Positions 1-64,000 of a stretch of DNA of 64,000 nucleotides are shown in pieces. The stretch spans positions 4,832,001 through 4,896,000 of the forward strand of contig CBDCNP010000002.1 in assembly GCA_965219415.1 (NCBI GenBank), written 5' to 3'. Below the pieces are notes generated by a model. That model saw nothing but the letters and a program-made list of their open reading frames with translations, did not search any database and had not been told where the DNA came from. A program made the position numbers and the translations under genes. Source of the stretch: Candidatus Marinacidobacterales bacterium. Its GTDB lineage: Bacteria > Acidobacteriota > Vicinamibacteria > Marinacidobacterales > DATDRI01. How positions within the stretch are numbered: the stretch's first letter is position 1; the number at the start of each line of letters is the position of its first letter.

Positions 1-226
1 AAGTCCACTATTTCAAAAGGGCCGAGTTTTGGCACAGGACGGGCTGCGAACGGTGAACATCTCCATGGCGGCGATATCGTCTTTATGGTTGCGCAAGAAA
101 GCCATCCATCGCTTCAGCTGGTCGGAGCGTAAGTCCTTGATTTCGTGGGCGGGGCAGTTTTGACGATGCACAGCCAGTTTCTTCGGCGTGAGAGGATTGG
201 GCTAGCAGGTCGCGGACCTTGATCAC

Positions 227-793
227 ATGAATGAGACGAAAATCACAAAGCTTCAGGCTGCAAAGCGGCAGATCAACACCGGAATTCAGATGCTCTTCAG
301 AAACTACGATCCTGTGGCAATCCATACGGTCGCCATGGCGGGATTTCGTATTCTCAGGGATCTTGCGAAACAGAAAGGTCTAGAGCACCCCATCGATTCC
401 ATGATCAGGCCCGGAAAAGAGAAGGAGTTCTGGCGTAGGGGCAACAGCTTCGCCAATTTCTTCAAGCACGCCGACAACGATCCAGACGAAGTCTCGGACG
501 GCTTTTGGGAAGAAGCCAACGATTCGGTGCTGCTCATTGCCGCGACATACTATGACCTTCTTGGCTGTCAGCAGACCGAAGAGATGCAAGCTCTTGCGAC
601 GTGGTACATGGCACTCCATCCAGACGTTCTTTCCCAGGATGTGAATCCCGCGGTACAGGCCCTCGTTTTGGCGTCTGGTGAAATGCGATCGCTTGCGCGA
701 GAAGAGCAACTCAAGATTGGCTTAACGGTGTTGGAGAGGTGGAGCGCGGCGAAGGACGGATCGTCGGGTGCTTGCGCTGTTTACTGTTGGTGA
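227..793 (+). CDS. Hypothetical protein, possibly HEPN-like; C-terminus runs into a MITE
   Basis: 188 aa ORF with KLQAAKRQ..AIHTVA..ANFFKHAD pattern. It sits directly after an rve-C element end (…GACGATGCACA at ~171). HEPN is inference. Confidence 0.5.
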   Translation: MNETKITKLQAAKRQINTGIQMLFRNYDPVAIHTVAMAGFRILRDLAKQKGLEHPIDSMIRPGKEKEFWRRGNSFANFFKHADNDPDEVSDGFWEEANDSVLLIAATYYDLLGCQQTEEMQALATWYMALHPDVLSQDVNPAVQALVLASGEMRSLAREEQLKIGLTVLERWSAAKDGSSGACAVYCW

Positions 794-836
794 TGTATAT
801 GCATCCCTTTTCAAAAGAGGCACTTACGCTCCATTT

Positions 837-2036
837 GGTGCTTCCGCAATTAAGTGTTGGCGGCCAGCCCCTAACCGGTCTGCGTGCTAGAGTTTGGACC
901 AGAATTCCGAAGACACAGTTCTCTCATCGTCAGGGCCGAGCCAAAGTGAAGAATCGCAGATGTCTCAATCTCGCATGTCCGTTGCGGGGCAAAGTCAGTT
1001 CCGGAAACATCGTTCGCCACGGATTCTACCGAACCAGGTCCGGGAAACGCCGTCGATACCGGTGCGGCGAGTGCGGAAAGACGTTCTCCTCGACGAAAGG
1101 CACGCCCTACTACCGTCTCCAACATCGAAGAGCTACTTTCGATGGAGTCATCGCTCTCAGAGTCGAGGGTGTCAGCATTTCCGCGATTTCCCGGATCAAA
1201 GGGATTGCCTGGAACACCGTCGCCCGCTGGCTCGAGAAGGCAGCCCAAGGGTGTCGTCGATTCAATCACAGAAGGATCGCTGGCTTCGCTGCCGAAGAGC
1301 TTCAAGCCGACGAGATTCGCACGTTCGCGGGCAACAAGAAGACACCGAGTTGGGTCTTCGTTACGATCGAGGTCTGGTCTCGGCTCTGGCCATCGACGGT
1401 GACGGGAAGGCGAAGCTACCGGAACACTCACGCTCTGTTTCGCGACCTTTCGAGACGGATGAATTTCGAGCGTCTTCCCTTGATCGTCACGGATGGATTC
1501 GAATTCTACCAGAAGGTCATCCGTCGCTTCTTCGGTCCAGCGTGTCTCTACGGCCAGGTCCTAAAAACGCGCAGGAACGATCGTATCATCAAGGTCGAAC
1601 GCAGAGCGCTGCACGGAGCCGCGTGGCGATTCGAAGACGCGCTCAATAACTCCGAGGACTCTTCGACATTGAACACGTCGTTCATCGAGCGGTTGAATCT
1701 GACCATCCGGCAAAGCTCGGCATACCTTTCGAGACGAACGCTTTCCCACGCTCGCTCGACGGAGAGGCTCGATGAGCACCTGGAGTTGCTCCGTTGCTAT
1801 TACAACTTCGTCCGACCGCACGGAGCTCTGAAGTTCGGACGTGAGATCCGAACTCCGGCTATGCAGGCTGGTCTGACCACGCGACGGCTCACCTTTCGAG
1901 ACATCTTCTTGGCGACGACTATTCCTTTGTGGTCGCGGATCGAGGTTTTCGTGCTCAGTAGGGCGCGCAACCCGGTCTCTTCCGCACCTGTACCACTGCC
2001 CGCAGCCGCGTAGCAACACTTGATGGCGGAAGCACC
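837..2036 (+). mobile_element. IS1-family-like insertion sequence (copy 1, intact)
   Basis: TIRs GGTGCTTCCGCAATTAAGTGTTG / CAACACTTGATGGCGGAAGCACC enclose a transposase. Confidence 0.85.
946..2013 (+). CDS. IS1-family transposase (Zn ribbon, HTH, DDE)
   Basis: CxxxxC and CxxC, ADEI, VTDG, NTSFIERLNLTIR, YYNFVRPH and TPAMQAGL motifs; GTG start chosen inside the TIR-bounded element. Confidence 0.85.
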   Translation: MKNRRCLNLACPLRGKVSSGNIVRHGFYRTRSGKRRRYRCGECGKTFSSTKGTPYYRLQHRRATFDGVIALRVEGVSISAISRIKGIAWNTVARWLEKAAQGCRRFNHRRIAGFAAEELQADEIRTFAGNKKTPSWVFVTIEVWSRLWPSTVTGRRSYRNTHALFRDLSRRMNFERLPLIVTDGFEFYQKVIRRFFGPACLYGQVLKTRRNDRIIKVERRALHGAAWRFEDALNNSEDSSTLNTSFIERLNLTIRQSSAYLSRRTLSHARSTERLDEHLELLRCYYNFVRPHGALKFGREIRTPAMQAGLTTRRLTFRDIFLATTIPLWSRIEVFVLSRARNPVSSAPVPLPAAA

Positions 2037-2257
2037 GCGGAAGCACCGCGTGGCTTGTAATTGAACCTTTCTTGTTGTGGTCAAAGAGCCTTAAAGTGTT
2101 ACGTGAGACTTCGCGTGTAAGCTTTTAAAAACTTTGTTTTTTGGTGTTCGACGTGTATCATAAATTCGCTCTCATCTAACCCTGGGCAATGGAGGTTTGC
2201 CAACATCTGCCGATGGTTCTCTAGCCTGAGACCCCCGGCGGTGACGGACGAGCGGGC

Positions 2258-3322
2258 ATGTACGTCAACCGACTTACACAGTTGATTTTAGCCGGATTCG
2301 CACTCGAATTCGTGGTTCTATTCGGAGCCTGCACCTTGGAGGAAGGGCCGTCGCCCACTTCGAGCTCCCCCATGGACGTTGAAAGCGGCGAGGGCCAGCC
2401 AACGCTAGCCGCCGCCCCGGGTACCGTTCCACCAGAAATTGTCAGCCCAGAGCCGGGCGAAGAAGTCAGATCGCAATCCCCGTTACTGACAGTCAAGAAC
2501 GCCACGACCGACGAGGAACCGACCTACACCTTCCAGGTGGCGTCCGACCGCGGCTTCAACGACATCGTGGCCAGGGCGGGGGATATCCCCGAAGGTTCGG
2601 ACGGACAGACGTCCTGGCAGATTCAGAAGAAGCTGAGCGCGCAGAAGCATTTCTGGCGTGTCTACGCGGATTTAGGCACCATTCGGCTCACTTCCATGAT
2701 CGCCAACTTCATCGTTCCCGAGGAACCGGAACCGATCGTCGGCGGCGACGGGAACGCCATCCTCACCGATGCCCTCACCAATGGTGGCTCGATCGGGCAA
2801 GTCTCGGGCGGGACGTTCACGTCCCAAGGTTGGCAGGTCCAGGAGAAGAATAACTTCATCCGCTACGTCATCTCTCCGGTGGCCTCCGGCTACGTGCAGT
2901 TCGACACCTGGGGCATGCAACCTTCCAACCCCAGTCTCGATCAATTCATGCTGTTCGGAATGTGGGATCCTACCCGAGGGGACTATCGAGCGAATCCGTT
3001 TCGCGTGCACCTTCAAAAGCTGGACCCGAGGCACAACGGACCTTATCTCCGCCTAAGGTGGATTGCGCAAGGTGAGCAGCACGACGAGGGCAACTCTTTC
3101 CTGAACTGGGATCCCTCCACGACCTACACTTGGCATATTGCGTGGGGACCGTCAGGCTCTGGAAATCAGGCCAACGTTTTCATGAACGGCAATCGGATGA
3201 TTACCGTCAACTACCGCCGATCGTATAGTCCGAGCCAGCACTACGTCGAGCTCGGGATTCAGGAGCGCGCGGAGTCGATTCAAGGCGTCACCTACTCGAA
3301 CGTCGAGATTGGACGCCGCTAG
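2258..3322 (+). CDS. Putative secreted lipoprotein with beta-rich (Fn3-like and lectin-like) domains
   Basis: Hydrophobic N-terminus ending FGAC (lipobox-like), Pro/Ser linker, YTFQVA..F..W motif. Confidence 0.55.
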   Translation: MYVNRLTQLILAGFALEFVVLFGACTLEEGPSPTSSSPMDVESGEGQPTLAAAPGTVPPEIVSPEPGEEVRSQSPLLTVKNATTDEEPTYTFQVASDRGFNDIVARAGDIPEGSDGQTSWQIQKKLSAQKHFWRVYADLGTIRLTSMIANFIVPEEPEPIVGGDGNAILTDALTNGGSIGQVSGGTFTSQGWQVQEKNNFIRYVISPVASGYVQFDTWGMQPSNPSLDQFMLFGMWDPTRGDYRANPFRVHLQKLDPRHNGPYLRLRWIAQGEQHDEGNSFLNWDPSTTYTWHIAWGPSGSGNQANVFMNGNRMITVNYRRSYSPSQHYVELGIQERAESIQGVTYSNVEIGRR

Positions 3323-3360
3323 CTCATACACGAAATCAAGGCCATTATTTCGACCTCGAC

Positions 3361-4792
3361 CCCGTCCTGTGCCAAAACTCGGCCCTTTTGAAATAGGCCA
3401 TAAATCAGCAGCTTAGTGTCTGTGTTTGCGACTGGGCCAAGGCCGTAGGCTTTACAATCGTCTGGCCCGAGGGTGTTATCTTCAGCTCCATGATGACCTA
3501 CCACGTGCAATTCCTACTGCTCGTTGTGGCTGGCTGGGTCAACCGCCAGCAGCAGGATGTGATCGACTACCTGCAAGAGGAGAACCGTGTGCTCCGAGCC
3601 GGGCTTCGGGGCAAGCGTCTCAAGCTCTCGGACGACGACCGGCGCAGGCTCGCGGTCAAGGCCCAGGCTTTGGGCCGCGAGGCGCTGGCCCAGATTGCGT
3701 CCGTTGCCACACCCGCTACGCTTCTGCGCTGGTACCGCTACCTCATCGCAGCTAAGTACGATGGCAGCAAGAACCGGAGCCCAGGCCGACCTCCGACGGC
3801 GAAGGATATCCGTGAGCTCATTGTACGCGTGGCGCGAGAGAACCCGACGTGGGGATATACGCGCCTGCGGGGCGCACTCAAGAACCTCGGACATGAACTT
3901 GGACGCAACACCATCAAGAGGCTCCTCGCCGAGCACGGTATCGCTCCTGCGCCGGAGCGGGGCAAGAGCATGTCGTGGAGCACCTTCCTCAAGGCTCATT
4001 GGGGCGCTATCGCTGCGACAGACCTGTTCACCGTCGAGGTGGTGAACCCGTTCGGGCTCGTCCGCTACCATGTCCTGTTTGTCATCGATATCGCCACTCG
4101 CTGCGTGTGCATCGGTGGGATAAGCTCGGACCCAAACGGGGAGTGGATGAAGCAGGTGGCAAGAAACCTCACGGACATGTGGGATGGTTTCCTCCTTGGC
4201 AAACGGTACCTCATCCACGACCGGGACCCGCTATTTACTGAGGCAGTACGTGGGCTGTTGAGAGATTCAGGCGTGAAGCCCCTCCGCCTTCCCGCCAATA
4301 GTCCGAATCTGAACGCATACGCGGAAAGATTCGTTCTCTCCATACGTCGAGAGTGTCTCGACCGCTTCGTACCTCTCAATGAGCGACACCTGCGGACAGC
4401 GATAACCGAATACGTAGTGCACTATCACACCGAACGGAACCACCAAGGTCTCGGCAACGAGCTCATCACACCTCTGCCGGCAAGCGCGAATGACGCTGGT
4501 CCCATCGTGTCGCGAGAGCGACTTGGAGGCATTCTCAACTACTACTGCCGTGCCGCGTAGATGGTTTGCTGGCGACGGTAGCCCCTCGGTGCGCTCTACC
4601 GGCGTAGCGTGGAAACAGCTTCAGGAACATGCTTCGATATTCGCTCTCGACTAGGTGGTCATCTGCATGGTGACGACCCGCCCGCCCAAGACGATTGTAA
4701 AGCTCACGGCCCTTGGCCCGGTCGCAAACACAGACACTAAGTTGCTGATTTATGGCCTATTTCAAAAGGGCCGAGTTTTGGCACAGGACGGG
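3361..4792 (+). mobile_element. rve-integrase IS 'element A' with ~100 bp terminal inverted repeats
   Basis: Left end CCCGTCCTGTGCCAAAACTCGGCCCTTTTGAAATAGG…TTTACAATCGTCT is mirrored at ~4688-4792; no flanking target duplication visible. Confidence 0.85.
3490..4560 (+). CDS. Integrase core (rve, DDE) transposase A, IS481/IS3-like fold
   Basis: [35 protein letters not shown] motifs. Confidence 0.9.
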
Positions 4793-5712
4793 GGGGCGCC
4801 ACGCATCCATGCTGAGCTCACCAAGCTCGGTTTCATCATCTCCGAGATTACGGTGTCGCGATACCTGCCGCGGCATCCCGCGGAGCCCGACCAGCTGAAG
4901 CGATGGATGGCTTTCTTGCGCAACCATAAAGACGATATCGGCGCCATGGATCTGTTCACCGTGCCCACCGCGTCGCTCCGGCTGCTGTACGGCTTCTTCG
5001 TCATCGAGCACGGCCGTCGGCACATCGTTCACTTCAACGCCACCTTCCACCCGACACCTGTTCGCGTGCTAGAGTTTTAGCCTGATTTCGATAGGCGCAG
5101 TTCTTTCGTCGATGCCGGCTGGGCCGAGTTTTGGCACAGGACGGGAGAATCTCAACCGCGAATTTCGACGCCGGACGAAAACCCAAGCGTCGTTCTCCAG
5201 CGAGGAGTCTGCGGTCGCTTTGCTGTTTGGGCTTATCGCCTCTGGCGTCTGAGCGAGGTTCTCGAACACGCGGAGGTTGCCGCCTGATATGATACTCTGG
5301 TGTGCGGTCTTCCGGTTCAGGCGCCGAGGACCTTCTGGCCCTGCGTGCCTGATCTCACCCTCCCAGGATGGAACCCTTGCATTAGTATGATGGAGTCCAT
5401 ATAGCAGGGATACACCGCCCTCCGGCCTTACGTCGCGGTAGAAGTCGACGCCGGGAAGAGCAAGTCCATCAGGGAAGGAACCCGTGAGGTCAAAATACTC
5501 ATGCGGCTTCCCGTTGGAAAGGTGCAAACTGCTGACCCGATGGGCGTTCGAATATTTTGACCAGACGCGGTCCGGGCCCTAGAGTCCAGTCCCGGATTAA
5601 TAATGATGATGGACAACCTTGTTTTTTTGGATACGACGGGTACGCGATCTTCTCTTTTGCATCCCAAGGCCTTGTGGCGAATCCCCCTCCCCACCCGTCT
5701 CACGGTGTTCGT

Positions 5713-8100
5713 CTAAAAGAATCGAAACGAGTAACTCACCTTGACTCCCCTTCCGATCTCGGGAGCCAGATCCTTGATGAACGAAGTGTGGTTCCGATAA
5801 AGCTCGTTTGTGAGGTTGTAGCCCCGGACCGCGAAAATGTGAGCGCTGTGACCCCGGGCCAGCGTATAGGAACCGACCACGTTCACAACCGTGTAACCCT
5901 CGGTAAGTGTTTCGTCTCGAAAGATCTGATCCTGCTTCGAAGCCAAGACCACCTCCGGCTCTATGTTGAGTCCCTCGTAGACCACGCTGAAACCTATGCG
6001 TCCATGGAACGGCGGGATTCGAGGCAAGGGCTCGTTCGTGTCGGTGAGCTCAGCATTGACATAGCCCGCACCCACATCCAGAAACAGATTGCGGTGGACG
6101 CTGAATACACCTTTCGCATCGAAACCCACGAATCGGCTGTCGCCTTGTAGAAAGGGAGCCAGTAGAAGACCATCGACGATCTCGTCCGTATACGCCGGAA
6201 AGACAAAGTTGTCGATGTTGTAGTAGTAGACGTTGAACTCCCCTTGGAGTAGGCGTGACTGGTTCCTCAAGCTAAGATCTACTCCGATGCTCGCCTCTCG
6301 TTCCAAGTCGGCATTGCCCACCTCGAAAGCCAGAGTGCCAACGTGAGGCCCGAAATTGTAGAGTTCTTCGAGCGCTGGCGCGCGGTACGAGCGCGTGAAG
6401 TTGGCCACCAGCGCGGTGTTGGTGGCCACATCTACATGAAGCCCAATCGAGCCGGAAACACCCGTGAACGAGCGCGGCCGGGCTTCGGGAGGCTCGAGGT
6501 CGGTGTGCTCGTTCTCGTCGTCTTCCTCGCCTTCATGCTCTTCCCCTTCGTTCGCGTGACCGAGTCCTCCGCGCTCTTCGGGTTGGTAGTCGTTGTATTC
6601 CAGGCGGCCGCCAAACTGGAGGCGAGCCGCACCGGACAGTCGCAGTTCTTCATAGGCAAACGCCGCGAAGGCGCCATGAGTGGTCGCGGGAGCCAGGGCT
6701 TCCTCACCGACCGAGTTGTAGTCCCGAAACGTTGCCTCCACACCGAATGTCCCGTTGAGCTCTTCCGTGCGACGCTGCTCCACCGCGGCTCGGACCACGA
6801 ACACGTTGTTGTCGAATGTCGTGGCTACGGTGTCGACGCCCGCACTCGTCTCGACCTCGTCGTGGGTATAGTCGGTGTAGTTCATGACCACGCGAAAAGC
6901 GTCGAAGAAACGGTTGTCTAGGTTTCTGAGGCCGGCATCGAGTCGTGCCGACTGGCGTACGGTATCCACATCGACGAAGAGCTCTTCTTCCTCGTGATGG
7001 TCTTCTTCCCCCTCATGGTCTTCTTCCCCCTCATGGTGTTCTTCCCCCTCTGCCTCCTCGTGGCCATGAGCATGAAACTCACCCGCAAAGGGGATGCCGA
7101 AGCGGCCATTCTCGTGCTGATACCCAGCGCTGAAATAGGCTCTTTCCGTGAAGTAACCGACCCCGGCTCGGCCATTCGAGAGTCGAGAAGCCGAGTTCGC
7201 GACGGATCCCTCTGGTGTGTCGTAGTCATCCGTGCGCCGACCACTCGCACCGCCCCAGACGGCCCAATTGCCCTGGCCGAACTGAAACTGACCGTTGGCA
7301 CCTGCTTGGTTGTCGGTGGTCCCTCCGTCAACCGAGACCTGTCCCAAGAATCCCTCCAACTGCGTACGGATGAGGGCCTCGTGCGGTGTGACAGCATTGA
7401 CCACACCACCGATGGCGTTACTTCCGTATAGGAGGGTCGCAGGCCCTTTCACCAACTCCAGACGCCTCAAACCGCTGGGATCGAGTGTCACCCCGTGATC
7501 CGCGGACTGGCTAGAGAGATCGCCGGTTCGGATACCATCCTGCATTACTAATACCCGGTCTCCGTCGAAGCCGCGGATGATCGGTCGTTCCGACCCCGGC
7601 CCGAAGCTCCGCTTCGCGACCCCTGGATCTTTTTCTAACATCGCTCCCACCGAAATAGAGGGGTTCTTCGTGAGTTCCACCCAATCTAGCGAAGTGACGG
7701 TGTTGAAAGCCTCGAGGGTCACCACCTCGCCGGCTAGCTCGGCGGTTACGGTCATCGATTCGTGGATAGGTGATAGCTCCAGAGAAAAATCCACTTCCGC
7801 CGTTGTCCCGGCTGCCACCGATACCCGCTGCCTCTCGGCGGTCAGGTGGTCTCGCTGAGCCAGAATCTCGTAGTCTCCGACCGGTACCCCCTCGAACTCG
7901 AAGCGACCCTCGTGATTGACGGTGGTCGAGCGTCTCAATTCGACGATCAATACAAGTGTTCCGTGAACGGGCTCGCCGATGGCTCCGAGCACCACCGTGC
8001 CGGAGATGGCCCCCGTCTCCTGAGCTGAACTCACGTTCCCGATTATGAGTCCGACCACGACCATATGGAAAACAAACAAACTCCTACCGAACGACCTCAT
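5713..8100 (-). CDS. TonB-dependent receptor with His/Glu-rich loops (ZnuD-like metal uptake)
   Basis: Signal peptide, plug motif RPIIRG..ELVKGPATLLYGSNAIGGVVN, C-terminal F, and HAHGHEEAEGEEHHEGEEDH tracts. Confidence 0.9.
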   Translation of the reverse strand: MRSFGRSLFVFHMVVVGLIIGNVSSAQETGAISGTVVLGAIGEPVHGTLVLIVELRRSTTVNHEGRFEFEGVPVGDYEILAQRDHLTAERQRVSVAAGTTAEVDFSLELSPIHESMTVTAELAGEVVTLEAFNTVTSLDWVELTKNPSISVGAMLEKDPGVAKRSFGPGSERPIIRGFDGDRVLVMQDGIRTGDLSSQSADHGVTLDPSGLRRLELVKGPATLLYGSNAIGGVVNAVTPHEALIRTQLEGFLGQVSVDGGTTDNQAGANGQFQFGQGNWAVWGGASGRRTDDYDTPEGSVANSASRLSNGRAGVGYFTERAYFSAGYQHENGRFGIPFAGEFHAHGHEEAEGEEHHEGEEDHEGEEDHHEEEELFVDVDTVRQSARLDAGLRNLDNRFFDAFRVVMNYTDYTHDEVETSAGVDTVATTFDNNVFVVRAAVEQRRTEELNGTFGVEATFRDYNSVGEEALAPATTHGAFAAFAYEELRLSGAARLQFGGRLEYNDYQPEERGGLGHANEGEEHEGEEDDENEHTDLEPPEARPRSFTGVSGSIGLHVDVATNTALVANFTRSYRAPALEELYNFGPHVGTLAFEVGNADLEREASIGVDLSLRNQSRLLQGEFNVYYYNIDNFVFPAYTDEIVDGLLLAPFLQGDSRFVGFDAKGVFSVHRNLFLDVGAGYVNAELTDTNEPLPRIPPFHGRIGFSVVYEGLNIEPEVVLASKQDQIFRDETLTEGYTVVNVVGSYTLARGHSAHIFAVRGYNLTNELYRNHTSFIKDLAPEIGRGVKVSYSFRFF

Positions 8101-8161
8101 GGCAATCTCCCCCCTAGATAGACGACGACTGAGAAAAAGCGATAACAGGCTGGGTGGGGAG

Positions 8162-8443
8162 TTAGGCGGGTGGAGCTCGGGGCGCGCTCAGAGAGCTGGC
8201 TGGCGATAGCTCTCGATACTCAGACGCCTGAGGTGCCGAGCTGGCGCGCTGCGTCGGCGGTTCTGCCGTGACCGGCGCTGCAGTCAAAAGTGTCGGCTGA
8301 CTGGCTACCTTGCAGGGTGTACATCCTTGACCGTCACTGTGCCACGGTCCTGGGAGGAGACCAGCCGTCAGAACGACCGCGGTCCCCAGCGCAACAAGGA
8401 GGACCAGCCAGCCGTAGATAGGCTGACGCATCCTTTTAGACAT
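8162..8443 (-). CDS. DUF2946/CruR-like small protein (CxxC plus C-terminal RAPP) upstream of the TonB receptor
   Basis: MSKRMR.. TM segment, WH..CTPC, ends APRAPPA; lies 61 bp upstream of the receptor. Confidence 0.7.
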   Translation of the reverse strand: MSKRMRQPIYGWLVLLVALGTAVVLTAGLLPGPWHSDGQGCTPCKVASQPTLLTAAPVTAEPPTQRASSAPQASEYRELSPASSLSAPRAPPA

Positions 8444-8853
8444 CACTTGTCCCCTTGCAGTCCAGACTACCATAGTATCTGGGCGAATCACAAGGGGAAG
8501 GGGCGAGCGTGTACGCTCCCGACATGAAGGAATGTTGGTCACGCGCGCCTGCGGACCCATCAGGGTGCTTCCGCTACGGCGAAAGTCGTCGCACTGCCGC
8601 GAGTCGGTGGACTGCACCATCGATACGAGTGGCGAGAGACAGCCTGAGTCAGCTTGGTCGCTCGCGTTACTCGGCTGGTCGCCGAGAAGTTCGTCCTCAG
8701 CCGTGAGGTCAAAATACTCATGCGGCTTCCCGATGGTAGAAACGTAGCAGCTCGCCAAGCCGTCACGGGAGCGCACCTTGTGCTCGGACTTGAGGTAACT
8801 GTTCGCTGGCTGGGAACAGCAGTAGATTCTCCTTGCCTTGATGATTCCCGACG

Positions 8854-8951
8854 TGTCCAAAAACACAAACGAACTCCAGACTCACGCGCCGGGCCGTTTC
8901 GTATTAGACGTGTCTACGCTTGGTTCGCCAATGGAAGCTAGAATCCTCGGT
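8854..8951. repeat. Orphan IS end 'F' (TGTCCAAAAACACAAACGAACTC); also at ~13066, 29002, 35056-35153, 36419-36535, 47925, 60622
   Basis: Recurring TGT-starting terminus. At 36419-36535 two such ends form a mini-element. No cognate transposase in the window. Confidence 0.7.
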
Positions 8952-9215
8952 GATGAGCACGCCGATCCATCCCTTGACATTGTTGGTCGTCGCCATCGCT
9001 ACATCCGTAGGAATCTGGACCGTGTCTCAGTTCCAGTGTGGCCGTCTGCTCTTTAGGGCAGCGATACCGTTCTGGTTTGTCAACTTCGTGTAAGGCCATT
9101 ACAATAGCGCCGTTTGAGTATCGCTCGGAAGCTCAACCCGTCTGGTCAAAATATTCGAACGCCAACGCCCAGCGGGTCAGCAGTTTGCACCTTTCCAAAG
9201 AGGCTGCTTGAATCC

Positions 9216-9309
9216 TGTGCTCCGCAAAAAAGAAAACCGGCCAGAAGCCGCCGACCATGGTAGGTTTAAAACGCGCAATCAACACTGGATAGACTTTTTG
9301 CGGAGCACA
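9216..9309. mobile_element. MITE 'E' (TIR TGTGCTCCGCAAAAA); second copy at 50473-50566, partial copies at 13734 and ~46380-46431
   Basis: 15 bp inverted ends and similar internal sequence between copies. Confidence 0.75.
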
Positions 9310-9387
9310 ACTACGGCTTCCCTTGAATGAAGGATTCCCGATTCCCGGAAGGTTGGGGTCAAGCCAACGTGTCGGCGGGAATCGGGG

Positions 9388-9743
9388 CTAAAAGAGTTCA
9401 GTCCGGGCGCTCTCTGCCTCGCCGGCGTCGATCTCGGCCGCGTCAGTTCCTGCGATCTGATCCGCCAGCACCTGCCCATAGGTCGGGAAGCAAGAGCGTT
9501 CAACTTGCGCCTCCTGATTCCAGAGCCGGGCTCGAATCAAGGCCTTGGCGCAGTGGAGGAACGCCTCTTCCACCGTCACTTTGAGGACGGAGATGGGCAA
9601 CGTGCCCTGGATGGCTAGAGGCTTCAGCAGTTCCGGATCAGTGGAAATCTCCGCCTGCCCATTGATCCGAAGCGTTTCGGTCAAGCCCGGCACGAAGAAC
9701 ACCAAGCCCACGTAGGGACGTTCCACCAGGTTCATCAACGTGT
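9388..9743 (-). pseudogene. 3' fragment of a pyridoxamine 5'-phosphate oxidase-like FMN-binding protein
   Basis: VGLVFFVPG..ETLRING..VEEAFLHCAKALIRARLW; 5' part cut at MITE B. Confidence 0.75.
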
Positions 9744-9892
9744 CCCGTCCTGTGCCAAAACTCGGCCCTTTTGAAATAGACTACAAATCAGCAGCTTAGA
9801 CGTCCTTGGAATCCGCGCAGAATCCAGGGTATTTCGCGCCGCAGGGCTGGCTTCCGACCCATGGGCTGGCGGATGAATAAATAGAAGGCACA
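9744..9892 (-). mobile_element. MITE 'B' (~149 bp); copies at 11652-11800, 14676-14826, 26932-27080, 32589-32737, 47624-47772, 47774-47923; partial at ~20330-20451 and 45540-45633
   Basis: Near-identical TGTGCCTTCTATTTATTCATCC…TTTTGGCACAGGACGGG units. Confidence 0.9.
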
Positions 9893-10065
9893 GGCTGGAA
9901 ACGGACTTACGGTGCGGCTAGTGAGGCACTCCCATAGGAAACGGGGAGAGACAGATAGGCCGTGCCTACGGAGCACTGCGCCAGCCCTCGACCCTACCGC
10001 CCAGAAACTCGCGGTGTTCCCCGTTTGTGGTACATTGTCAGAAAACAGGACAGGGAGGTGTCCAA

Positions 10066-10323
10066 ATGGCCAAGACCGAAATGATCCGTGCCCGTGTTGA
10101 GCCGGAGTTGAAGAGCCAAGCCGAAGAAGTCTTCTCAGGTCTCGGTTTGTCGCCAACCGAGGCTATCACGCTGTTTTATCGACAGGTGACGCTGCATCAC
10201 GGTTTGCCGTTCGCGGTAAAAGTTCCCAATGCCGAGACCATCGCGGCGCTGAGACAGGCCCGCGCAGGAGAGGGACTCACAGAATACGCCGACCTAGAGG
10301 ATCTCAAAGCTCGTCACGGTTGA
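10066..10323 (+). CDS. dinJ: RelB/DinJ-family antitoxin
   Basis: MAKTEMIRARVEPELK..GLSPTEAI..GLPF..PNAETIAA; GGAGG RBS. Confidence 0.9.
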   Translation: MAKTEMIRARVEPELKSQAEEVFSGLGLSPTEAITLFYRQVTLHHGLPFAVKVPNAETIAALRQARAGEGLTEYADLEDLKARHG

Positions 10324-10326
10324 TCC

Positions 10327-10593
10327 ATGCGCCTGCTCACCACGAAGCGATTCGAGAAGGATCTCAAGCGTAGCAGGAAGCGCGGCAAGAATATCGACAA
10401 GCTCTGGAGTGTCGTGGAACGGCTCCTGTCGAATCAGCCTCTCGACACACGACATCGGCAGCATCGGTTAGCTGGGGACTGGTCTTCTTGCTGGGAATGT
10501 CACATCGAACCGGACTGGCTGCTGGTCTGGGACCAACAGGATGACGCTCTCATCCTGGTGCGGACTGGAACCCATACCGATTTGTTCGGTTGA
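10327..10593 (+). CDS. yafQ: YafQ-family mRNA interferase toxin
   Basis: F.KDLK..H.L.GDW…ECHIEPDWLL…RTGTHTDLF; 3 bp after the antitoxin. Confidence 0.92.
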   Translation: MRLLTTKRFEKDLKRSRKRGKNIDKLWSVVERLLSNQPLDTRHRQHRLAGDWSSCWECHIEPDWLLVWDQQDDALILVRTGTHTDLFG

Positions 10594-10762
10594 TTAGTCC
10601 GTCGCGTATCTGCCCTCTGAGCTAAGTCCATAAACAAGACGCCGCCCGCGTCCGGGAAGAAATCAGGATTCTGTTACCAGCCTATTGCGGCAGGTGTGAA
10701 TGCACCCGGATCGATAAGCTAGCTTCCAGGCTGCGCAGCCCGAGAATCAAGGAGAATACGAG

Positions 10763-11651
10763 ATGTGGTGGATTGACATTCTGCTGGTTGTCTTGACATG
10801 TGCTTTTGCTTGCGTAGCGATTTACAGGGGGATCAAGCTCCACGGGAAAGGTATTACGTCCTTCCTTGTCGCCTCCATCGTTCTGGGAGCCCTACTAGCT
10901 GTTCCTGTCGAAACCATTGAATTCCTAGGAACGAAGATCTCAATACGAGGACCTCGCCTGCGCGATGTCTCGATCGAGATCGAGTCGCTCTCGAGCCAAG
11001 TGCGAGCGGATGAACTTTCAGTGTTCCTCGTGCCAGCCCGGAACCGCGGCACTGTCAGCGATAGTGGGCAAGCAGCGAGGGTTGATTTCAAGGAGATTCC
11101 GGAAGATATCTATCACGTTCTCGTCGCGGATGGGGCTGGACATCACTCTCTGCTTGAAGACAGGTCGGTAGCGGGAGCGACCTCTGAGCTGAAACCGGTC
11201 CCGAGATTCCCCCGCGGAGGCTTCGGTAAGCGGCGTTGTGAGGCAACTGGGGGGAATGGATCGGTCGGGGACCCTAGTCGTGGTTAACGACGAGTTGGCA
11301 TGGGTTGACGAGAACGGCCGCTTCGACGTCTTCGGGTTGGAGCTTGGCAATTCATACAGCCTGAATGTTTTCGGCAACAGTATCGCGAACCGTAGCGGGA
11401 AGCTGTCTGACTACGAGGAGAAACTAGCTACAGTGATCTATGCGCCGGATCCTGTTCCGATCGCCCGGATATGCGAGGAGATGGAGATTCGGAGCCGGGA
11501 GGGCGATCGGGACGAATGGTCCTGCCGTGAACGGGACTACAACCGATACCCAGCGGATGTGGGCAAGCTATGGTTTTACACGAGGATTCAAGCTGTCCCG
11601 CCGACCGAGGTCGTGCATCGCTGGCGCTACGGAAACGAGGCGGTCGATGTA
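10763..11651 (+). pseudogene. Membrane protein with DUF2914-like C-terminal region; frameshifted near 11215 and truncated by MITE B
   Basis: Two overlapping ORFs (10763-11287, 11238-11687); GKLWFYTRI..VVHRW motif. Confidence 0.5.
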
Positions 11652-11884
11652 CCCGTCCTGTGCCAAAACTCGGCCCTTTTGAAATAGACCACAAATCAGC
11701 AGCTTAGACGTCCTTGGAATCCGCGCAGAATCCAGGGTATTTCGCGCCGCAGGGCTGATTTCCGACCCATGGGCTGGCGGATGAATAAATAGAAGGCACA
11801 CCCTTGGTGGGCCCGCTCGGCGTAGCGTGAAAACAGCTTCAGGCACACGCTTCGATATTCGCTCTCGACTAGGAGGTCATCTGC

Positions 11885-12970
11885 ATGGTGACGACCCGCC
11901 CGCCCAAGACGATTGTAAAGCCCACGGCCCTTGGCCCGGTCGCAAACACAGACACTAAGTTGCTGATTTATGGCCTATTTCAAAAGGGCCGAGTTTTGGC
12001 ACAGGACGGCATCGGCAGCCGTAATACGATCGCCATTCGCGGCGAGAGCCATCCCCTTATGGTGGGTCAGTTCAGATGGGATTTGACCGGCCCGAGCTAT
12101 CTGCTTCCCCTCAGGCGTAAAAATATTCAGAATGGCTTTGTGGTGGCCGATGTGTTTACCGAACGCCAGCTGGATATTCATCATATCCGATACTTTATCC
12201 GCAAGGTGCAGACCTACCAGAAAACCTCAAACAGCGGTGCACTTTTTCCGATCCTTATGGCCGAAAGATTTACCGGCGCTGCCCTAACGGAGGGCCACAA
12301 GGTTGGATTGATGCTGACAACACCTAAGAACCTGTTTGGACGGCATGTGGCGGACGCCCTCGCCGACTTGATGAGGACCCTACAAAACGCGGCTGCCATT
12401 GCTGCTGTCGACGGTGATCGCTTGTACAAACTTCTGGACCAGCTCTCTGAGATCGAGGGCCGTGCCGGCAATATGCGGGGCATCTTGTTTGAACTTATCG
12501 CAGCCCATATCGCCAAGCGTGAAATCGGCGGAAGCATTGATTTCGGCGTCCTGCATACCCATCGTGAAAGCGGAAAACAAGCCGACTTAGATGTGGTTTG
12601 TGTGACGGATCAAAATGCAGTTCATGTGATCGAGTGTAAGGGCAAGAGCCCAGGCCGAACCGTATCGCTCGAAGAGGTGACAGACTGGCTCGGCAAGCTT
12701 CCCATCGTGCAGGACTACGTGGCGAGCCGGGAGCATTTACGCGAACGCGATCAGACCTACGCCTTCTGGACTACCGGCACGTTTGAGGCGGATGCCCTCG
12801 ACAAGCTGAAGTCTGAACAGGCACACCGCAGGAGGCGGCCGATCGCCTGGAAAGATGGCGCGGCTGTACGCAAGCTCGTGTCGAGTCTCAGACTCAAAAC
12901 CATCGGCGACGCCTTGGACCAACACTTCATAAAACATCCCTTAGCGAAGGCGACTGCATCTAAAAGGTGA
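11885..12970 (+). CDS. 5'-truncated PD-(D/E)XK nuclease-domain protein fused in frame to an ORF starting in the element A right end
   Basis: GILFEL..DLDVV..VIECKG motif; the first 42 codons derive from the TIR region. Confidence 0.6.
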   Translation: MVTTRPPKTIVKPTALGPVANTDTKLLIYGLFQKGRVLAQDGIGSRNTIAIRGESHPLMVGQFRWDLTGPSYLLPLRRKNIQNGFVVADVFTERQLDIHHIRYFIRKVQTYQKTSNSGALFPILMAERFTGAALTEGHKVGLMLTTPKNLFGRHVADALADLMRTLQNAAAIAAVDGDRLYKLLDQLSEIEGRAGNMRGILFELIAAHIAKREIGGSIDFGVLHTHRESGKQADLDVVCVTDQNAVHVIECKGKSPGRTVSLEEVTDWLGKLPIVQDYVASREHLRERDQTYAFWTTGTFEADALDKLKSEQAHRRRRPIAWKDGAAVRKLVSSLRLKTIGDALDQHFIKHPLAKATASKR

Positions 12971-13216
12971 CGGCGGCCACCACCATCAAGGCGGTCGCGG
13001 GAACCTGGAGTCAAGCCCATTCTTAGTTGAAACTCTCCACGGCTCACGTTTAAGCGACCTCGTCCTGTCCAAAAACACAAACGAACTCAAGACTGGCGAG
13101 CCCGTGAGGTCAAAATACTCATGCGGTTTCCCGATGGTAGAAACTTAGCAACCCGCCAAGCCGTAAGGTGCAAACTGCTGACCCATTGAGCGTTCGAGTA
13201 TTTTGACCAGACGGGC

Positions 13217-13729
13217 ATGCCGCAGCGCAACCTCGCCGTTGAGCTGTTGCAGAAGCTGCTGAAGGGCGAGCTTGCCACCCGCCGTCGGAAAAATGTCGTC
13301 CAGGCGCGCTCCTTTGCCGAGATGCTGGAACAAACGCTCCGCCGTTACCAGAACCGCGCTGTGGAAGCGGCACAGGTGGTCGAGGAACTGATTCAGCTCG
13401 CCCGGGAGCTACGGGAGGCGAACGCCCGCGGCGAAAAGCTCGGGCTCACAGAAGAAGAGCTGGCCTTCTACGACGCGCTTGAAACCAATGACAGTGCAGT
13501 CCAGGTACTGGGTGACGAGACCCTACGCGATATCGCACGAGAGTTGGTGGAGACCGTGCGCGGCAACGTTACCATCGACTGGACCCTGCGCGAGAATGTG
13601 CGGGCCAATCTCCGCCGGCTGGTCAAGCGTATCCTTCGCAGACACGGCTACCCGCCGGACAAACAGGAGAAGGCGACCCGGACGGTACTGGAACAGGCGG
13701 AGGTGTTGTCCGCTGGCTGGGCTGCTTGA
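13217..13729 (+). pseudogene. hsdR: Type I restriction HsdR C-terminal (DUF3387-like) fragment
   Basis: [53 protein letters not shown]; 5' part cut by an rve-B end. Confidence 0.85.
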
Positions 13730-13754
13730 ATCCTGTGTTCCGCAAAAAGTCTAC

Positions 13755-14074
13755 CCCGTCCTGTGCCAAAACTCGGCCCTTTTGAAATAGGCCATAAATC
13801 AGCAGCTTAGTGTCTGTGTTTGCGCCGGGGCCAAGGGCCGTAGGCTTTACAATCGTCTGGCCCGAGGGTGTTATCTTCGGATCCATCATGACGTACCATG
13901 TGCAATTCCTACTGTTGGTCAGGCAGCCGTTGTTCGATCGGGCAGCCCTGCCGCTCACACAGACCTCATGGGTGCTTCCGCCATTAAGTGTTGGTAAAAT
14001 GACACTAAGACTTTACGGTGCATTAAATTACAGACATGGTTTTTCAAAAGGGCCGAGTTTTGGCACAGGACGGG
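13755..14074. mobile_element. Composite non-autonomous unit (A left end, filler, MITE C half, A end); inverted copy at 50151-50471
   Basis: The same chimeric junctions occur in both copies. Confidence 0.8.
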
Positions 14075-14643
14075 TCCGCCAACATAGAACCTAGCGCCAA
14101 CGCGAAGGCGCGCGGGCGGTAAATGTAGGACGTGTGGTCGTACTCGGGGGGCATCATCGCTTTCAGGTCACGCCATTCCTCATCGCTGGTCGGCTCAATT
14201 GCAGTGCAGTAGATCCAACCGCGGTTTCGAAGGTTAATTGTGGTGGTTGTCTTCTGACGGCGCGTTCGGCTGACGTGCATGCCATCCGCGGTGACTCTAC
14301 TCCGCGAGTCCACAAGTTCTGCTGCGCGGTTCACCTCGGCGGCTCGCAGCTGGGCGAGGCCCTCTGGTTCGTCGATATCGTCGACGTGCTCCGTTGATTG
14401 CTGGGCGCGCGTCTCATTGGGATCCCGGCTGCGACGAAAGAGCTCCGGTTTGGAGATCCGGATGGTCCGCAGACACCCAGGCGCGAACTGAGACTCTCCA
14501 AGTTTGACCAGCGTCGAAACGGGATATCGATCCCTTGGTTCGCGAAAGTCCACTTGTTTACTCATGAGCATTCGATCTGCATCATCAAGCCAGTTCCCTT
14601 CGCCAACGATCAACGGGCGTTCACTTGGCATCTGCAACTCCAA
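14075..14643 (-). pseudogene. Hypothetical protein, 3'-truncated by an element A end
   Basis: 199 aa ORF whose last residues (PSCAKTRPF) are TIR-derived. Confidence 0.4.
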
Positions 14644-14908
14644 GCCAATATATCAATTTGGTGTGAAATCAGTGTTGTGCCTTCTATTTATTCATCCGCC
14701 AGCCCCATGGGTCGGAAGTCAGCCCTGCGGCGCGAAATAGCCTGGATTCTGCGCCTATTCCAACGGCGTCTAAGCTGCTGATTTGTGGCCTATTTCAAAA
14801 GGGCCGAGTTTTGGCACAAGGACGGGCACCGTTCTTTTTCCACGGTAGTCGAGACGCATCCAGGTGGTACAATTTGAACGACCAGGTGGTACAATTTGAA
14901 CGAGAAGA

Positions 14909-15745
14909 ATGACTGACGAGCGCCAAATTCCCAGCGACAAAGACTTGTATTGGCCAACCCTCAAAGCATTGAAAGACCGGGGTGGTTCCGCCTCTATCCA
15001 GGAGCTTTCGGAGCAGGTGGCTACCGATCTGGCGCTACCCGACAAGCTTTTAGACGTCCCGCACAAAGATGGCCCACAATCCGAAGTCGATTATCGTGCT
15101 GCATGGGTGCGAACTAATCTGCGGTTTGCCGGCGCCATCGACAATACGTCACGTGGCATTTGGACGATCACAGACGTTGGCCGAAGGATTCAGACGGAGC
15201 AGGAAATGCATGATCTAGTCCGTCTGGGACGCGCGAAACAGAACAAGGCGAGGCGATCGCGGAACGCAGATGATGTGACAGATGAGCAGGATTGGAAAAA
15301 AGCCCTTTTGAGCATTGTTCGACGCGTGGAGCCTGCCGCCTTTGAACGTCTTTGCCAGCGCGTCCTTCGGGAATCAGGATTTACGAAGGTGGAAGTAATG
15401 GGCCGCTCTGGCGACGGTGGCATCGACGGCTCCGGCGTGTTGCGGGTCAACCTCATCTCCTTTCATGTTCGCTTTCAGTGCAAGCGGTACAGGGGTTCGG
15501 TCAGTGCGTCTGCGATCCGGGACTTCAGGGGAGCGATGGTCGGTCGCGCAGACAAGGGGTTGTTCATCACCACAGGAGGGTTTACCCAGGATGCAAAGCG
15601 AGAAGCCGTGAGGGACGGAGCACCGGCTATCGATCTGATCGACGGTATTGATCTTTGCATCCTGCTGAGGAAGCTCGGATTGGGCATCAGCACTGAGACC
15701 GTTGAAGTTGTCAAGCCTAGGCAGGATTTCTTCGACAGCCTTTGA
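14909..15745 (+). CDS. mrr: Mrr type IV restriction endonuclease (Mrr_N plus Mrr_cat)
   Basis: PTLKAL..YRAAWVRT..RGIWTIT; FERLC..GRSGDGGIDG..QCKRY..IRDFRGAM..LIDG. Confidence 0.92.
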   Translation: MTDERQIPSDKDLYWPTLKALKDRGGSASIQELSEQVATDLALPDKLLDVPHKDGPQSEVDYRAAWVRTNLRFAGAIDNTSRGIWTITDVGRRIQTEQEMHDLVRLGRAKQNKARRSRNADDVTDEQDWKKALLSIVRRVEPAAFERLCQRVLRESGFTKVEVMGRSGDGGIDGSGVLRVNLISFHVRFQCKRYRGSVSASAIRDFRGAMVGRADKGLFITTGGFTQDAKREAVRDGAPAIDLIDGIDLCILLRKLGLGISTETVEVVKPRQDFFDSL

Positions 15746-15748
15746 GAC

Positions 15749-15867
15749 GGCATTGTCAAGTTGAGGCTGACGGCTGTTTCTGATGCCCAGAATGGTGGGT
15801 TTACGACGGGCTCAAGTCCAGTATCTTGGGTGTCGGTCAGCTAGCTTCTTGTCAACTTGACAGTACC
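15749..15867. mobile_element. IS6-like MITE
   Basis: Ends GGCATTGTCAAGTTGA / TCAACTTGACAGTACC, 119 bp, no ORF. Confidence 0.55.
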
Positions 15868-16156
15868 AGCCAAAGAGTTCGTCGAAGACTATGAGTATCG
15901 ACGTCTGCTATGGGGAAGAAGACTTGGCTCAACCTCCTCGCCTTGAGCCTGGAGCTGATTTCGAAGAACTCGATTCTCGGCCACAAGATACTCGTTGCGT
16001 AGGAGCAACTCCTCATCCACGGACCCTGAGATGTAGCTCAGCATGCCCTTCCAGTCCATCGCGACTCCTTCCGCTGAACTGGAATACGTATCCGACCGCG
16101 ATAGCGGATTCAAGCGGCCTTGTGGAAGGTGCAAAGTGCTGACCCGCTGCGCGTTC

Positions 16157-16693
16157 GAGTATTTTGACCACACGGGCATGCCCCAGGCCCCCAAGACTCG
16201 GGCCAGACCATACGGCGTTCCGGTGGAGGGCGACTTGGTCCGGCTCATCTGTTCGACCTCCACCGTAGAAAAGGCTTCTCATCCTCCAGCTGCCGGATGC
16301 GTTCCTTCAACAGCTCGTTGTCCATCACCAGACCGGTCACTGCGGACTTCAGCGTCTTCTTCTCCTCGTCCGCTACCTCCCTCGTCCGGCTCTTCAGCCC
16401 GTCCTCGCCTCCTTGCAGAAACGCATCGCGCCAACTCGTCAGTGTCGCCGCCGTCACCGCGTACTTCCGGCTCGTCGCCTCCAGCTCGACGCCACGCATT
16501 AGCTCTAGCACCACCGTTACCTTCCGCCGGGCCGACCAACGGACCTTCCCGCGTCGCGCTGCATCCGGGGCCGCTTCGGTCGCCCTACGGGCTCCCTGCG
16601 CCGCCCCCGATTCTGTATTTCTTCCTCTGGACATCGTGATCCTCCTGTTCGGTATTCTCTCAAATCACTGTCCAAAGAAATCGTGGGGCGGGG
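16157..16693 (-). mobile_element. IS3-family (type 1) 5' fragment containing orfA (16245-16634)
   Basis: Near-identical to 58364-58813; HTH WSARRK..VLELMRG. Confidence 0.8.
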
Positions 16694-16885
16694 GAACGAG
16701 CGCTATTTTAGCTGTAACTTAATGCACCGTAAAGTCTTAGCGTAATCTCACCAACACTTGATGGCGGAAGCACCCATAGGGTTCAGACCAAGTCGAGCAG
16801 TCTTGGTGTCTGAAATCCCAGACTCTGGGCACCTGGAGTAAACTGCACATGGTCCTAGGCTAACTTAGTTCGTGGGAGCGGGTTA

Positions 16886-17857
16886 GTGGCCGCTGCGGAC
16901 AAGTCACTACGCGCGTTAGACAAAAAAGCACGCTCCCGGGTGGTTAAGATGATTTCAAGAAAGGCGGCAAGAGCTATTGCTGGGGTTTACGAAAGAACAT
17001 TTCGTAAACTTCATTACCGGGAGTTCGGCCCTCAATACTACACAATCGACACGTTGCGGCTTTATGACTTCCTATTCGATAATAATTGTCCCGCTTACTT
17101 CTGCAATGCAGCCAAGAAGACCTACGAAGTGACTAGAACACGGAGATTCAAGGAGTTCTTGATGACGCTTCATACGGGCGAGAGCCTCGTCGCGACAACT
17201 CCTAATTGGTCATGGCGAGAGCGTGAGAAGCTCGGACAGAGATATTTGCATGATCTTGCAGAAGACATCCTAGGCTACTGGAACACGAAGAACACAAGGC
17301 ACTCTGACAAGAGTACGTTAGACGCCGTCGCGAAGTTGCGCAAGCAATTGGAACTCGAGGGTTACCGCTTCGAATCTGGCCGCTTGCTTGAATCTGAAAA
17401 CGGTGTCCTCGAAGCTAAGGAGGAAACTGGTGTAATCCACACCTTGTACGAAGAGTTATCATTGGCAAACCAGAAAACTACTTTCCATCATTTGGACCTT
17501 ACTGAATCACATTACGTTGCAAACAGGTGGGACGATTCGATATCGAATTCCAGAAAGTTTTTGGAATCCGTCTTACGTGAATTGGCCGTTGCTCACAGCT
17601 CGCGTTGCAGGGGCGAAGCTCTGCCCGATAGTATTCGCAACAGACCGGTTCGAGTTCGCGATTACCTTGAACAAGAGGGTCTTCTGGAGTCAAAAGAAAA
17701 GGCCGCCGTAGCATCTGTCTATGGACTCCTTAGTGAAACGGGTGGACACCCCTACATGGCCCAGTCAGAACAGGCACGACTACTCCGACATCTCGCCCTA
17801 ACTTTTTCGCAGTTCGTAATGTTGAGGTTCAAGGGCAAGCTTAGCAGTTCCACCTAA
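16886..17857 (+). CDS. Hypothetical protein with Abi_C/HEPN-like C-terminal region
   Basis: Intact, visibly AT-richer ORF; SISNSRKFLESVL…LSETGGH pattern. Family call is inference. Confidence 0.55.
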   Translation: MAAADKSLRALDKKARSRVVKMISRKAARAIAGVYERTFRKLHYREFGPQYYTIDTLRLYDFLFDNNCPAYFCNAAKKTYEVTRTRRFKEFLMTLHTGESLVATTPNWSWREREKLGQRYLHDLAEDILGYWNTKNTRHSDKSTLDAVAKLRKQLELEGYRFESGRLLESENGVLEAKEETGVIHTLYEELSLANQKTTFHHLDLTESHYVANRWDDSISNSRKFLESVLRELAVAHSSRCRGEALPDSIRNRPVRVRDYLEQEGLLESKEKAAVASVYGLLSETGGHPYMAQSEQARLLRHLALTFSQFVMLRFKGKLSSST

Positions 17858-18088
17858 CAGGGTGCTTCCGCAATTAAGTGTTGGCGGCCAGCCCCTAACC
17901 CGTCTGCGTGCTAGAGTTTGAACCAGAATTCTGAAGACACAGTTCTCTCATCGTCAGGGCCGAGCCGAAGTGAAGAATCGCAGATGTCTCAATCCCGCAT
18001 GTCCGTCGTATGGAAAAGTCGGTTCCAGAAGTATTATTCACAACGGATTCTACAGAACGAGGTCCGGGAAACGCCGTCGATGGTGCTT

Positions 18089-19289
18089 CCCGTCTGGTCA
18101 AAATACTCGAACGCCCAGCGGGTCAGCAGTTTGCACCTTTCCAAAGGCCGCTTGAATCCGCCATCGCTGTCGGATACGTATTCCAGTTCAGCGGAAGGAG
18201 TTGCGATGGACTGGAAGACCATGCTGAGCTACATCTCAGGATCCGTGGATGAGGAATTGCTCCTGCGCAACGAGTATCTTGTGGCTGAGAATCGAGTTCT
18301 TCGAAATCATCTCCAGGGTCGCTTGCGCCTGACCGATGGCGAACGGCGGTCTCTGGCCGAGCTCGGAAAGCGTCTGGGTAAGCAAGCCCTTGATGAGATC
18401 GCGAGTATCGTGAACCCCGACACGATCTTAGGTTGGCACCGGAGGCTTGTCGCGAAGAAGTTCGACAGCTCCGAGAACCGTCCGTATCCAGGGCGACCGC
18501 GGATCGACGCCGACATCGAAGAGCTGGTAGTGCGTCTCGCCAAGGAGAACAAGTCCTGGGGTTACGACCGGATTGCAGGGGCGCTAGCCAACGTTGGGCA
18601 TGAAGTGGCCGACCAAACCGTCGGTAACATTCTGAAACGCCACGGCATTCCGCTCGCACCAGAGCGTCGGAAGAACACGACGTGGAGGGAATTCATCCGC
18701 TCGCACATGGACGTGCTCGCGGCGACAGATTTCTTCACCACGGAAGTGTGGACTCAGGGCGGGTTGGTGACGTACTACGTTCTGTTCTTCATGCACCTGG
18801 CTACCCGTCGAGTCCACGTCGCCGGCATCACGCCGCATCCGAACGAACAGTGGATGACTCAAGTGGCTCGCAACGTGACCATGGCAGATGTCGGCTTTCT
18901 GTCATCGAGCCGATACCTCATTCACGACCGGGACTCGAAGTTCTGCGAGTCGTTCCACCGGACCATCGAGGCGGTTGGCGTCGCGCCCGTCAAGCTGCCC
19001 GCACGGAGCCCGGATTTGAACTCGTTCGCGGAGCGCTGGGTGAAGTCAGTCAAAGAGGAATGTCTCTCGAAGCTCATCCTGTTCGGCGAGAAGTCGCTCC
19101 GTCATGCGCTTAGGGAGTACGTCGTCTACTATCATCATAAGAGGAATCATCAAGGCAAGGAGAATCTGCTGCTGTTCCCAGCCAGCGACCAGTTACCTCA
19201 GTCCGAGCGCAAGGTGCGCTCCCGTGAATGGCCTGGCGGGTTACTACGTTTCTACCATCGGGAAGCCGCATGAGTATTTTGACCTCACG
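18089..19289 (+). mobile_element. rve-integrase IS 'element B', joined to an IS1 5' fragment (17862-18080)
   Basis: Ends CCCGTCTGGTCAAAATACTC / GAGTATTTTGACCTCACG; many orphan copies of both ends in the window. Confidence 0.85.
18206..19273 (+). CDS. Integrase core (rve, DDE) transposase B
   Basis: ENKSWGY, ATDFF, HDRD, NSFAERW, RNHQG; GGAG RBS before ATG 18206. Confidence 0.9.
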   Translation: MDWKTMLSYISGSVDEELLLRNEYLVAENRVLRNHLQGRLRLTDGERRSLAELGKRLGKQALDEIASIVNPDTILGWHRRLVAKKFDSSENRPYPGRPRIDADIEELVVRLAKENKSWGYDRIAGALANVGHEVADQTVGNILKRHGIPLAPERRKNTTWREFIRSHMDVLAATDFFTTEVWTQGGLVTYYVLFFMHLATRRVHVAGITPHPNEQWMTQVARNVTMADVGFLSSSRYLIHDRDSKFCESFHRTIEAVGVAPVKLPARSPDLNSFAERWVKSVKEECLSKLILFGEKSLRHALREYVVYYHHKRNHQGKENLLLFPASDQLPQSERKVRSREWPGGLLRFYHREAA

Positions 19290-20299
19290 CGTTCGCCAAC
19301 GGACCCAACACCGGCCGTTCGTCCCGCTGGAAGCGGTCGACGGGACGCTCCCCGGTCGTACCGTGGCGTCGCCGGTTCGCCCGGTCCTCCAACCAGCGCA
19401 TCGCCTGCGCATTCAGGTCCTCGTCGTTGGCGAAGGCCCGGCCGTAGAAGAAACTGTCCCGAACGTAGCGGATCGGCCGCTCCACCTTCCCCTTGGTCCG
19501 CGCCCGCCCGGAATCCCCAGTGCGCCGCGAAACGCAGAAACTCCGCGTTCACCACCAACTCGCCGCCGCCGGCCCGCCCATCCGACACCACCACCGCGCG
19601 CATCTGGTCGAACAACAACTCCTCGGGAACGCCGCCGAATCTCTGAAACGCGCTCTCCAGTCCCTCAAGCAACACCGCCATCGTCTGCCGAGGAAAGAAC
19701 CGCAGCCACAACAGCCGCGAGTAGCTCAGCACCACCAGCAGCGCATAACGTCGGCCCCACGGCAGCCGGAACGTTCCGAAATCCACCTGGCCTTGTCGCC
19801 CCGCCGGCGTCTCGAACCGCACTACCGTCTCCACAGGCTCGCGCACCCGCACCGTGCGCACGTAGTCCCGCACCCGGCCGTAGCTTCCCCCGTAACCCGA
19901 CGCCTGCACCTCTTCGAAGAGCCGTTGCGCCGATAATCGGGGGAACTCCTCCAACCGCTCCCGGATGATCCCCTTGTAGGGGTCCAGCTTGTGCGTCACC
20001 GGCGCCCGCCGAGAATACCGCGTCGCCCCGGCCGATAGATCCCGGTCTAACTGACCCGTCTCAATCCATTCGTAAATCGTCCTACGACTCACACCGAACC
20101 GCCGCGACAGCTCCGTCTTCGATACCCCTTGGGCCAGACATTCCTTCAGCAACATCCGCGTCCCCCATCCGTGCATCCGCCCACGCTCCTTTCTGTCCGT
20201 CTCCCCAACAGATTGGAGCATCGTCCACAACCTCCCAAAATCCGGAAAGTGTGCAGTTTTCGGTTGCCATAAATGGGAAGTTTACAGTTGTCGCCAACA
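19290..20299 (-). mobile_element. istA: IS21-family remnant with deleted/frameshifted istA
   Basis: RFETPAGRQGQVDFG, LSYSR, FDQMR motifs; TG-starting end with internal repeats at 20251-20299. Confidence 0.85.
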
Positions 20300-20457
20300 C
20301 CCTCGGTGGGCCCGTCGCCTGCCACCTGCAGCACAGGGGTCGGAAGCCAGCTATGCGCCGCGAAATACCCTGGATTCTGCGCGGATTCCAAGGGCGTCTA
20401 AGCTGCTGATTTGTGGTCTATTTCAAAAGGGCCGAGTTTTGGCACAGGACGTCGTAC

Positions 20458-20614
20458 GGTGCTTGCTGTTGGTGATGTGTACGCATCCCTTCGCAAAAAA
20501 GATGCTTACGCTCCATTTAGCGCGCAGCGAGGGTCACGAGCACTATTTTGGCTGTAATTTAATGCACTCTAAAGTCTTAGCGTCATCTCACCAACACTTA
20601 ATTGCGACAGCACC
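20458..20614. mobile_element. MITE 'C' (~165 bp, IS1-like GGTGCTT ends); copies at 25952-26117, 45112-45277, 55828-55993, 57435-57599; partial at 767, 13972, 16697, 50188
   Basis: Shares its terminal sequence with the IS1-like element at 837-2036. Confidence 0.85.
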
Positions 20615-20734
20615 CACCGAGGAGCCACTACAATCCAGCCATATCCCAACCGCTTTTTGTTCCTGGTTGTTCCATTTCTCTATAGACACACAAAAGTTAG
20701 TTTGATAGAGTATTTTGGGACAAGGAGGAACAAC

Positions 20735-23038
20735 GTGATGGTGGCGCAATACACGGCATCGAAGAGTTCGACGAAAGACGGCGCAGGATGGGTCTTAAGT
20801 TTTAGACACCCGCTGCGGAAAGACGCCCGCGGCAAGCAGGGCCGTAAGGTTCGCCGCGGGCTCAACACGTCCGATGAAACCCGGGCGCAGGTCCTGATCG
20901 ATCAGATGAACGCAATCCTCGGCGACGAGACGTGGCATAACGCGGCGAAGCGTCCAGAAGCGGAGCGGCGTTTCGATTCCATCGTCGTCCGTGCGTTCTA
21001 CGACGACATCGAATCGCCATCCACGAACTCATGGGAGGTCAGAGACCTTGCTTTCCCGCTACCGACCAGGGAAGACGGTTACGCCCAGGTGCTCATGGTT
21101 GGAACGACGGGCGCGGGGAAAACATCGCTACTGAGGCAACTTATCGGTTCCCACCCGGAACGCGACCGCTTTCCGTCCACGTCCGCGTCCAGAACCACCA
21201 TTGCCGACATCGAAGTCATTGCGTCCGACGATCCACAGTACAGGGCCGTGGTCACTTTCTTCCCCGAACAGACCGTCCACACGAATATCCATGAATGCGT
21301 CGCCGATGCCTGTACCGCACTGTGGGACTCAATACCCGACGACAAGCTCGCGGAAAGGCTGCTGACCCATCGTGACCTTCGCTTTCGCCTTGGATACGTC
21401 ATCGGGTCATGGAAACAGGTTTCTCCCTCGGAACCGCAGTCCGACGACGACGATTGGAGCTACGGTGAGACCGACAACCAGCCCCCGGAGCCTGCGCCCG
21501 AAGAAGACGGCCAGTTGCTGCCTACAGAGGTGGACATCGAAGAGATGCAGTCTCTTCTCCAGTCCTATCTTGACCGCATCAGAACGCTTGCCGACGATGT
21601 CAAGATTCAATTAGAGAACGAGCTGGACGTCGAGCTTGGCACCTTAAAAGGACTGGAAAAAGAAGCAGCCCAGGATCTGTTCGAAGACATTGTGCAGTCA
21701 CGTCCTGACTTCGATGAACTCGTCAATGACATCGTGGACGAGGTCAGGCTCCGTTTTGAGCAGATTGTCCTAGGTGAAGTCCGGACGCACACCAATGGCT
21801 GGCCGCTCTCCTGGAAGTACGAAAGCGCGGTCCGCAACGAATTCATTCGCGAAGTCCGACGGTTTTCCTCGAACTACGCCCGCGCGTTTGGCACTTTGCT
21901 GACACCGCTCGTCGATGGCATCCGCATTCGTGGGCCGTTCTTTCCGACATTTACCGATCACCGCGCTAGTCTCGTTCTAATCGACGGCGAGGGGCTAGGT
22001 CATGTTGGCGATCCCGCCGCAGGCGTTGCGTCCCGGATCGCACAGCGCTTTGCCGATGTGGATGTCATCCTGCTAGTCGATTCTGCAAAAAGTCCGATGA
22101 TGGAAGCGCCTGTTTCCGTTCTTCGCGCGGTCGCCGCCAGCGGCTACCAGAAGAAGCTGGCCTTCTCCTTTACGCATTTCGATCTTATGAAAGGGCAGGC
22201 GAATCTCCCAAACTTTCAGGCACAACGCGCGCACGTATTGTCCGCCGTTCGCCAGAAACTCATCGCCCTGCGTGAGATCGTCGGCCAGCCCGCCGTGCGG
22301 GCGATCGAGCGCGAACTAGATGAGCGTTGTTTCATGCCTGGGTTTCTCGACCGCCCTCTAACGGAGAGACAGCGCGGTCCGGTCCGCGAGATTCTGAAAT
22401 TGATCAAATTCTGTGAAGGTGCCATAACCCCCGCGGAAGAGACCGCTGTCTGCCCAGTCTATGATACGGCGGGGCTTGTCCTCGCGATCCAGGCCGCGGC
22501 CACAGAATTCCACGCCCGCTGGAATGCCATCCTTTTCACTGGCTCCAGCAATGTCTCCAAAGCTCATTGGACCCAAGTCAAGGCGCTCAACCGCCGTGTC
22601 GTTCTCGACATTGACGGGGGTGAGTATAAGAGCCTGAAGCCAGTTGCCGACCTTGTCGCGCGGCTGTCGGAGTCGATCACGAGGTTTCTTGACAAACCGA
22701 TCCGGTGGGAGCCGCAAATGCCTGCCATAGCAGAAGCTGATGAGGCACTCTTGCGCGTACAGCGGGCGGTTTTCTCCCAGCTTCACGCCTTCGTTGAAAC
22801 CAAACTCATTCGTGTGCCGCGCAGGGACTGGATGAGGGCATTCGATTACAGTGGGCCCGGGTCCACCTATGCCCGTGCGGATGTCATCCGCATGATTTGC
22901 GAGAGGTCCGCCCCCATACCGGGCCCTGCGCTCGATGCGCACTCAGAAGAGTTTCTCCGCGAAGTCAGAATTCTGCTTCACGAGGCGATCCACGAAGGCC
23001 ATGGCAAACTAGTCAGCGATGTTCTCGGTGAGGATTGA
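20735..23038 (+). CDS. Large P-loop GTPase-like protein with an N-terminal Arm-like DNA-binding region
   Basis: GTTGAGKT (G1), SRTT (G2), LIDGEG (G3), THFD (G4-like); AGGAGG RBS. Confidence 0.75.
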   Translation: MMVAQYTASKSSTKDGAGWVLSFRHPLRKDARGKQGRKVRRGLNTSDETRAQVLIDQMNAILGDETWHNAAKRPEAERRFDSIVVRAFYDDIESPSTNSWEVRDLAFPLPTREDGYAQVLMVGTTGAGKTSLLRQLIGSHPERDRFPSTSASRTTIADIEVIASDDPQYRAVVTFFPEQTVHTNIHECVADACTALWDSIPDDKLAERLLTHRDLRFRLGYVIGSWKQVSPSEPQSDDDDWSYGETDNQPPEPAPEEDGQLLPTEVDIEEMQSLLQSYLDRIRTLADDVKIQLENELDVELGTLKGLEKEAAQDLFEDIVQSRPDFDELVNDIVDEVRLRFEQIVLGEVRTHTNGWPLSWKYESAVRNEFIREVRRFSSNYARAFGTLLTPLVDGIRIRGPFFPTFTDHRASLVLIDGEGLGHVGDPAAGVASRIAQRFADVDVILLVDSAKSPMMEAPVSVLRAVAASGYQKKLAFSFTHFDLMKGQANLPNFQAQRAHVLSAVRQKLIALREIVGQPAVRAIERELDERCFMPGFLDRPLTERQRGPVREILKLIKFCEGAITPAEETAVCPVYDTAGLVLAIQAAATEFHARWNAILFTGSSNVSKAHWTQVKALNRRVVLDIDGGEYKSLKPVADLVARLSESITRFLDKPIRWEPQMPAIAEADEALLRVQRAVFSQLHAFVETKLIRVPRRDWMRAFDYSGPGSTYARADVIRMICERSAPIPGPALDAHSEEFLREVRILLHEAIHEGHGKLVSDVLGED

Positions 23039-23118
23039 ACGGGCGCGAACCCACGGTATTAACACCGTGGCCGTTTCTCGCAAGTGGAAACGGATAGTGT
23101 ATCAAATTGACTGTAGAG

Positions 23119-23718
23119 ATGAGCAAACGCATTCTTGAAAAATGGGCTGACAGCCTTGTCACGGCAGGGCGTGAACCCGCCTGCGAAACCGTTGACGAGT
23201 TCGATCGGGTCCTCAGCGATGCAGCCGATGAGCGCCCCCTGCAAACTTTCCTCGCATCGTCTCCAGTACTTCTTGGCCCCCTGGCACCGACTGGCAGTAA
23301 CTATTGGTGTCTTGATCGGCCACGGCTTGGTGCTGAGCATGTACCTGACTTTCTCCTGGCGTCCATCACTTCTGTTGGATTCCGTTGGGTCATGATCGAG
23401 CTGGAGAACCCAAATGAGAAGGCGCTAACGAAGGCCGGTGTGCCCGCCAAGAAGCTCGCCGAAGCGCTCGGGCAGGTGCGGGACTGGCGCATATGGCTTA
23501 CGGACAATATTGCCTACGCGCGTGAGGGACTCGGGCTGAAGGACGTTGACGCCAACTGTATGGCATTTATCATCATCGGGCGACGTAGCAGTCTCGAACC
23601 GAAACAGATCAAGAAATACAGGGCGCTCTCAACTGATGCAGTCACGGTAATGTCTTACGACCGCCTCCACGATCATATAAAGAGTAGTGCCTGCAAGAGC
23701 GAGGTCCGGAATGGATAA
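23119..23718 (+). CDS. Minimal Shedu/DUF4263-type nuclease
   Basis: E..LQ.FL, PDFLL, IELENP, ALGQVRDW, IIGRR, SYD motifs. Confidence 0.8.
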   Translation: MSKRILEKWADSLVTAGREPACETVDEFDRVLSDAADERPLQTFLASSPVLLGPLAPTGSNYWCLDRPRLGAEHVPDFLLASITSVGFRWVMIELENPNEKALTKAGVPAKKLAEALGQVRDWRIWLTDNIAYAREGLGLKDVDANCMAFIIIGRRSSLEPKQIKKYRALSTDAVTVMSYDRLHDHIKSSACKSEVRNG

Positions 23719-25561
23719 CGGCGAGATAGAACGGTTTTTTCGTGATACCGATGTTTGCATCTGGCAGAACCCTTCACTGCGCGAACCGCAGATAGACGGC
23801 TACTTCGCGATTCGTGACCACTTCAAGCACAGCGACGAACCGTGCTACGTCCAGCTCCCGGTTGGTTGCGGCAAGACGGGCCTGATGGGACTGACGCCCT
23901 TTAGTGTCGCAAAAGGCCGTATTCTTATCATTGCCCCGAATCTTACAATCCGGGAAAACATACGGCGTGAACTCAATGTCAGCCATCCGAACTGCTTCTA
24001 TAGCAAGAGGGGGGTGTTCGTCCCTAAAGACGGCCCCTACCTGTCCGAACTCAAAACTGGTGCAAATATTCATGATTGCGATGCTGCTCACATCGTTATC
24101 GCCAATATCCAGCAGTTCTCCGGATCACGCAACAAATGGTACGAGGCGCTGCCGGCCGACTACTTTGACATGATCTTGTTTGACGAAGGACACCATAATG
24201 TCGCCGAGACCTGGACGCGACTCTGCGAGTATTTCAGCGACGCCAAGGTTGTCTCGTTTACTGCGACCCCGATGCGCTCGGATGGGAAGGTGGTTTCAGG
24301 CAAGCAGGTCTACAGGTTCGGCTACGGACGCTCAATGATCATGGGCTTCATTTCGCAGATCGACGCGCTCTTCGTCAAACCCACCGAGCTTACGTTCTCT
24401 ATCGAGGGAACGACCAACACGCTCGGCATCTCCGAGATCATGGAGATGCGCGAAAAAGACTGGTTCAGCCGCGGCGTTGCGGTTTCGGAAGAGTGCAACC
24501 GCAGTATTGTGAACGCCTCCGTTCAGCAACTTCACCACATGCGGACTCTGGGGTCGCCCCGGCAGTTGATCGCCGTCGCGTGCTCCATCCGCCACGCGGA
24601 TCAGGTTGCGGCTCTGTACAAAGAACATGGCCTGCGGGTCGAGGTTCTGAACAGCGACCTGAAAGACGACGAGCGCGACCGCATTGAGGCAACCTTGCGC
24701 AGCGGCGTTACCGACGTTGTCGTGCAGGTGAATATTCTTGGAGAGGGCTACGATCTGCCAACACTGTCCGTAGCCGCCGTATTTCGTCCTTACCGAAGTC
24801 TCTCACCGTACGTACAGTTCGTCGGGCGTATCCTGCGTCTTGCACAACCGGATACGCCGTACTCCCACACCAACCGGGTCTGCCTTGTTTCTCATATCGG
24901 TCTCAACGATGACCGATGGTGGAGCGATTTTACGAACTTCGACAATGACGATCAGCAATTCTTCCACGAATACCTGCAAGGAGAACTTGAAATCGAGGGT
25001 GAAGGCGAGGGATCGCCTCGACTCACACTCCGTCCGTTTATGCGTGTCCTGAATGAAGTTGTCGAGAGTTACCAGCGCAAAGGGTACTTGAAGAAAATTG
25101 ATGACGTAATGATCGGAGAGCTGTTCGACACGATCAGGGAGAAGGGATTTGAGCCGGCCGACTTCGGCCTGACGGAAGAGGTTGTGAGGAGACGCTTGGC
25201 CGCGGCTCAGACCGAAGGGCAGGTCTCGGCGTTTAACCCGGTTATCCAACCGCAGGAGCGCCGTGAGGCGCTCAGGGGCAGGCTGCAACAGGAAACGCGA
25301 TCCATTGCCGACACCGTCGTGAACCGCATGGGACTTAAGCACCGGGGACGAGACCTCCTGAAAAGCTTTTCCGGTAACCACAACTCCGAGATTCTCATCA
25401 GGCTCGCGAGTGCGGAACAGAACAACGTGATGGGGCTTCCTTCCGGGCAACGCCAGTTGGCGAATATTGTCCAGCTTGAGAGCGCAATCAATGCGTCCCC
25501 GGACATCGCCGACAAACTATCCACCCTTGTCAGGGAGAAGCTCAAAGATGCCGCGTCCTAA
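23711..25561 (+). CDS. Superfamily 2 DExH helicase (ResIII-like)
   Basis: LREPQ, PVGCGKT, DEGHH, TATP, GEGYDLP, QFVGRILR; overlaps the upstream stop codon. Confidence 0.9.
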   Translation: MDNGEIERFFRDTDVCIWQNPSLREPQIDGYFAIRDHFKHSDEPCYVQLPVGCGKTGLMGLTPFSVAKGRILIIAPNLTIRENIRRELNVSHPNCFYSKRGVFVPKDGPYLSELKTGANIHDCDAAHIVIANIQQFSGSRNKWYEALPADYFDMILFDEGHHNVAETWTRLCEYFSDAKVVSFTATPMRSDGKVVSGKQVYRFGYGRSMIMGFISQIDALFVKPTELTFSIEGTTNTLGISEIMEMREKDWFSRGVAVSEECNRSIVNASVQQLHHMRTLGSPRQLIAVACSIRHADQVAALYKEHGLRVEVLNSDLKDDERDRIEATLRSGVTDVVVQVNILGEGYDLPTLSVAAVFRPYRSLSPYVQFVGRILRLAQPDTPYSHTNRVCLVSHIGLNDDRWWSDFTNFDNDDQQFFHEYLQGELEIEGEGEGSPRLTLRPFMRVLNEVVESYQRKGYLKKIDDVMIGELFDTIREKGFEPADFGLTEEVVRRRLAAAQTEGQVSAFNPVIQPQERREALRGRLQQETRSIADTVVNRMGLKHRGRDLLKSFSGNHNSEILIRLASAEQNNVMGLPSGQRQLANIVQLESAINASPDIADKLSTLVREKLKDAAS

Positions 25562-25781
25562 ACAAATGGTTAAACGGTCCGAGGTCGAGGTCGCAAAGGC
25601 TCGGCGGACATGCAAGTTCACGAACGAGCCGATCACCAAGGGCTCGGTCTGCCTTGTTGTTTATGACGGTCCGCAGGACCGATCATGTTACTCGCGCGAC
25701 ATTGCGCTTGAAATGATCAGGCTGGGACGCCAACGACTTGACGACCTGGAGAATGAACTGTCCAAGGAGCAACACTCCTGA
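25548..25781 (+). CDS. Small protein translationally coupled to the helicase
   Basis: ATG overlaps the helicase end; AKARRTCKFTNEPITKG loosely resembles a PARP-type Zn-finger N-terminus. Confidence 0.6.
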   Translation: MPRPKQMVKRSEVEVAKARRTCKFTNEPITKGSVCLVVYDGPQDRSCYSRDIALEMIRLGRQRLDDLENELSKEQHS

Positions 25782-26268
25782 TGGCAGGCAGGCTGGAGAT
25801 AGGTCAACGAGTGGATAGGCGCTGCGTCGTGCCCGTCGAGCTGAATCCGGTCGTAACAGGCGACGGTCGCGTGTTACGACCCTTAACTGGAGAGTGCCCC
25901 TGTGAGTAGTTCGATTGTAGTTCAGCTGCCCGAACGACCCCGTCCTGTGCCGGTGCTTACGCTGTTTGCTGTTGGTGATGTGTACGTATCCCTTTGCAAA
26001 AAAATCGCTTACGCTTCATTTAGCGCGCGGCGAAGGTCGCGAGCGCTATTTTGGCTGTAATTTAATGCAGCGTAAAGTCTTAGCGTCATCTCACCAACAC
26101 TTAATGGCAGAAGCACCCCATTACATGCGATGGCGGTCGTCGGCACACGCAGACCAACTGACACTAGCATTCAAACGCGGCGTAGCAACACTTGATGGCG
26201 GAAGCGCCCACGGAACTATTAAGCGTTTCAAGATATTGGTGCATTTATAGACGCATTACAGAATGCAC

Positions 26269-26298
26269 TTGACAATAAAACATTACTGATGTTAAGAT
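26269..26298 (+). promoter_or_regulatory. Sigma70-type promoter
   Basis: TTGACA (26269), 18 bp spacer, TGn-extended TAAGAT (26293). Confidence 0.7.
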
Positions 26299-26317
26299 TC
26301 TTGTGGAGAAAACATTT

Positions 26318-26692
26318 ATGGCATTTGAGACCTTCAAGCGCAAGTCCAGACCATTCGTCAACGATCCAATTGTAGGCATTCAGACGCGTGGCACCCTATC
26401 TTTAAACGCAGCCGCCTTCAATCTTCTGAAAGGCGGTCGTGATGTCGAGAAATTGTACGCCGAGCTTCTATTCGATCCGGAAAATCATATCGTTGGTATA
26501 CGAGCGGCCGACAAGGGAGCATCAAACAGCTACATCGTCCGCAAGCAAAATTATGCAGAATCTTATCTTATGACAGCAAGGGCATTTGTCGTGTATTACG
26601 GTATTGAACACGGGGAGGCAAGGCACTATTCTCTGAAGGACTTCGGTGACGGTATAGTCGGGTTCTCGTTGAAGAACGATCTGATATGTTGA
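26318..26692 (+). CDS. Small hypothetical protein
   Basis: GGAG RBS and promoter upstream; 124 aa beta-rich ORF. Confidence 0.65.
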   Translation: MAFETFKRKSRPFVNDPIVGIQTRGTLSLNAAAFNLLKGGRDVEKLYAELLFDPENHIVGIRAADKGASNSYIVRKQNYAESYLMTARAFVVYYGIEHGEARHYSLKDFGDGIVGFSLKNDLIC

Positions 26693-26710
26693 CGGAGTTT
26701 TCGACAGGAA

Positions 26711-26744
26711 AGAGGGGCGACGGAACTAGTTCCGCCGCCCCTCT
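26711..26744 (+). other. Strong GC-rich hairpin directly upstream of the tRNA-like gene
   Basis: AGAGGGGCG-A-CGGAAC-TA-GTTCCG-C-CGCCCCTCT; no U-tract. Confidence 0.7.
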
Positions 26745-26751
26745 CGCTAAA

Positions 26752-26858
26752 GGCGGGGTGACTGACCGGTAAGGTCCGGGGTTAGCAACCCTTGGGCGGG
26801 CACGTTGGTTGTGACGCCTGGCGTGCCCGAGCGGGTTCGATTCCCGTCCCCGTCTCCA
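26752..26858 (+). tRNA. Non-canonical tRNA-like gene (107 nt, very long variable arm, AGC or GCA anticodon reading, encoded CCA)
   Basis: Acceptor GGCGGGG/CCCCGTC plus T-CCA; T-arm GCGGG-TTCGATT-CCCGT; D-loop GG; anticodon loop TTAGCAA. Confidence 0.75.
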
Positions 26859-27080
26859 GGCCCCATCTAGTACACGGAATACGGTGGCGTTGTCAAACAA
26901 GTTCTTGGCGGCGCGACCAGCTATGACCTCCTGTGCCTTCTATTTATTCATCCGCCAGCCCATGGGTCGGAAGTCAGCCCTGCGGCGCGAATTACCCTGG
27001 ATTCTGCGCGGATTCCAAGGGCGTCTAAGCTGCTAATTTGTGGTCTATTTCAAAAGGGCCGAGTTTTGGCACAGGACGGG

Positions 27081-28245
27081 AGGCGACGAGCCGGAAGTAC
27101 GCGGTGACGGCGGCGACACTGACGAGTTGGCGCGATGCGTTTCTGCAAGGAGGCGAGGACGGGCTGAAGAGCCGGACGAGGGAGGTAGCGGACGAGGAGA
27201 AGAAGACGCTGAAGTCCGCAGTGACCGGTCTGGTGATGGACAACGAGCTGTTGAAGGAACGCATCCGGCAGCTGGAGGATGAGAAGCCTTTTCTACGGTG
27301 GAGGTCGAACAGATGAGCCGGACCAAGTCGCCCTCCACCGGAACGCCGTATGGTCTGGCCCGAGTCTTGGGGGCCTGGGGCATGCCCCGGTCGACGTACT
27401 ATTGGCAACGGACTCGGCGGCACAATCCGCTCGAGGCACGCAAGCGCGGACCGAAGACCGCGTTCAGCGACAAGGAACTGACCGAACGGCTCCGGCAGGA
27501 GATCGCGGCCTTGCCGTTTACCGGAGAAGGCCATCGTAAATTCTGGGCTCGGCTCCGGTTCGCGGGTGTCCGGATCTCGAAGGCCCGGGTCCTGCGCTTG
27601 ATGCGGGACGCGCAGCTGCTGGCGCCCCAGCGGCAAGCGGCGCCCGTCGCCGAGAAGGTGCATACCGGAACCATCGTGACCGAGCGCCCGAATCAGATGT
27701 GGGGTATTGACGCCACAGCCACCGTGACGATCGAGGAGGGCCAGGTCACCGTGTTCGCCGCAGTCGATCATTGCACTGCGGAGTGTGTCGGCATCCATGC
27801 GGTCAAACGGGCGACTCGTTTTGAGGCCCTGGACCCGATCCGGCAAGGCGTTAACGAGCACTTCGGTGGCTTTCACGCCCATGGCGCGACAGGACTCCAG
27901 CTTCGCCACGATCACGGATCGCAGTTCATGAGCGATGACTTTCAGAACGAAATCCGGTTCCTCGGGATCGAGTCCTCGCCCGCCTTCGTCCGTGAACCCG
28001 AGGGCAACGGCTGCATCGAACGTTTTTTCAGAACGCTCAAGGAACAATTGCTCTGGGTTCGCCACTTCCGTTCCATACCGGAACTGGTTCACGCCCTTCA
28101 GGAGTTCCGCGCTCTCTACAACCGATCCTGGTTGATCGAGCGCCTTGGATTTCAATCTCCGATTCAGGCGCGAAAACGTCTTGCGCTCGAACCGGCTGCT
28201 TGATTATGGTGGGCTCGTTCTGTCCAAGAAATCAGGGGCGCAACA
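27081..28245 (+). mobile_element. IS3-family (type 1), 5'-truncated; intact orfB at 27313-28203
   Basis: WGIDAT, HDHGSQF, GNGCIERFFRTLKE motifs; right end …GGGGCGCAACA. Confidence 0.85.
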
Positions 28246-29051
28246 TGAGGCCCAATTCGAGACAAGATAAGGGCATCAAGGAGGCCTAGGCGCACCTGGA
28301 CCAGAACGTGCTAGTCGGCTACGCCAAGGTAGCCCTGGCCTCGATTCTGGACCCTTCGGGCGGCCTCTTTTCCGACGCTGCACGGCCCTGTCAGCGGCCC
28401 GCTCCCCCCTTTGGCGCGAACGTGGCACTCGAAAATCGAGATTAGAGACGAAAACCGAAAATGAGGCCAGTTCAGCCCTTCTAGCGCGTCTCTGGTGACA
28501 CCTGATCCTGCAAAACCGCGCCAACGGCGCGGAAAATCTCACCCGTCTCTGCAGTGCCACAATTGGCCAGACTGGGTGGCGGATGGTGCAGTTCGGAGCT
28601 ATCCGGTCTCGGTAAAAGGTGTATTGCGAGTTTTGCAAGTCTAATGTGGCCCTTTCGCCGCGCGTGTGGTGGGGCAATGTAGCGAAAACTCAGATTTCTA
28701 GACGGCAATCTCAACCTCCTTGACGCCTGTAAGAGGGCCGTGTTGTAAACCCTCCGACGGAGGCTCTACTCGTAAATCATTGTAGTGAAAAGCTATTACG
28801 CCTCATCGATGGACGCGTCGTCGACGGGAACACCTTTCCGACTATCGCAGTCGTAAGGCTTAAGTGGGGGCAAGTGGAGCTATTCGGGTCTTGGCAGCAA
28901 ACAAGCAGTAACGGTGCAAAACAGGTCATAAAAATGCAATTGGAGGGCATTTCGGGGCCGAATCGAGCGCTAATCTCTCAGCTAGTGGGAAAACGCCGTC
29001 GTGTCCAAAAACACAAACGAACTCAAGACCCGCACGCCGCCGATGTCATCA

Positions 29052-29718
29052 TTAGTAAGGGGCGATGCCGTTCGCCGACTGATGGAGACCAAGAGCGAGC
29101 GTGGCCGCCGCCGCGGGTTCGCTTACAGCGTGGTCTACTGCGATGAGGGCGCGCTGTTTCTCCCAATCGTCGGGGAGTGGATGATGCAAGAGGTAGCTCG
29201 AGGTCAGCCCAACGGGCTGACGGCCTTCGACAATGGCACGGACGATGTCGGGAGCCAGGAATGCATAACGGATTGCCTTGCGCACGCGGTCCGTTGGGAT
29301 GGCGTCTTCGGTGGCAATCTGCTCATAGGTTTTGCCTGCTTTGATTCGGTCGAGCCAGGAGAGGGCGTTGGCGATATTGCGCAGGAGTGTGCGGTCGACG
29401 GATTTCGTGGGGTTGCCCAGAACGAGCTTGGTCTCGACGCCGCGTCGACGCAAGCGGAACGGTGCGTGGATGCGGAGTGCATCCTCGCGAATGCGGTCGG
29501 GTCCCATAGACAGGCAATCAGCGAACGAATTGCGGTCGAGCAGGATGGACACAGAGCCTGGGCTGATATCGACCCGCCGGATGAAACGGAGCAGGCTGGC
29601 TGCCGAGGCACTATCATCATTACTACCGGAACACAGCCCGTCTAAAAAGCGACGCACCGAGGCGAGCTCTTGCATCGTCGGAGTGTGGATCAACGAGGCC
29701 GAGAAGGTCGTGGCATCC
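29052..29718 (-). pseudogene. C-terminal fragment of a large serine recombinase family protein
   Basis: RRRGVETKLVL, AFLAPDIVRAIVEGRQP, LPDDW..Q motifs; cut by rve-C. Confidence 0.7.
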
Positions 29719-31003
29719 TGTCCATCATCATTATTTGTCCGGGACTGGACTCTAGGCCCGGACTGCCCTCGAGCACATGCTGGAGCGCGTGGTCAGCGCG
29801 CGAGGGAAGGTGCTGAGGACGAACTTCTCGGCGACCAGCCGAGTAACGCGAGCGACCAAGCTGACTCAGGCTGCCTCTCGCCACTCGTATCGATGGTGCA
29901 ATCCACCGACTCGAGGCAGTGCGACGACTTTCGCCGTAGGAGACGGTCGGTGCGTGACCGCTCTCAAGCTCGGTGTGTCCTTGTTCAGCCCCAAGTGGCA
30001 ACGGTCCTCATGATAGTAGCTGATGTAAGCTCGCACGAGCCGGATGAGATGACATGCGCCGAGAACCACGACGTGCTCAAGGAGCTCGCGACGGCAGCTT
30101 CCGACCCACCGCTCCGCAGTTCCGTTTTGCCATGGGCTGCGAAACGAAGTGCGAACGGGTTTTGTGCCCGTTGCCTTGATGAACTCGATGACCGCAGCGC
30201 TAAAGATGAAGTCGCGATCGAAGATGAGATATTTCGGAGCGGTGTCGTAGGGAAACGCCTCACGCAGTTGCTGAATAACCCAAGCAGACGTCGGGTGGAA
30301 CGTGGCGTTGAAGTGAACGATGTGCCGACGGCCGTGCTCGATGACGAAGAAGCCGTACAGCAGCCGGAGCGAAGCGGTGGGCACGGTGAACAGATCCATG
30401 GCGGCGATATCGTCTTTATGGTTGCGCAAGAAAGCCATCCATCGTTTCAGCTGGTCGGGCTCCGCGGGACGCCGCGGCAGGTATCGCGATAACGTAATCT
30501 CGGAGATGATGCAACCGAGCTTGGTGAGCTCAGCATGGATGCGTGGCGCCCCCCAGCCGTCTTGCGCCATCGTGCGGACGAGGCGGCGAATCTCGGCATC
30601 AATCCGAGGCCGACCGGGATGGCGGCGCTGCGACATCTTTGCCCAGTACCGTCGGAATCGGTCGCGATGCCAACGGGCCACGGTGTCCGCGTGGACGATG
30701 AGCAGGCGGCTCGCCCACACGGGCCACGAACCCCGAAGAGCAACCCAGAAAGCCCGTTCCGTGTCTTCGAGCGGTGGGCGTGGGCGCTCTTTCTTCAGCG
30801 CCGTCACTTGCTGCCGCAAAGCGACGTTCTCCAACACCAGGTCGGCACGGCGCCGACACATCGCCCGAATGACACGGACGCCAAGTGAGACGAGGAAGAC
30901 AACAACGTCGAGCATAGCGGCGGAGTTTCGCCGTCTTCGGCCCGGAATTCAAGCGGAGCGTAAGTCTTTGATTTCGTGGGCGGAGCAGTTATGACGATGC
31001 ACA
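29719..31003 (-). mobile_element. rve-integrase IS 'element C' (TGT…ACA ends); transposase at 29866-30915
   Basis: TGTCCATCATCA / TGACGATGCACA ends; AMDLF, FDRD, QNGTAERW motifs. Confidence 0.88.
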
Positions 31004-31485
31004 GCACCAACTTGCTCCAACATTGCCCGGCGCACGCACGCCGTGAGCTCCGGCGTAACTACAACCGGATCGTCTACGCCAAGAACGGGATCGATGCTCG
31101 CAAAGCCTATGACGAGCTCGTCGCCATGTGGACGCCTCTCGTGCCGGCCGTCGTCCGAAGCCTAGAGGAAGCCGGTAATCAGCTGCTGACCTTCTACGAA
31201 TTCCCTCGTGCCATGTGGAAATCGATTCGAACGACCAATGCTCTGGAGAATCTCAACCGCGAGTTTCGACGCCGGACGAAAACCCAAGCGTCGTTCTCCA
31301 GCGAGGAGTCTGCGGTCGCTTTGCTGTTTGGGCTTATCGCCTCTGGCCAGATTCAACTACGACGCATCGACGGCTACCAACGTCTGAGCGAGGTTCTCGA
31401 ACACGCGGAGGCTGCCGCCTGATATGATACTCTGATGACGGAGTGGAGGGCGCCGTTCTTTTTCCACGGACCTCGGGACACATCC
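31004..31485 (+). mobile_element. IS256-family 3' remnant; other pieces at ~5146-5297, 14827-14860, 46188-46290
   Basis: FPRAMWKSIRTTNALENLNREFRRRTK motif. Confidence 0.8.
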
Positions 31486-31510
31486 AAGACGGCCGCTTGA
31501 TTATGGAATT

Positions 31511-32368
31511 ATGGTGTTGAAGTACACGAAACACGAAAAGATTTCCCTCAAATCCTCTCCCGAGTTCGGCGAGGCGTGGCTCCAAGAGCGAATATCAGAC
31601 GACCCTAAAATTCTACGCCTTGGAGATGTTGACCTACTTGACCGGGAGCGTAACCAGGGACCGGGGCGGCTAGACCTGCTACTCCAAGATTCGGAGTTGA
31701 ATAAGCGCTACGAAGTCGAGTTGATGTTGGGCGCGACCGACGCTAGTCACGTAATCAGAACCATCGAGTATTGGGACATCGAGAGACGGCGGTATCCGGC
31801 CTATGAGCACGTCGCGGTTTTGGTGGCAGAGGATGTAACCTCGCGCTACCTCAACGTGCTGTCTCTGTTTTCTGGCTCCATCCCTCTTGTTTGCCTTCAG
31901 ATCGTTGCGCTGAAAGTGGGCGATCAAGTTCTTTTAGAGTTCTTCAAGGTGCTGGATCAAGTTGGACTGAGAACCGATGATGAGACGGTAGAGCCACCGA
32001 CCGACCGAGTGTATTGGAATAGCAAGCGGCCCCCGGAAATCATGAAGCTTGTTGATGACGTGTGGCAAGCGATCAAACCGCTCTACAGCGAGCATCACAG
32101 TCTGAACTACAAGAAATCCTTTATCGGGCTGACCGATGGTTTTCGACCTCGTAATTCTGTCGTGTTCCGCCCAGAAAAAAGGCATTTGTGGTTTGCAGTC
32201 CGGTTGAAGCACAAAAATGCGTTTGACGATTCGTTGGCGGAAGCTGGCATCGAATCCAAGAAAGGGAAATGGCGGCTCTCGGTGAAGCTGTTACCCGATG
32301 CGTTCGATGGATCCGTGAGTGACGTCGTTCGGAAAATAGCCGAGCAAGCCATAAAGGATCATGGCTGA
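31511..32368 (+). CDS. NucS-like PD-(D/E)XK endonuclease-domain protein
   Basis: E.WLQ, GRLDLLL, YEVELMLG, IRTIEYW motifs. Confidence 0.65.
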   Translation: MVLKYTKHEKISLKSSPEFGEAWLQERISDDPKILRLGDVDLLDRERNQGPGRLDLLLQDSELNKRYEVELMLGATDASHVIRTIEYWDIERRRYPAYEHVAVLVAEDVTSRYLNVLSLFSGSIPLVCLQIVALKVGDQVLLEFFKVLDQVGLRTDDETVEPPTDRVYWNSKRPPEIMKLVDDVWQAIKPLYSEHHSLNYKKSFIGLTDGFRPRNSVVFRPEKRHLWFAVRLKHKNAFDDSLAEAGIESKKGKWRLSVKLLPDAFDGSVSDVVRKIAEQAIKDHG

Positions 32369-33487
32369 CCTAGACGAGGGCGACGTCGAGTCGTGATGAA
32401 CGAGGCGAACCGGAGAGCATGGCTTCGCGTCTCCGTAATCTCGTCGCTTCATATTTACCCATCTTTCCGCTGCTTCCGTACCGAACAAGCCTGCTTAGTT
32501 CTTCGAGGAGCGAAGCCGGTAGATTTTGCGGGGTGCGCCAGTAACCCATCACTCTAGGCAGGAGGTCTGCTGCGTCATCACGGGCCTCCCCGTCCTGTGC
32601 CAAAACTCGGCCCTTTTGAAATAGACCACAAATCAGCAGCTTAGACGCTCTTGGAATCCGCGCAGAATCCAGGGTATTTCGCGCCGCAGGGCTGACTTCC
32701 GACCCATGGGCTGGCGGATGAATAAATAGAAGGCACACGCATGAGTATTTTGACCTCACGGGTGGATCGGCAGCTGCCGCCGCGAGCTCCTTGAGCACGT
32801 CGTGGTTCTCGGTGCATGTCATCTCATCCGGCTCGTGCGAGCTTACATCAGCTACTATCACGAGGACCGTTGCCACTTGGGACTGAACAAGGATACACCG
32901 AGCTTGAGAGCGGTCACGCACCGACCGTCTCCTACGGCGAAAGTCGTCGCACTGCCGCGAGTCGGTGGACTGCACCATCGATACGAGTGGCGAGAGGCGG
33001 CCTGAGTCAGCTTGGTCGCTCGCGTTACTCGGCTGGTCGCCGAGAAGTTCGTCCTCAGCACTTTTCCTCGCGCGCTGACCACGCTCTCCAGCATGTGCTC
33101 GAGGGCGCTCCGGGCCCTAGAGTCCAGTCCCGGATTAATAATGATGATGGACAGCCGCCATAGGGTTCACGTACCAAGTCGAGTAGCCTTAGCACCGGCG
33201 AAGTTGGGTCGAGCCAGTCGTCGAAACGGTCGGGAGCGATGATTGCGGGCTGTCGATGGTGAATGTCGGCAAGCTCTGGAGAGGCCGTCGTCGTGATGAT
33301 GGTGAAGGATTCGAGGGAGTTGTTGCCCTTGCCCTGACCTTACCGTCCGGCTGCGCGCTCGAAGGTGCTTCCGCAGTCAAGTGTTGGTGGCCGCCGGGTA
33401 ACCTGTTCGTGTGCTAGAGTTACGCCTGATTTCGAGAGGCGTGGTTTTTCGTCGATGCCGACTGGGCCGAGTTTTGGCACAGGACGG

Positions 33488-33541
33488 GGTATGATGCAGC
33501 AACTCCTCACCGGCCGAGTGCGGCTGGTTCAATCGGAGTAG
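33488..33541 (+). pseudogene. hsdS: Extreme C-terminus of a type I RM specificity subunit
   Basis: Reads GMMQQLLTGRVRLVQSE*, the typical HsdS terminus; cut by an A end. Confidence 0.7.
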
Positions 33542-33543
33542 AC

Positions 33544-34026
33544 ATGGCGGTCACCTACCTGGACCAAGAAGTCGAGTCGTTGGTACAGGAGCGCAAACCC
33601 CTGCCCGCCGATTGGCATAGCCGGATTCGCCTGAAATCCAAGCGCGGACATCAAGAACAGCAACTGGATCTGACGGGTGAGGCTGGGAGCGAATTCCGCC
33701 TTATCCTCAGACAAAACAAGATCAATTTGCTCGATTTCTCAATCATCCTGGCTGTTCGAGCTCCCCAGTCGAATCAGATTTTTCGCCTCCGGCGCTACAA
33801 CGGCAGGAGCCATCAACACACCAACCACATCGAAGACGTGACGTTCTACGACTTTCACATTCACGTCGCAACGGAGCAGTATCAAGAGATCGGAACGCGA
33901 GAGGATGCTTACGCGGAGCCGACTGAGCGTTACGGAGACTTCCAGGGCGCCCTTCGCTGTCTGATCGAAGACGCGAATCTCGCTGTCCCGCCCGATCCGC
34001 AGATCGGCCTTTTCGAGGAGGTGTAA
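33544..34026 (+). CDS. Hypothetical protein, partner of the DUF1828 gene
   Basis: LRRYNG.SH.H.N..FHIH His-rich motif; 3 bp from the next gene. Confidence 0.7.
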   Translation: MAVTYLDQEVESLVQERKPLPADWHSRIRLKSKRGHQEQQLDLTGEAGSEFRLILRQNKINLLDFSIILAVRAPQSNQIFRLRRYNGRSHQHTNHIEDVTFYDFHIHVATEQYQEIGTREDAYAEPTERYGDFQGALRCLIEDANLAVPPDPQIGLFEEV

Positions 34027-34029
34027 GCG

Positions 34030-34806
34030 ATGTCCATCGAGACCATGGAGCGAGATTTTCACCAGAAGGTTTCGGCAAAGGTTCGGCTGGCAACCGAGGG
34101 TATGGAACGCTTTCGCGTGTTTACGCCGTTTCTGTTCGACGACGGCGACCACCTTGTCATTGTTCTGAAGAAGGAAGGAGCACGGTGGGTGCTGTCCGAT
34201 GAGGCACACACGTACATGCACCTCACTTATGACATCGATGAGAAGGATCTTCATGGCGGAACGCGCCAGAAGATCATCTCGAACGCGCTTTCCACATTCC
34301 GAATCGAGGACCGCGATGGCGAGTTAGTGCTCGACGTGCCGGACGAGCGTTACGGTGACGCACTGTTTTCCTTTGTGCAGGCGCTGCTCAAGATCTCCGA
34401 CGTGTCGTACCTGTCGCGGGAACGGGTTCGGTCCACTTTCATGGACGATTTTCGGACGCTGTTGAGTGAAGCTGTCCCAGAAGAGCGCAGGAGCTTCGAC
34501 TGGAGCCATCCCGAACATGACCCCCGTGGGATGTACACCGTGGATTGCCGAATCAACGGCGTGTCCCGACCGCTTTTTGTTCACGCTCTTACCGGCGACG
34601 GCGGGACCCGCGATGCCACGATCGCGCTGCTTCAGTTCGAGAAGTGGGGGATTCGGTTCCGTTCACTGGCCATCTTCGAGGATCAGGAGTCGATCAATCG
34701 CAAGGTGTTGGCGCGCCTGAGCGACGTTTGCGAGAAGCAGTTCTCAAGCCTCACCGCAAACCGCGAGAGGATCGTGCACTTCCTGAATGAGAGCATCTCA
34801 GTATGA
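34030..34806 (+). CDS. DUF1828-domain protein
   Basis: TPFLFDDGDHL..LSDE..T motif; degenerate nuclease-like C-terminus. Confidence 0.7.
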   Translation: MSIETMERDFHQKVSAKVRLATEGMERFRVFTPFLFDDGDHLVIVLKKEGARWVLSDEAHTYMHLTYDIDEKDLHGGTRQKIISNALSTFRIEDRDGELVLDVPDERYGDALFSFVQALLKISDVSYLSRERVRSTFMDDFRTLLSEAVPEERRSFDWSHPEHDPRGMYTVDCRINGVSRPLFVHALTGDGGTRDATIALLQFEKWGIRFRSLAIFEDQESINRKVLARLSDVCEKQFSSLTANRERIVHFLNESISV

Positions 34807-35387
34807 AATGGCGGAAGCACCGCACAGGACGACGTCGTCTACCATCGTCACGAGAGGAATCATCAAGGCAAGGAGAATCTGCTGCTGTTCCCAGCCAACG
34901 ACCAGTTACCTCAGTCCGACCGCAAGGTACGCTCCCGTGAACGGCTTGGCGGGTTGCTACGTTTCTACCGTTGGGAAGCCGCATGAGTAGTTTGACCTCA
35001 CGGGTTCCCCCGCTGATGCCCAGGGTGCCGATCTTGCTAATGATAAGGACACGCAACCGACGATTCTAGCTTCCAGTGGCGAACCAAGCGTAGACACGTC
35101 TAATCCGAAACGTCCCGGCGCGCGGGTCTTTGGTTCGTTTGTATTTTTGGACACGACGGGTACGCGCAGGGAAAAAGGACCGGTCGGCAGGAGTCAATCA
35201 GGGCGCCACGCATCCGGCTTAGACTTGCTCATAACAGAAACGACCTGAGAGACGAGCAACGAAGACGAAGAGTCGAGACCAAGGGAGGCAGAGTTGCTCC
35301 TCCCTGGCAAGAGCACTTGTTCCATGTTGATTTCCACGTCCACCTAGGTGAAATTGGAGGTGGGCATCGTTGGCCCGCTAGACGCTC

Positions 35388-35924
35388 ATGGTATCCCCGG
35401 ACCTGCAAGGCGCGAAGATAACTGGTATCTTTCCTGTCGCCGTCGGTAAGATTCTCTTGAGACCGTTCACACTTGCCGACCGCAGCGCCAAAAGTCGGCT
35501 AGACGCCGATCCAGATGTGATGAAGCACCTTGGCCAGGCCTCGTGCCTCGAGGTTGACATTACAGAGTTCCAACGGCAGGGGTACGGTCTCGTAGCAATC
35601 GAGGATAACGAAACCACAACGGTGGTCGGCTACGCGAAGCTCGAGTGTCCGAAGTGGGAGGAGAACCTAGGTCTGGAACTTGTCATCGCTATTGCGCCCG
35701 AAGTGCGCCGAAGAGGGATCGCACTAGAGGCGGCCCGAAAGCTCATCGCGATCGCGTGCGGACCACTTAAGCAGAGACAGGTCGTAGGTCGCGTCGCGCT
35801 CCGGAACAAAGCCAGTCGGTACCTCGTGACCAAGCTCGGCATGACGAGAGTGGGGCAGAGAGAAGATCATTTTGACGACGTACAACATATCTACGTGGTG
35901 TCATGCGGGCAGCAAGCCGTATAG
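35388..35924 (+). CDS. GNAT N-acetyltransferase (RimJ/RimL-like)
   Basis: LRPF..D..DPDVMK, RRRGIALEAA, N.AS..L..KLGM motifs. Confidence 0.8.
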   Translation: MVSPDLQGAKITGIFPVAVGKILLRPFTLADRSAKSRLDADPDVMKHLGQASCLEVDITEFQRQGYGLVAIEDNETTTVVGYAKLECPKWEENLGLELVIAIAPEVRRRGIALEAARKLIAIACGPLKQRQVVGRVALRNKASRYLVTKLGMTRVGQREDHFDDVQHIYVVSCGQQAV

Positions 35925-37493
35925 GAATGTGAGGAAGCTATCACCGGAGCTGCGAACAAGGATGCGAGGAAGATGCTTTCGATGAAGCGAGCAAGTGAGG
36001 TGATAGCTGCGGTGAGAATCAGCGAGAAGGACCAACAGGACCTAGCCAGACTGCGGGCGATTCAGAAGGAGAAACGGCGCAAAGCTCAAAGAAAACGAAG
36101 GGCTGCTCAGAGTAAGACTTTGATATAGACCATAAATCAGCAGCTTAGATGCTTGCCTGCATGTGCGTTTGCCAACAGACCCTTTCTACTATCGCCGTGG
36201 GCAAGCTCTTGCGGTGGTTGCGCTTGTCGGTGTTGGGTTGGGCAGAGGAAGCGAAGCGATCGGAGTCCAACCCCGTCGGTGCTTCCGCAATCGAGTGTTG
36301 GTGGCTGCCGCGTAACCCGCTCGTGTGCTAGAGTTTGAGCCTGATTTCGAGAGACGCAGTTCTTTCGGCGATACGGGTTGGGCTGACCACACGGTGCGTG
36401 ACGTTCAGGGACACGTCCTGTCCAAAAACACAAACGCGTTGCCAAGCCCTTGATGGTTGCACTCTCCATCATAATGATAGATGAACTCGGCGCCGGCCCG
36501 GCGCGGGTCTTAGAGTTCGTTTGTATTTTTGGACACGACGGGCTTCCCGATGGTAGAAACGTAGCAACCCGCCAAGCCATTCACGGGAGCGCACCTTGCG
36601 CTCGGACTGAGGTAACTACTCGTTGCGCAGGAGCAACTCCTCGTCCACGGACCCTGAGATGTGGCTCACCATGGTATTCCAGTCCATCGCGACCCATTCC
36701 GCTGAACTGGGATACGTATCCGACCGCGATGGCGGATTCAAGCGATCTTTGGAAAGATGCAAACTGTTGACCCGCTGGGCGTTCGAATATTTTGACCAGA
36801 CGCGGTCACGCACCGACCGTCTCCTACGGCGAAAGTCGTTGCACTGCCGCGAGTCGGTGGATTGCACCATCGATACGAGTGGCGAGAGGCAGCCTGAGTC
36901 AGCTTGGTCGCTCGCGTTACTCGGCTGGTCGCCGAGAAGTTCGTCCTCAGCACCTTCCCTCGCGCGCTGACCACGCTCTCCAGCATGTGCTTGAGGGCAG
37001 TCCGGGCCTAGAGTCCAGTCCCGGACAAATAATGATGATGGACAGGTCATGATTCTGGAAAATGACACTCAAGAAGTGGCCTGACTCCACCAGATTTATG
37101 GATTGCCCATCGGTTATACCAAGCGGTTATATTCGACGGCTCCGTACCCAGTGGACTATTCTCGAGGGCAATGAAATATCTCGGATTTGCCGCCGCCTTG
37201 ATTCTGCTGCTTGTGCACATCTGGTTCTGGGATGCTTCGCCGCCGACGGTCAACTGGAGCGGTCCGGTGTTTTTCGGAGAAGGCTCTGAGCTGGCGCTTA
37301 CCGTGCATGACGAGGGGAGAGGACTGCGTAGCATCTCGGTCGAGGTGAGGCAGCATGGAAACCTCGAGACTGTTTTCTCCCGTGCGTACCCCACGAGCAT
37401 CCAACTTGTCATTGCAGTCAGTGAGTACGACACTCGAAACAGCGGTAGACTGCGGGTTGTATTTAACGGTTAGGCTGAGGGGGGAATCCATCA

Positions 37494-38861
37494 ATGGCGG
37501 AGTCTGTACCTTGCACGCCAGGAGGTCCTGGGGTCAGTATTTTGGAGTTTTGCTTCCAGGCAGACCCAATATTGGAGGGTGCAGTACTCGTCCTTGTTCC
37601 AATCTACGGATTCTTCCTGGTTGCCCTCACCGGGAAAAAATGGCGCGCTCTTATCCGAAACTGGCTCTACGATTCAACATGGAGCCGCGCCTATGCCGGT
37701 CTTCTTGAAGACCTCCTCGCCAAGCTCGATCGTTTCTTCGGCCCTCCGCGCGGCTGGCGCGCCTTCGAACTGTGCTTCGCCTTGGCGATGCTGTACGCCA
37801 TCGCATATCTGTTACTGCAGTACGTCTTGCGGCAAGCCGATCCAATACTGGTGCTCCCGATCGTCGCGATGGCGTGCACGGGTGTCGTCCTCGTTTTTCT
37901 CTTCATTCGGGTGAGGCAGCGGTGCGTGGCAGCGCGCCAAAGAGCGGCGTGGCGCCAGCGTCTCTGGTCACATCTAACAGAGCAAGGTACATACTGTGTT
38001 CTGGCTGTGTGCACGTACTTCGCCGCAAGCGTAGTCACAGATTTGGTCGTCGTGTTCGTCTTCACCAAAGGCGGAATACCAACATCCATAGTCGCAGTCG
38101 GAGTCATAGTAGGAGTCGTAGTCGCAGCCGCAGGTGCAAGCGCAGGTGCAGGTACATTTTCAGGCGTAGCCGCAGTCGCATTCGCACACATAGTTGACTT
38201 AGCCTCACCTGCAGGCATACCAATAAACGGAGACGCAGTCGAATTCGCAGTCGTGGTCTCTGTTCTGATTTTCGGTATCCCGCTACTCAACGCTCTGTTC
38301 GACTGGCCGTCCTGGTGGGTGAGCCGGTGGTTGATGGTTCGGCTGCGTGAGGATGCCTTGCGACGAGGAGTGTTCCGTCGCCTTGGTGCGGTTCTGGCGC
38401 ATATCGCGGCCGATTTCGTCCTAGCGCTCGCCTGCCTGTTCGGGCTCGCCATTGTCATTGCCAACATCGCGTTCGGCGTGGGCCTTCCCACGGTGTGGGA
38501 GGACGTGTACGGGGCCGCCAAATCGGCACCGTTCTCAGGGTATGGCTCTGCCATGACCGTCATGCTCGTGTCCACCCTTATCCCCACCGCCATACACTTG
38601 TTCTTCGCTGTCTTCGCGCTGGCCGTTCTGCGCCCGCCTTTCGCGACCCGCACGGCATTCTGGATGAAGGAAGACCAATTCGGCCGTGAGAAGGGCACAC
38701 AGGCGCTCGTAGCGCTTTATCTCACCGCCTGTGTCGGCTTCGCGCTACTGGTGCTGTGGGGGGCTGGGCGGCTGACCATCATGGGGTTGAACGGGTTCGT
38801 GGGCAGGGCCGGCATCTGGCGCTTGATCTTCGAGAGCGCGGACCGGTTCGTGATCTTCTGA
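37494..38861 (+). CDS. Polytopic membrane protein of unknown function
   Basis: 455 aa with multiple hydrophobic segments and an Ala/Gly/Val-rich middle. Confidence 0.65.
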   Translation: MAESVPCTPGGPGVSILEFCFQADPILEGAVLVLVPIYGFFLVALTGKKWRALIRNWLYDSTWSRAYAGLLEDLLAKLDRFFGPPRGWRAFELCFALAMLYAIAYLLLQYVLRQADPILVLPIVAMACTGVVLVFLFIRVRQRCVAARQRAAWRQRLWSHLTEQGTYCVLAVCTYFAASVVTDLVVVFVFTKGGIPTSIVAVGVIVGVVVAAAGASAGAGTFSGVAAVAFAHIVDLASPAGIPINGDAVEFAVVVSVLIFGIPLLNALFDWPSWWVSRWLMVRLREDALRRGVFRRLGAVLAHIAADFVLALACLFGLAIVIANIAFGVGLPTVWEDVYGAAKSAPFSGYGSAMTVMLVSTLIPTAIHLFFAVFALAVLRPPFATRTAFWMKEDQFGREKGTQALVALYLTACVGFALLVLWGAGRLTIMGLNGFVGRAGIWRLIFESADRFVIF

Positions 38862-38881
38862 CCGCGTTGTCCGCGAGTGGC

Positions 38882-39103
38882 TGTGCCTTCTATTTATTTA
38901 TCCGCGCGCACCAAACTTGAATAATCTCCTGTCTGCCAGCACCATGCCGGCATGATTTCGTCGTTGGTTCCCGCTCTCATCTCCGCCTTCAAGGCTCGTC
39001 GCGAGCTGGCTCTCGAGAATGTCGCTCTTCGGCAGCAGCTCGCCGTCCTCCGCCGTTCCGTGAAACGGCCACGGCTCTCGAATGTCGACCGCGTGTTTTG
39101 GGT
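38882..39103 (+). mobile_element. 5' remnant of a fourth rve element ('D'), the probable source of the MITE B left end
   Basis: TGTGCCTTCTATTTATT end followed by MISSLV..RELALENVALRQQLAVLRR..DRVFWV; interrupted by rve-C. Confidence 0.7.
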
Positions 39104-40370
39104 TGTCCATCATCATTATTAATTCGGGACCGCCCTCGAGCACATGCTGGAGCGCGTGGTCAGCGCGCGAGGGAAGGTGCTGAGGACGAACTTCTCGGCG
39201 ACCAGCCGAGTAACGCGAGCGACCAAGCTGACTCAGGCTGCCTCTCGCCACTCGTATCGATGGTGCAGTCCACCGACTCGCGGCAGTACGACGACTTTCG
39301 CCGTATGAGACGGTCGGTGCGTGACCGCTCTCAAGCTCGGTGTGTCCTTGTTCAGCCCCAAGTGGCAACGGTCCTCGTGATAGTAGCTGATGTAAGCTCG
39401 CACGAGCCGGATGAGATGACATGCGCCGAGAACCACGACGTGCTCAAAGAGCTCGCGACGGCAGCTGCCGACCCACCGCTCCGCGGTTCCGTTTTGCCAT
39501 GGGCTGCGAAACGAAGTGCGAACGGGTTTTGTGCCCGTTGCCTTGATGAACTCGATGACCGCAGCGTTAAAGATGAAGTCGCGATCGAAGATGAGATATT
39601 TCGGAGCGGTGTCGTAGGGAAACGCCTCACGCAGTTGCTGAATAACCCAAGCAGACGTCGGGTGGAACGTGGCGTTGAAGTGAACGATGTGCCGACGGCC
39701 GTGCTCGATGACAAAGAAGCCGTACAGCAGCCGGAGCGAAGCGGTGGGCACGGTGAACAGATCCATGGCGGCGATATCGTCTTTATGGTTGCGCAAGAAA
39801 GCCATCCATCGCTTCAGCTGGTCGGGCTCCGCAGGATGCCGCGGTAGGTATCGCGACACCGTAATCTCGGAGATGATGAAACCGAGCTTGGTGAGCTCAG
39901 CATGGATGCGTGGCGCCCCCCAGCCGTCTTGCGCCATCGTGCGGACGAGGCGGCGAATCTCGGCATCAATCCGAGGCCGACCGGGATGGCGGCGCTGCGA
40001 GATCTTTGCCCAGTACCGTCGGAATCGGTCGCGATGCCAACGGGCCACGGTGTCCGCGTGGACGATGAGCAGGCGGCTCGCCCACACGGGCCACGAACCT
40101 CGAAGAGCAACCCAGAAAGCCCGTTCCGTGTCTTCGAGTGGTGGGCGTGGGCGCTCTTTCTTCAGCGCCGTCACTTGCTGCCGCAAAGCGACGTTCTCCA
40201 ACACCAGGTCGGCGCGGCGCCGACACATCGCCCGAATGACACGGACGCCAAGTGAGACGAGGAAGACAACAACGTCGAGCATAGCGGTGGAGTTTCGCCG
40301 TCTTCGGCCCGGAATTCAAGCGGAGCGTAAGCCCTTGATTTCGTGGGCGGAGCAGTTTTGACGATGCACA
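39104..40370 (-). mobile_element. rve 'element C' copy 2; transposase at 39233-40282
   Basis: Near-identical to 29719-31003. Confidence 0.88.
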
Positions 40371-40672
40371 GTCTCTGAACGTCAGGCACCGTGTGGTCAG
40401 CCCAGCCCGCATCGCCGAAAGAACTGCGTCTCTCGAAATCAGGCTCAAACTCTAGCACACGAGCGGGTTACGTGGCAGCCACCAACACTTGATGGCGGAA
40501 GCACCCTTAATTGCGGAAGCACCGCACTTTCGGGGTGTTGGACGTGGTAGACTCCTGCCCTCCAGAGGCCAAAGCGCCCAGTCCACCGCCAGGATAAACC
40601 AACGGAGACCAATTTTTGATGTCGGATCCGACCCACTCCCGGTTGTTCGTTGCGGGAGCTAAGGAGAGAACC

Positions 40673-43600
40673 ATGAGACAGGTAACGTATCGAGTGCCCC
40701 GAGGGGCCACGTTGTTGGTCGCTATAGTCCTTCTGGCAGTGTCGGGTGCCGCCGTGCCGGTGTTGCAGACGGCGCCGCAAGATTCACTTACCGGCCTTGA
40801 GGGGATCTTTTCGACGGGACCGGTCCTGCAGGATCGGAATGGCGATGAGTTGGTCGACTTCGTGGAGGCGGCCATCGTTTTGGGCGAGGCGCCGACGGCT
40901 CAGGAAGTCGCCGCTGCGGCCGATATCGCGGCTCGACTGGGCCACGAAACCATGGCCATGGACGTGCCGGTGGCTTCGGAGCCCGGGGCTGCCGCCACCG
41001 GGATCCTGATTGGTAACGGGGCCGTGGCACGGGCTGGCCTCCGAGCCACCGAGGCCGGGGTTCAGGGCCTTTCGCCCGGCGAAGGCGTGGTCCGGATGGT
41101 CTCTGGAAGCGGGCGCAGCTGGGTCGTGGTGGCGGGCGCCGACGATGCCGGCACCCGGGCGGCGGCCGACGCGTTCGCACAACGCTTGCCCCATGTGTGG
41201 GATCCAAAGGGCCCGGAGCTGAAGGATGTGGCTCAGGACGTGGAGGCGTTTCTGGCCGAGCAAGGGGTTCGAGCGCAGAGCTCCGAGGTGGCCGGTCTTC
41301 GGGTGAAAGCCGGCGAGCAGGGTTTTCGGCTTCTGGTGGTGGAGGTGGAGCTGGGCTCGGCTTCTGACCTCAACCGCGCTCGCGGAGCGCTGGAGGAGCT
41401 GGTCCGGTCGCGTCGTGGCGTGGCAAGCGGCGCCGAGGCACCTCTCTCCTACCCGGGTGCCCACATGCTTCGTGTCGCGCTGTCGGCACAGGGGGCCGAC
41501 GCGGCGGAGGTGGAAGTGCCAAAGGTGGATTCTGTCCCCAAGGAGGGGCCCATCCCTCCACGGCCGGGCTCGAAGGCAAAGCAACAGCTGGATCTTTCTA
41601 GTGTCTACACCAACGAAGGCTTCTTCGGGGATTCGGACGAGAACCTGATCCCCGACCGGATCGACGTGCTCCTCAGTCCCTCGGGCCAAGGGATCGAGGG
41701 GACGGTGGATCTTGCCGCCCGCATCGGGCTGGAGTCTGCTGGCGTTCAGATCCCCGTGGCCCAGGTGCCGGAGGCCATCGAGGATCCGGAAGCGGCGCCG
41801 ACGCTGGTGCTCATCGGGACCGACCATCCCCTGGTGCAGCAACTGGTGCAAGAGGGGAAGCTGCAGCTACCTCCCCTGGAGGCCGGCCAGGGTCTCATCC
41901 AAGTGGTGCCCAAGGCATTCGGGGATAAGAGTGCGGTCGTGGTAACCGGGGGTGACGGGGCCGGTGTGGCCCGAGCGCTCCGGCAAGTTGCCGAGCGGTT
42001 CCCCAACGTCTGGGAGCGCGGCAAGGACCGCACCACCATCGAGGGCGTCGAGGAGAACGTGTACCGGTTCCTTTCGGGTCGCTCCCCCGCCGGGCAGGCG
42101 GCCACCGCCCTGTACAAGCTGGATAGCCTTGTGCAGGAGCTGTCGGGAAAGGACGTGGAGTCCGCACACGTTCTGGTTTCGGTGGAGAAGCCGGCGGACG
42201 GACTGGAGGGAATCGTGCGGCAACATGCCCAAGCCCTGGGTGCCGGCTCCCTCGAGGTGACCGTCGATAACCGGGACGTAGAGAACGCCGCGATCATCTA
42301 CGAGGAGGAGTTCGAGGTTGCCTCGGAGGTTGCGGAGTTCTGGGGGATCTTTCGTTCGGAGGTTGTGCCGGAAGTCCGGAGTGGGCAGCCGGTGGTGGTG
42401 GAGTTGCGACTGAGCGAGCCGCCGGAAGTCCGGACGGAGATCGAACGAAAGGCAATGGCGGAGCTGATCACCGCGGGTGCGGCGGAATCGGGCACCCAGG
42501 TGAGAGTGCTCTCGGCCTACAAACAAGGCTACAGCTGGCTGCACGACGTAGTGGGCCCGGAGCTCAAGGGCCAGAAGGTGGGTAAGCTAACCATCCGCTT
42601 TGCTGAGAACGGCCCGCCGCCGGAGTGGAAGCAGCAGGCCATGTACGCCAAGAGTCGCTGGCTGATGGAGACCTACCCCATCGACGAGGTGCTGGCTCGG
42701 GAGCTGGGCCTCGAGCTGGATCAGATCGGCTTCGAGATGATGCCGATCGGTGCACCGACCTACGAGGCCATCGCCACTGCCCCCGACGGCAGCGAGCTGC
42801 TCCGGCAAACCTTCGAGCCCAAGTACGTGTTGAGGTCGTATTTCGATCCCCTTCCCGATTACGAGAAGGTCCGGGTGACCACCGGATGGCTTACCGCCCG
42901 GGTGGGTGGCGATACGGTAGTGGACCGGAGGATCATCACCGACGTCGAGCGCTTCTGGGACCACTACCAGGAAAAGATCCTGCAAAGGGTCTACGACTAC
43001 GTGATGGAGCTTACCGAGGGCAACCCCCGGTCCGAGGACGCGCCCCATTTCGGGAAAATCGTCGTGGAGTTGACCCTCAGCGAGCCCAATTACTTGGTGG
43101 GCGTCGACAGGGAGATCATCGCTTCCATGGAGTCCGTCCACGAGGATCTATACTTCACCACCCTGCATTTCTTCGATGTGTTGGGCCAATACGCCCGGGG
43201 CGAAGGCCTGGACTTTCCGGGCCGGGTGATCCCCATTATGCGTCCCAAGGGAGACGGCAAGGCGGGGCGGGCGAAGATCACTTTCACCGGCTTCGCCTCC
43301 CCACGTCCGGCCGTGGTGGTGAAGTATACCGAGCGGGGAGGCGGGGAAGGCAAGGTGCGCCGGGACATCCGGCGAGTAGATCTGGAGCGCCCCCAGGCCC
43401 TGGCGGCAACCGTGCGGGACGGCCGGGACGGGATCGAGCGCCTGGAGCTGCGGGTGAAGGTCGACACCGAGATGGACCAGCGGGCCGAGCTCCTGAAGCG
43501 AGCCCGTGTCGAGGAAGTGGACCGGCGGATCATGTCCGCCCAGCAAGTCACCGCCCTGGTGGATAACCTCTCCCGGCTGCAGCAGGCAGGTCTGTACCGT

Positions 43601-44914
43601 GACGCCCTCGCGTACCACGACCTGGGCGAGCTCAGAATCGCCGCCGGCTGGGAGTACGAGGTGGAGCCCGCAACGCAGGCGGTGGCGTCACTTCAGCGTA
43701 ACGGCTCGCCCCCACCGTTCCCCGACATCACCACGCGCCTGCCCGCAGGTTGGCGCGACAGCGGCAAGCCCCTCGTGCAGTGGGACACCCCGATCCCTCC
43801 CGACGAGGCCTTCGAGATCCTCGCCAAGATGTCCACGTTCCCCGAGACCACCGTCTACAAGCTCGGCGAAAGCTATCTAGGCAAGGATATCTGGGCGATG
43901 GATCTGATGCCGCCGATAGAGGCCTCCCACTGGTCCCACGCCAAGGCCACCACGCTCAAGCCAACTATCATCTACTCCGCGCGGGAGCACGCCAACGAGA
44001 TCTCCTCCACCAGCCACGTGCTGAAACTCACCGAGCGTCTCCTCACCGACGAGCAGTTCCGCCAGAAGCTCAACAAGGCCAACGTGGTGGTCCATCCCAT
44101 CACTAACCCCGACGGTGCGCAGCTTGCGTACGATCTGTACGAAATCACTCCCAAATACATGCTCCACGCCGGGTACTTGGGGGCCCTCGGCGTGGGCGTG
44201 CAGGAGGCCCACTGGGATCCCGATCCCATCTACCCCGAGTCCCACAACCGCCCGAAGCTCTGGAGGAAGTGGCTCCCCGATATCTACCTCAGCCCCCACG
44301 GCTACCCCCACCACGAATGGGTCCAGATGTTCTCCGAGTACGCTGCATGGGTTCGCAAACGAACGACCGAGTCCCACGACTGGTGGGCGACGCGAGGCTG
44401 GTACGCCAGCATCCGCTACATCGAGGACCCGAAGTACCCCCGCCACAAGGAGGCGGCCTTCGAGATCCGCGAGAAGATCACCCAGTACATCAACGCCGAG
44501 CCCGAGGTGATGGCGATGAACCGGCGAGCCTACGACCGCTACCGCCGCTGGGGCGTCGCCTTCGACCCCGAAAACTTCAGGCTCGACTTCACCAACGGCG
44601 TGCTCGCCTACACCGCCATCAAGGGCGTGAAAGCCGACGAGGGCGACAATTTCATGAACAAGAACCCCAAGGTAACCATCTACCGGGGTGGCACCGAGGG
44701 CCCCGACGAAACCGCCTACGGCGATTGGCTGAAGGTCGTGGCCACCGCCGGCTTCCAGTTCGACCGGGCCAACCTCGACTACCTCGTGGAGGGCAACCAC
44801 GTCGTCGAGCGCAAGAGCGACATCTTCTTCCGCGGCGTCCACTTCAGCATGCATCGCCCACGACCGCCAGAAAAGAAGGACGCGCCGTCGCCCACAACGA
44901 GCGGTCGCCCATAA
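40673..44914 (+). CDS. Large secreted M14 zinc carboxypeptidase-domain protein
   Basis: Signal peptide; C-terminal GESYLG, AREHANE, NPDG and PHGY motifs; AAGGAG RBS. Confidence 0.85.
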   Translation: MRQVTYRVPRGATLLVAIVLLAVSGAAVPVLQTAPQDSLTGLEGIFSTGPVLQDRNGDELVDFVEAAIVLGEAPTAQEVAAAADIAARLGHETMAMDVPVASEPGAAATGILIGNGAVARAGLRATEAGVQGLSPGEGVVRMVSGSGRSWVVVAGADDAGTRAAADAFAQRLPHVWDPKGPELKDVAQDVEAFLAEQGVRAQSSEVAGLRVKAGEQGFRLLVVEVELGSASDLNRARGALEELVRSRRGVASGAEAPLSYPGAHMLRVALSAQGADAAEVEVPKVDSVPKEGPIPPRPGSKAKQQLDLSSVYTNEGFFGDSDENLIPDRIDVLLSPSGQGIEGTVDLAARIGLESAGVQIPVAQVPEAIEDPEAAPTLVLIGTDHPLVQQLVQEGKLQLPPLEAGQGLIQVVPKAFGDKSAVVVTGGDGAGVARALRQVAERFPNVWERGKDRTTIEGVEENVYRFLSGRSPAGQAATALYKLDSLVQELSGKDVESAHVLVSVEKPADGLEGIVRQHAQALGAGSLEVTVDNRDVENAAIIYEEEFEVASEVAEFWGIFRSEVVPEVRSGQPVVVELRLSEPPEVRTEIERKAMAELITAGAAESGTQVRVLSAYKQGYSWLHDVVGPELKGQKVGKLTIRFAENGPPPEWKQQAMYAKSRWLMETYPIDEVLARELGLELDQIGFEMMPIGAPTYEAIATAPDGSELLRQTFEPKYVLRSYFDPLPDYEKVRVTTGWLTARVGGDTVVDRRIITDVERFWDHYQEKILQRVYDYVMELTEGNPRSEDAPHFGKIVVELTLSEPNYLVGVDREIIASMESVHEDLYFTTLHFFDVLGQYARGEGLDFPGRVIPIMRPKGDGKAGRAKITFTGFASPRPAVVVKYTERGGGEGKVRRDIRRVDLERPQALAATVRDGRDGIERLELRVKVDTEMDQRAELLKRARVEEVDRRIMSAQQVTALVDNLSRLQQAGLYRDALAYHDLGELRIAAGWEYEVEPATQAVASLQRNGSPPPFPDITTRLPAGWRDSGKPLVQWDTPIPPDEAFEILAKMSTFPETTVYKLGESYLGKDIWAMDLMPPIEASHWSHAKATTLKPTIIYSAREHANEISSTSHVLKLTERLLTDEQFRQKLNKANVVVHPITNPDGAQLAYDLYEITPKYMLHAGYLGALGVGVQEAHWDPDPIYPESHNRPKLWRKWLPDIYLSPHGYPHHEWVQMFSEYAAWVRKRTTESHDWWATRGWYASIRYIEDPKYPRHKEAAFEIREKITQYINAEPEVMAMNRRAYDRYRRWGVAFDPENFRLDFTNGVLAYTAIKGVKADEGDNFMNKNPKVTIYRGGTEGPDETAYGDWLKVVATAGFQFDRANLDYLVEGNHVVERKSDIFFRGVHFSMHRPRPPEKKDAPSPTTSGRP

Positions 44915-45334
44915 GGAGGCGCACCGAAGAGGAGGCTTCTCAGATGCTGGCCATACGCAATGAGGTGTCACCTCAGACGGTGAGCCGCTTCAAGGGGGTG
45001 CCACCCACATAAGGTTTGCTAGGCGAGATCTGGTCGAACTCTACGAAGCCTGCCCGAAAAGACCGCCGAGTACCCCGTCCTGTGCCAAAACTCAGCCCTT
45101 TTGAAATAGACGGTGCTTCCGCCATTAAGTGTTGGTGAAATGGCGCTAAGACTTTACGGTGCATTAAATTACAGCCAAAATAGGGCTCACGACCTTCGCT
45201 ATACGCTAAATGAAGTGTAAGCCCCTTTTTTGCAAAGGGATGCGTACACATCACCAACAGCAAATAGCGCAAGCACCGCGCCATAAGGCACAGCACGACG
45301 ACATGCTCCGTAATTATTTTGAGGTCGGTATAAG

Positions 45335-45539
45335 ATGCAGCCGATGCGCTGGTGGCCAGCCTTACTGATTCTTGTCGGTGCCTTCGTCGTCTTCGCCTTC
45401 ATCTGGGGCGGCGATGCTCCGGTGCGGCAGATGCAAGTCGTCCGCACTGCGCTCACCTTGATTATTTCTACCGGGCTCCTCTTGCTCTGGATTACCTTTT
45501 TCTCGAAGCTCCCCTGGAAGAACCGCCTCCAGGGTTGGG
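45335..45539 (+). pseudogene. N-terminal fragment of a membrane protein, cut by a MITE B variant
   Basis: Two hydrophobic segments, then MITE-derived residues. Confidence 0.45.
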
Positions 45540-45911
45540 TGTGCCTTCTATTTATTCATCCGCGCGCACCGAACTTGCTAAGCTGCTGATTTATGGTCTA
45601 TTTCGAAAGATCCGAGTTTTGGCACAGGACGGGGTCGCCGGGGCTGCGTTGTCTTTGCCATTGTGGACATCGTATCCGCCTTTCAGAAAGTGTCCACGAA
45701 ACTGGATCAAGCCCACTCCTCCATCCTCTCAAGAGTTGGAGTCTCCGGGAAACCCGGGGCGGTTCAAATCTCGTACCTGCTATTATCCAGCGAAGCCCGG
45801 CCGCATCGTACGCGGACGGGGATGGGGCAGGGCTACGTTTTAGTGTCTCACTCGGGGACTCATCTGTTTTATCGGATAGAGGCGACACAGTCGAAAGCAC
45901 GGAGGCAAATC

Positions 45912-46166
45912 GTGAGCGACATGACACCGGAAGAAATGAAGAAAGAACTGGAGCGCTTGCAAGCTGAGAATGAAACGCTCAAGAAGCGCAGTGAGAAAGA
46001 GCTCTCCCTCAAAGTCAGCCAGAAGGGCGGCGTCTCCGTTTACGGACTGGGCCGTTTCCCGGTGACCTTATACAAGGATCAGTGGGAGAAACTGCTCGAG
46101 ATGACAGATGACATCCGCGCCTTCATTCAAGAAAACAAAGCCCAGCTCAAGACCAAGGATTCGTAA
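45912..46166 (+). CDS. Small hypothetical protein (coiled coil plus possible PC4-like fold)
   Basis: GGAGG RBS; LKVSQKGGVSVYGLGRFPVTLYKDQW. Confidence 0.7.
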   Translation: MSDMTPEEMKKELERLQAENETLKKRSEKELSLKVSQKGGVSVYGLGRFPVTLYKDQWEKLLEMTDDIRAFIQENKAQLKTKDS

Positions 46167-46501
46167 CTCGTTTTCTCAAGACCGTAGGGATGTGTCCCGA
46201 GGTCCGTGGAAAAAGAACGGCACCCTCCACTCGGTCATCAGGGTATCAGATCAGGCGGCAACCTCCGCGTGTTCGAGAACCTCGCTCAGACTAGGCTTTG
46301 TCGTCCCGGAACCCATAGAGGATCCCCGTATCCGGGTCCGTCAGGCAGAGCTGAGGCGGATCCCACCAAGTCTCGTGGAAGGCAGGTCTAAACCCCGCAA
46401 TGAAGACTGGATCGACTTTTTGCAGACCACAACCCGGTTCCGATGTTTCATCCGGAATATGCTGCGGTAAACTTCCCCTGCATTGGAATTTAGCATTACG
46501 A

Positions 46502-47101
46502 ATGTCAAAACAGCAACGCCAACACGAGGATTACTGGGGAATGTGCTGGGCTATCCCCTTCGGGCAGCGTATCAACGCACAGGTCCGTTGGAGTCGGCCC
46601 GATGAAGACCCACCGGACGTCGATTTCCATATCCGAAGACGCGATGGAACCGAAATGACGGTCTGGGGCGAAGTGACAGGCGCTTACTACAACTCTAAGG
46701 AAGCTAAGTGGTTGTGGGGAGCGGGGCCTGGAAATGGGGAAGGAAGTGGATATTGGAAACCCGATGCGGTCTTGGGAATCAAAGCCCGAGAGCTGGTCAA
46801 AGGCAAGCGTAAGAAGTATCTGGAACTGGCACAGCGACGGGGGCCAGGGCACTTGTTAGTTTTGTTACACAGTCCCTTAACGACTCGTAGCACGAGGGTC
46901 GAAGCCGAAGGATACATACGAGAGCTGCTAGAGAGCGCACCGAGCCTAGATTTGGATCCGTTTGAAACGGTGTGGCTCGGATATCGCTTGCCGTACACAA
47001 CGCCAGACGAACAAGAAGATCTGCAGTATGTGTTCCGAGATCAAACAGATGGGGAAAGGTTCAACTTCATGAAGTGTATCTGGACCAAGCCAGACCCGTG
47101 A
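46502..47101 (+). CDS. Hypothetical protein with a PD-(D/E)XK-like motif
   Basis: DPPDVDF…WGEVT pattern. Confidence 0.5.
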   Translation: MSKQQRQHEDYWGMCWAIPFGQRINAQVRWSRPDEDPPDVDFHIRRRDGTEMTVWGEVTGAYYNSKEAKWLWGAGPGNGEGSGYWKPDAVLGIKARELVKGKRKKYLELAQRRGPGHLLVLLHSPLTTRSTRVEAEGYIRELLESAPSLDLDPFETVWLGYRLPYTTPDEQEDLQYVFRDQTDGERFNFMKCIWTKPDP

Positions 47102-47333
47102 AACAAAATCACCCCGTGCACTCTCCCGGGGCGATTTTTCCGCTCACCCGATGAGGCGTAGGGCGGCGACCACGAGGCGAACGCCAGCGAAGACGATCCC
47201 GTCCTGTGCCAAAACTCGGACAGCCACGACATCCCCAAGCGCCGGCCTGCGGCCCTTTGGGATGTCGCAAACACAGACACTAAGTTGCTGATTTGTAGCC
47301 TATTTCAAAAGAGCCGAGTTTTGGCACAGGACG

Positions 47334-47623
47334 GGGGCCGCGTTCTCATGAACGCGGAAACGTAGCTTTGATCGTCACGTGGGAGACAAAATGATATCAC
47401 GCTTCAATGGGGCCGCGTTCTCATGAACGCGGAAACCGCGCTCGGGTGCCGACGCGGGTGGCGCAGCGATCGGCGTTGCTTCAATGGGGCCGCGTTCTCA
47501 TGAACGCGGAAACAAACGTTCTCGGAACGGTGACACGGTGCATCGAGTGGCTTCAATGGGGCCGCGTTCTCATGAACGCGGAAACGAGTCGGCGCTTCTA
47601 GGCGCTTGGTTTGGCCTTGTCCC
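47334..47623 (-). CRISPR. Orphan CRISPR mini-array (3 full and 1 clipped 36 bp repeat)
   Basis: GCTTCAATGGGGCCGCGTTCTCATGAACGCGGAAAC at 47401, 47478 and 47550, partial at 47334; spacers of 39, 41 and 36 bp. The reverse complement ends ATTGAAGC, as in type I-G(I-U)-like repeats. Confidence 0.92.
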
Positions 47624-48028
47624 TGTGCCTTCTATTTATTCATCCGCCAGCCCATGGGTCGGAAGTCAGCCCTGCGGCGCGAAATACCCTGGATTCTGCG
47701 CGGATTCCAAGGGCGTCTAAGCTGCTGATTTGTGGTCTATTTCTAAAGGGCCGAGTTTTGGCACAGGACGGGGTGTGCCTTCTATTTATTCATCCGCGCA
47801 GCCCAGGGGTCGGAAGCCAGCCCAGCGGCGCGAAATACCCTGGATTCTGCGCGGATTCCAACGGCGTCTAAGCTGCTGATTTGTGGTCTATTTCAAAAGG
47901 GCCGAGTTTTGGCACAGGACGGGGTCTTGAGTTCGTTTGTATTTTTGGACACGACGGCGTACACGTCATCAACAGCAAACAGCGCAAGCACCCGTGGCGG
48001 CAGGCTCGGGTGTGCCGCCGCCGAACCA

Positions 48029-50150
48029 TCAGAACGAGACGGTTGTGGTCATCGACACCGTCCGCGGCGCGCCGAGCCAGGCGGCGTTCTCGGTGATGGC
48101 TGAGAGGTAGGCGCTGTCGAGCAAGTTATTCACCACAATCGAGAACTCCGTCGATCGGAGCAGATTGCTCAACGCCTCGCCCGAGAAACTGATGTAGGCG
48201 TCCACCAGCCAGTAGGCGTCCGCGTACCAGTCCGCGGTCAGGCTGACACGCCGCGACGACGTGTACTTGGCGGTCAGTCCCGCGCCGAGCGGCCCGCTAC
48301 GGTCAAGCGAAACGACCCACAGCCGGGCCGGCACCCCGGTGACGTCAGTGCCCGCCACGATGCCCTGGTTCGCGTCGACGAGTGAATCGCCGCTCCCGAT
48401 GTACTCCGAGTCATTGAACGTGAAGGCGGTGTAGAAAGACGTCCGATGCGGCATCTGCACTGTCGCCGAAAGCTCGATACCGCTCGTGTCGATACCGCCT
48501 GCGTTGAAGTAGGCTCCGCCTCCTGGGATGAGGTAGTTGGGACCGGCAGGCGTTTGCGGGCCGAGGTAGAAGATCCGGTTCTCGAAATCGATGGTGTACC
48601 AGGTGGCGCTCAATGCCACCCGGTCCCCCGAATACTGCAGCCCGATATCGATGTTCGAAGCGGTTTCCGGTTCGAGCAGGTCAAGACTCCGGCCCGGCAC
48701 CTCAAGCAGCGTGCTGCTGAACGCCTTGAAGTTCTGGGCATAGCCCGCAAAGAAGTCGAGCCCTTCGACCGGCGTATCATATGTGACGCCACCGGAGAAG
48801 AGCAGGTCCGAATCGGAATCGACGGTCAGGTCCGGGTCGACATTGAACAAGTCCTCGCGCGACACGCCCACGAGGAACTGCTTGACGCCGCCGCTCAGCG
48901 CGAACGGGCCAGCGTAGATCGTCTCCTCGACGTACCACTTGAAGACGTTCTGCGGGAAATCCCACTCGTACTGGTGCCAGTAGGCTTGCTCATCCCACTT
49001 GAAGCTGAGCGTCGGGTCCAACATCCGGTGCCAGTCCCGGCCAAGGTCCCGCCGCGAGTCTTCGTACCAGATGCCGGCGCGCAGCGTGCTGCCGGCGTCG
49101 CCGATGGTAGTGAACCACTCCTCGTCGAGCGTCACGCCGACACGGTCCTTCCCGTAGTGGCTGTGGCGGTACGACTGCACCGCAGTAGCGCCGGGGTGGC
49201 ACACCGGGTCGACCTCCGGACCTCCCGAGCCGTAGTAGTTGAAGATGTAGGACGACGTACATCCGGGCATCGGCCCGACAGCAACTCCGTTCCGGTTCAC
49301 GAACCGGATCAAGCCGAGCTGCGCACCGCCCCGGACTGGTGTCCCGCCCATCAACTCCGACTCCGGCCCGCCGCCGTCGTCGGTGACGTCGACGATGTAA
49401 GGGGGCAGCCAGTCGCCGCGGCCCCGGTTGCGATGAAAATAGGCGCCCAAGCTCAGCGAGGTGACGTCGCTGAACGACCAATCCGCCTTCAGGTAGCCGA
49501 ACGTGTTGTTCCGCCGGGTCTGCCAGCCGGGCCGGTAGAACTGGTTCAGGTATGGCACACCGGGCCAGTCGCCGACCAGGCGGTCCCACCGCGGGTTGGC
49601 CCTGAAGTCGACCTCGCTGTAGATCCGCTGGTAGGTGTCCTCGTGGATGCTGTCGTACGAGATGTAGCTGGTCAGATCGAGGCGTCCGTGCGACGAAACG
49701 AGCTTGGCGGCGACGTGCTCCCGCTCGTTCCGCGCGGAGCCCTGCACCCAGTCGGTCGCCTCCTGGCGGACCGTGGCGAGCCAGGCACGCGTCTCACCAC
49801 CGAACAACGATCCGGTGTCGACCCGCATCGAGAACCGCCTGCCGTCGTTCTCGCCGATCGTGGCCGACGCGGTATAGGTCCGCTCCGCCGCCGGATTGTC
49901 CGTCAGGTAGTTGAAGGTGCCACCCAGCGCCTCGACCGATCGGGAGGCTATGTCGGCCGTCCCCTGAGACACCTCGACACCTCCGAGGTTCATCGGGTCG
50001 ATGAACCGGTTCGCCTTGGCACCGCTCCAGTAGTCGGAGGTGCCGTTCGGAAAACCGTCGATGGTTGTGCCGATCTGCGCGTCGTTGATGGTCACCTGAA
50101 AGCCGCGCATGGCGACGTTGCTCGACCAGTCGTCGAAGCCGTAGGCGTCC
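48029..50150 (-). pseudogene. TonB-dependent receptor, 5'-truncated
   Basis: Plug remnant (MRGF..IDG.P..EVSQG..LGGTFN), NNLLD, C-terminal F; cut by the composite unit. Confidence 0.85.
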
Positions 50151-50617
50151 CCCTCCTGTGCCAAAACTCGGCCCTTTTGAAAGACCATGGCTGTAATTTT
50201 AATGCACCGTAAAGTCTTAGCGTCATTTTACCAACACTTAATGGCGGAAGCACCCATGAGGTCTGTGTGAGCAGCAGGGCTGCCCGATCGAACAACGGCT
50301 GCCTGACCAACAGTAGGATTTGCACATGGTACGTCATGATGGATCCGAAGATAACACCCTCGGGCCAGACGATTGTAAAGCCCACAGCCCTTGGCACCGT
50401 CGCAAAACACAGACGCTAAGCTGCTGATTTATCGGCTATTTCAAGAGGGCCGAGTTTTGGCACAGGACGGGCTGTGCTCCGCAAAAAGTCGATCCGGCGT
50501 TGATTCCGCGGGTTAGACCTACCATAGTCGGCTGCTTCTGGCCGGTTTTCTTTTTTGCGGATCACAACAGCCAGCGGCCAACGTGGTCAATACCGGAAAA
50601 TCAGGTGTTGCCTAGCC

Positions 50618-52033
50618 CTAGCTGAAGTCCACCCCGAAGAACAGCACCGCGATGATGATCGCCGCCACGGCCAGCGGCGACACGAACTGAATGAAGAACC
50701 GCCACGCTCCATAGTTGAACCACCTGGGTTCTGAGCCATCCACGAGCTCCCGCTCGGTGTACTTGCGCGTCAGGAACCAGCCCGCCGCGATCGTGATCGC
50801 AAATCCCCCGGTCGGGAGCATCCAGTTCGACACGAAGTGGTCGACCATGCCGAACCAGCTCGCCTTGCCGCCGAAGAGCATCTGGCCGAGCGCGCCGCCG
50901 AGTTGGAGCTCGGTGATCGCGCCGACACCACCGAACGACAACGCGGCGAGGACCGTGAAGGCAAACACCGCACCACCACACAGCAGCGTCGCCGTGGCCC
51001 GCGGCATGTGGTGTTCGTCGATCACGTAGGCAGCGACCACTTCCAGTAGCGACATCGTCGAGGTGAGCGCCGCGAGGGCCACCAGCACGTAGAAGAGTGG
51101 CCCCAGGAATGCCCCGAACGGGACCTCGGTGAAGAACAGCTGCGGCAGCGAGATGAAGAGCATCCCCACAGTGCCCGTGCCGCTGACCTGCTCATCCATA
51201 CCCGGCACGCTGAAGATCACCGAGAACATGATCACCGTGGCCACGAGTGCGATCAGCGTATCGAGCACGACGATGATCGCCGAGGCTTTCACGATCGACT
51301 GATGCGTTGCGATGTACGAGCCGTACGTCACCATCGTGCCCATGCCGAGCGAGAGCGTGAAGAACGCGTGGCCGAGCGCCTCGAGGACGCTCCCCCCATC
51401 CAACTCGCCGAAGCGCGGCAGGAAGATGAAGCGGAGCGCCTCACCGGCCCCGGCCATCTCCAAGGCGGAGACGAGCAGCAAGACGAGGATCCCGAAGAGA
51501 ATCGGCAGAAAGACACGCGCGATGCGCTCGATGCCCTTTTGGACGCCGAAGTAGACGACCGAGACCGTGGCGATACTGAACCCGAGAGACAAGCCAAGCT
51601 GCAGGCCGCCATTGGCCGCCTGCGCACCGAACAGCTCGCCCATCGAGGCGCCCGCCGGGAATCCACCGACCGACCAGCCCGCGGACTTGGCGAAGTAGAA
51701 GAGCGACCAGCCCGCAATCACCGTGTAGTAGCTGAGCAGCAGAAAGCCGCAGAGCACGCCCCAGAGGCCAACGATGTCCCACGCCGGCCCGATGGCCTGC
51801 TTGAGCGCCCCGACCACGCTCTTCTGCGTCGCTCGCCCGATCAGCAGTTCGGCCATCATGATGGGCAGGCCCACGGCGGCGATGCACACGAGGTACACGA
51901 GGACGAAGGCCCCGCCGTTGTTCTCCCACGTGACGAACGGAAACTTCCACAGGTTGCCGAGGCCGATCGCGCTCCCGGTCGCGGCGAGAATTAAGCCGGT
52001 GTTCGAACTCCAATGGCCGCGCGGCTCTGACAT
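50618..52033 (-). CDS. Sodium-dependent transporter, NSS/SNF family
   Basis: GSAIGLGNLWKFP, NGGAF, AFFTLSLGMG motifs. Confidence 0.92.
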   Translation of the reverse strand: MSEPRGHWSSNTGLILAATGSAIGLGNLWKFPFVTWENNGGAFVLVYLVCIAAVGLPIMMAELLIGRATQKSVVGALKQAIGPAWDIVGLWGVLCGFLLLSYYTVIAGWSLFYFAKSAGWSVGGFPAGASMGELFGAQAANGGLQLGLSLGFSIATVSVVYFGVQKGIERIARVFLPILFGILVLLLVSALEMAGAGEALRFIFLPRFGELDGGSVLEALGHAFFTLSLGMGTMVTYGSYIATHQSIVKASAIIVVLDTLIALVATVIMFSVIFSVPGMDEQVSGTGTVGMLFISLPQLFFTEVPFGAFLGPLFYVLVALAALTSTMSLLEVVAAYVIDEHHMPRATATLLCGGAVFAFTVLAALSFGGVGAITELQLGGALGQMLFGGKASWFGMVDHFVSNWMLPTGGFAITIAAGWFLTRKYTERELVDGSEPRWFNYGAWRFFIQFVSPLAVAAIIIAVLFFGVDFS

Positions 52034-52336
52034 GTGTCGTTCTCCGATCGATGGCGTGGTCTACGGGAGGCGATGCGGCCCCAACAGATCCCGGCCCGTG
52101 AAGTCTCGCCCAGTAGACGTTACGTAAATACTCTAAAGGATTTCTGTCGGACCAGCGAGCGGCACGGCAGTATCGCGCGTCAGCACGCCACGGAAAGTCA
52201 TCCGACCGTGGCGGCCGCCACGCACCTGGGTACTGGGTGCTTCCGCCATCAAGTGATGGAATGGACTCCTCCACTGACATAGACGGCATCGATGTGCCAA
52301 AGTCAGTCGAATACGCATCGAAAAGGAGGAGTCCGA

Positions 52337-53368
52337 ATGAAAGATACGACAATCGCTGTGGATCTTGCAAAGAACGTCTTCGAGATTGCCATCTCGGGAG
52401 AAGCGGGGAAGGTGTCCAAGCAACTCCGTGTGAGTCGACCCAAATTGGTGTCGTTCTTTGCCAAACAGAGCGCTGCCACCGTGCTTCTCGAAGCCTGCGG
52501 CTCGGCTCACTTCTGGGCAAGGACGTTCCGAAGGTTGGGACACGACGTCGTCCTGCTCCCACCTCACCTCGTGAGGCCGTATCGACGCGGGAGCAAGAAC
52601 GACCGCGCCGACACGAAGGCGTTGCTCGAGGCCTACAGGAACGAGGAGCTTCTTCCCGTACCCATCAAGTCCGTGCACCAGCACACCCTCGCTGCGCTCC
52701 ATCGCCTGCGCTCAGGATGGCTCTCCACACGGACCGCACGCATCAATGCCGTACGCGGGCTCCTGCGCGAACTCGGATTCATCATCCCAAAGGGCGCTCA
52801 CTTCGTCGTGCCCGCCCTCTTCGAACTCGTCGAAGACGCTGATTCTGATTTGCCCGACGTGCTCCGTTCGCATCTCCGTGATGCCTGCTCCGAGATTCGA
52901 GAACTCAAGGACAAGTGCGCTAGCATCGAGCACGAGCTCAAGGCGCTCACCAAGCAGCTTCCTGAAGTCCAACGACTTCTCGCCATTCCCGGCATCGGAC
53001 TTCTGGCCGCGACCGCCATCGTGGGCTTCGTCGGCGATCTTCGCCGCTTCCCATCGGGGCGCCGCTTCTCGAGCTACCTCGGCCTAGTTCCCAAGGAAAA
53101 CTCCAGTGGCGACATTCGCCGCCTCGGACGCATCACCAAGCGTGGCGACTCCTACCTCCGTATGCTCCTCACCCAGGGCGGGCGCGCCGTGCTCCGCGCG
53201 GCGAACGTCAGCAAGAGCCCGCCCGACAAGCTCCGCGCCTGGGCTCGGAAGGTCCACCGCTCGCGGGGACACAACAAGGCCGTGATTGCTGTCGCCAACA
53301 AACTCGCCCGGATCGTCTGGGCCGTCTCCACCCGCGAGAGTGAATTCCAGTCGCCGGTGGCCGCTTAG
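52337..53368 (+). CDS. IS110 DEDD recombinase/transposase
   Basis: AVDLAK, LEAC, KNDRAD, IPGIG, GLVP..NSSG, AVANKLAR motifs. Confidence 0.95.
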   Translation: MKDTTIAVDLAKNVFEIAISGEAGKVSKQLRVSRPKLVSFFAKQSAATVLLEACGSAHFWARTFRRLGHDVVLLPPHLVRPYRRGSKNDRADTKALLEAYRNEELLPVPIKSVHQHTLAALHRLRSGWLSTRTARINAVRGLLRELGFIIPKGAHFVVPALFELVEDADSDLPDVLRSHLRDACSEIRELKDKCASIEHELKALTKQLPEVQRLLAIPGIGLLAATAIVGFVGDLRRFPSGRRFSSYLGLVPKENSSGDIRRLGRITKRGDSYLRMLLTQGGRAVLRAANVSKSPPDKLRAWARKVHRSRGHNKAVIAVANKLARIVWAVSTRESEFQSPVAA

Positions 53369-53409
53369 ATTTAGAGGCTCCACTTTCGTGTTTTCCTTTT
53401 TCCCTTCCA

Positions 53410-53600
53410 AAAGAGGCTGCGACGATACCCATCCAACTGATGGCGTACCGGTCGGACCGGCGCGGGGTCAAGCCAATAGCAACACTGGCCCTAAGAGGTC
53501 GTTCAAAGTGATTGGCTCCTCGCGCGCGGATTTTCCATCATGGCCCGGAGCACCCAAGACGCTCCTCACTGAGGCCGAAGATACGTTTGCAGTCTGACCC
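53410..53600 (+). ncRNA. Putative bridge/seek RNA of the IS1111 element (boundaries approximate)
   Basis: Contains target-matching TAGCAACACT and AAGTG and donor-matching TTCCATCA and AGATACG segments within stem-loops. Confidence 0.75.
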
Positions 53601-53700
53601 ACTCGTCACGACGCGATGGATGCGCAGCTTCGATGGAAGATTTATTAAGAAAGGGGCGTGACTAGAAAGAAAGGGGCTTGACTAGAGGAGTCCAGATATG

Positions 53701-54882
53701 TTGCTACGCGGCTGCGGGCAGTGGTACAGGTGCGGAAGAGACCGGGTTGCGCGCCCTACTGAGCACGAAAACCTCGATCCGCGACCGCAAAGGAATCGTC
53801 GTCGCCAAGAAGATGTCTCGAAAGGTGAGCCGTCGCGTGGTCAGACCAGCCTGCATAGCCGGAGTTCGGATCTCACGTCCGAACTTCAGAGCTCCGTGCG
53901 GTCGGACGAAGTTGTAATAGCAACGGAGCAACTCTAGGTGCTCATCGAGCCTCTCCGTCGAGCGAGCGTGGGAAAGCGTTCGTCTCGAAAGGTATGCCGA
54001 GCTTTGCCGGATGGTCAGATTTAACCGCTCGATGAACGACGTGTTCAATGTCGAGGAGTCCTCGGAGTTATTGAGCGCGTCTTCGAATCGCCACGCGGCT
54101 CCGTGCAGCGCTCTGCGTTCGACCTTGATGATGCGACCGTTCCTGCGCGTCTTGAGGACCTGGCCGTAGAGACACGCTGGCCCGAAGAAGCGACGGATGA
54201 CCTTCTGGTAGAATTCGAATCCATCCGTGACGATCAAGGGAAGACGTCCGAAACTCATCCGTCTCGAAAGGTCGCGAAACAGAGCGTGAGTGTTCCGGTA
54301 GCTTCGCCTTCCCGTCACCGTCGATGGCCAGAGCCGAGACCAGACTTCGATTGTAACGAAGACCCAACTCGGTGTCTTCCTGTTGCCCGCGAACGTGCGA
54401 ATCTCGTCGGCTTGAAGCTCTTCGGCAGCGAAGCCAGCGATCCTTCTGTGATTGAATCGACGACACACTTGGGCTGCCTTCTCGAGCCAGCGGGCGACGG
54501 TGTTCCAGGCAATCCCTTTGATCCGGGAAATCGAGGAAATGCTGACACCCTCGACTCTGAGAGCGATGACCCCCCATCGAAAGTAGCTCTTCGATGTTGG
54601 AGACGGTAGTAGGGCGTGCCTTTCGTCGAGGAGAACGTCTTTCCGCACTCGCCGCACCGGTATCGACGGCGTTTCCCGGACCTGGTTCTGTAGAATCCGT
54701 GGCGAACGATGTTTCCGGAACTGACTTTGCGCCGCAACGGACATGCGAGATTGAGACATCTGCGATTCTTCACTTTGGCTCGGCCCTGAAGATGAAAGAA
54801 CTGTGTCTTCGGAATTCTGGTTCAAACTCTAGCACGCAGACCGGTTAGGGGCTGGCCGCCAACACTTAATTGCGGAAGCACC
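53701..54882 (-). mobile_element. IS1-family-like copy 2; frameshifted transposase; tip of the right TIR displaced to 52236-52255
   Basis: Near-identical to 837-2036; GGAG has become GGGGGG near 54570. Confidence 0.85.
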
Positions 54883-55178
54883 GTATTTGGATCGGGCGCA
54901 GGCCGACGATCGCTGGCACGTGATTCGCTAAAGCGCGGGGGATGAACTGGTGCAGATAAGCCGTAGCGTTGTCTGCATAGATCTACAATTCTCATTGGGC
55001 CAAAAAGTTGCGGGCTCAGATTGGCTCCTGTACATTTAGACTGAAAGTTCCGACCTGTGCCTGGAGCAATGTAGACGAGCAGGAGGATGGGAATGCGGCG
55101 AATTGCAGTGATCGGTGTGATGACTACGGCGGCGGCTGTCGTTTTGCCCTCGGCCTCACAGGCGTCAACTGGGAGGGG

Positions 55179-55678
55179 ATGATGGTGCAGAACTACGTTC
55201 GTCCCACCATCGCGCTACTGCTCGCTAGCATGGCCTGTTCCCATCTCTCGACGTCGTCGGTCCAACTGGAAGCGGAAAAGGCTGCGCTCAAGGAGGCTGC
55301 CGACACCTTTCATTCGGCAGCCGGGTCCATGGATGTGGACGGCTTGGTGTCTCACTACACGACCGATGTATTGTTACTGCCACCGGGTGCGAAAAGGATG
55401 CAGGGCGCGGAAGCAACCCGTGAATTCCTTTCCGGTTTCGCGGCTATTCCCGGAGCCAAGGCCCGGTTCGAAGACCCCCGGGTCGTTACAGTATCTAGGG
55501 GCGGAGACATCGCTATACGTTCGGAGACGCAGTCTTTTCGTTCGACGGCCCGGACGGAGAGACGGTAACTCAACACGTGAGGGAGCTACACCTCTGGGAG
55601 AAGCAAGAGGACGGCTCCTGGAAAATCATCGTCGATATGTGGAACTCGGGAACTTCCCCGCCAACCGATAGTGAATGA
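55179..55678 (+). pseudogene. DUF4440/NTF2-like lipoprotein, frameshifted near 55512
   Basis: The SMAC lipobox frame continues in another frame as YTFG…WEKQEDGSWKIIVDMWNS. Confidence 0.75.
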
Positions 55679-56372
55679 ACCGCAGGTGATACGTGCATCC
55701 GATGATTTCGGTCAAATACAGTTCAAGTCCCTTGCCTGGAACCTTGCGCCTCGTGGTGTAGAGGTCATCTCGATCTAACTATTATCTGGAAACGTCCTGA
55801 TAAACTATTGACACGACCAAAACTAGTGGTGCTTCCGCCATTAAGTGTTGGTGAGATGATGCTAAGACGTTACGGTGCATTTAATTACAGCCAAAATAGC
55901 GCTCGTGACCTTCGCTGCGCATTAAATGGAGCGTAAACGCCTCTTTTGCAAAGGGATGTGTGCACATCACCAACAGTAAACAGCGCAAGCCCCGATCAGA
56001 TGCCCTTCTGGCGCTTACAATTGTAAAGCCGAATGTAATGCTAGCGAGGGCCGCGCCGGTCAATCTTAAGGTGAGTGTAGTTGAGATTGGCCAATACATG
56101 GCTGAGCGCGCGGCCGTCGCTGCTACAGAGATACGCCTGGCCGCCCAGCCCAAGCTGAAGGATATCGGCTGAATCTTCGTTGACCGTTCCGTTCGACCCG
56201 ACGACGCCACGGGCGTCTTAGAAACGTGGAGAGGCTCGCCAGTGCCACGTCAGCTGGTCTCCGCGAATTTCGACAACGTCTCTAGGATTCGTTCTCGGGT
56301 GGGCGCAGGCCGACTGGCTGCGACCGCATCATCCCGACGCGGCGGCCAGTCTTGAACAAGAGGAGACATAGG

Positions 56373-57329
56373 ATGCGACTTTTTTCCATTCCTGTATGGG
56401 TCGCTGTGCTCGCCATGGGCTCGTGGGACGACCTCGCAGCGCCCCAGACATTGTGACGGGGCTTAGTGGTTGCCCCCGAATCTCGCTGCTCCCCGTACGA
56501 CGCAGACGACTATCGGTATCCGCAGTCCGTGGAGGACCGGATCGTCGCCGAGCTTGGCGGCGTCTATGGTCCCTATACGGGTCGCTGGTTCGCCAACAAA
56601 CGGGAGACAGACATTGAGCATATCGTCGCGCGCTCCGAGGCACACGACAGCGGGCTTTGTGCGGCGGATGAGGCGACCCGCCGACGCTTCGCAATGGACC
56701 TGCTGAATCTGACGCTGGCAAGTCCCGGCGTGAACCGGAACCAGAAGCGTGCTCGCGACGCCGCGGAGTGGTTACCTGACCAGAACCGGTGCTGGTTCGC
56801 GGACCGTAGCCTTGCGGTCCGCCGAAAGTACGGTCTGACGATAGACCAACGGGAGGCAGACGCCCTTGAGAGCGTGTTGTCTGGTTGCCAGTCGACCGAG
56901 CTGGTCGTGGTGGCCCGTGGTGCCTCACCGGCCGCTCAGGACATCACCCCGACGGCGGCCGATGCGCGTGAGACGCTTGTCGAGTGGGACGACAACGACG
57001 ATGGCCGTATCACGTGCGCCGAGGCCCGCGCGCATGGGATTGCCCCGGTGCGCCGCAACCATCCAGCCTACCCCTATATGCGCGATGGGGATGGAGATGG
57101 GATTGTCTGCGAGGCCGGTGGCAGTGAGACCAAGGGCGGCATTGCGCACCAAGAGCCAGCATCTGCGGCACGCAGCAGCAGGGCGCTCCGTCAATACGAC
57201 GAAAACGGCAACGGGCGTATCACGTGCGCCGAGGCCCGCGCGCATGGGATTGCCCCGGTGCGCCGCGGCCATCCCGCGTACCCCTACATGCGGGATGCCG
57301 ACGGGGACGGGGTGGTCTGCGAGCGATGA
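56373..57329 (+). pseudogene. Secreted DUF1524/HNH-like nuclease with two Excalibur Ca-binding repeats; in-frame TGA at 56454
   Basis: DIEHIV..EA, NL..VNR.K..DAAEWLP, and two DGDGDG.VCE repeats; the signal peptide is in frame upstream of the TGA. Confidence 0.75.
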
Positions 57330-57600
57330 ACGGTGCGGCCAAGGTCTGGATGCCTAACACCGTATCAAATCATCAATGATGAGGTATGAGAGAACATCAT
57401 TCGTACCGCTCCATCAAAATCACGCGAACCGCCAGGTGCTTCCGCCATTAAGTGTTGGTGAGATGACGCTAAGACTTTACGGTGCATTAAATTACAGCCA
57501 AAATAGCGCTCGCGACCTTCGCTGCGCGCTAAATAGAGCGTAAACGACTCTTTGCAACTGGATACGTACACATCACCAACACTTAATGGCGGAAGCACCG

Positions 57601-58813
57601 TATGGAACGGAAGTGGCGAACCCAGAGCAATTGTTCCTTGAGCGTTTTGAAAAAACGTTCGATGCAGCCGTTGCCCCCGGGTTCACGGACGAAGGCGGGG
57701 CGAGGACTCGATCCCGAGGAACCGGATTTCGTTCTGAAAGTCATCGCTCATGAACTGCGATCCGTGATCGTGGCGAAGCTGGAGTCCTGTCGCGCCATGG
57801 GCGTGAAAGCCACCGAAGTGCTCGTTAACGCCTTGCCGGATCGGGTCCAGGGCCTCAAAACGAGTCGCCCGTTTGACCGCATGGATGCCGACACACTCCG
57901 CAGTGCAATGATCGACTGCGGCGAACACGGTGACCTGGCCCTCCTCGGTCGTCACGGTGGCTGTGGCGTCAATGCCCCACATCTGATTCGGGCGCTCGGT
58001 CACGATGGTTCCGGTATGCACCTTCTCGGCGACGGGCGCCGCTTGCCGCCGGGGCGCCAGCAGCTGCGCGTCCCGCATCAAGCGCAGGACCCGGGCCTTT
58101 GAGGTCCGGACACCCGCGATCCGGAGCCGGGCCCAGAATTTACGATGGCCTTCTCCGGTAAACGGCGAGGCCGCGATCTCCTGCCGGAGCCGTTCGGTCA
58201 GTTCCTTTGTCGCTGAACGCGGTCTTCGGTCTGCGCTTGCGTGCCTCGAGCGGATTGTGCCGCCGAGTCCGTTGCCAATAGTACGTCGACCGGGGCACGC
58301 CCCAGGCCCCCAAGACACGGGCCAGACCATACGGTGTTCCGGTGGAGGGCGACTTGGTCCGGCTCATCTGTTCGACCTCCATCGTAGAAAAGGGTTCTCA
58401 TCCTCCAGCTGCCGGATGCGTTCCTTCAACAGCTCGTTGTCCATCACCAGACCGGTCACTGCGGACTTCAGCGTCTTCTTCTCCTCGTCCGCCACCTCCC
58501 TCGTCCGGCTCTTCAGCCCGTCCTCGCCTCCTTGCAGAAACGCATCGCGCCAACTCGTCAGTGTCGCCGCCGTCACCGCGTACTTCCGGCTCGTCGCCTC
58601 CAGCTCGACGCCACGCATTAGCTCTAGCACCACCGTTACCTTCCGCCGGGCCGACCAACGGGCCTTCCCGCGTCGCGCTGAATCGGGGGCCGCTTCGGTC
58701 GCCCTACGGGCTCCCTGTGCCGCCCCCGATTCTGTATTTCTTCCTCTGGACATCGTGATCCTCCTGTTCGGTATTCTCTCAAATCACTGTCCAAAGAAAT
58801 CGTGGGGCGGGGG
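57601..58813 (-). mobile_element. IS3-family (type 1) copy; orfA at 58364-58753, orfB frameshifted and truncated
   Basis: Similar to 27081-28245. Confidence 0.85.
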
Positions 58814-58904
58814 ATCGTCTGCATGGTGACGACCCGTCCACCTAAGACGATTGTAGAGCCTACGGCCCTTGGCACGGTCGCAAACACAGACTCTAAGCTG
58901 TTGA

Positions 58905-60162
58905 TGGACTTGACCCGCTTTCGTGGACACCTAATCCTTTGGGAGACAGGAGTCCACGATGTCAAAGCAGGGAAACAGATACGCGGCCGAGTTCCGGCGC
59001 CAAATGGTAGAGCTGGTGCGAGCTGGCCGCGGCTCCGAAGAGCTGGCGCGAGAGTTTGAGCCCTCGGGCCAGACGATCCGGAACTGGGTGAACCAGGCGG
59101 ATCTCGACGAGGGTCGCAGGCAGGACGGTCTGACGAGTGAGGAGCGTGCGGAGCTCCGCCGCCTGCGACGGGAGAACCGTTAACTACGGTTGGAGCGGGA
59201 GATCCTCTCAAAAGCCGCGGCCTGGTTCGCTCGGGAGACCGAGTCGGTACCACCGAAGCCTTCCGATTCGTGAGGGCGAACCAGGATTCACTACCGGTTG
59301 CCACGATGTGCCGACTGCTGGACGTCTCCGCCAGCGGCTACTATGCGTGGCTTGAGCGTGCCCCGTCGGCCCGCGCGGTGTCGGATGCGGAGTTGCTTGA
59401 GAAGATCCGGGCGATTCACACCGCGTCGCGGAGCACGTACGGCGCGCCGAGGATCCTCCACGAGCTACGAGAGACACACGAGCTCCACGTCTCACGCAAG
59501 CGTGTAGCGCGGCTAATGCGCGAGGCTGGCATTCAAGGTGTTCACCGGCGCAAGAGGGCGCACACTACGATTCGCTGTGACGACGCCCGTCCCGCCCCCG
59601 ATCTCGTCGACAGGAATTTCGAGGTGGACCGGCCCGACCGCCTGTGGGTCGCCGATATCACCTACGTGCCCACGTGGTCGGGCTTCTTGTTCCTCGCCGT
59701 CGTGCTGGACGCCTTCAGCCGACGCATCGTCGGATGGGCAATGGCTACCCACCTGCGGACGTCGCTCGTCTTGAGCGCCCTCGACATGGCGCTGTTCCAA
59801 CGCAAGCCCGGCGACGTCATCCATCACTCGGACCAGGGCACGCAGTACACGTCACTAGCGTTCGGCCAGCGATGCCGGGAGGCCGGGGTGCGACCGTCGA
59901 TGGGTTCAGTCGGGGACTGTTACGACAATGCGATGTGCGAGAGCTTCTTCGCGACGCTCGAGTGCGAGCTGATCGAGCGCCGGTCGTTTCGCTACCACGC
60001 TGAGGCGCGCATGGCGACCTTCGATTTCATCGAAGGCTGGTACAACCCGCGACGACGACACTCCGCCATCGACTATTGCTCGCCTATCCAATTCGAAAGG
60101 AGGTACTATCGCGACGCTTGATCCCTAACTCTTAACCTGTCCACGAAAGCGGGGTCACTTCA
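58905..60162 (+). mobile_element. IS3-family (type 2) copy 1; orfA with premature TAA at 59181, orfB at 59270-60121
   Basis: TG…CA ends with GACCC(C)GCTTTCGTGGACA IR; WVADITY, HSDQG, DNAMCESFF motifs. Confidence 0.92.
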
Positions 60163-60731
60163 CTATTTCAAAAGGGCCGAGTTTTGGCACAGGACGGGGT
60201 CGGCAGCTGCCGTCGCGAGCTCCTTGAGCATGTCGTGGTTCTCGGCGCATGTCATCTCATCCGGCTCGTGCGAGCTTACATCAGCTACTATCACGAGGAC
60301 CGTTGCCACTTGGGGCTGAACAAGGACACACCGAGCTTGAGAGCGGTCACGCACCGACCGTCTCCTACGGCGAAAGTAGTCGCACTGCCGCGAGTCGGTG
60401 GATTGCACCACCGATACGAGTGGCGAGAGGCAGCCTGAGTCAGCTTGGTCGCTCGGCTGGTCGCCGAGAAGTTCGTCCTCAGCACCTTCCCTCGCGCGCT
60501 GACCACGCTCTCCAGCATGTGCTCGAGGGCAGTCCGGGCCTAGAGTCCAGTCCCGGACAAATAATGATGATGGACAGCATTATATACGGAAGTCACATCC
60601 CACCCACTACCGGAGGCGTCGTGTCCAAAAACACAAACGAACTCAAGTCCCTTGCGCCGCCTTGGCCCGGTCGCAAACACAGACACTAAGCTGCTGATTT
60701 ATGGTCTATTTCAAAAGGGCCGAGTTTTGGG

Positions 60732-61989
60732 TGAAGTGACCCCGCTTTCGTGGACAGGTTAAGAGTTAGGGATCAAGCGTCGCGATAGTACCTCCTTTCG
60801 AATTGGATAGGCGAGCAATAGTCGATGGCGGAGTGTCGTCGTCGCGGGTTGTACCAGCCTTCGATGAAATCGAAGGTCGCCATGCGCGCCTCAGCGTGGT
60901 AGCGAAACGACCGGCGCTCGATCAGCTCGCACTCGAGCGTCGCGAAGAAGCTCTCGCACATCGCATTGTCGTAACAGTCCCCGACTGAACCCATCGACGG
61001 TCGCACCCCGGCCTCCCGGCATCGCTGGCCGAACGCTAGTGACGTGTACTGCGTGCCCTGGTCCGAGTGATGGATGACGTCGCCGGGCTTGCGTTGGAAC
61101 AGCGCCATGTCGAGGGCGCTCAAGACGAGCGACGTCCGCAGGTGGGTAGCCATTGCCCATCCGACGATGCGTCGGCTGAAGGCGTCCAGCACGACGGCGA
61201 GGAACAAGAAGCCCGACCACGTGGGCACGTAGGTGATATCGGCGACCCACAGGCGGTCGGGCCGGTCCACCTCGAAATTCCTGTCGACGAGATCGGGGGC
61301 GGGACGGGCGTCGTCACAGCGAATCGTAGTGTGCGCCCTCTTGCGCCGGTGAACACCTTGAATGCCAGCCTCGCGCATTAGCCGCGCTACACGCTTGCGT
61401 GAGACGTGGAGCTCGTGTGTCTCTCGTAGCTCGTGGAGAATCCTCGGCGCGCCGTACGTGCTCCGCGACGCGGTGTGAATCGCCCGGATCTTCTCAAGCA
61501 ACTCCGCATCCGACACCGCGCGGGCCGACGGGGCACGCTCAAGCCACGCATAGTAGCCGCTGGCGGAGACGTCCAGCAGTCGGCACATCGTGGCAACCGG
61601 TAGTGAATCCTGGTTCGCCCTCACGAATCGGAAGGCTTCGGTGGTACCGACTCGGTCTCCCGAGCGAACCAGGCCGCGGCTTTTGAGAGGATCTCCCGCT
61701 CCAACCGTAGTTGACGGTTCTCCCGTCGCAGGCGGCGGAGCTCCGCACGCTCCTCACTCGTCAGACCGTCCTGCCTGCGACCCTCGTCGAGATCCGCCTG
61801 GTTCACCCAGTTCCGGATCGTCTGGCCCGAGGGCTCAAACTCTCGCGCCAGCTCTTCGGAGCCGCGGCCAGCTCGCACCAGCTCTACCATTTGGCGCCGG
61901 AATTCGGCCGCGTATCTGTTTCCCTGCTTTGACATCGTGGACTCCTGTCTCCCAAAGGATTAGGTGTCCACGAAAGCGGGTCAAGTCCA
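60732..61989 (-). mobile_element. IS3-family (type 2) copy 2, intact (orfA 61621-61935, orfB 60773-61624)
   Basis: Inverted, near-identical copy of 58905-60162. Confidence 0.92.
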
Positions 61990-62041
61990 TGGCACAGGAC
62001 GCGATCCAGCTGTGGGACCCACCCCGCGTTTACATGAAAGG

Positions 62042-64000
62042 TCACGTCGATTTGCGGCGGCGAACCCCTCGTGTTCGCGGTCGGCGCTTGCCCTTGCCCG
62101 CAGCCTTTGCGGTCAACGGGGCCTGTAGGCGCTCGTACAAAGCAAAGAGGTACTCGACGCGTTCGCGCTCGGACGTGAAGCCCGCACGGCGGTAGAGACG
62201 GTCGACGGCGCGGTCCAGCGCGTGATGTGCTCTTCGGAGGTTCGGCGGCATCAGGTCGGGGTCGTAGAGAGCGGCCAATGTCGCGTCCGGGTGAGCGGCG
62301 CGGGCGTCGAGCACGGCCTGCGCAAGCAGCTCCAGTGCCAACAAACTCGCGTTCTCGCTCTTGAAGCCGGGCGGTGTCGGGAAAGCGTTGTAAACGACAC
62401 CGATGGAGTAGCGGTAGTCGCTTTTCAACCGCCCGCCGATGTGGCGTAGCCATGCCATGTGCATGGCTGAGGTCAGCAGGGCGAAATCAGCTAATGTGGC
62501 GTCTTTCAGAACCCGAACAAGGTTGCTCGGGATTACCGGCGGCTTCAGCCAGTCTATAGGGACGTATTCACGCCGTTCAGAGCTGACCTCCGGCAGAACG
62601 AGGAACGGGGCGGCCGGCAGGATGTTCACTTGCCAGAGCGTGGGTGTCTCAGCCAGTTTCAGTGTGGACGTTCGTTTGCTGGTCCTTCGGTAAGCGCGAA
62701 CGGCGGCGATGCGTTCTCTGACTCGTGGCAGTTGCGCCAGAGTAGCGGGCGAAGCGTCATGCAACGCAAGAATCCAGCGCTCGCCACCTTGTAGGTACTC
62801 ACGAGCGCCGACGAAAGGACGCAACAAAGTCGCTGCGTCCGGTTCGGCATCCAGGAACGCGAGTCGTTCCTCAGCATTGAAAATGTAGAGTCCATCGTCG
62901 ATGGGCTGGGAGCCGGTGACCAGTTGAATCAGTCCGTTTATCGTCCTGCCCTCTTCTCGGACGACGAGGTGGGGATTGGCTAGTGCCCCGCCATCGAATA
63001 GGTAGGGCGTGATCACGGCGTGTCGGCTTTCGAGCGACTCCCCGTTGAGGTCCTCGTAGGCGAACAGCCTCCTGTCCCGTGGCACAAGCTCGGTCGTGTC
63101 CAGTCCGATGATGACCACATGCACGTGGGCCTTGCCGCGAGCGTCAGAACCCCATGCAAACGTCCGGTGGGCAAAGGCGATCTCCAAACGGTGGCGGTCA
63201 AGTAGCAGCGGCCACAGCTGCGCGACCTGCTCGCCTTGGGTAATCGAGTTGGTTGCGACGAAGCCGATCCTCGGTGGCTGACTGCTGTTCTCCTGCTGCG
63301 TGCGCCGCACGTACTCGCCGGCACGAATGAACCACGCGGCCACGTAGTCGAGCGTGCCGCCGCTACCGCCAAGCGCCGCGACACGGCGCACCTGCGCCCG
63401 CTGACCTGCCGATTGGTACTTTGAGCCCCCGAAGGGCGGGTTCCCGAACACGTACGAGCAGGCGTCCGGCGGCAACACTTCACCCCAGTCGATCTCCAGC
63501 GCGTCGGCGTGGTGAATGTGGGGCGACTTCTCGATCGGAATTCGCGCGTACGTCTTGCCGAACTCCAGGCTCAGCCGGTTGTTCATGATGTGGTCCATCA
63601 TCCAGAGCGCGGTCGCGGCGATGCGCGCCGGGAACTCGCTGATCTCAATGCCGTAGAACTGATCCACATCGACTACCGACTGCACCTCCAGTTTCAGTTG
63701 GGTAGCGTCTGTGCGCGACGCCATCTCCCGCAACACTTCGGTTTCCAGAGAGCGCAACTCCCGGTAGGCGATGATGAGGAAGTTGCCGCAACCGCACGCC
63801 GGATCGAACAGGCGAAGCGTGCCGAGTCGGTCCCGAAACTTCCGCAGATCGGCTACGCTGCGGCCGTCCCGACGTCCCTGAAGCTTCTGGAACTCCGCAC
63901 GCAGATCGTCGAGAAACAACGGCTCGATCACCTTCAGGATGTTTTTCTCGGTGGTGTAGTGCGCACCCTGCGCGCGCCGGTCGGCTGGTTCCATGACCGC
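62042..64000 (-). CDS. MmeI/YeeA-like type IIL/IIG restriction-modification adenine methyltransferase (5' end beyond the window)
   Basis: GAHYT, DPACGCGNFL, GNPPF, TNSITQGEQ, GGRLKSDYRYS and LYDP..MP motifs. Confidence 0.92.
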   Translation of the reverse strand, partial: AVMEPADRRAQGAHYTTEKNILKVIEPLFLDDLRAEFQKLQGRRDGRSVADLRKFRDRLGTLRLFDPACGCGNFLIIAYRELRSLETEVLREMASRTDATQLKLEVQSVVDVDQFYGIEISEFPARIAATALWMMDHIMNNRLSLEFGKTYARIPIEKSPHIHHADALEIDWGEVLPPDACSYVFGNPPFGGSKYQSAGQRAQVRRVAALGGSGGTLDYVAAWFIRAGEYVRRTQQENSSQPPRIGFVATNSITQGEQVAQLWPLLLDRHRLEIAFAHRTFAWGSDARGKAHVHVVIIGLDTTELVPRDRRLFAYEDLNGESLESRHAVITPYLFDGGALANPHLVVREEGRTINGLIQLVTGSQPIDDGLYIFNAEERLAFLDAEPDAATLLRPFVGAREYLQGGERWILALHDASPATLAQLPRVRERIAAVRAYRRTSKRTSTLKLAETPTLWQVNILPAAPFLVLPEVSSERREYVPIDWLKPPVIPSNLVRVLKDATLADFALLTSAMHMAWLRHIGGRLKSDYRYSIGVVYNAFPTPPGFKSENASLLALELLAQAVLDARAAHPDATLAALYDPDLMPPNLRRAHHALDRAVDRLYRRAGFTSERERVEYLFALYERLQAPLTAKAAGKGKRRPRTRGVRRRKST

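Follow-up and report, generated by a model that had tools for sequence, protein, structure and literature searches.

As a stretch in which the ends of mobile elements alternate with unrelated genes, the locus analysed here raises the question of how such a mosaic came about, i.e., through a system dedicated to gene capture or through the activity of the elements themselves. The window, namely the whole stretch of 64,000 nucleotides from Candidatus Marinacidobacterales bacterium, comprises 101 pieces of repeats, which represent at least 13 families and together make up 40% of it (25,909 of the 64,000 bases). These pieces form 35 repeat blocks setting apart 34 accessory segments, with 23 blocks measuring 100-600 nt and a median block size of 317 nt, which bears out a preliminary description of the sequence in which mobile-element ends clustered into 100-600 bp junction blocks separated gene segments that were unrelated and often truncated. 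Joints are provided by five element families or more, and the cargo ORFs are found on both strands. The window is the densest part of a zone of about 1 Mb that is filled with insertion sequences and the short elements derived from them; the pattern extends over this zone and further ones, i.e., more than one locus, and the element load amounts to about 9-10% of the replicon. As such, the window looks like extreme mobile-element-driven reshuffling and exchange, and not like a new integron-like capture machine.

The A end, of which about 25 copies had been claimed, is a terminal module of 57 nt that ends exactly in ...GGCACAGGACG. Its 18-mer, with at most 2 mismatches, occurs 22 times in the window (shuffle mean 0.01, with 22 reached in 0 of 100 shuffles), and two degenerate or split copies bring the number close to the earlier count; about 530 occurrences are found genome-wide. 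At the left edge, for instance, 18-mer matches and the repeat map place a 36-nt A-type terminal module at 8-43 (plus strand, tip at 41-43). Considering 106 A junctions with a known repeat outside, the host match begins directly after GGACG in 53 and 1-4 nt before the end of GGACG in 21, and partner sequences stop exactly at the terminus. The composition of the outside flank (G 78%, G 88%, G/A 86%, T 67%, C 45%) corresponds to a joining preference for GG(G/A)T(C). Genome-wide, the orientation of neighbouring A ends is random (LR 121, RL 121, LL 136, RR 145).

The A end belongs to a widespread IS481-like DDE family without target duplication. The full-length element A (3359-4793, plus strand) is about 1.43 kb long, with inverted ends of about 85 nt and a transposase (3490-4560) exhibiting rve_3, HTH_21 and HTH_32 domains, which scores 97 bits with the NCBIfam IS481 model, under the cut-off of 224, and whose relatives are annotated "transposase InsO family" in the sources. 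Inverted repeats of the IS481 family start with TGT; in element A, TGTGCC sits 5 nt inside the terminus CGTCC-TGTGCC, as fixed by the 53 of 106 host junctions. The IS481 family generates a short direct target duplication of 4-15 bp (ISfinder). Around A-type two-ended units, a direct repeat of at least 4 nt was found in none of 90 pairs in the genome, and none of 13 distant relatives carrying a family-type repeat showed a direct repeat of at least 3 nt. While the reported absence of target duplications is thus confirmed, its reading as a sign of one-ended events falls, since a family that is duplication-less everywhere offers in its missing duplications no evidence on the pathway or on one-ended events.

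Nor are most A ends solo, as had been supposed: they form one end of short two-ended units, where the partner terminus is (i) A-type in MITE321, (ii) F-type in U151 and U96, or (iii) IS1-like B-type in H127. MITE321 (13753-14074, plus strand) is a complete two-ended A-type MITE, a single unit present in many copies in several genomes. U151, with F terminus TGTGCC... and A terminus ...GGCACAGGACG, is found for instance at 9744-9892 (minus strand) and as two tandem units at 47624-47923 (plus strand); the shorter U96 (45540-45635, plus strand) carries the same two types of termini, and H127 (33364-33490, plus strand) is a hybrid with a B-type left and an A-type right terminus. MITE166, with B-type ends, lies at 55828-55993 (plus strand), with a second copy at 57435-57599. 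The genome holds 70 near-full copies of U151, 149 of MITE166 and 40 of H127. As expected of MITEs, these three are short, lack a transposase, are present in many copies and end in the termini of autonomous elements, namely A and B1; the matching inverted termini of MITEs are missing from U151 and U96 (F + A) and H127 (B + A), and no target duplications were found at these units.

Among the other families, the IS1-like B1 (837-2036, plus strand; 1200 bp, ends GGTGCTTCCGC...GCGGAAGCACC) has a transposase ORF (739-2013) reaching 84 bits with the NCBIfam IS1 model, for a cut-off of 100, with weak zinc-finger and rve_3 matches. In the IS1 family, a target duplication of 8-9 bp normally flanks the copies; in this genome, a direct repeat of at least 4 nt was found in only 1 of 265 B-type two-ended units. 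Nine complementary host-half pairs, mostly overlapping by 8-10 nt, are nonetheless sited at different B-type copies, as expected from unresolved replicative events. A 221-nt B1 left end (17861-18081) precedes element C (18090-19289, plus strand), IS481-like and 1200 bp long. Further blocks combine a partial U151 on the plus strand with a MITE166 on the minus strand (20328-20614), nest U151, T9, T8, element E (29718-31004) and an IS256 fragment (26932-31485), or join U151, a 23-nt C end and a 393-nt left-end fragment of E (32589-33154, minus strand); another E copy (39127-40371, plus strand) covers element positions 43-1287. The IS110-family element (52257-53698, plus strand), the DEDD transposase of which scores 303 bits against a cut-off of 140 and belongs to that family, lies within the right inverted repeat of a B1 copy (53699-54882); such insertion is site-specific, with 47 of 63 tips abutting repeats at just four positions of the B repeat as host. 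The IS3 family is represented by two identical copies in inverted arrangement (58905-60162 and 60732-61989, together spanning 58905-61989), which are both inserted in A end modules and exhibit a transposase score of 340 bits (cut-off 160) together with the TG...CA ends and 3-4 bp duplications of the family. Copies are 85-97% identical in A, B, C and E and 98-100% in IS3; in one IS3 copy, a split at 391/392 separates two halves that now lie 79 kb from each other, beside an F tip and an A tip, respectively.

With respect to the cargo, seven genes had been described as cut exactly at an element end. Together with the end-bounded mosaic, five of these clips stand (9743, 11651, 13216, 47334 and 50150). 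At 9743, the supposed oxidase is a PNPOx-like fragment (9388-9743, minus strand) without its N-terminal part, the profile match beginning at position 45 of 120, and is cut at the tip of a U151. At 11651, a gene without known family (10763-11651, plus strand; no Pfam match despite the label DUF2914) is cut by a minus-strand U151 (11652-11800), which in turn adjoins the final 209 nt of an A element (11801-12009, the block spanning 11652-12009); a 99% identical copy in genome G014 extends about 55 codons further, and this remainder is absent from the present genome. At 13216, only the last 170 residues of HsdR are left (13217-13729, plus strand; residues 858-1023 of a 1029-position model), and the abutting end is other than an A end, i.e., a C-type MITE (13103-13214, minus strand) with both C ends and a deleted interior. 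At 47334, an A right end (to 47336) cuts a CRISPR repeat, followed by a remnant of three full and one cut repeats (47250-47585, plus strand). At 50150, a TonB-dependent receptor (47993-50148, minus strand) lacks about 145 N-terminal residues relative to an intact 863-aa paralogue (99.6%) at C3:3065079-3067309, and adjoins a block (50149-50568) composed of an A left end (34 nt), a MITE166 piece, an A left-end fragment (161 nt) and a 97-nt repeat. The position of this last break is 7-9 nt into the A repeat, where a host sequence resembles it in 10 of 11 nt, and elsewhere B (11 nt) passes into E (position 222) without a terminus, so some joints are not transposase-exact. The ORF at about 12008, previously described as a clipped nuclease, was assigned no family by profile scan. 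The "hsdS" clip at 33488 is not confirmed, the ORF being a DUF6978 protein matched from profile position 3, i.e., nearly from its start, with the same junction in two other genomes. In agreement with the earlier account, a whole-genome search did not find the missing halves in the PNPOx, 11651, hsdR and TonB cases.

Searching the segments in the genome and its relatives revealed copies with the same junctions, some of them in other genera, but also that some cargo consists of copies of the genome's own genes, so the library is not simply "foreign" as first described. For six segments, matches at 96-99% lie in other genera or families. All the partner genomes carry the A end; of 55 genomes from the order, just 11 have it. 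For instance, the cargo at 5616-8573 (minus strand), comprising a TonB-dependent receptor (5713-8100) and an ORF (8162-8866), and bordered on the left by an E tip plus 3 nt of B tip and on the right by 11 nt of B tip, recurs at 99% identity and between unchanged boundaries in genome G003, which belongs to another genus. The DUF6978 and DUF1828 gene pair (PDC-M24B; 33491-34831, plus strand) recurs at 99% in G045 and 98% in G054 with an identical A-tip junction; this junction, GGCACAGGACG|GGGTATGATG, is the same in three genomes, where the element body beyond the last 27 nt of the end belongs to H127 in one case and to U151 in two. Other segments recur within the same genome at 92-99.8%, some with an identical junction, namely U151 (14676-14826) joined to an Mrr restriction gene (14909-15745; together 14676-15745, plus strand), with the same junction in a 92% copy at C3:3039255-3040685, a 1432-aa M14 peptidase/S-layer-like gene (40537-44953, plus strand; 95% copy of C3:1284473-1288889), an SNF-family symporter (50569-52234, minus strand; 99.8% copy of C3:4469239-4470964) and an MmeI-type IIG restriction-modification gene running off the window (62042-64000, minus strand; 96% copy at C3:4621792). 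The cargo at 20657-25561 (plus strand), with a 793-aa ORF, a Shedu SduA-like protein and a ResIII helicase, was unmatched in the 40 relatives searched.

That simple insertion does not suffice, as proposed earlier, is upheld, since genome-wide no A-, F- or B-type unit was encountered as a simple insertion, and these units, MITE166 included, bridge sequences that are contiguous nowhere else in the genome. A clean empty paralogous site was found for 0 of 80 A-A, 0 of 110 F-A and 0 of 256 B-B units, in a test that sees only elements with flanks repeated elsewhere and thus has an effective sample far below 446. For the IS3 control, an empty site with a 4-nt overlap was found for 7 of 12 copies, and direct repeats of 3-4 nt for 8 of 12 (about 20 of 36 in another count). 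In a small informative sample of 18 copies, the host element was continuous across the copy in 0 of 5 U151, 0 of 11 MITE166 and 0 of 2 E, while 3 of 6 IS3 copies were clearly continuous and the remaining 3 map ambiguously to the A repeat. Complementary halves were found at 0 of 70 A-tip host positions, which together with the absent gene halves speaks for deletion, although the metric is of low sensitivity given that the IS3 control yielded 4 of 22 positions and A and F tips together 6 of 112; ends abutted other elements' ends at 9 of the 70 positions, above their sequence share. The IS3 control is much younger, its copies being 98-100% alike, so age is confounded with family in these comparisons, and the events themselves are deduced from end states, as observed in a single assembly and a small number of relatives.

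The best reading, to which we give an even chance of being right, is that of non-resolving or rearrangement-coupled transposition together with recombination at shared end modules in a plastic zone of about 1 Mb. Cut-and-paste simple insertion would not be the main mode of movement of the A-, F- and B-type families; these would chiefly join DNA that had been separate before, either through non-resolved replicative or intramolecular transposition (adjacent deletions, inversions, fusion with circles) or through movement coupled to rearrangement. A precedent is given by IS481 and IS5 movements that left no target duplication and accompanied a large duplication or deletion (PMC11708052). Shared end modules may then serve as recombination patches, swapping the far side of a conserved cargo-tip junction, in line with the junction common to three genomes and with the split IS3 copy. 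Site-specific nesting, with the B repeat as target for IS110 and the A repeat for IS3, would enlarge the blocks. Segments would be duplicated in the genome and exchanged among lineages with the same element pool, giving a mosaic of whole and clipped accessory genes, defence genes among them, which is probably a by-product of element activity and not the work of a dedicated capture system. This reading leaves the multiplication of units with unlike termini, i.e., U151 and H127, without explanation.

It is possible, though doubtful, that transposition itself was ordinary and that simple insertions were followed by deletions and prolonged RecA-type recombination among hundreds of similar copies, shuffling the flanks of the old families but not those of the young IS3. 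The lower identity among A, B, C and E copies relative to IS3, the split IS3 copy, which fits exchange within the A repeat, the different element bodies behind one cargo-tip junction in three genomes, the B-type host halves surviving at other copies and a lack of duplications intrinsic to the A family all agree with such a history. However, nearly every copy would have had to lose its partner flank (264 of 265 B-type pairs, 0 of 18 continuous hosts) through homology of only 27-166 nt, and neither exact terminus cuts with a sequence preference nor high-copy units with unlike ends would be explained. That elements were captured as a repair patch at pre-existing chromosome breaks, bridging ends of different origin, with resected broken ends giving clipped genes and element termini remaining intact, we consider improbable. 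Ngan et al. (mBio 2024, PMC11708052) raise this possibility for an IS481 element that borders a duplication and an IS5 element that borders a deletion, both without target duplication, and describe no sign of IS-IS recombination. The IS481-like end at the edge of the clipped 99.6% TonB duplicate is similar to these events, although the latter are single laboratory events with full-length elements and the former is one joint among hundreds that are fixed in a natural genome and mostly consist of short derivatives. Elements at deletion or duplication junctions, such as this TonB copy, the microhomology of 0-3 nt at 21 of 106 junctions and the excess of ends abutting other ends (9 of 70 positions) fit break capture, but G at +2 in 88% outside the A terminus points to target choice by a transposase and not to random breaks, and the 8-10 nt overlap of B-type junction pairs is as from a staggered cut.

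Dedicated integron-like cassette capture on A ends, accreting foreign defence DNA by one-ended transposition or end-to-end recombination, was the interpretation first put forward; of it, the insufficiency of simple insertion survives, while the capture system is very unlikely and the analogy with integrons is one of outcome only. As in integron arrays, unrelated and often defence-type genes stand in a row with repeated joints, cassette-like segments with conserved boundaries are common to genomes in different contexts, and a junction is retained while its neighbour changes. Unlike in these arrays, IntI is absent, with no integrase or recombinase family among 86 window ORFs of at least 70 aa scanned against Pfam, the joints are transposon termini of several families (at least five), and no common orientation exists, cargo being on both strands and A, B, C, E and F termini in both orientations; gene fragments make up many of the segments, part of the cargo duplicates genes of the genome itself and the pattern spans the 1-Mb zone and others. 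Defence genes are present, namely the hsdR fragment, Mrr, SduA, PDC-M24B, MmeI, the CRISPR remnant and an apparently whole RelB/YafQ toxin-antitoxin pair (9925-10593, plus strand; Pfam), but defence models match only 8 of the 32 cargo ORFs scanned, leaving 24 without a match, and the cargo is therefore not largely defence-related as had been stated. Finally, an assembly artefact, where contigs walked through repeats and joined segments adjacent in no cell, is hardly credible. The genome looks metagenome-assembled with an estimated contamination of 8.45%, and a chimeric walk would likewise give joints at every repeat; yet the IS3 copies, although longer (1.26 kb) and more alike (up to 100% identical), retain matching flanks and empty sites, identical junctions occur in independent genomes and in a 92% copy within this genome, error-free contigs of other runs cross 20298 and enter the repeats at 11652 and 17861 by 28 nt, and most joints are repeats of 150-170 nt, short for long-read assembly.

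In mosaics of the IS26 type, genes are clipped at an element end, single copies lack target duplications and the missing halves are gone. The window resembles them, as it shares these three traits, its copies bridge unrelated segments and its segments are reused in different contexts. It differs in that no IS6-family transposase model matched among 30 ORFs scanned, neighbouring ends are randomly oriented where IS26 forms direct arrays, joints are mostly non-autonomous units of 96-320 nt from several families, the A family makes no duplication at all and the setting is chromosomal and megabase-scale, whereas the IS26/IS6-family mosaics, with translocatable units and replicative transposition, lie in resistance plasmids. 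Papers on this subject include PMC4471558 and PMC7986276. The element load of about 9-10%, nested insertions, pseudogenes and element-bounded deletions are also those of IS-expanded genomes. Such expansion is found in recently host-restricted or degenerating bacterial genomes, e.g., Sodalis-type symbionts, Shigella and Bordetella pertussis, where neither the dominance of short, duplication-less, hybrid-ended units nor segment sharing across genera at 96-99% is standard. BIMEs, NIMEs and BOX are mosaic intergenic repeat arrays, which likewise consist of short modular repeats of variable order in blocks of 100-600 nt; in contrast to these, the modules of the window are the termini of resident transposase-bearing elements and abut clipped genes.

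The genome under study, G000 (8.05 Mb, three contigs, 59% G+C), is represented by a single assembly. Tiling of the window (G000:C3:4832001-4896000) with 13 element types extracted from it and 18 smaller repeats as library yielded 101 repeat pieces covering 25,909 of its 64,000 bases (40.5%) and gathering into 35 blocks of median length 317 nt, between which lie 34 segments of 89-5337 nt. Junction blocks of 100-600 bp, as reported in a preliminary description made by a model from the sequence alone, were indeed recovered, 23 of the 35 blocks falling within that span. An 18-mer of the end of element A, an IS481-like element, is present in 22 copies in the window versus a mean of 0.01 in shuffled sequences, none of 100 shuffles reaching 22. 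By repeat density the window falls within the highest 0.14% of sliding windows, and it lies in a zone of contig C3 (about 4.1-5.1 Mb) whose 64-kb bins are made up of repeats to 22-35%; with this window-derived library, the initial 2.4 Mb of C3 is nearly repeat-free. Repeats account for 9.1% of the bases of C3, 10.0% of C2 and 0.75% of C1, these genome-wide shares being biased because the library was derived from the window. Contig C1 (2.07 Mb) carries only 1 A end versus about 530 on C2 and C3, and could be either an independent replicon untouched by the expansion or part of another organism; the estimated contamination of G000 is 8.45%, and some other repeats are common to C1 and C3. Since runs labelled as sponge metagenome contain just 8-10% of the sampled words of G000, no habitat is claimed; a literature search by the name Marinacidobacterales returned nothing, and one combining sponge, Acidobacteria and insertion sequences nothing relevant.

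Element A (3359-4793) encodes a DDE transposase of 356 aa in which rve_3, HTH_21 and HTH_32 domains are recognised and which scores 97 bits against the IS481 model for a cut-off of 224. The window further holds B1 (837-2036), an IS1-like element, the elements C and E, both IS481/IS3-like, and an IS256 fragment. Genome-wide, A ends number 526-535 for only 11-13 full A copies, and adjacent A ends are randomly oriented (LR 121, RL 121, LL 136, RR 145). Most of these ends are part of short units, namely U151 (70 near-full copies), which joins an F terminus to an A terminus and whose second terminus is sharp (TGTGCCTTCTATTT), U96, which has both termini as in U151, H127 (40 full copies), whose left terminus is of B type and right terminus of A type, and MITE321 (13753-14074), a complete two-ended A-type unit found as a single unit in several genomes. 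The ends previously viewed as solo are therefore mostly not so, belonging rather to short two-ended units, often with unlike ends. The F terminus occurs in 241 copies and was never seen paired with itself; that it is the end of an insertion sequence of its own was rejected, facing pairs among these copies having no preferred spacing. A 43-nt unit (positions 751-794 of element T8), located at window positions 28997-29039 and 8 other places, has about 116 genomic copies and appears in many junction blocks.

The precision of the A terminus was assessed on 106 junctions whose outside flank is a known repeat. The host match starts directly after ...GGCACAGGACG in 53 of them, 1-4 nt before that point in 21 and after it in 32, and the outside flank is skewed position by position (G 78%, G 88%, G/A 86%, T 67%, C 45%). 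A palindromic target, CCCCGTCC/GGACGGGG, was considered for element A and rejected, as host sequences begin directly after GGACG and the motif is absent. Among two-ended units, direct repeats of at least 4 nt surround none of the 90 of A type and one of the 265 of B type; in an IS3-family element used as a control, repeats of 3-4 nt are found in 8 of 12 copies, or about 20 of 36 by a second count. Among 24 loci of distant A-family relatives from other phyla, 13 have inverted repeats of the family type (CGTnnTGTGCCAAAACTC-like), 8 have none and 3 only dubious ones, and none of those 13 is bordered by direct repeats of 3 nt or more. Absence of duplication is thus a family trait of A. The earlier statement that target duplications are missing stands for A and nearly so for B, but its use as a sign of one-ended events does not, since the relatives lack them as well. 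If the reading set out below holds, solo ends and missing duplications should not be taken as decay alone when such genomes are annotated. Loci L033-L078, in Myxococcota, Planctomycetota, Verrucomicrobiota and other MAGs, encode transposases 53-66% identical to that of A, with the same type of inverted repeat and no target duplication; judged from these sequences, the A-related transposases look like a distinct and widespread IS481-like clade.

Simple insertion leaves host sequence continuous across a copy, which could be assessed for copies with both flanks in known repeats, the samples being small: continuity was found for 0 of 5 U151, 0 of 11 MITE166 (a unit with B ends) and 0 of 2 E copies, and for IS3 it was clear in 3 of 6, the remaining 3 having an ambiguous placement in the A repeat. 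In a search for empty sites, which detects only elements whose flanks recur elsewhere, 7 of 12 IS3 copies had an empty paralogous site, with a 4-nt overlap every time, and no clean one was obtained among 80 A-A, 110 F-A and 256 B-B units; two A-A units were matched, but with gaps of 32-55 nt. The IS3 control is a younger family than those it is compared with. For 70 distinct positions cut by A tips, no complementary host half was found at another A tip; with A and F tips taken together, a partner half exists at 6 of 112 positions, by a measure insensitive enough to give 4 of 22 for IS3. For B-type tips, complementary halves could be paired 9 times over 83 positions, in most cases with an overlap of 8-10 nt and never at the same copy. 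Matching all pairs of flanks by 8-mers revealed no separated duplication partners for B1, U151, E or H127; for all B tips together it returned 43, 25 and 23 matches versus 6, 6 and 0 in the control, an excess due for the most part to a single hot spot in the A repeat; among unique flanks, where about 4 matches are expected by chance, it proves little. That simple insertion is inadequate, as already proposed, is in line with both approaches.

The preliminary description had listed seven genes clipped at element ends. At 9743, a PNPOx fragment indeed lacks its N-terminal part, the profile match starting at position 45 of 120. The gene ending at 11651 is clipped, its counterpart in the relative G014 (99% identical) running about 55 codons further, but the name DUF2914 has no Pfam support. 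Around 12008, the ORF, which may be truncated, begins within the A end and matched no family; this supposed nuclease (12010-12970) has just weak PADLOC matches to Csx1/CARF (E about 2e-4). HsdR is reduced to its last 170 residues at 13216, where the abutting end is a C-type MITE, and a full paralogue lies at C3:4813943-4815919. A 100-nt remnant at C2:74017-74116, with a full A element some 870 nt away, is 94% identical to the 3' end of this hsdR fragment. The supposed hsdS at 33488 proved to be an apparently whole DUF6978 ORF followed by a DUF1828/PDC-M24B gene. At 47334, a CRISPR repeat is cut by an A tip, as described; the main array, of 68 repeats (C3:4795991-4801008), lies 31 kb upstream of the window and likewise has its first repeat cut, here by an E-element tip, and only element debris, with no cas genes, was seen on its upstream side. 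The TonB receptor is clipped at 50150, an intact 863-aa paralogue matching it at 99.6% over 2234 nt and keeping the unbroken site CCCCCTCCTG/GACGG, and the break lies inside the A repeat, at this site, a 10-of-11-nt look-alike. The missing halves were said to be absent and remain so: neither the N half of PNPOx nor an orphan N half of hsdR was found elsewhere in the genome, the remainder of the 11651 gene is unmatched in G000, and the TonB N-terminal part has no match elsewhere above 92% identity.

Defence models matched 8 of the 32 cargo ORFs, including the hsdR fragment, Mrr, SduA, a helicase, PDC-M24B, MmeI and the weak Csx1; to these are added a RelB/YafQ pair and a GmrSD_C nuclease, and the remaining cargo includes two TonB receptors, an SNF symporter, a GNAT, a SnoaL protein and a 1432-aa M14/S-layer-like protein. 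Several segments have copies within the genome, i.e., TonB (99.6%), the SNF block (99.8%, boundaries at repeats), MmeI (96%), U151 with Mrr (92%, identical junction) and the M14 gene (95%), from a paralogue cluster at 1.27-1.31 Mb. This M14 peptidase/S-layer-like gene (40616-44914) has at least four paralogues clustered at C3:1268041-1313144, a repeat-poor part of the chromosome. Other segments are shared with different genera or families, namely 5616-8574 (G003, 99%, identical boundaries), 10939-11652 (G014, 99%), 12612-13008 (G018, 96%), 33492-34821 (G045, 99%; G054, 98%) and 37064-37398 (G014, 98%). The Shedu block (20629-25927) is unmatched in 40 relatives except for a 135-nt piece, a weak negative given that 7-14 candidates per genome were scored. 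Of 55 genomes of the order, only 11 have the A end, in 2-511 copies and patchily even inside genera; all high-identity partners carry it. A common pool of short element ends accompanies a traffic of accessory and defence genes between genera, with identities of 96-99%.

The boundaries of these shared segments keep their junctions while neighbours change at or near the ends. At 33490/33491, the sequence ...GGGCCGAGTTTTGGCACAGGACG/GGGTATGATG is exactly common to the window, G045 and G054, and behind the last 27 nt stands an H127 body in the window and a U151 body in both relatives. At 5615/5616, a B tip stands in G003, and in the window an E tip whose joint lies 3 nt within that tip; at 8574, a B tip is found in both genomes, and just 11 nt of it remain in the window, joined without any terminus to position 222 of E. 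Near 37064, the shared part is 8 nt away from an A tip in G014 and 18 nt away from an E tip in the window. As the same junctions recur with changed neighbours across genomes, they were inherited or transferred with the cargo. Assembly error is considered a less likely source of such joints; short-read contigs of other runs break in repeats, one record (19593-20388) crossing the junction at 20298 with more than 31 letters on either side and others entering repeats by 28-29 letters.

Exact termini, a target preference, absent duplications, missing gene halves, the lack of simple insertions among informative copies and conserved junctions with varying neighbours point to A, F, B, C and E units moving or rearranging mainly via pathways that join separate DNAs. 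Replicative transposition left unresolved, or intramolecular transposition, would be candidates, with adjacent deletions, inversions and fusions as products; alternatively, movement may be coupled to rearrangement, as reported for IS481 and IS5 (PMC11708052), and recombination at shared end modules would contribute too. The main rival holds that insertion was ordinary and that similar copies then recombined and underwent deletion over a long period. It accounts for swapped element bodies and for an IS3 copy broken at 391/392, whose halves lie 79 kb apart, one adjoining a U151 F tip and the other an A left tip, but it requires that virtually all 265 B-type units lost their partner flank, and explains neither the terminus-exact, sequence-biased joints nor the high-copy units with unlike ends. 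Elements serving as patches of DNA breaks, or a dedicated capture system, are less likely explanations of the same joints. An unlikely, if more far-reaching, possibility is that the termini form an exchange system, in which a transposase-bound A or B end would attack an end-flank junction and swap one side, the other junction being kept. The attack would hit the exact resident junction or a look-alike site, one proper end would suffice, and cargo bounded by ends would be exchanged and duplicated and would move as cassettes from one co-resident lineage to another; if true, this would also account for the high-copy unlike-ended units and the total lack of simple insertions.

The pattern recalls IS26-type mosaics in its clipped genes, single copies without duplications and reused segments, but is not a member of them: no IS6 transposase occurs among the ORFs scanned in the window, orientations are mixed, and joints come from several families of short units. 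Neither is the window an integron, according to Pfam scans of its ORFs. Its interest lies in the scale, the two families with no or split duplications, the hybrid-ended units and the end-bounded segments crossing genera. If transposition joining separate DNAs is the correct reading, G000 and about ten relatives would provide a natural genome-scale record of transposition joining unrelated DNA rather than merely inserting, by an IS481-like family without duplications and an IS1-like family whose duplications are always split between copies, and hundreds of fixed junctions could then serve to probe the recent proposal of a coupling between certain IS movements and deletions or duplications.

An istA-like ORF of IS21 type (19244-20230, minus strand) scores 180 bits over profile positions 5-216 of 294; no istB adjoins it, and it is single-copy in the genome. 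Two identical, inverted IS3-family copies sited in A end modules (58905-61989) flank 568 nt of A and E debris, resembling a composite transposon but without cargo. The A end module has been hit repeatedly by the IS3-family element at two places, about 27 and 38 nt away from the module's tip, with 3-4-nt duplications (window 58905 and 60731; C3:5162585, 4197207 and 1828321). Finally, an IS110-family element (52237-53698) lies within the right inverted repeat of a B1 copy, its insertion point inside the B-type inverted repeat being fixed; genome-wide, 47 of 63 tips of this element abut repeats at just 4 host positions, so that it targets the end of another element.

What the first reader, a model, noticed from the sequence alone, without database searches (positions are those of the whole stretch)
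20735..25781. Candidate new anti-phage operon: Arm-like GTPase, sensor-less Shedu nuclease, SF2 helicase and small protein
Seen: four co-oriented intact genes, the last three overlapping, between two MITE C copies in a region where much cargo is broken. Gene 1 has G1-G4-like motifs, an acidic insert and an N-terminus (WVLSFRHP..RKVRRGLNTSD..A) resembling integrase arm-binding domains. Gene 2 has the DUF4263 motifs but almost no N-terminal sensor and ELE in place of ExK. Established: Shedu is normally a single-gene nuclease regulated by a variable N-terminal domain. Inference: sensing is outsourced to the GTPase or helicase, or Shedu is a swappable effector in a GTPase-helicase system. I do not recognise this combination as a named system.
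Basis: partly seen in the sequence, partly recalled or inferred. Interest (0 to 1): 0.85.

Follow-up and report, generated by a model that had tools for sequence, protein, structure and literature searches.

The report
Shedu-helicase module beside a dynamin-like GTPase
The four genes are real, but they are two separable units that probably defend against phages: a widespread stand-alone dynamin-like GTPase gene, and a conserved three-gene set in which a sensor-less Shedu nuclease is paired with a helicase and a small protein.

Summary
All four co-oriented genes are intact. Refined coordinates: g1 20735-23038, g2 23119-23718, g3 23711-25561, g4 25548-25781. g2/g3 overlap by 8 nt and g3/g4 by 14 nt.

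- **g2** is a DUF4263-only ("type II") Shedu nuclease.
- **g3** is a RadD/XPB-like SF2 helicase.
- **g4** is a 77-aa protein with no known family.
- **g1** folds as a mitofusin/BDLP-class dynamin-like GTPase with a basic N-terminal domain. The proposed "Arm" homology was not supported.

Synteny splits the locus in two. g2-g3 is adjacent in 23 of 26 related loci that have room, and g4 usually follows. g1 sits upstream in only 4 of these. Conversely, 46 of 47 interpretable g1 loci in genomes lack g2-g4, and no neighbour of g1 is conserved. g1 often lies in defence islands, or on the opposite strand inside prophage tail modules.

All g1 copies linked to g2 fall in one terminal g1 subclade, so the four-gene block is a derived, recurrent fusion of two modules. 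Relatives of the helicase carry a fused HNH nuclease or an HTH domain instead, so the nuclease is swappable.

I found no description of a Shedu-helicase operon in print. No function has been tested experimentally. I read this as a new variant of the nuclease-NTPase kind, plus an unnamed dynamin-like family.

The parts
20329..20615 (+). Left flank repeats: a 123-nt repeat (20329-20451) followed by a ~160-nt MITE copy (20455-20615).
   Evidence: Direct repeats D2 and D1. The MITE part has 40 or more copies across the genome.
20683..20728 (+). Promoter-like site (TAGACA-17-TAGAGT, 20683-20711) and ribosome-binding site AAGGAGG (20722-20728) ahead of g1.
   Evidence: Consensus scan and sequence read. 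These are consensus matches only.
20735..23038 (+). g1: a 767-aa dynamin-like GTPase of the mitofusin/BDLP class. No Pfam family.
   Evidence: AF2 model pLDDT 86.6, pTM 0.86. VIA-align: mitofusin-2 Z 15.1, Fzo1 14.7, Campylobacter DLP 14.6, SynDLP 14.1, IniA 13.3 (341 aa aligned), BDLP 12.8 (374 aa aligned). Foldseek top hits are SynDLP and IniA. Pfam gives only sub-threshold P-loop hits.
20735..21019 (+). g1 N-terminal basic domain (aa 1-95): three strands followed by helices, pI 9.8. Fold identity is unresolved.
   Evidence: Secondary structure from the model. pI. No Pfam hit except sub-threshold DUF6538 in 2 of 20 N-termini. hhalign against a real Arm-DNA-bind_3 domain gives probability 0.4%. 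No PDB sequence match.
21101..21127 (+). g1 G1 / P-loop, GTTGAGKTS (aa 123-131).
   Evidence: G123, G126, G128, K129 and T130 are invariant in 32 sequences.
21419..21502 (+). g1 acidic disordered loop (aa 229-256), inside a helical insert (aa ~178-345) between G2 and G3.
   Evidence: pLDDT below 50 for aa 229-256. pI 4.1.
21983..21994 (+). g1 G3 motif, DGEG (aa 417-420).
   Evidence: D417 and G420 are invariant.
22172..22183 (+). g1 G4-like motif, THFD (aa 480-483).
   Evidence: T480 and D483 are at least 90% conserved.
23051..23070 (+). 7-bp hairpin (ccacggt-attaac-accgtgg) in the g1-g2 gap, with no strong T run after it.
   Evidence: Read from the sequence. The terminator scan did not list it.
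23119..23718 (+). g2: a DUF4263-only (type II) Shedu PD-(D/E)xK nuclease, 199 aa. An alternative TTG start lies at 23107.
   Evidence: Pfam SduA_C 9.1e-15. PADLOC SduA models down to 6.1e-19. Motifs E42, D81, E98-x-E100 and Q123, numbered from 23107, are conserved.
23711..25561 (+). g3: an SF2 helicase, 616 aa, with ResIII and Helicase_C domains. It has PVGCGKTG and DEGHH motifs and a conserved helical C-terminal region of about 230 aa with no known family.
   Evidence: Pfam 5.3e-24 and 5.6e-13. PDB profile hits: SauUSI, RadD, HsdR, XPB. Foldseek top hits RadD and XPB-Bax1, on a low-confidence model (pLDDT 63.5). Alignment.
25548..25781 (+). g4: a 77-aa basic protein (pI 8.9) with no family. 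Conserved Cys22 and a C-terminal helix. Distant relatives show CxxC...CxxC.
   Evidence: Alignments. Present after g3 in 9 of 12 loci with a complete g3 by phmmer, plus 1 more by alignment. No Pfam, PADLOC or NCBIfam hit. The atlas gives unnamed clusters only.
23017..25889 (+). Stretch held at about 99% identity by contigs of four public runs from four studies. It covers g2-g4 with their flanks.
   Evidence: table 8. For example, one 2925-nt contig covers 23017-25889 with 34 differences. All four runs have a contig piece that starts at 23017.
25958..26118 (+). Right flank MITE copy.
   Evidence: 88% identical to 20455-20615.

Best explanation
The locus holds two autonomous, mobile modules that have been joined head to tail in one lineage.

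**Module B (g2-g3-g4)** is a nuclease-helicase defence module.
- The DUF4263 nuclease lacks the N-terminal domain that keeps other Shedu enzymes inactive.
- I infer that it is held in check, and aimed, by the translationally coupled RadD/XPB-like SF2 helicase and the small basic g4 protein.
- The helicase would load on, or translocate along, abnormal or foreign DNA and license the nuclease to cut. g4 would act as adaptor or regulator.

**Module A (g1)** is a soluble dynamin-like GTPase with a basic N-terminal domain.
- It belongs to a large unnamed family that travels as a single-gene cassette.
- I infer a stand-alone phage-exclusion or superinfection-exclusion role that does not need module B.

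**Shown:** gene integrity, domain and fold assignments, and the synteny patterns.
**Inferred:** the defence function, physical complex formation, and who senses what.
For: **Module B is conserved as a unit.**
- Among 30 loci holding close g2 relatives, 26 have room downstream. 23 of those have g3 directly after g2, usually overlapping it.
- g4 follows in 9 of 12 loci with a complete g3, plus 1 more found by alignment.
- The genes upstream of g2 are otherwise unrelated to one another: a type I R-subunit tail with YgjP, HTH-M78, MobA, PrimPol, TPR.

**A partner for the nuclease is expected.**
- Both Shedu papers report that removing the N-terminal domain makes the DUF4263 domain toxic (passages).
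- Loeff et al. write that type II Shedu probably uses additional co-factors (passage).

**The nuclease is swappable.**
- 6 of 17 helicase relatives scanned carry an N-terminal HNH nuclease and 2 carry an HTH domain.
- Two HTH-helicase loci (L114, L118) also have an overlapping small ORF downstream. Those two ORFs are homologous to each other (E 2e-11).

**g1 is autonomous.**
- 46 of 47 interpretable genome loci lack g2-g4.
- No neighbour family is shared by more than 3 loci.
- 10 of 10 g1 genomes searched have no g2-like gene (control).
- On 11 of 19 viral contigs, g1 lies next to opposite-strand tail-tube, tape-measure, DUF6441, head-tail or capsid genes.
- 7 to 10 of 37 g1 loci have a PADLOC defence gene within two genes. 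Examples are type I RM, SIR2-HerA, DruE, BilD and PDC-S13.

**The window is a defence island.** It also holds Mrr, a type I R fragment, a GmrSD_C protein and an MmeI-like enzyme.

**The link was a single event.** All 6 confirmed g2-linked g1 copies fall in one terminal g1 subclade.

**The two modules differ in divergence.** Contigs of four runs hold 23017-25889 at about 99% identity. The g1 relative laid in two of those runs is only about 92% identical and lies on other contigs.
Against: - No experiment or expression data bears on any of these functions.
- Within the g1 subclade that is linked to g2, linkage is the rule: 6 confirmed and 7 probable by matching contig lengths, against 1 confirmed unlinked (L002). 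The gap is short (25-80 nt) and holds no strong terminator. Co-transcription and cooperation in this lineage are therefore not excluded.
- Motif III of g2 lacks the canonical lysine (ExE). Activity is assumed from conservation, not shown.
- No baseline was computed for the share of g1 loci that have defence neighbours.
- The homology between g4 and the small ORFs after HTH-helicases is weak (hhalign E 0.0059 and 0.31).
- The g3 model is of low confidence (pLDDT 63.5).
Confidence: 0.6

Rival explanations
1. All four genes form one integrated system in this lineage. The dynamin-like GTPase senses infection, through DNA bound by its basic N-terminus or through membrane stress, and switches on the helicase-Shedu effector.
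For: - The genes are co-oriented, with only 25-80 nt between g1 and g2, in 6 confirmed loci: the window, L007, L050, L051, L054 and L055.
- The linkage has persisted while g1 diverged to 69-80% identity and g2 to 68-75%.
- Linked g1 copies form one subclade in which linkage is the norm.
- The scan found no strong terminator in the gap.
Against: - Both parts occur alone far more often than together.
- In the g2 tree, linked and unlinked rows (5 and 5) are interspersed within one supported clade. Supported branches force at least 2 changes.
- 10 of 10 g1 genomes lack any g2-like gene.
- A 7-bp hairpin sits in the gap.
- The two parts differ in divergence from the window in other samples: about 92% against about 99%.
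Confidence: 0.15
2. Module B works as an abortive-infection or toxin-antitoxin-like set. g2 is a constitutively active, toxic nuclease, and g4 and/or g3 simply neutralise it until infection removes them. No DNA-guided targeting is involved.
For: - Gu et al. suggest that DUF4263-only Shedu may be constitutively active (section 8).
- N-terminally truncated Shedu is toxic.
- g4 is small, basic and translationally coupled, as many antitoxins are.
- KELShedu is a two-gene abortive Shedu with a small partner (passages).
Against: - g4 follows the helicase, not the nuclease.
- A 616-aa helicase with intact ATPase motifs is conserved together with g2.
- Relatives fuse the helicase directly to HNH. That points to a motor-nuclease machine rather than a plain antidote.
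Confidence: 0.15
3. The genes serve the mobile DNA they ride on, for example in recombination, repair or replication of an island or prophage, and not host defence.
For: - RadD and XPB, the nearest solved helicases, are repair enzymes.
- The loci lie among IS elements, relaxase, PrimPol and ParB genes.
- g1 lies inside prophages.
Against: - DUF4263 is so far tied to phage defence (papers read).
- The neighbours often include RM, Mrr, AbiEii, SIR2-HerA and Druantia genes.
- The contexts are too varied for a fixed role in a single type of element.
Confidence: 0.1

Closest known systems
Type II (Loeff et al.) / Type 2 (Gu et al.) Shedu: DUF4263-only SduA
   Same: g2 consists of the DUF4263 domain with only about 39 residues before it. 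Pfam and 12 PADLOC SduA models match it. Motifs I, II and IV are conserved.
   Different: Shedu is described as a single-gene system, and the mechanism of the short forms is stated to be unclear (passage). Here the short nuclease is locked to a helicase and a small protein. Motif III is ExE, not ExK.
Nuclease-NTPase defence systems with a PD-(D/E)xK-type nuclease and an SF2 helicase, such as Hachiman (HamA-HamB)
   Same: It has the same two-part logic: a nuclease gene beside an SF2 helicase gene in a conserved operon (passages of bioRxiv 10.1101/2025.07.10.664194; Hachiman abstract).
   Different: The nuclease is DUF4263, not DUF1837. The helicase is RadD/XPB/ResIII-like. PADLOC hits it only through generic helicase regions of mREase_IV, PbeA, DpdF and others. 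A third small gene is conserved.
KELShedu (KELA-KELB), a two-gene Shedu
   Same: A DUF4263 nuclease that needs a separately encoded small partner (passages).
   Different: KELB is 38.6 kDa and has its own N-terminal domain. KELA is a 12.6-kDa dsDNA-binding protein encoded upstream. No helicase or ATPase is involved: the word "helicase" occurs 0 times in the main text.
Archaeal XPB-Bax1 and the restriction enzyme SauUSI (helicase-nuclease machines)
   Same: These are among the nearest solved relatives of g3 by profile and by fold. In both, the motor is coupled to a nuclease.
   Different: The nuclease partners differ, and the roles are repair or modification-dependent restriction. The similarity is limited to the helicase core.
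Bacterial dynamin-like proteins (BDLP, IniA, SynDLP, DynA) and the Eleos system (LeoA)
   Same: g1 shares the G-domain fold and the helical trunk (Z 12.8-15.1). Dynamin-like proteins have been linked to phage resistance (listing and abstracts only).
   Different: - g1 has an extra basic N-terminal domain and a roughly 170-aa acidic helical insert in the G domain.
- It has no hydrophobic segment (maximum KD19 1.42).
- It has no partner gene.
- The PADLOC LeoA model hits only the P-loop (E 0.043), and LeoA scores only Z 9.3.
- It has no Pfam family.

Membership tests
Shedu nuclease (SduA, DUF4263 / PF14082) | DUF4263 (SduA_C) domain scoring above the curated cut-off | tested here: met
   55.6 bits against a cut-off of 27, E 9.1e-15. 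The best of 12 PADLOC SduA models gives 6.1e-19.
Shedu nuclease (SduA, DUF4263 / PF14082) | PD-(D/E)xK motifs I (E), II (D) and IV (Q), as defined for B. cereus Shedu (Gu et al., passage) | tested here: met
   E42, D81 and Q123 are invariant or nearly invariant in 20 and 12 sequences and across 57 rows.
Shedu nuclease (SduA, DUF4263 / PF14082) | Motif III ExK, with the catalytic lysine | tested here: not met
   The window has E98-L-E100. In this branch 51 of 57 rows have ExE, 5 have ExK and 1 has KxE. That a Glu can stand at this position in active enzymes such as BamHI is recalled, not tested.
Shedu nuclease (SduA, DUF4263 / PF14082) | Single-gene system with an N-terminal regulatory domain (type I) | tested here: not met
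   Only about 39 residues precede the domain. This fits the DUF4263-only class. The gene is embedded in a conserved three-gene set.
Shedu nuclease (SduA, DUF4263 / PF14082) | Homotetramer, and protection against phages | not testable with these tools
   No oligomer prediction was run and no experiment is available.
Nuclease-NTPase (nuclease-helicase) defence systems | Nuclease gene and SF1/SF2 helicase gene conserved side by side | tested here: met
   23 of 26 loci with room. Fused HNH-helicase relatives exist.
Nuclease-NTPase (nuclease-helicase) defence systems | Intact helicase ATPase motifs (Walker A, DExH) | tested here: met
   GCGKTG and DEGHH are invariant in 12 sequences.
Nuclease-NTPase (nuclease-helicase) defence systems | Physical complex of nuclease and NTPase | tested here: inconclusive
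   The single complex job gave no verdict. See Tried and rejected.
Dynamin superfamily (BDLP / mitofusin class) | Large G domain with G1, G3 and G4 motifs and a dynamin-type fold | tested here: met
   Motifs. The top six VIA matches are all dynamin-superfamily proteins, Z 12.8-15.1. Foldseek gives E 6.1e-07 to SynDLP. G4 is THxD rather than (N/T)KxD.
Dynamin superfamily (BDLP / mitofusin class) | Helical trunk or stalk following the G domain | tested here: met
   IniA aligns over model residues 111-756 (341 aa, Z 13.3). BDLP aligns over 114-767 (374 aa, Z 12.8).
Dynamin superfamily (BDLP / mitofusin class) | Membrane-binding paddle or transmembrane hairpin | tested here: not met
   No hydrophobic stretch: maximum Kyte-Doolittle mean over 19 residues is 1.42. 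An amphipathic paddle cannot be excluded.
Eleos (LeoA / LeoBC) | Match to the LeoA model and presence of a LeoBC partner gene | tested here: not met
   PADLOC LeoA E 0.043, over the P-loop only. No conserved neighbour.
Integrase Arm-type DNA-binding domain (for the g1 N-terminus) | Sequence or profile similarity to Arm-DNA-bind families | tested here: not met
   - 0 of 20 N-termini hit an Arm family at E<=5. 2 of 20 hit DUF6538 below threshold (E 0.06-0.07).
- hhalign against a real Arm-DNA-bind_3 domain gives probability 0.4%.
- No PDB sequence match at E<=10.
- The fold of this domain alone was not searched.

The most novel reading that the evidence does not exclude
The g1 family is a new kind of phage- and island-borne dynamin-like immunity protein with a nucleic-acid-binding head. 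In this lineage it has been wired upstream of a helicase-gated type II Shedu nuclease, so that a dynamin-like GTPase acts as the infection sensor for a nuclease-helicase effector.
Probability: 0.15. Interest if true: 0.85.

Novelty: new variant of a known kind. Interest (0 to 1): 0.6.

Why it matters
Loeff et al. state that the mechanism of the short, domain-less Shedu nucleases is unclear and that they probably use co-factors (passage). Here one clade of such nucleases has a fixed pair of partners, a helicase and a small protein. That gives a concrete, clonable three-gene system to test how a nuclease without its own sensor is restrained and aimed.

The helicase family also shows effector swapping: DUF4263 encoded separately, HNH fused, or HTH fused. 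This is a useful natural experiment on modularity in nuclease-helicase immunity.

Separately, g1 defines a large unnamed dynamin-like family, with thousands of relatives and no Pfam model. It sits in defence islands and in accessory-gene positions of prophage tail modules. It is a good candidate for a new single-gene exclusion factor.

Tried and rejected
1. **Complex prediction of g3 with g2** (alignments of 12 rows each). No verdict: ipSAE 0.00 in two runs, controls not run. This is not evidence either way.
2. **Expression.** No RNA run is listed as holding the stretch, so co-transcription could not be examined.
3. **Laid contigs.** Two of the four runs gave no cover over most of g1 at 90% likeness or more. 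Joints between the two MITE copies, and a 20451->26184 joint, have short sides (21-30 nt) in a high-copy repeat and were not interpreted.
4. **Arm-domain reading of the g1 N-terminus.** Pfam scan of 20 N-termini, hhalign against a real Arm-DNA-bind_3 domain and a PDB profile search gave no support.
5. **g4 against the small ORF after the HTH-helicase in L114.** hhalign E 0.31. Against the ORF in L118, E 0.0059 at probability 6%. Kinship is suggested by position, size and the Cys pattern but is not established.
6. **g3 structure.** The model is poor (pLDDT 63.5), so the C-terminal ~230 residues stay unassigned.
7. **ESM atlas.** g1 gave its own unnamed clusters plus a lead to SrfC/Virul_Fac at 0.93. 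Pfam did not list that family for g1 at E<=1, and I did not follow it further. g4 gave unnamed clusters only.
8. **Fused DUF4263-helicase.** None was found among the 17 helicase relatives scanned. Gu et al. mention DUF4263 fused to ResIII (section 8). I did not search longer g2 relatives.
9. **Conserved partner for g1.** Clustering of neighbours found no family shared by more than 3 loci.

Full report
**1. What is in the sequence**

The window holds four co-oriented open frames between 20657 and 25781. Homologue alignments and a direct read of the sequence refine their ends.
- g1 starts at GTG 20735 or ATG 20738, behind AAGGAGG at 20722-20728, and ends at 23038 (767 aa).
- g2 most likely starts at ATG 23119 (199 aa, like its homologues) and ends at 23718.
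- g3 starts at ATG 23711. All relatives begin MDN.EI..FF there. It overlaps the g2 stop by 8 nt (ATGGATAA) and ends at 25561.
- g4 starts at ATG 25548, overlaps the g3 stop by 14 nt, and ends at 25781 (77 aa).

The g1-g2 gap is 68-80 nt. It holds a 7-bp hairpin (23051-23070) without a clear T run. The terminator scan lists nothing there.

The flanking repeats are real. But the ~158-nt MITE has 40 or more copies in this 8.05-Mb genome (50 matches listed), so being flanked by two copies says little.

The wider window is an IS-rich defence island. It holds:
- a C-terminal fragment of a type I restriction R subunit (13217-13726);
- an Mrr-type enzyme (14909-15742);
- a GmrSD_C protein (56466-57326);
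- an MmeI-like enzyme (62045-64000, minus strand);
- at least eight transposase genes or fragments.

**2. What the four proteins are**

*g2.* This is a DUF4263 (SduA_C) nuclease and nothing else. Pfam gives 9.1e-15 over residues 40-187 of 203, and 12 PADLOC SduA models match.
- Motifs I (E42), II (D81) and IV (Q123), as defined by Gu et al. (passage), are conserved.
- Motif III is E98-L-E100 rather than ExK. This is not peculiar to the operon. In 57 aligned members of this DUF4263 branch, 51 have ExE, 5 have ExK and 1 has KxE. The ExE rows include forms of 340-492 aa that carry N-terminal domains.

*g3.* This is an SF2 helicase with ResIII (5.3e-24) and Helicase_C (5.6e-13) domains and invariant GCGKTG and DEGHH motifs.
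- Its nearest solved relatives by profile are SauUSI (7clg, 9e-15), RadD, a type I HsdR and archaeal XPB.
- A low-confidence model (pLDDT 63.5) finds RadD and XPB-Bax1 first.
- The last ~230 residues are conserved and helical, but match no family.

*g4.* It has no family in Pfam, PADLOC or NCBIfam. It is basic (pI 8.9) and has one nearly invariant cysteine followed by a helix.

*g1.* It has no Pfam family, only sub-threshold P-loop hits.
- A confident AF2 model (pLDDT 86.6, pTM 0.86) matches dynamin-superfamily proteins. By VIA-align: mitofusin-2 Z 15.1, Fzo1 14.7, a Campylobacter dynamin-like protein 14.6, SynDLP 14.1, IniA 13.3 (341 residues, model 111-756) and BDLP 12.8 (374 residues).
- Foldseek agrees, with SynDLP at E 6.1e-07.
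- G1 (GTTGAGKTS), G3 (DGEG) and a G4-like THFD are conserved in 32 sequences down to 34% identity.
- The G domain carries a ~170-residue acidic helical insert with a disordered loop (aa 229-256).
- There is no hydrophobic segment.
- The first ~95 residues form a basic strand-strand-strand-helix unit.

The proposed kinship of that N-terminal unit with integrase Arm domains found no support.
- 0 of 20 N-termini hit an Arm family, and 2 of 20 hit DUF6538 below threshold.
- hhalign against a genuine Arm-DNA-bind_3 domain gives probability 0.4%.
- No PDB sequence matches.
- The fold of this piece alone was not searched.

**3. Synteny from the g1 side**

g1 has a very large, well-conserved family: 2740 hits at E<=0.001 among 8000 scored. 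It was not found in 40 relatives of the host genome.

A scan of one genome per species returned 48 loci from many phyla.
- Only L007 has g2 beside g1.
- L029 is a 1.2-kb fragment and cannot be judged.
- The other 46 have no g2, g3 or g4 anywhere in up to 16 kb.
- Downstream and upstream genes differ from locus to locus, and no neighbour family is shared by more than 3 loci.

I gave 143 of the 178 nearest-neighbour ORFs, covering 37 loci, to PADLOC.
- Seven loci have strong defence hits: type I RM; SIR2-HerA; DruE with a DpdE/DrmD-like helicase; MTase-Vsr-BilD; PDC-S13; PDC-M37B/DolB; and Fic with a reverse transcriptase.
- Three more loci have weaker hits.
- I computed no background rate.

Ten g1-bearing genomes were searched whole for a g2-like gene and none has one. 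The same query finds g2 in the host genome.

g1 relatives also occur on 19 viral contigs. I gave 85 of 98 neighbour ORFs to Pfam.
- In 11 of the 19 contigs, g1 lies next to opposite-strand tail-tube, tape-measure, DUF6441, head-tail attachment, cement or capsid genes. This is the classic position of an accessory "moron" gene.
- Other copies sit beside integrase or recombinase genes.

**4. Synteny from the g2 side**

A metagenome scan with a g2 alignment returned 63 loci.

Close g2 relatives (30 loci, L050-L079):
- 4 end inside or just after g2, leaving 26 with room.
- 23 of those 26 have g3 immediately after g2.
- The exceptions are L075 and the two records of one truncated g2 fragment, L078 and L079.

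g4:
- phmmer finds it after g3 in 9 of the 12 loci where g3 is complete.
- An overlapping 72-aa ORF in L071 aligns with it.
- L066 and L067, which are identical to each other, lack it.

More distant DUF4263 genes (33 loci, 40% identity or less, many with long N-termini): none has this helicase beside it in the same orientation.

g1 upstream of g2:
- It is present only in L050, L051, L054 and L055.
- It is missing in 11 loci that have 1.6-6 kb of upstream sequence: L052, L056, L058, L059, L060, L062, L063, L071, L073, L074 and L077.
- In those loci the upstream genes are unrelated to one another.

**5. History of the link**

In a maximum-likelihood tree of g2, the 5 linked and 5 of the unlinked rows are interspersed within one supported 13-row clade (98/96). 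Supported branches force at least two changes.

In a FastTree of 67 g1 sequences:
- All 6 confirmed linked copies fall in one terminal subclade. So do the 7 proteins whose contig lengths coincide with those of g2 hits.
- That subclade also holds one confirmed unlinked locus, L002.
- The 45 other unlinked g1 sequences lie outside it.

The simplest reading is one joining event in a young g1 lineage, followed by spread of the four-gene block and occasional loss of g1.

Contigs from public runs agree with two separable parts. Four runs from four studies hold 23017-25889 (g2-g4 with flanks) at about 99% identity. For example, one contig shows 34 differences in 2873 nt, and a contig piece in each run starts at 23017. 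The g1 relative laid in two of these runs is about 92% identical (177 differences in 2220 nt) and lies on other contigs of different depth.

**6. The helicase family swaps its partner**

A full search of 1.84 billion representatives gives 231 clusters at E<=1e-30. I scanned 17 of the best full-length relatives.
- 6 have an N-terminal HNH nuclease domain (P0255, P0256, P0257, P0261, P0269, P0274).
- 2 have an N-terminal HTH (MerR or HTH_17).
- None has a fused DUF4263.

In the host's phylum, only 4 of 400 other genomes have a relative at E<=1e-40.

Two HTH-helicase loci each have a small ORF overlapping the end of the helicase gene: L114, from a genome, and L118, from a viral contig next to an AbiEii gene. 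The two ORFs are homologous to each other (E 2e-11). Their kinship with g4 is only weakly supported (hhalign E 0.0059 and 0.31). However, position, size and a CxxC...CxxC pattern that is degenerate in the window's clade all fit.

**7. Most likely mechanism**

*Established from the papers read.*
- Shedu nucleases are kept off by their N-terminal domains, and the isolated DUF4263 domain is toxic (passages).
- DUF4263-only forms are common (2,286 of 7,687; 21% of 645).
- Their mechanism is called unclear, and co-factors are suspected.

*Shown here.* One clade of such short nucleases is fixed to a helicase and a small protein by overlapping reading frames. The same helicase family elsewhere carries a nuclease in the same polypeptide.

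*Inferred.* The helicase is the DNA-sensing and motor part. It restrains or aims the nuclease, as in other nuclease-NTPase defence systems (passages) and in XPB-Bax1 or SauUSI. g4 is an adaptor or regulator.

For g1, the shown facts are its fold, its solitary and mobile distribution, and its prophage and island contexts. A stand-alone exclusion function is inferred.

The four-gene block may still gain from having both parts together, and co-transcription is not excluded.

**8. Comparison with what is known, and novelty**

PADLOC (2023 models) sees only SduA here.

Literature searches:
- The terms Shedu, helicase and DUF4263 together gave 4 papers.
- "type II Shedu" gave 1 paper.
- Shedu with "SF2 helicase" gave 8 papers.
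- None of the passages I read describes a Shedu-helicase operon.
- Gu et al. list only RM, BREX, transposon and prophage neighbourhoods in their section 9. Their supplements were not visible to me.
- KELShedu is a two-gene Shedu without any helicase.

**9. Verdict**

- Observation: confirmed.
- Interpretation: partly supported. The helicase partnership and the swappable nuclease hold. The GTPase as an obligate component does not, and the Arm homology does not.
- Interest: 0.6.

Noticed in passing
G000 contig C1:1937049-1937441 (minus strand), outside the window: A second DUF4263 gene in the same genome (open frame 273 aa, PF14082 at 66.6 bits). It is only 29% identical to g2.
   Followed up: no
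window 13217-13726, 14909-15742, 56466-57326, 62045-64000(-): Other defence genes in the window: a C-terminal fragment of a type I restriction R subunit (profile positions 163-327 of 329), an Mrr_N+Mrr_cat enzyme, a GmrSD_C+Excalibur protein, and an MmeI-like type IIG enzyme that runs off the window end.
   Followed up: partly
window 59270-60118(+) and 60776-61624(-): Two 283-aa IS3-type transposase ORFs with identical Pfam scores, in inverted orientation about 660 nt apart.
   Followed up: no
window 20457-20615 and 40 or more other places in the genome: The ~158-nt MITE is highly repeated in the genome. It also reaches summed contig depths in the thousands in four unrelated metagenome runs.
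   Followed up: partly
window 26303-26692: A 129-aa ORF with no Pfam hit, in a low-GC patch (0.46), between the right MITE copy and the second copy of the 123-nt repeat.
   Followed up: no
L120, L121, L123, L128, L130, L131, L137 (viral contigs): g1 relatives (40-42% identical) sit at one recurring spot of related prophages, on the opposite strand between the tail-tube or tape-measure genes and the DUF6441, head-tail attachment or capsid genes.
   Followed up: partly
L118:2907-3875(-) and 4842-7089(+): On a viral contig, an HTH_17-fused relative of the g3 helicase, with its overlapping 88-aa ORF, lies beside an AbiEii-type gene.
   Followed up: partly
L005:7001-9331: The g1 homologue is split into two consecutive ORFs (395 and 373 aa). 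This is probably a frameshift or a pseudogene.
   Followed up: no
L033:9524-16210: In a Massilia genome, g1 is followed by a 1778-aa DruE-like helicase (with MZB and DUF559 domains) and a DpdE/DrmD-like SNF2 protein.
   Followed up: no
window 23032-23101, in runs X5 and X6: The contig carrying the ~92% g1 relative joins 23032 to 23101, skipping 68 nt. In that variant g1 runs almost directly into g2, without the hairpin-bearing spacer.
   Followed up: no

Follow-up and report, generated by a model that had tools for sequence, protein, structure and literature searches.

An IS1111-group insertion sequence in the terminal inverted repeat of an IS1-like element, with putative guide strands in its 3' non-coding region

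IS4321 and IS5075, reportedly described by Partridge and Hall in 2003, are said to target the terminal inverted repeats (TIRs) of Tn21-family transposons. To judge from the title of that report, they share with the element analysed here the IS1111-group affiliation, subterminal inverted repeats, and a single position and orientation inside the TIR of another element. The hosts differ, being a Tn3-family transposon of Proteobacteria for IS4321/IS5075 and an IS1-like element plus MITEs in an acidobacterial genome for our element. A target logo for IS4321 is mentioned in PMC11187229. Guidance by a seekRNA or bridge RNA is established for IS110 and IS1111 elements, according to PMC11187229 and PMC11208160. 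The bridge RNA of IS621 is described as having two internal loops, which offer one strand for each DNA strand of target or donor and overlap at the dinucleotide (PMC11208160, PMC11208158). For IS1111 elements, the seekRNA is located in the right end and the complement of the top strand comes first (PMC11187229). The same source reports that the seekRNAs of ISKpn4 and ISPst6, which are attC-targeting members of the group, co-purify with their transposases, and that ISPa25 is predicted to fold alike. In ISEc11 and ISXne4, for which natural and experimental reprogramming of the seekRNA is described, the RNA comes from downstream of the gene, and this pattern is repeated by our element and its relative L048. 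Finally, the founding member, the IS1111 of Coxiella, is reported to insert into a palindromic repeat carried by the QMITE2 MITE family (PMC5896051). It thus resembles our element in that its landing sites are repeats of mobile-element origin, although its target is a REP-like palindrome inside a MITE and not the TIR itself. We found no report in the literature of an IS110/IS1111 element aimed at IS1-family ends; with subscription journals mostly uncovered, this is weak evidence of absence.

In the 64,000-nt stretch of DNA analysed here (the window), junctions and copy comparison delimit a 1445-bp element at 52256..53700 on the + strand. The best overall explanation is a recently active IS1111-group (IS110 family) insertion sequence with an RNA guide and a TIR target, to which we assign a probability of about 0.9. 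The genome holds 30 full-length copies at 99.4-100% identity, and the 343-aa reading frame is intact in 28 of them. The left junction reads GGTGCTTCCGCCATCAAG-TG/ATGGAA (52236-52261) and the right junction CCAGATA-TG/TTGCTAC (53692-53707). TG is present at both (52254..52255 on the + strand, and again at 53699-53700), one copy being the element's and the other the target's, and the boundaries can be slid by up to 2 bp. The left end (52256..52272, + strand) consists of the 6-bp extension ATGGAA and the subterminal inverted repeat TGGACTCCTC(C), while the right end (53685..53700, + strand) comprises the subterminal inverted repeat GAGGAGTCCA, the 4-bp extension GATA and TG. In a small correction to the first-pass annotation, the repeat is 10 bp and perfect (TGGACTCCTC at 52262-52271 against GAGGAGTCCA at 53685-53694). 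This length lies within the 7-17 bp reported for the IS1111 group, where 11-13 bp is usual; the repeats of the relatives measure 12-14 bp. With the dinucleotide included, the extensions of 6+2 bp on the left and 4+2 bp on the right add up to 12 instead of the usual 10. They are common to the whole clade, ISPa25 included, and depart from the 7 and 3 bp reported with ISEc11/ISXne4. According to the published description (PMC11187229), the usual lengths are 7 bp for the left extension and 3 bp for the right one, "or occasionally 6 and 3", and these values are not strictly defining. The element uses one target in one orientation and without a conventional target duplication, and its junctions share the dinucleotide alone, or in the relatives only the second base of it. 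We also considered a junction promoter across the abutted ends, where inspection by eye places the TTGACT of the right end at a distance of 13 nt from TATGAT and of 18 nt from TGGAAT, and rejected it on account of unconvincing spacing and hexamers.

The transposase/recombinase gene (343 aa; 52337..53368, + strand) carries AAGGAGG 7 nt upstream of its ATG. Its product matches PF01548 (6.9e-12) and PF02371 (3.2e-24), and scores 302.9 bits (2.9e-90; cut-off 140) against NF033542, the NCBIfam model for the IS110 family RNA-guided transposase. The translation contains GLVPKENSSG, which corresponds to the GL-P----S/TG motif of the C-terminal PF02371 domain. By match of the whole domains, the recombinase is DEDD/RuvC-like. 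As in the IS1111 group, the larger non-coding region is downstream, with 332 nt from the stop codon to the right end (53369-53700) against 81 bp upstream. ISPa25 is the closest named transposase in a plasmid collection (45.9% identity over 99% of the query). The left end of ISPa25, TG-ATGGAA-TGGACTCCTCC, is identical to that of our element, and the two elements share the RNA scaffold described below (73.7 bits with the covariance model); the right-end guide of ISPa25 matches its own right end at 7/7 positions. They differ in the target, since ISPa25 adjoins ...GTTAGCC in an integron cassette array and our element TTGCTAC inside a TIR, and in the right junction, which has CG in ISPa25 and TG here. 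In a transposase tree of 16 rows, from which L136 and L138 (broken frames) and L141 and L144 (duplicates) were dropped, our element forms a clade with L048 and L049 (support 100/100) that falls, at 83-86% support, within a set of relatives whose targets differ. By sequence and RNA scaffold, our element groups with ISPa25 and the other attC-targeting IS1111 members, and it appears to represent a lineage that came to its present target through altered loop strands. Because the root of the tree is a midpoint placed on a long branch, the tree does not prove which way the target changed.

Insertion has split the right TIR of an IS1-like element at a point 20 bp in from the tip. The outer 18 bp of this TIR (52236..52253, + strand) form the left target half and are severed from their own element, the remainder of which lies at 53701..54883 on the - strand, with a left TIR of the TTGGCG type at 54858-54883. 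An end of the TTGGCG type is hit only once in the genome. As the first-pass annotation had claimed, excision of the 1445 bp rebuilds the target: it yields GGTGCTTCCGCCATCAAGTGTTGCTA, which, once reverse-complemented, equals the intact IS1-like end found at 2011-2036. This empty right TIR (2011..2036, - strand) belongs to a further copy of this IS1-like element, located at 837-2036. Of the two sites that had been proposed as unoccupied, the one at 2036 on the - strand is thus an exact match, whereas the other, a TTGCTA-type end at 26183..26208 that reads from 26208 on the - strand, has one mismatch and, by manual reading, sits on a MITE-like derivative fragment and not on a full insertion sequence. 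For the host, "IS1-like" seems a fair label, with IS1 membership not proven. Two overlapping frames and TIRs are visible; its transposase scores 58.5 bits (E 8.3e-16) against the NCBIfam IS1 family model NF033558, for which the cut-off is 100, 20 bits against a cut-off of 24.1 for Pfam DDE_Tnp_IS1, and 19.4 bits against 28 for the Zn-finger domain (E 1.1e-3). Elements of the IS1 family have a transposase with an N-terminal zinc finger that is made from two overlapping frames, and their TIRs, about 25 bp long, start with GGTG.

The case for a TIR target is made by the other copies. Within the genome, all 33 left ends occupy the same TIR half-site in a single orientation, preceded by the 20-nt flank with TG in the form GGTGCTTC(C/T)GC(C/T)ATCAAGTG. 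At the readable right ends, TTGCTA comes next in 28 of 29 cases and TTGGCG in one. The first-pass annotation had staked its reading on the other copies not sitting in unrelated targets, and these counts show that they do not. Moreover, TCAAGTGTTGCTA is in a TIR context in 80 of its 80 genome copies, and TCAAGTG/TTGCTA (about 12-13 bp) is found in the genome only inside TTGCTA-type TIRs of IS1-like elements and their MITE derivatives. Occupancy depends on the right half of the site. Among sites with the same left half, CATCAAGTG, those continuing with TTGCTA are occupied in 27 of 102 cases and those continuing with TTGGnn in 1 of 46 (Fisher p 1.9e-4); over all sites, the figures are 28/115 for TTGCTA-type ends and 2/363 for other IS1-like ends (p 8e-17). 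The genome amounts to a natural specificity experiment: its candidate sites, about 480 in number, are closely related and vary at few positions, and occupancy tracks the guide. Natural off-target sites are contributed by the sister genomes, together with one variant that was reprogrammed in nature. By manual reading, 47 of their 54 left ends lie inside a TIR, and the left flanks of the seven others all end in AGTG. Some of these copies outside any TIR retain much of TCAAGTG/TTGCT; the right junction reads TTGCT in three of them (L050, L051 and L046) and G-TTGCTA in one (L047). Taken together, a guide of the IS1111 type would read about 7 bp of the right target half and 5-7 bp of the left half in vivo, the first crossover base being loosely specified.

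Shared flanks could also reflect descent and not targeting, if one ancestral composite of IS1-like element and IS1111 element had been multiplied by IS1-type transposition. Host and guest are indeed both multi-copy and near-identical, with 35 IS1-like copies of at least 1100 bp (median 98.3%) beside the 30 IS1111 copies at 99.4% or more. Yet the copies sit in at least four different hosts that have the TIR alone in common; by manual reading these are the IS1-like right end (16 copies), a MITE of about 245 bp (10), a third class (2) and a TTGG-type end (1). In addition, 87 TTGCTA-type ends are empty, the sister-genome copies in non-TIR DNA keep part of the short motif, and a variant with changed loop strands occupies a matching new site. 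Target duplications around the host element do not discriminate here, since composite movement and targeting predict identical flanks. Spread as a passenger is already largely refuted by the host diversity, and we consider it extremely unlikely.

For the 3' non-coding region, a fold with two internal loops is predicted, and this scaffold is shared by ISPa25 and by relatives with as little as 46% protein identity. A covariance model trained on 5 sequences recovers it in 17 of 18 relatives' loci. In an alignment fitted to that model, comprising 15 distinct sequences, 94.3% of the 455 cells pair and 17 of the 31 pairs show compensatory changes. None of 500 shuffles paired as well, and slid controls reached 35-45%. 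The predicted target-binding module (53460..53525, + strand) has stems at 53460-53467/53518-53525 and 53471-53477/53511-53517 and an inner hairpin at 53487-53500. Its helices 1-3 are paired in 92.5-96.3% of cells, with compensatory changes in 11 of 19 pairs. The loop-closing stem AGCCAAT/ATTGGCT, already noted in the first-pass annotation, is part of the minimum-free-energy fold. The predicted donor-binding module (53526..53590, + strand) combines a weak outer stem (53526-53528/53588-53590) with inner stems at 53542-53545/53573-53576 and 53547-53551/53561-53565; here helices 4-6 are paired in 91.9-98.3% of cells and 6 of 12 pairs are compensatory. A search of Rfam with positions 52000-54000 (E up to 1) returned no bridge RNA or seekRNA family, but only a chance miRNA-like hit of 22.5 bits against a gathering score of 70. 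Contigs from RNA libraries (3 of 24 public runs, all contigs) cover parts of the gene and of the non-coding region with 90-99% likeness, a kind of match from which transcription, ends and strand are not readable. Among these contigs no join leading from the right end back to the left end was listed, although contigs could hardly be expected to reveal one. The one contig that joins across 52255-53701 is simply an empty TIR copy.

The four segments that the first-pass annotation had picked out as guides are all where it placed them, on the + strand. The 5' strand of the first loop, TAGCAACACT (53477..53486), is complementary to the top strand of the target, AG-TG-TTGCTA, and is the putative right target guide. 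The 3' strand, GTTCAAAGTG (53501..53510), has the same sense as the left half of the target, (C)AAG-TG. This putative left target guide is short, with 5 contiguous nucleotides (AAGTG, 53506-53510) or 8 when a bulge is allowed. In the second loop, TTCCATCA (53533..53540), the putative right donor guide, is complementary at 8/8 positions to the dinucleotide and left end, TG-ATGGAA. AGATACG (53579..53585), the putative left donor guide, has the same sense as the right end AGATA plus dinucleotide and matches at 6/7 positions, with C where the DNA has T. The strands of the second loop thus match the two ends of the element itself, TG-ATGGAA on the left and AGATA-YG on the right, in the abutted arrangement expected at the junction of an excised circle. 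As in published IS1111 seekRNAs, the guide complementary to the top strand lies 5' of the one that matches the bottom strand. A handshake-type pairing of two bases beyond the dinucleotide was not found for the donor; these bases fit the target's own AG, and the pattern across the family is inconsistent.

On its own, this copy would leave some room for the view that the protein alone, or the subterminal repeats, determine the target and that the non-coding matches are leftovers or chance. In 1000 dinucleotide shuffles of the non-coding region, a 10-nt target match arose in 13, a circle-junction match of at least 8 nt in 155, and the combination of the two in 2. Taken singly, the copy thus has only modest significance, and the weight is carried by the remaining copies and by the relatives. 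Some of the first guide (GAUA/AAUA) falls inside a conserved stem, which could likewise be taken for protein-only choice; because of this position, right flanks are alike across the family. Across nine to eleven elements, however, changes in the loop strands go together with changes in flanks and ends; the stems show co-variation even where the loop sequences differ, and in IS1111 relatives the RNA is reported to be required and reprogrammable (PMC11187229). The longest exact match of the first strand averages 7.2 nt to the element's own right flank and 3.8 nt to non-cognate flanks (permutation p ~5e-5). For the second strand and the left flank, co-variation is weaker, at 3.4 against 2.8 (p 0.044). 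The right-end guide follows the type of right end (AGATA, ATATA or ATACA) at 7/7 positions in each of seven relatives, and the left-end guide matches at 6-8 of 8 positions in ten relatives, while four others fit poorly or cannot be scored. L048, with 91% nucleotide identity to our element, has the loop strands TAACAATCGT and TTTGCAGCG and a right flank, ATTGTTATCC, that gives a 10-nt match. It is a single reprogrammed example, since only 1 of the 26 matches in its genome is of that type. In L076, at 46% protein identity, all four strands match its own ends and flanks; guide fit is poor in several single-copy relatives, namely L132, L136 (right side) and L137. With this co-variation, selection of the target without the RNA appears very improbable. 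The main proposal of the first-pass annotation, an IS1111 element aimed at an IS1-like TIR with readable guides, is borne out by the copy sites, the conserved scaffold and the co-variation of strands and targets.

By analogy with the published relatives, the RNA would bind the recombinase and pair with target and donor, and recombination would place the element 20 bp inside the TIR in a single orientation. Landing in a TIR by RNA-guided recombination would make the element a parasite of another mobile-element family. The first-pass annotation went further and had it immobilise the host. DDE transposons should have an end broken by such a separation within the TIR, and here 1445 bp now separate the tip from its remainder. 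The same argument was reportedly made earlier for IS4321/IS5075 in Tn21-family ends. Nevertheless, the TIR may be merely a safe and abundant landing site, comparable to REP or attC sequences, with the host not disabled or its fate irrelevant, in which case "immobilises" would be an overstatement. The same site is used on MITEs without a transposase, about three quarters of the TTGCTA-type ends are empty, and relatives use non-mobile structured repeats. We regard this neutral role of the TIR as a possible but less favoured view. Read as an RNA-guided element directed at TIRs, the locus illustrates an already known mechanism in a natural setting with great clarity, the mechanism itself not being new. 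It also provides a compact candidate for recombinase engineering, with a 343-aa protein, an RNA of about 130 nt, and a fully defined cognate target and donor. From an ecological standpoint, a mobile element is almost confined to the ends of another family within an IS-rich acidobacterial genome.

The proposal of a TG/CA core holds in part. TG is found at both junctions of the element in the window, whereas the relatives and ISPa25 combine TG at the left junction with CG at the right one, leaving G alone in common. Most relatives' guides read CG, and the right-end guide of our element still does so. The T belongs to the left end of the element, and TG is seen at both junctions here because the target happens to carry it. 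As described in PMC11208160 and PMC11208158, the IS621 dinucleotide has a near-invariant second base and a loose first base; in our family the second base is always G, with T or C before it. IS621 differs, as far as these descriptions go, in having its RNA in the left end, the reverse guide order, and CT at both junctions. As a separate observation, the constant TG-left/CG-right pattern includes one event with a known TG-carrying donor (L047). A joint reading that combines attC-type ancestry, a brake on the IS1-like family and asymmetric inheritance of the dinucleotide strikes us as speculative and rather unlikely. On this reading, few substitutions in the two loop strands would have shifted ancestors with attC-type targets onto the ends of an expanding IS1-like family. 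The element would then brake that family, about a quarter of whose TTGCTA-type ends it splits, and the first base of the dinucleotide would be the donor's at the left junction and the target's at the right. If true, such inheritance would fit top-strand information or a blunt crossover being kept, and not a symmetric 2-bp core as in IS621. In a variant at 93% identity, the right-end guide reads AGATATG.

Reading across the left (52236-52272) and right (53685-53710) ends of the insertion sequence, we found GGTGCTTCCGCCATCAAG-TG/ATGGAATGGACTCCTCC and GAGGAGTCCAGATA-TG/TTGCTACGCGG, respectively (slash, junction). Removal of its 1445 bp rebuilds a 26-bp IS1-like end, an intact copy of which occupies 2011-2036 on the opposite strand. 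The observation of the first-pass annotation is confirmed. The sole gene between the junctions (52337-53368) encodes a product of 343 aa that carries both Pfam domains of IS110-family transposases and matches the NCBIfam model 'IS110 family RNA-guided transposase' over its full length (302.9 bits; cut-off, 140). The short leader (81 bp), the long region after the stop codon (332 bp) and a subterminal inverted repeat, here perfect over 10 bp, are features of the IS1111 group in the cited portions of two studies (PMC11187229, PMC11208160). Directly before the right subterminal repeat, positions 53647-53686 hold a 20-bp tandem duplication (AAGAAAGGGGC[G/T]TGACTAGA) that doubles a TTGACT/GTGACT hexamer. 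It is present in most copies of this genome, lacking from at least two, and missing from the 98%, 93% and 91% variants of sister genomes.

The interrupted host (53701-54883 plus 52236-52255; ~1.2 kb) has a second copy at 837-2036. Both contain two overlapping frames, located in the interrupted copy at 53704-54825 and 54315-54773 on the minus strand. A zinc-finger frame of 152 aa (CxxC...CxxC) overlaps, in a different register, the 5' portion of the 373-aa frame encoding the transposase, and from the sequence this looks like a two-frame arrangement served by programmed frameshifting in the fashion of IS1. Matches to IS1 models are significant yet fall under the curated cut-offs; hence, 'IS1-like' is the right word. 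The terminal inverted repeats (TIRs) are unequal, with a left ...AATTAAGTGTTGGCG and a right ...CATCAAGTGTTGCTA. The last 11 bases of the intact right end are repeated immediately beyond its tip (2026-2047; GCGGAAGCACC twice).

The insertion sites of the other copies, on which the first-pass annotation had staked its reading, bear it out. The genome (8.05 Mb, 3 contigs) harbors 30 full-length copies with 99.4-100% identity, 28 of them with an intact reading frame, along with a few truncated copies. The same 20-nt TIR stretch precedes 33/33 left ends, and TTGCTA follows 28/29 right ends (TTGGCG in the other). DNA beyond the TIR differs at each copy. By reading of the flank listing, the DNA inside it is of four kinds: 16 copies lie in the IS1-like right end, 10 in a ~245-bp MITE, 2 in a third class and 1 in a TTGG-type end. 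Thus, each copy represents a separate hit on a short sequence common to all sites, and the set is not a single composite that was amplified.

Allowing up to 3 mismatches to the 20-nt left half, we identified 481 candidate sites in the genome, 33 of which are occupied. Among sites with the left half CATCAAGTG, occupancy was 27/102 when the right half read TTGCTA and 1/46 when it read TTGGnn (Fisher p 1.9e-4). Over all sites, it was 28/115 for TTGCTA versus 2/363 for other right halves (Fisher p 8e-17), one of these two being an internal junction in a tail-duplicated copy. In such copies (G000:C3:3315125-3316853 in this genome; L032, L040, L041, L046 and L057, where L denotes loci of related elements in other genomes), a complete element runs directly into a repeat of its last 290-460 bp. 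Their right ends are joined to internal positions ~950, 1028, 1086, 1117 and 1159, with some junctions reading GATACG, and they look like recombination products with weak internal look-alike sites.

All 80 genome copies of TCAAGTGTTGCTA lie within TIR context. IS1-like TIR-type ends number ~480 in the whole genome, in several sequence variants and often on MITE-like elements of 165-245 bp; examples in the window lie at 57435-57599, 25952-26118, 13971, 16774, 40505, 45112, 50254 and 55828. Apart from the exceptions counted above, the IS1111 element uses the TTGCTA variant alone. The insertion splits the TIR 20 bp from its tip, and the first-pass annotation pictured a hyperparasite immobilizing the IS1-like element. 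It is equally fair to regard the TIR as a safe, abundant landing site, because MITE ends are hit as well.

Relatives at 91-98% nucleotide identity were found in five MAG records titled Candidatus Marinacidobacterales. By reading of the flank listing, 47 of their 54 left ends lie within the same TIR, and the remaining seven all end in AGTG. On the right, these seven sites continue with TTGCTT, TTGCTG, TTGCTA, (CG)GTTGCTAGG, ATTGTTATCC, CAGCTC and (AG)TAAGCTG. The best off-TIR sites, L050 and L051, have in common TCAAGTG/TTGCT, the span covered by the proposed guides, and L054 and L064 match on the left side only.

The predicted fold of 53460-53590 is a long stem closed, as first noticed, by AGCCAAT/ATTGGCT. 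Its first loop presents a 5' strand TAGCAACACT, a small hairpin and a 3' strand GTTCAAAGTG, and a second module places TTCCATCA and AGATACG around two predicted stems. A covariance model built on five sequences detected the scaffold at 17 of 18 relatives' loci, the exception being a contig that stops short of the region; it also recovered the scaffold (73.7 bits) in ISPa25, the closest named relative found (45.9% identity). Among 15 different sequences, 94.3% of the 455 cells were paired and 17/31 pairs showed compensatory changes; fitting the alignment to the model flatters the percentage and leaves the compensatory changes unaffected. None of 500 shuffles attained these values, and slid partners gave 35-45%. 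In two RNA libraries from different studies, contigs match the element on either side of the guide region (53467-53571), with 87 and 99 other letters replacing 53468-53558 and 53468-53570, as relatives with the same scaffold and different loops would give.

To score the fit, the 5' strand was reverse-complemented and compared with the dinucleotide and right flank of the element carrying it, in the nine elements whose right flank can be read. The longest exact match had a mean of 7.2 nt for cognate versus 3.8 nt for non-cognate pairs (reached by 0/20000 permutations). Left-side matches of the 3' strand averaged 3.4 versus 2.8 (p 0.044). The variant L048, a type found in single copy, is 91% identical in DNA, yet carries TAACAATCGT and TTTGCAGCG as loop strands; its site, CTCCAG-TG/ATTGTTATCC, gives a 10-nt match on the right. 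In L076, from a gammaproteobacterial MAG (46% protein identity), the guides were used to predict the right end; there, the flank matches, an extension of 4 bp is present and the subterminal repeat is partial. Inside this end, L076:3385-3447 repeats 64 bp of the left-flanking DNA (L076:1850-1913) at 87.5% identity; it may be a captured flank or a neighboring paralogous repeat.

In seven relatives, the 3' strand of the donor module is identical to the right end extended by two bases, and it tracks three right-end types (AGATA, ATATA, ATACA). The module's 5' strand is complementary to the left end over 6-8/8 positions in the window element and ten relatives; it fits poorly in L138 (5/8), is out of register in L137 and L134, and is unscorable in L129, which has no left end. 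CCATCA occurs both in the left half of the TIR (52245-52250) and in TTCCATCA (53535-53540), the strand matching the element's left end; target and donor thus contain this 6-mer in opposite senses, which may be chance. The window element has the top-strand complement first, the order of IS1111 seekRNAs and the reverse of that in IS621, as far as the cited portions describe them (PMC11187229, PMC11208160). Altogether, copy flanks, scaffold covariation and loop-strand matches support the proposed RNA-guided targeting of the TIR, guidance itself being predicted from sequence. The element is a new insertion sequence whose habit is well precedented: IS4321/IS5075 sit in Tn21-family ends and, in the cited part of PMC5896051, IS1111 sits in a MITE-borne repeat. 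Its value lies in unusually clear natural specificity data.

The proposed TG core holds in part. TG is found at both junctions here, whereas L076, L136, L128, L138 and ISPa25 combine a left TG with a right CG. The left dinucleotide of L132 is GG, L129 has no left flank, and L130 shows CA before CG on the right. Target guides read CG in most relatives. So does the right-end guide of the window element and of almost all relatives, and in the window element it is therefore mismatched to the TG junction. In the 93% variant the right-end guide is changed to TG, and L047, an insertion by this variant at a non-TIR site, again has TG left and CG right. Hence, G alone is common to both sides; the T would move with the element's left end and the right-side base would be supplied by the target. 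A similar asymmetry is described for IS621, in which the second dinucleotide base is nearly invariant and the first loose, according to the cited portion of PMC11208158. Both patterns lead us to attribute the TG core to this element's target and to see no new rule in it. That the left/right pattern is a clue to strand exchange is speculation.

Right flanks of the relatives are alike (TTGTTAGGCG, GTTGTTAGGTGG, CTGTTAGCCG; ISPa25, ACTTGTTAGCC), in part because the outer guide portion sits in a conserved stem. The rebuilt empty sites of L136 and L128 are predicted to form long, imperfect hairpins that have GGCTAAC in one arm and GTTAGGY in the other. ISPa25 is found within an array of integron cassettes, and attC siting is the habit of its IS1111 group in the cited portion of PMC11187229; the acidobacterial sites are candidate attC sites. 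In the transposase tree, the window element, L048 and L049 form a clade (100/100) nested at 83-86% support among relatives with such targets. This fits a retargeting of the lineage onto the TIR through few loop substitutions, on a tree whose root is insecure.
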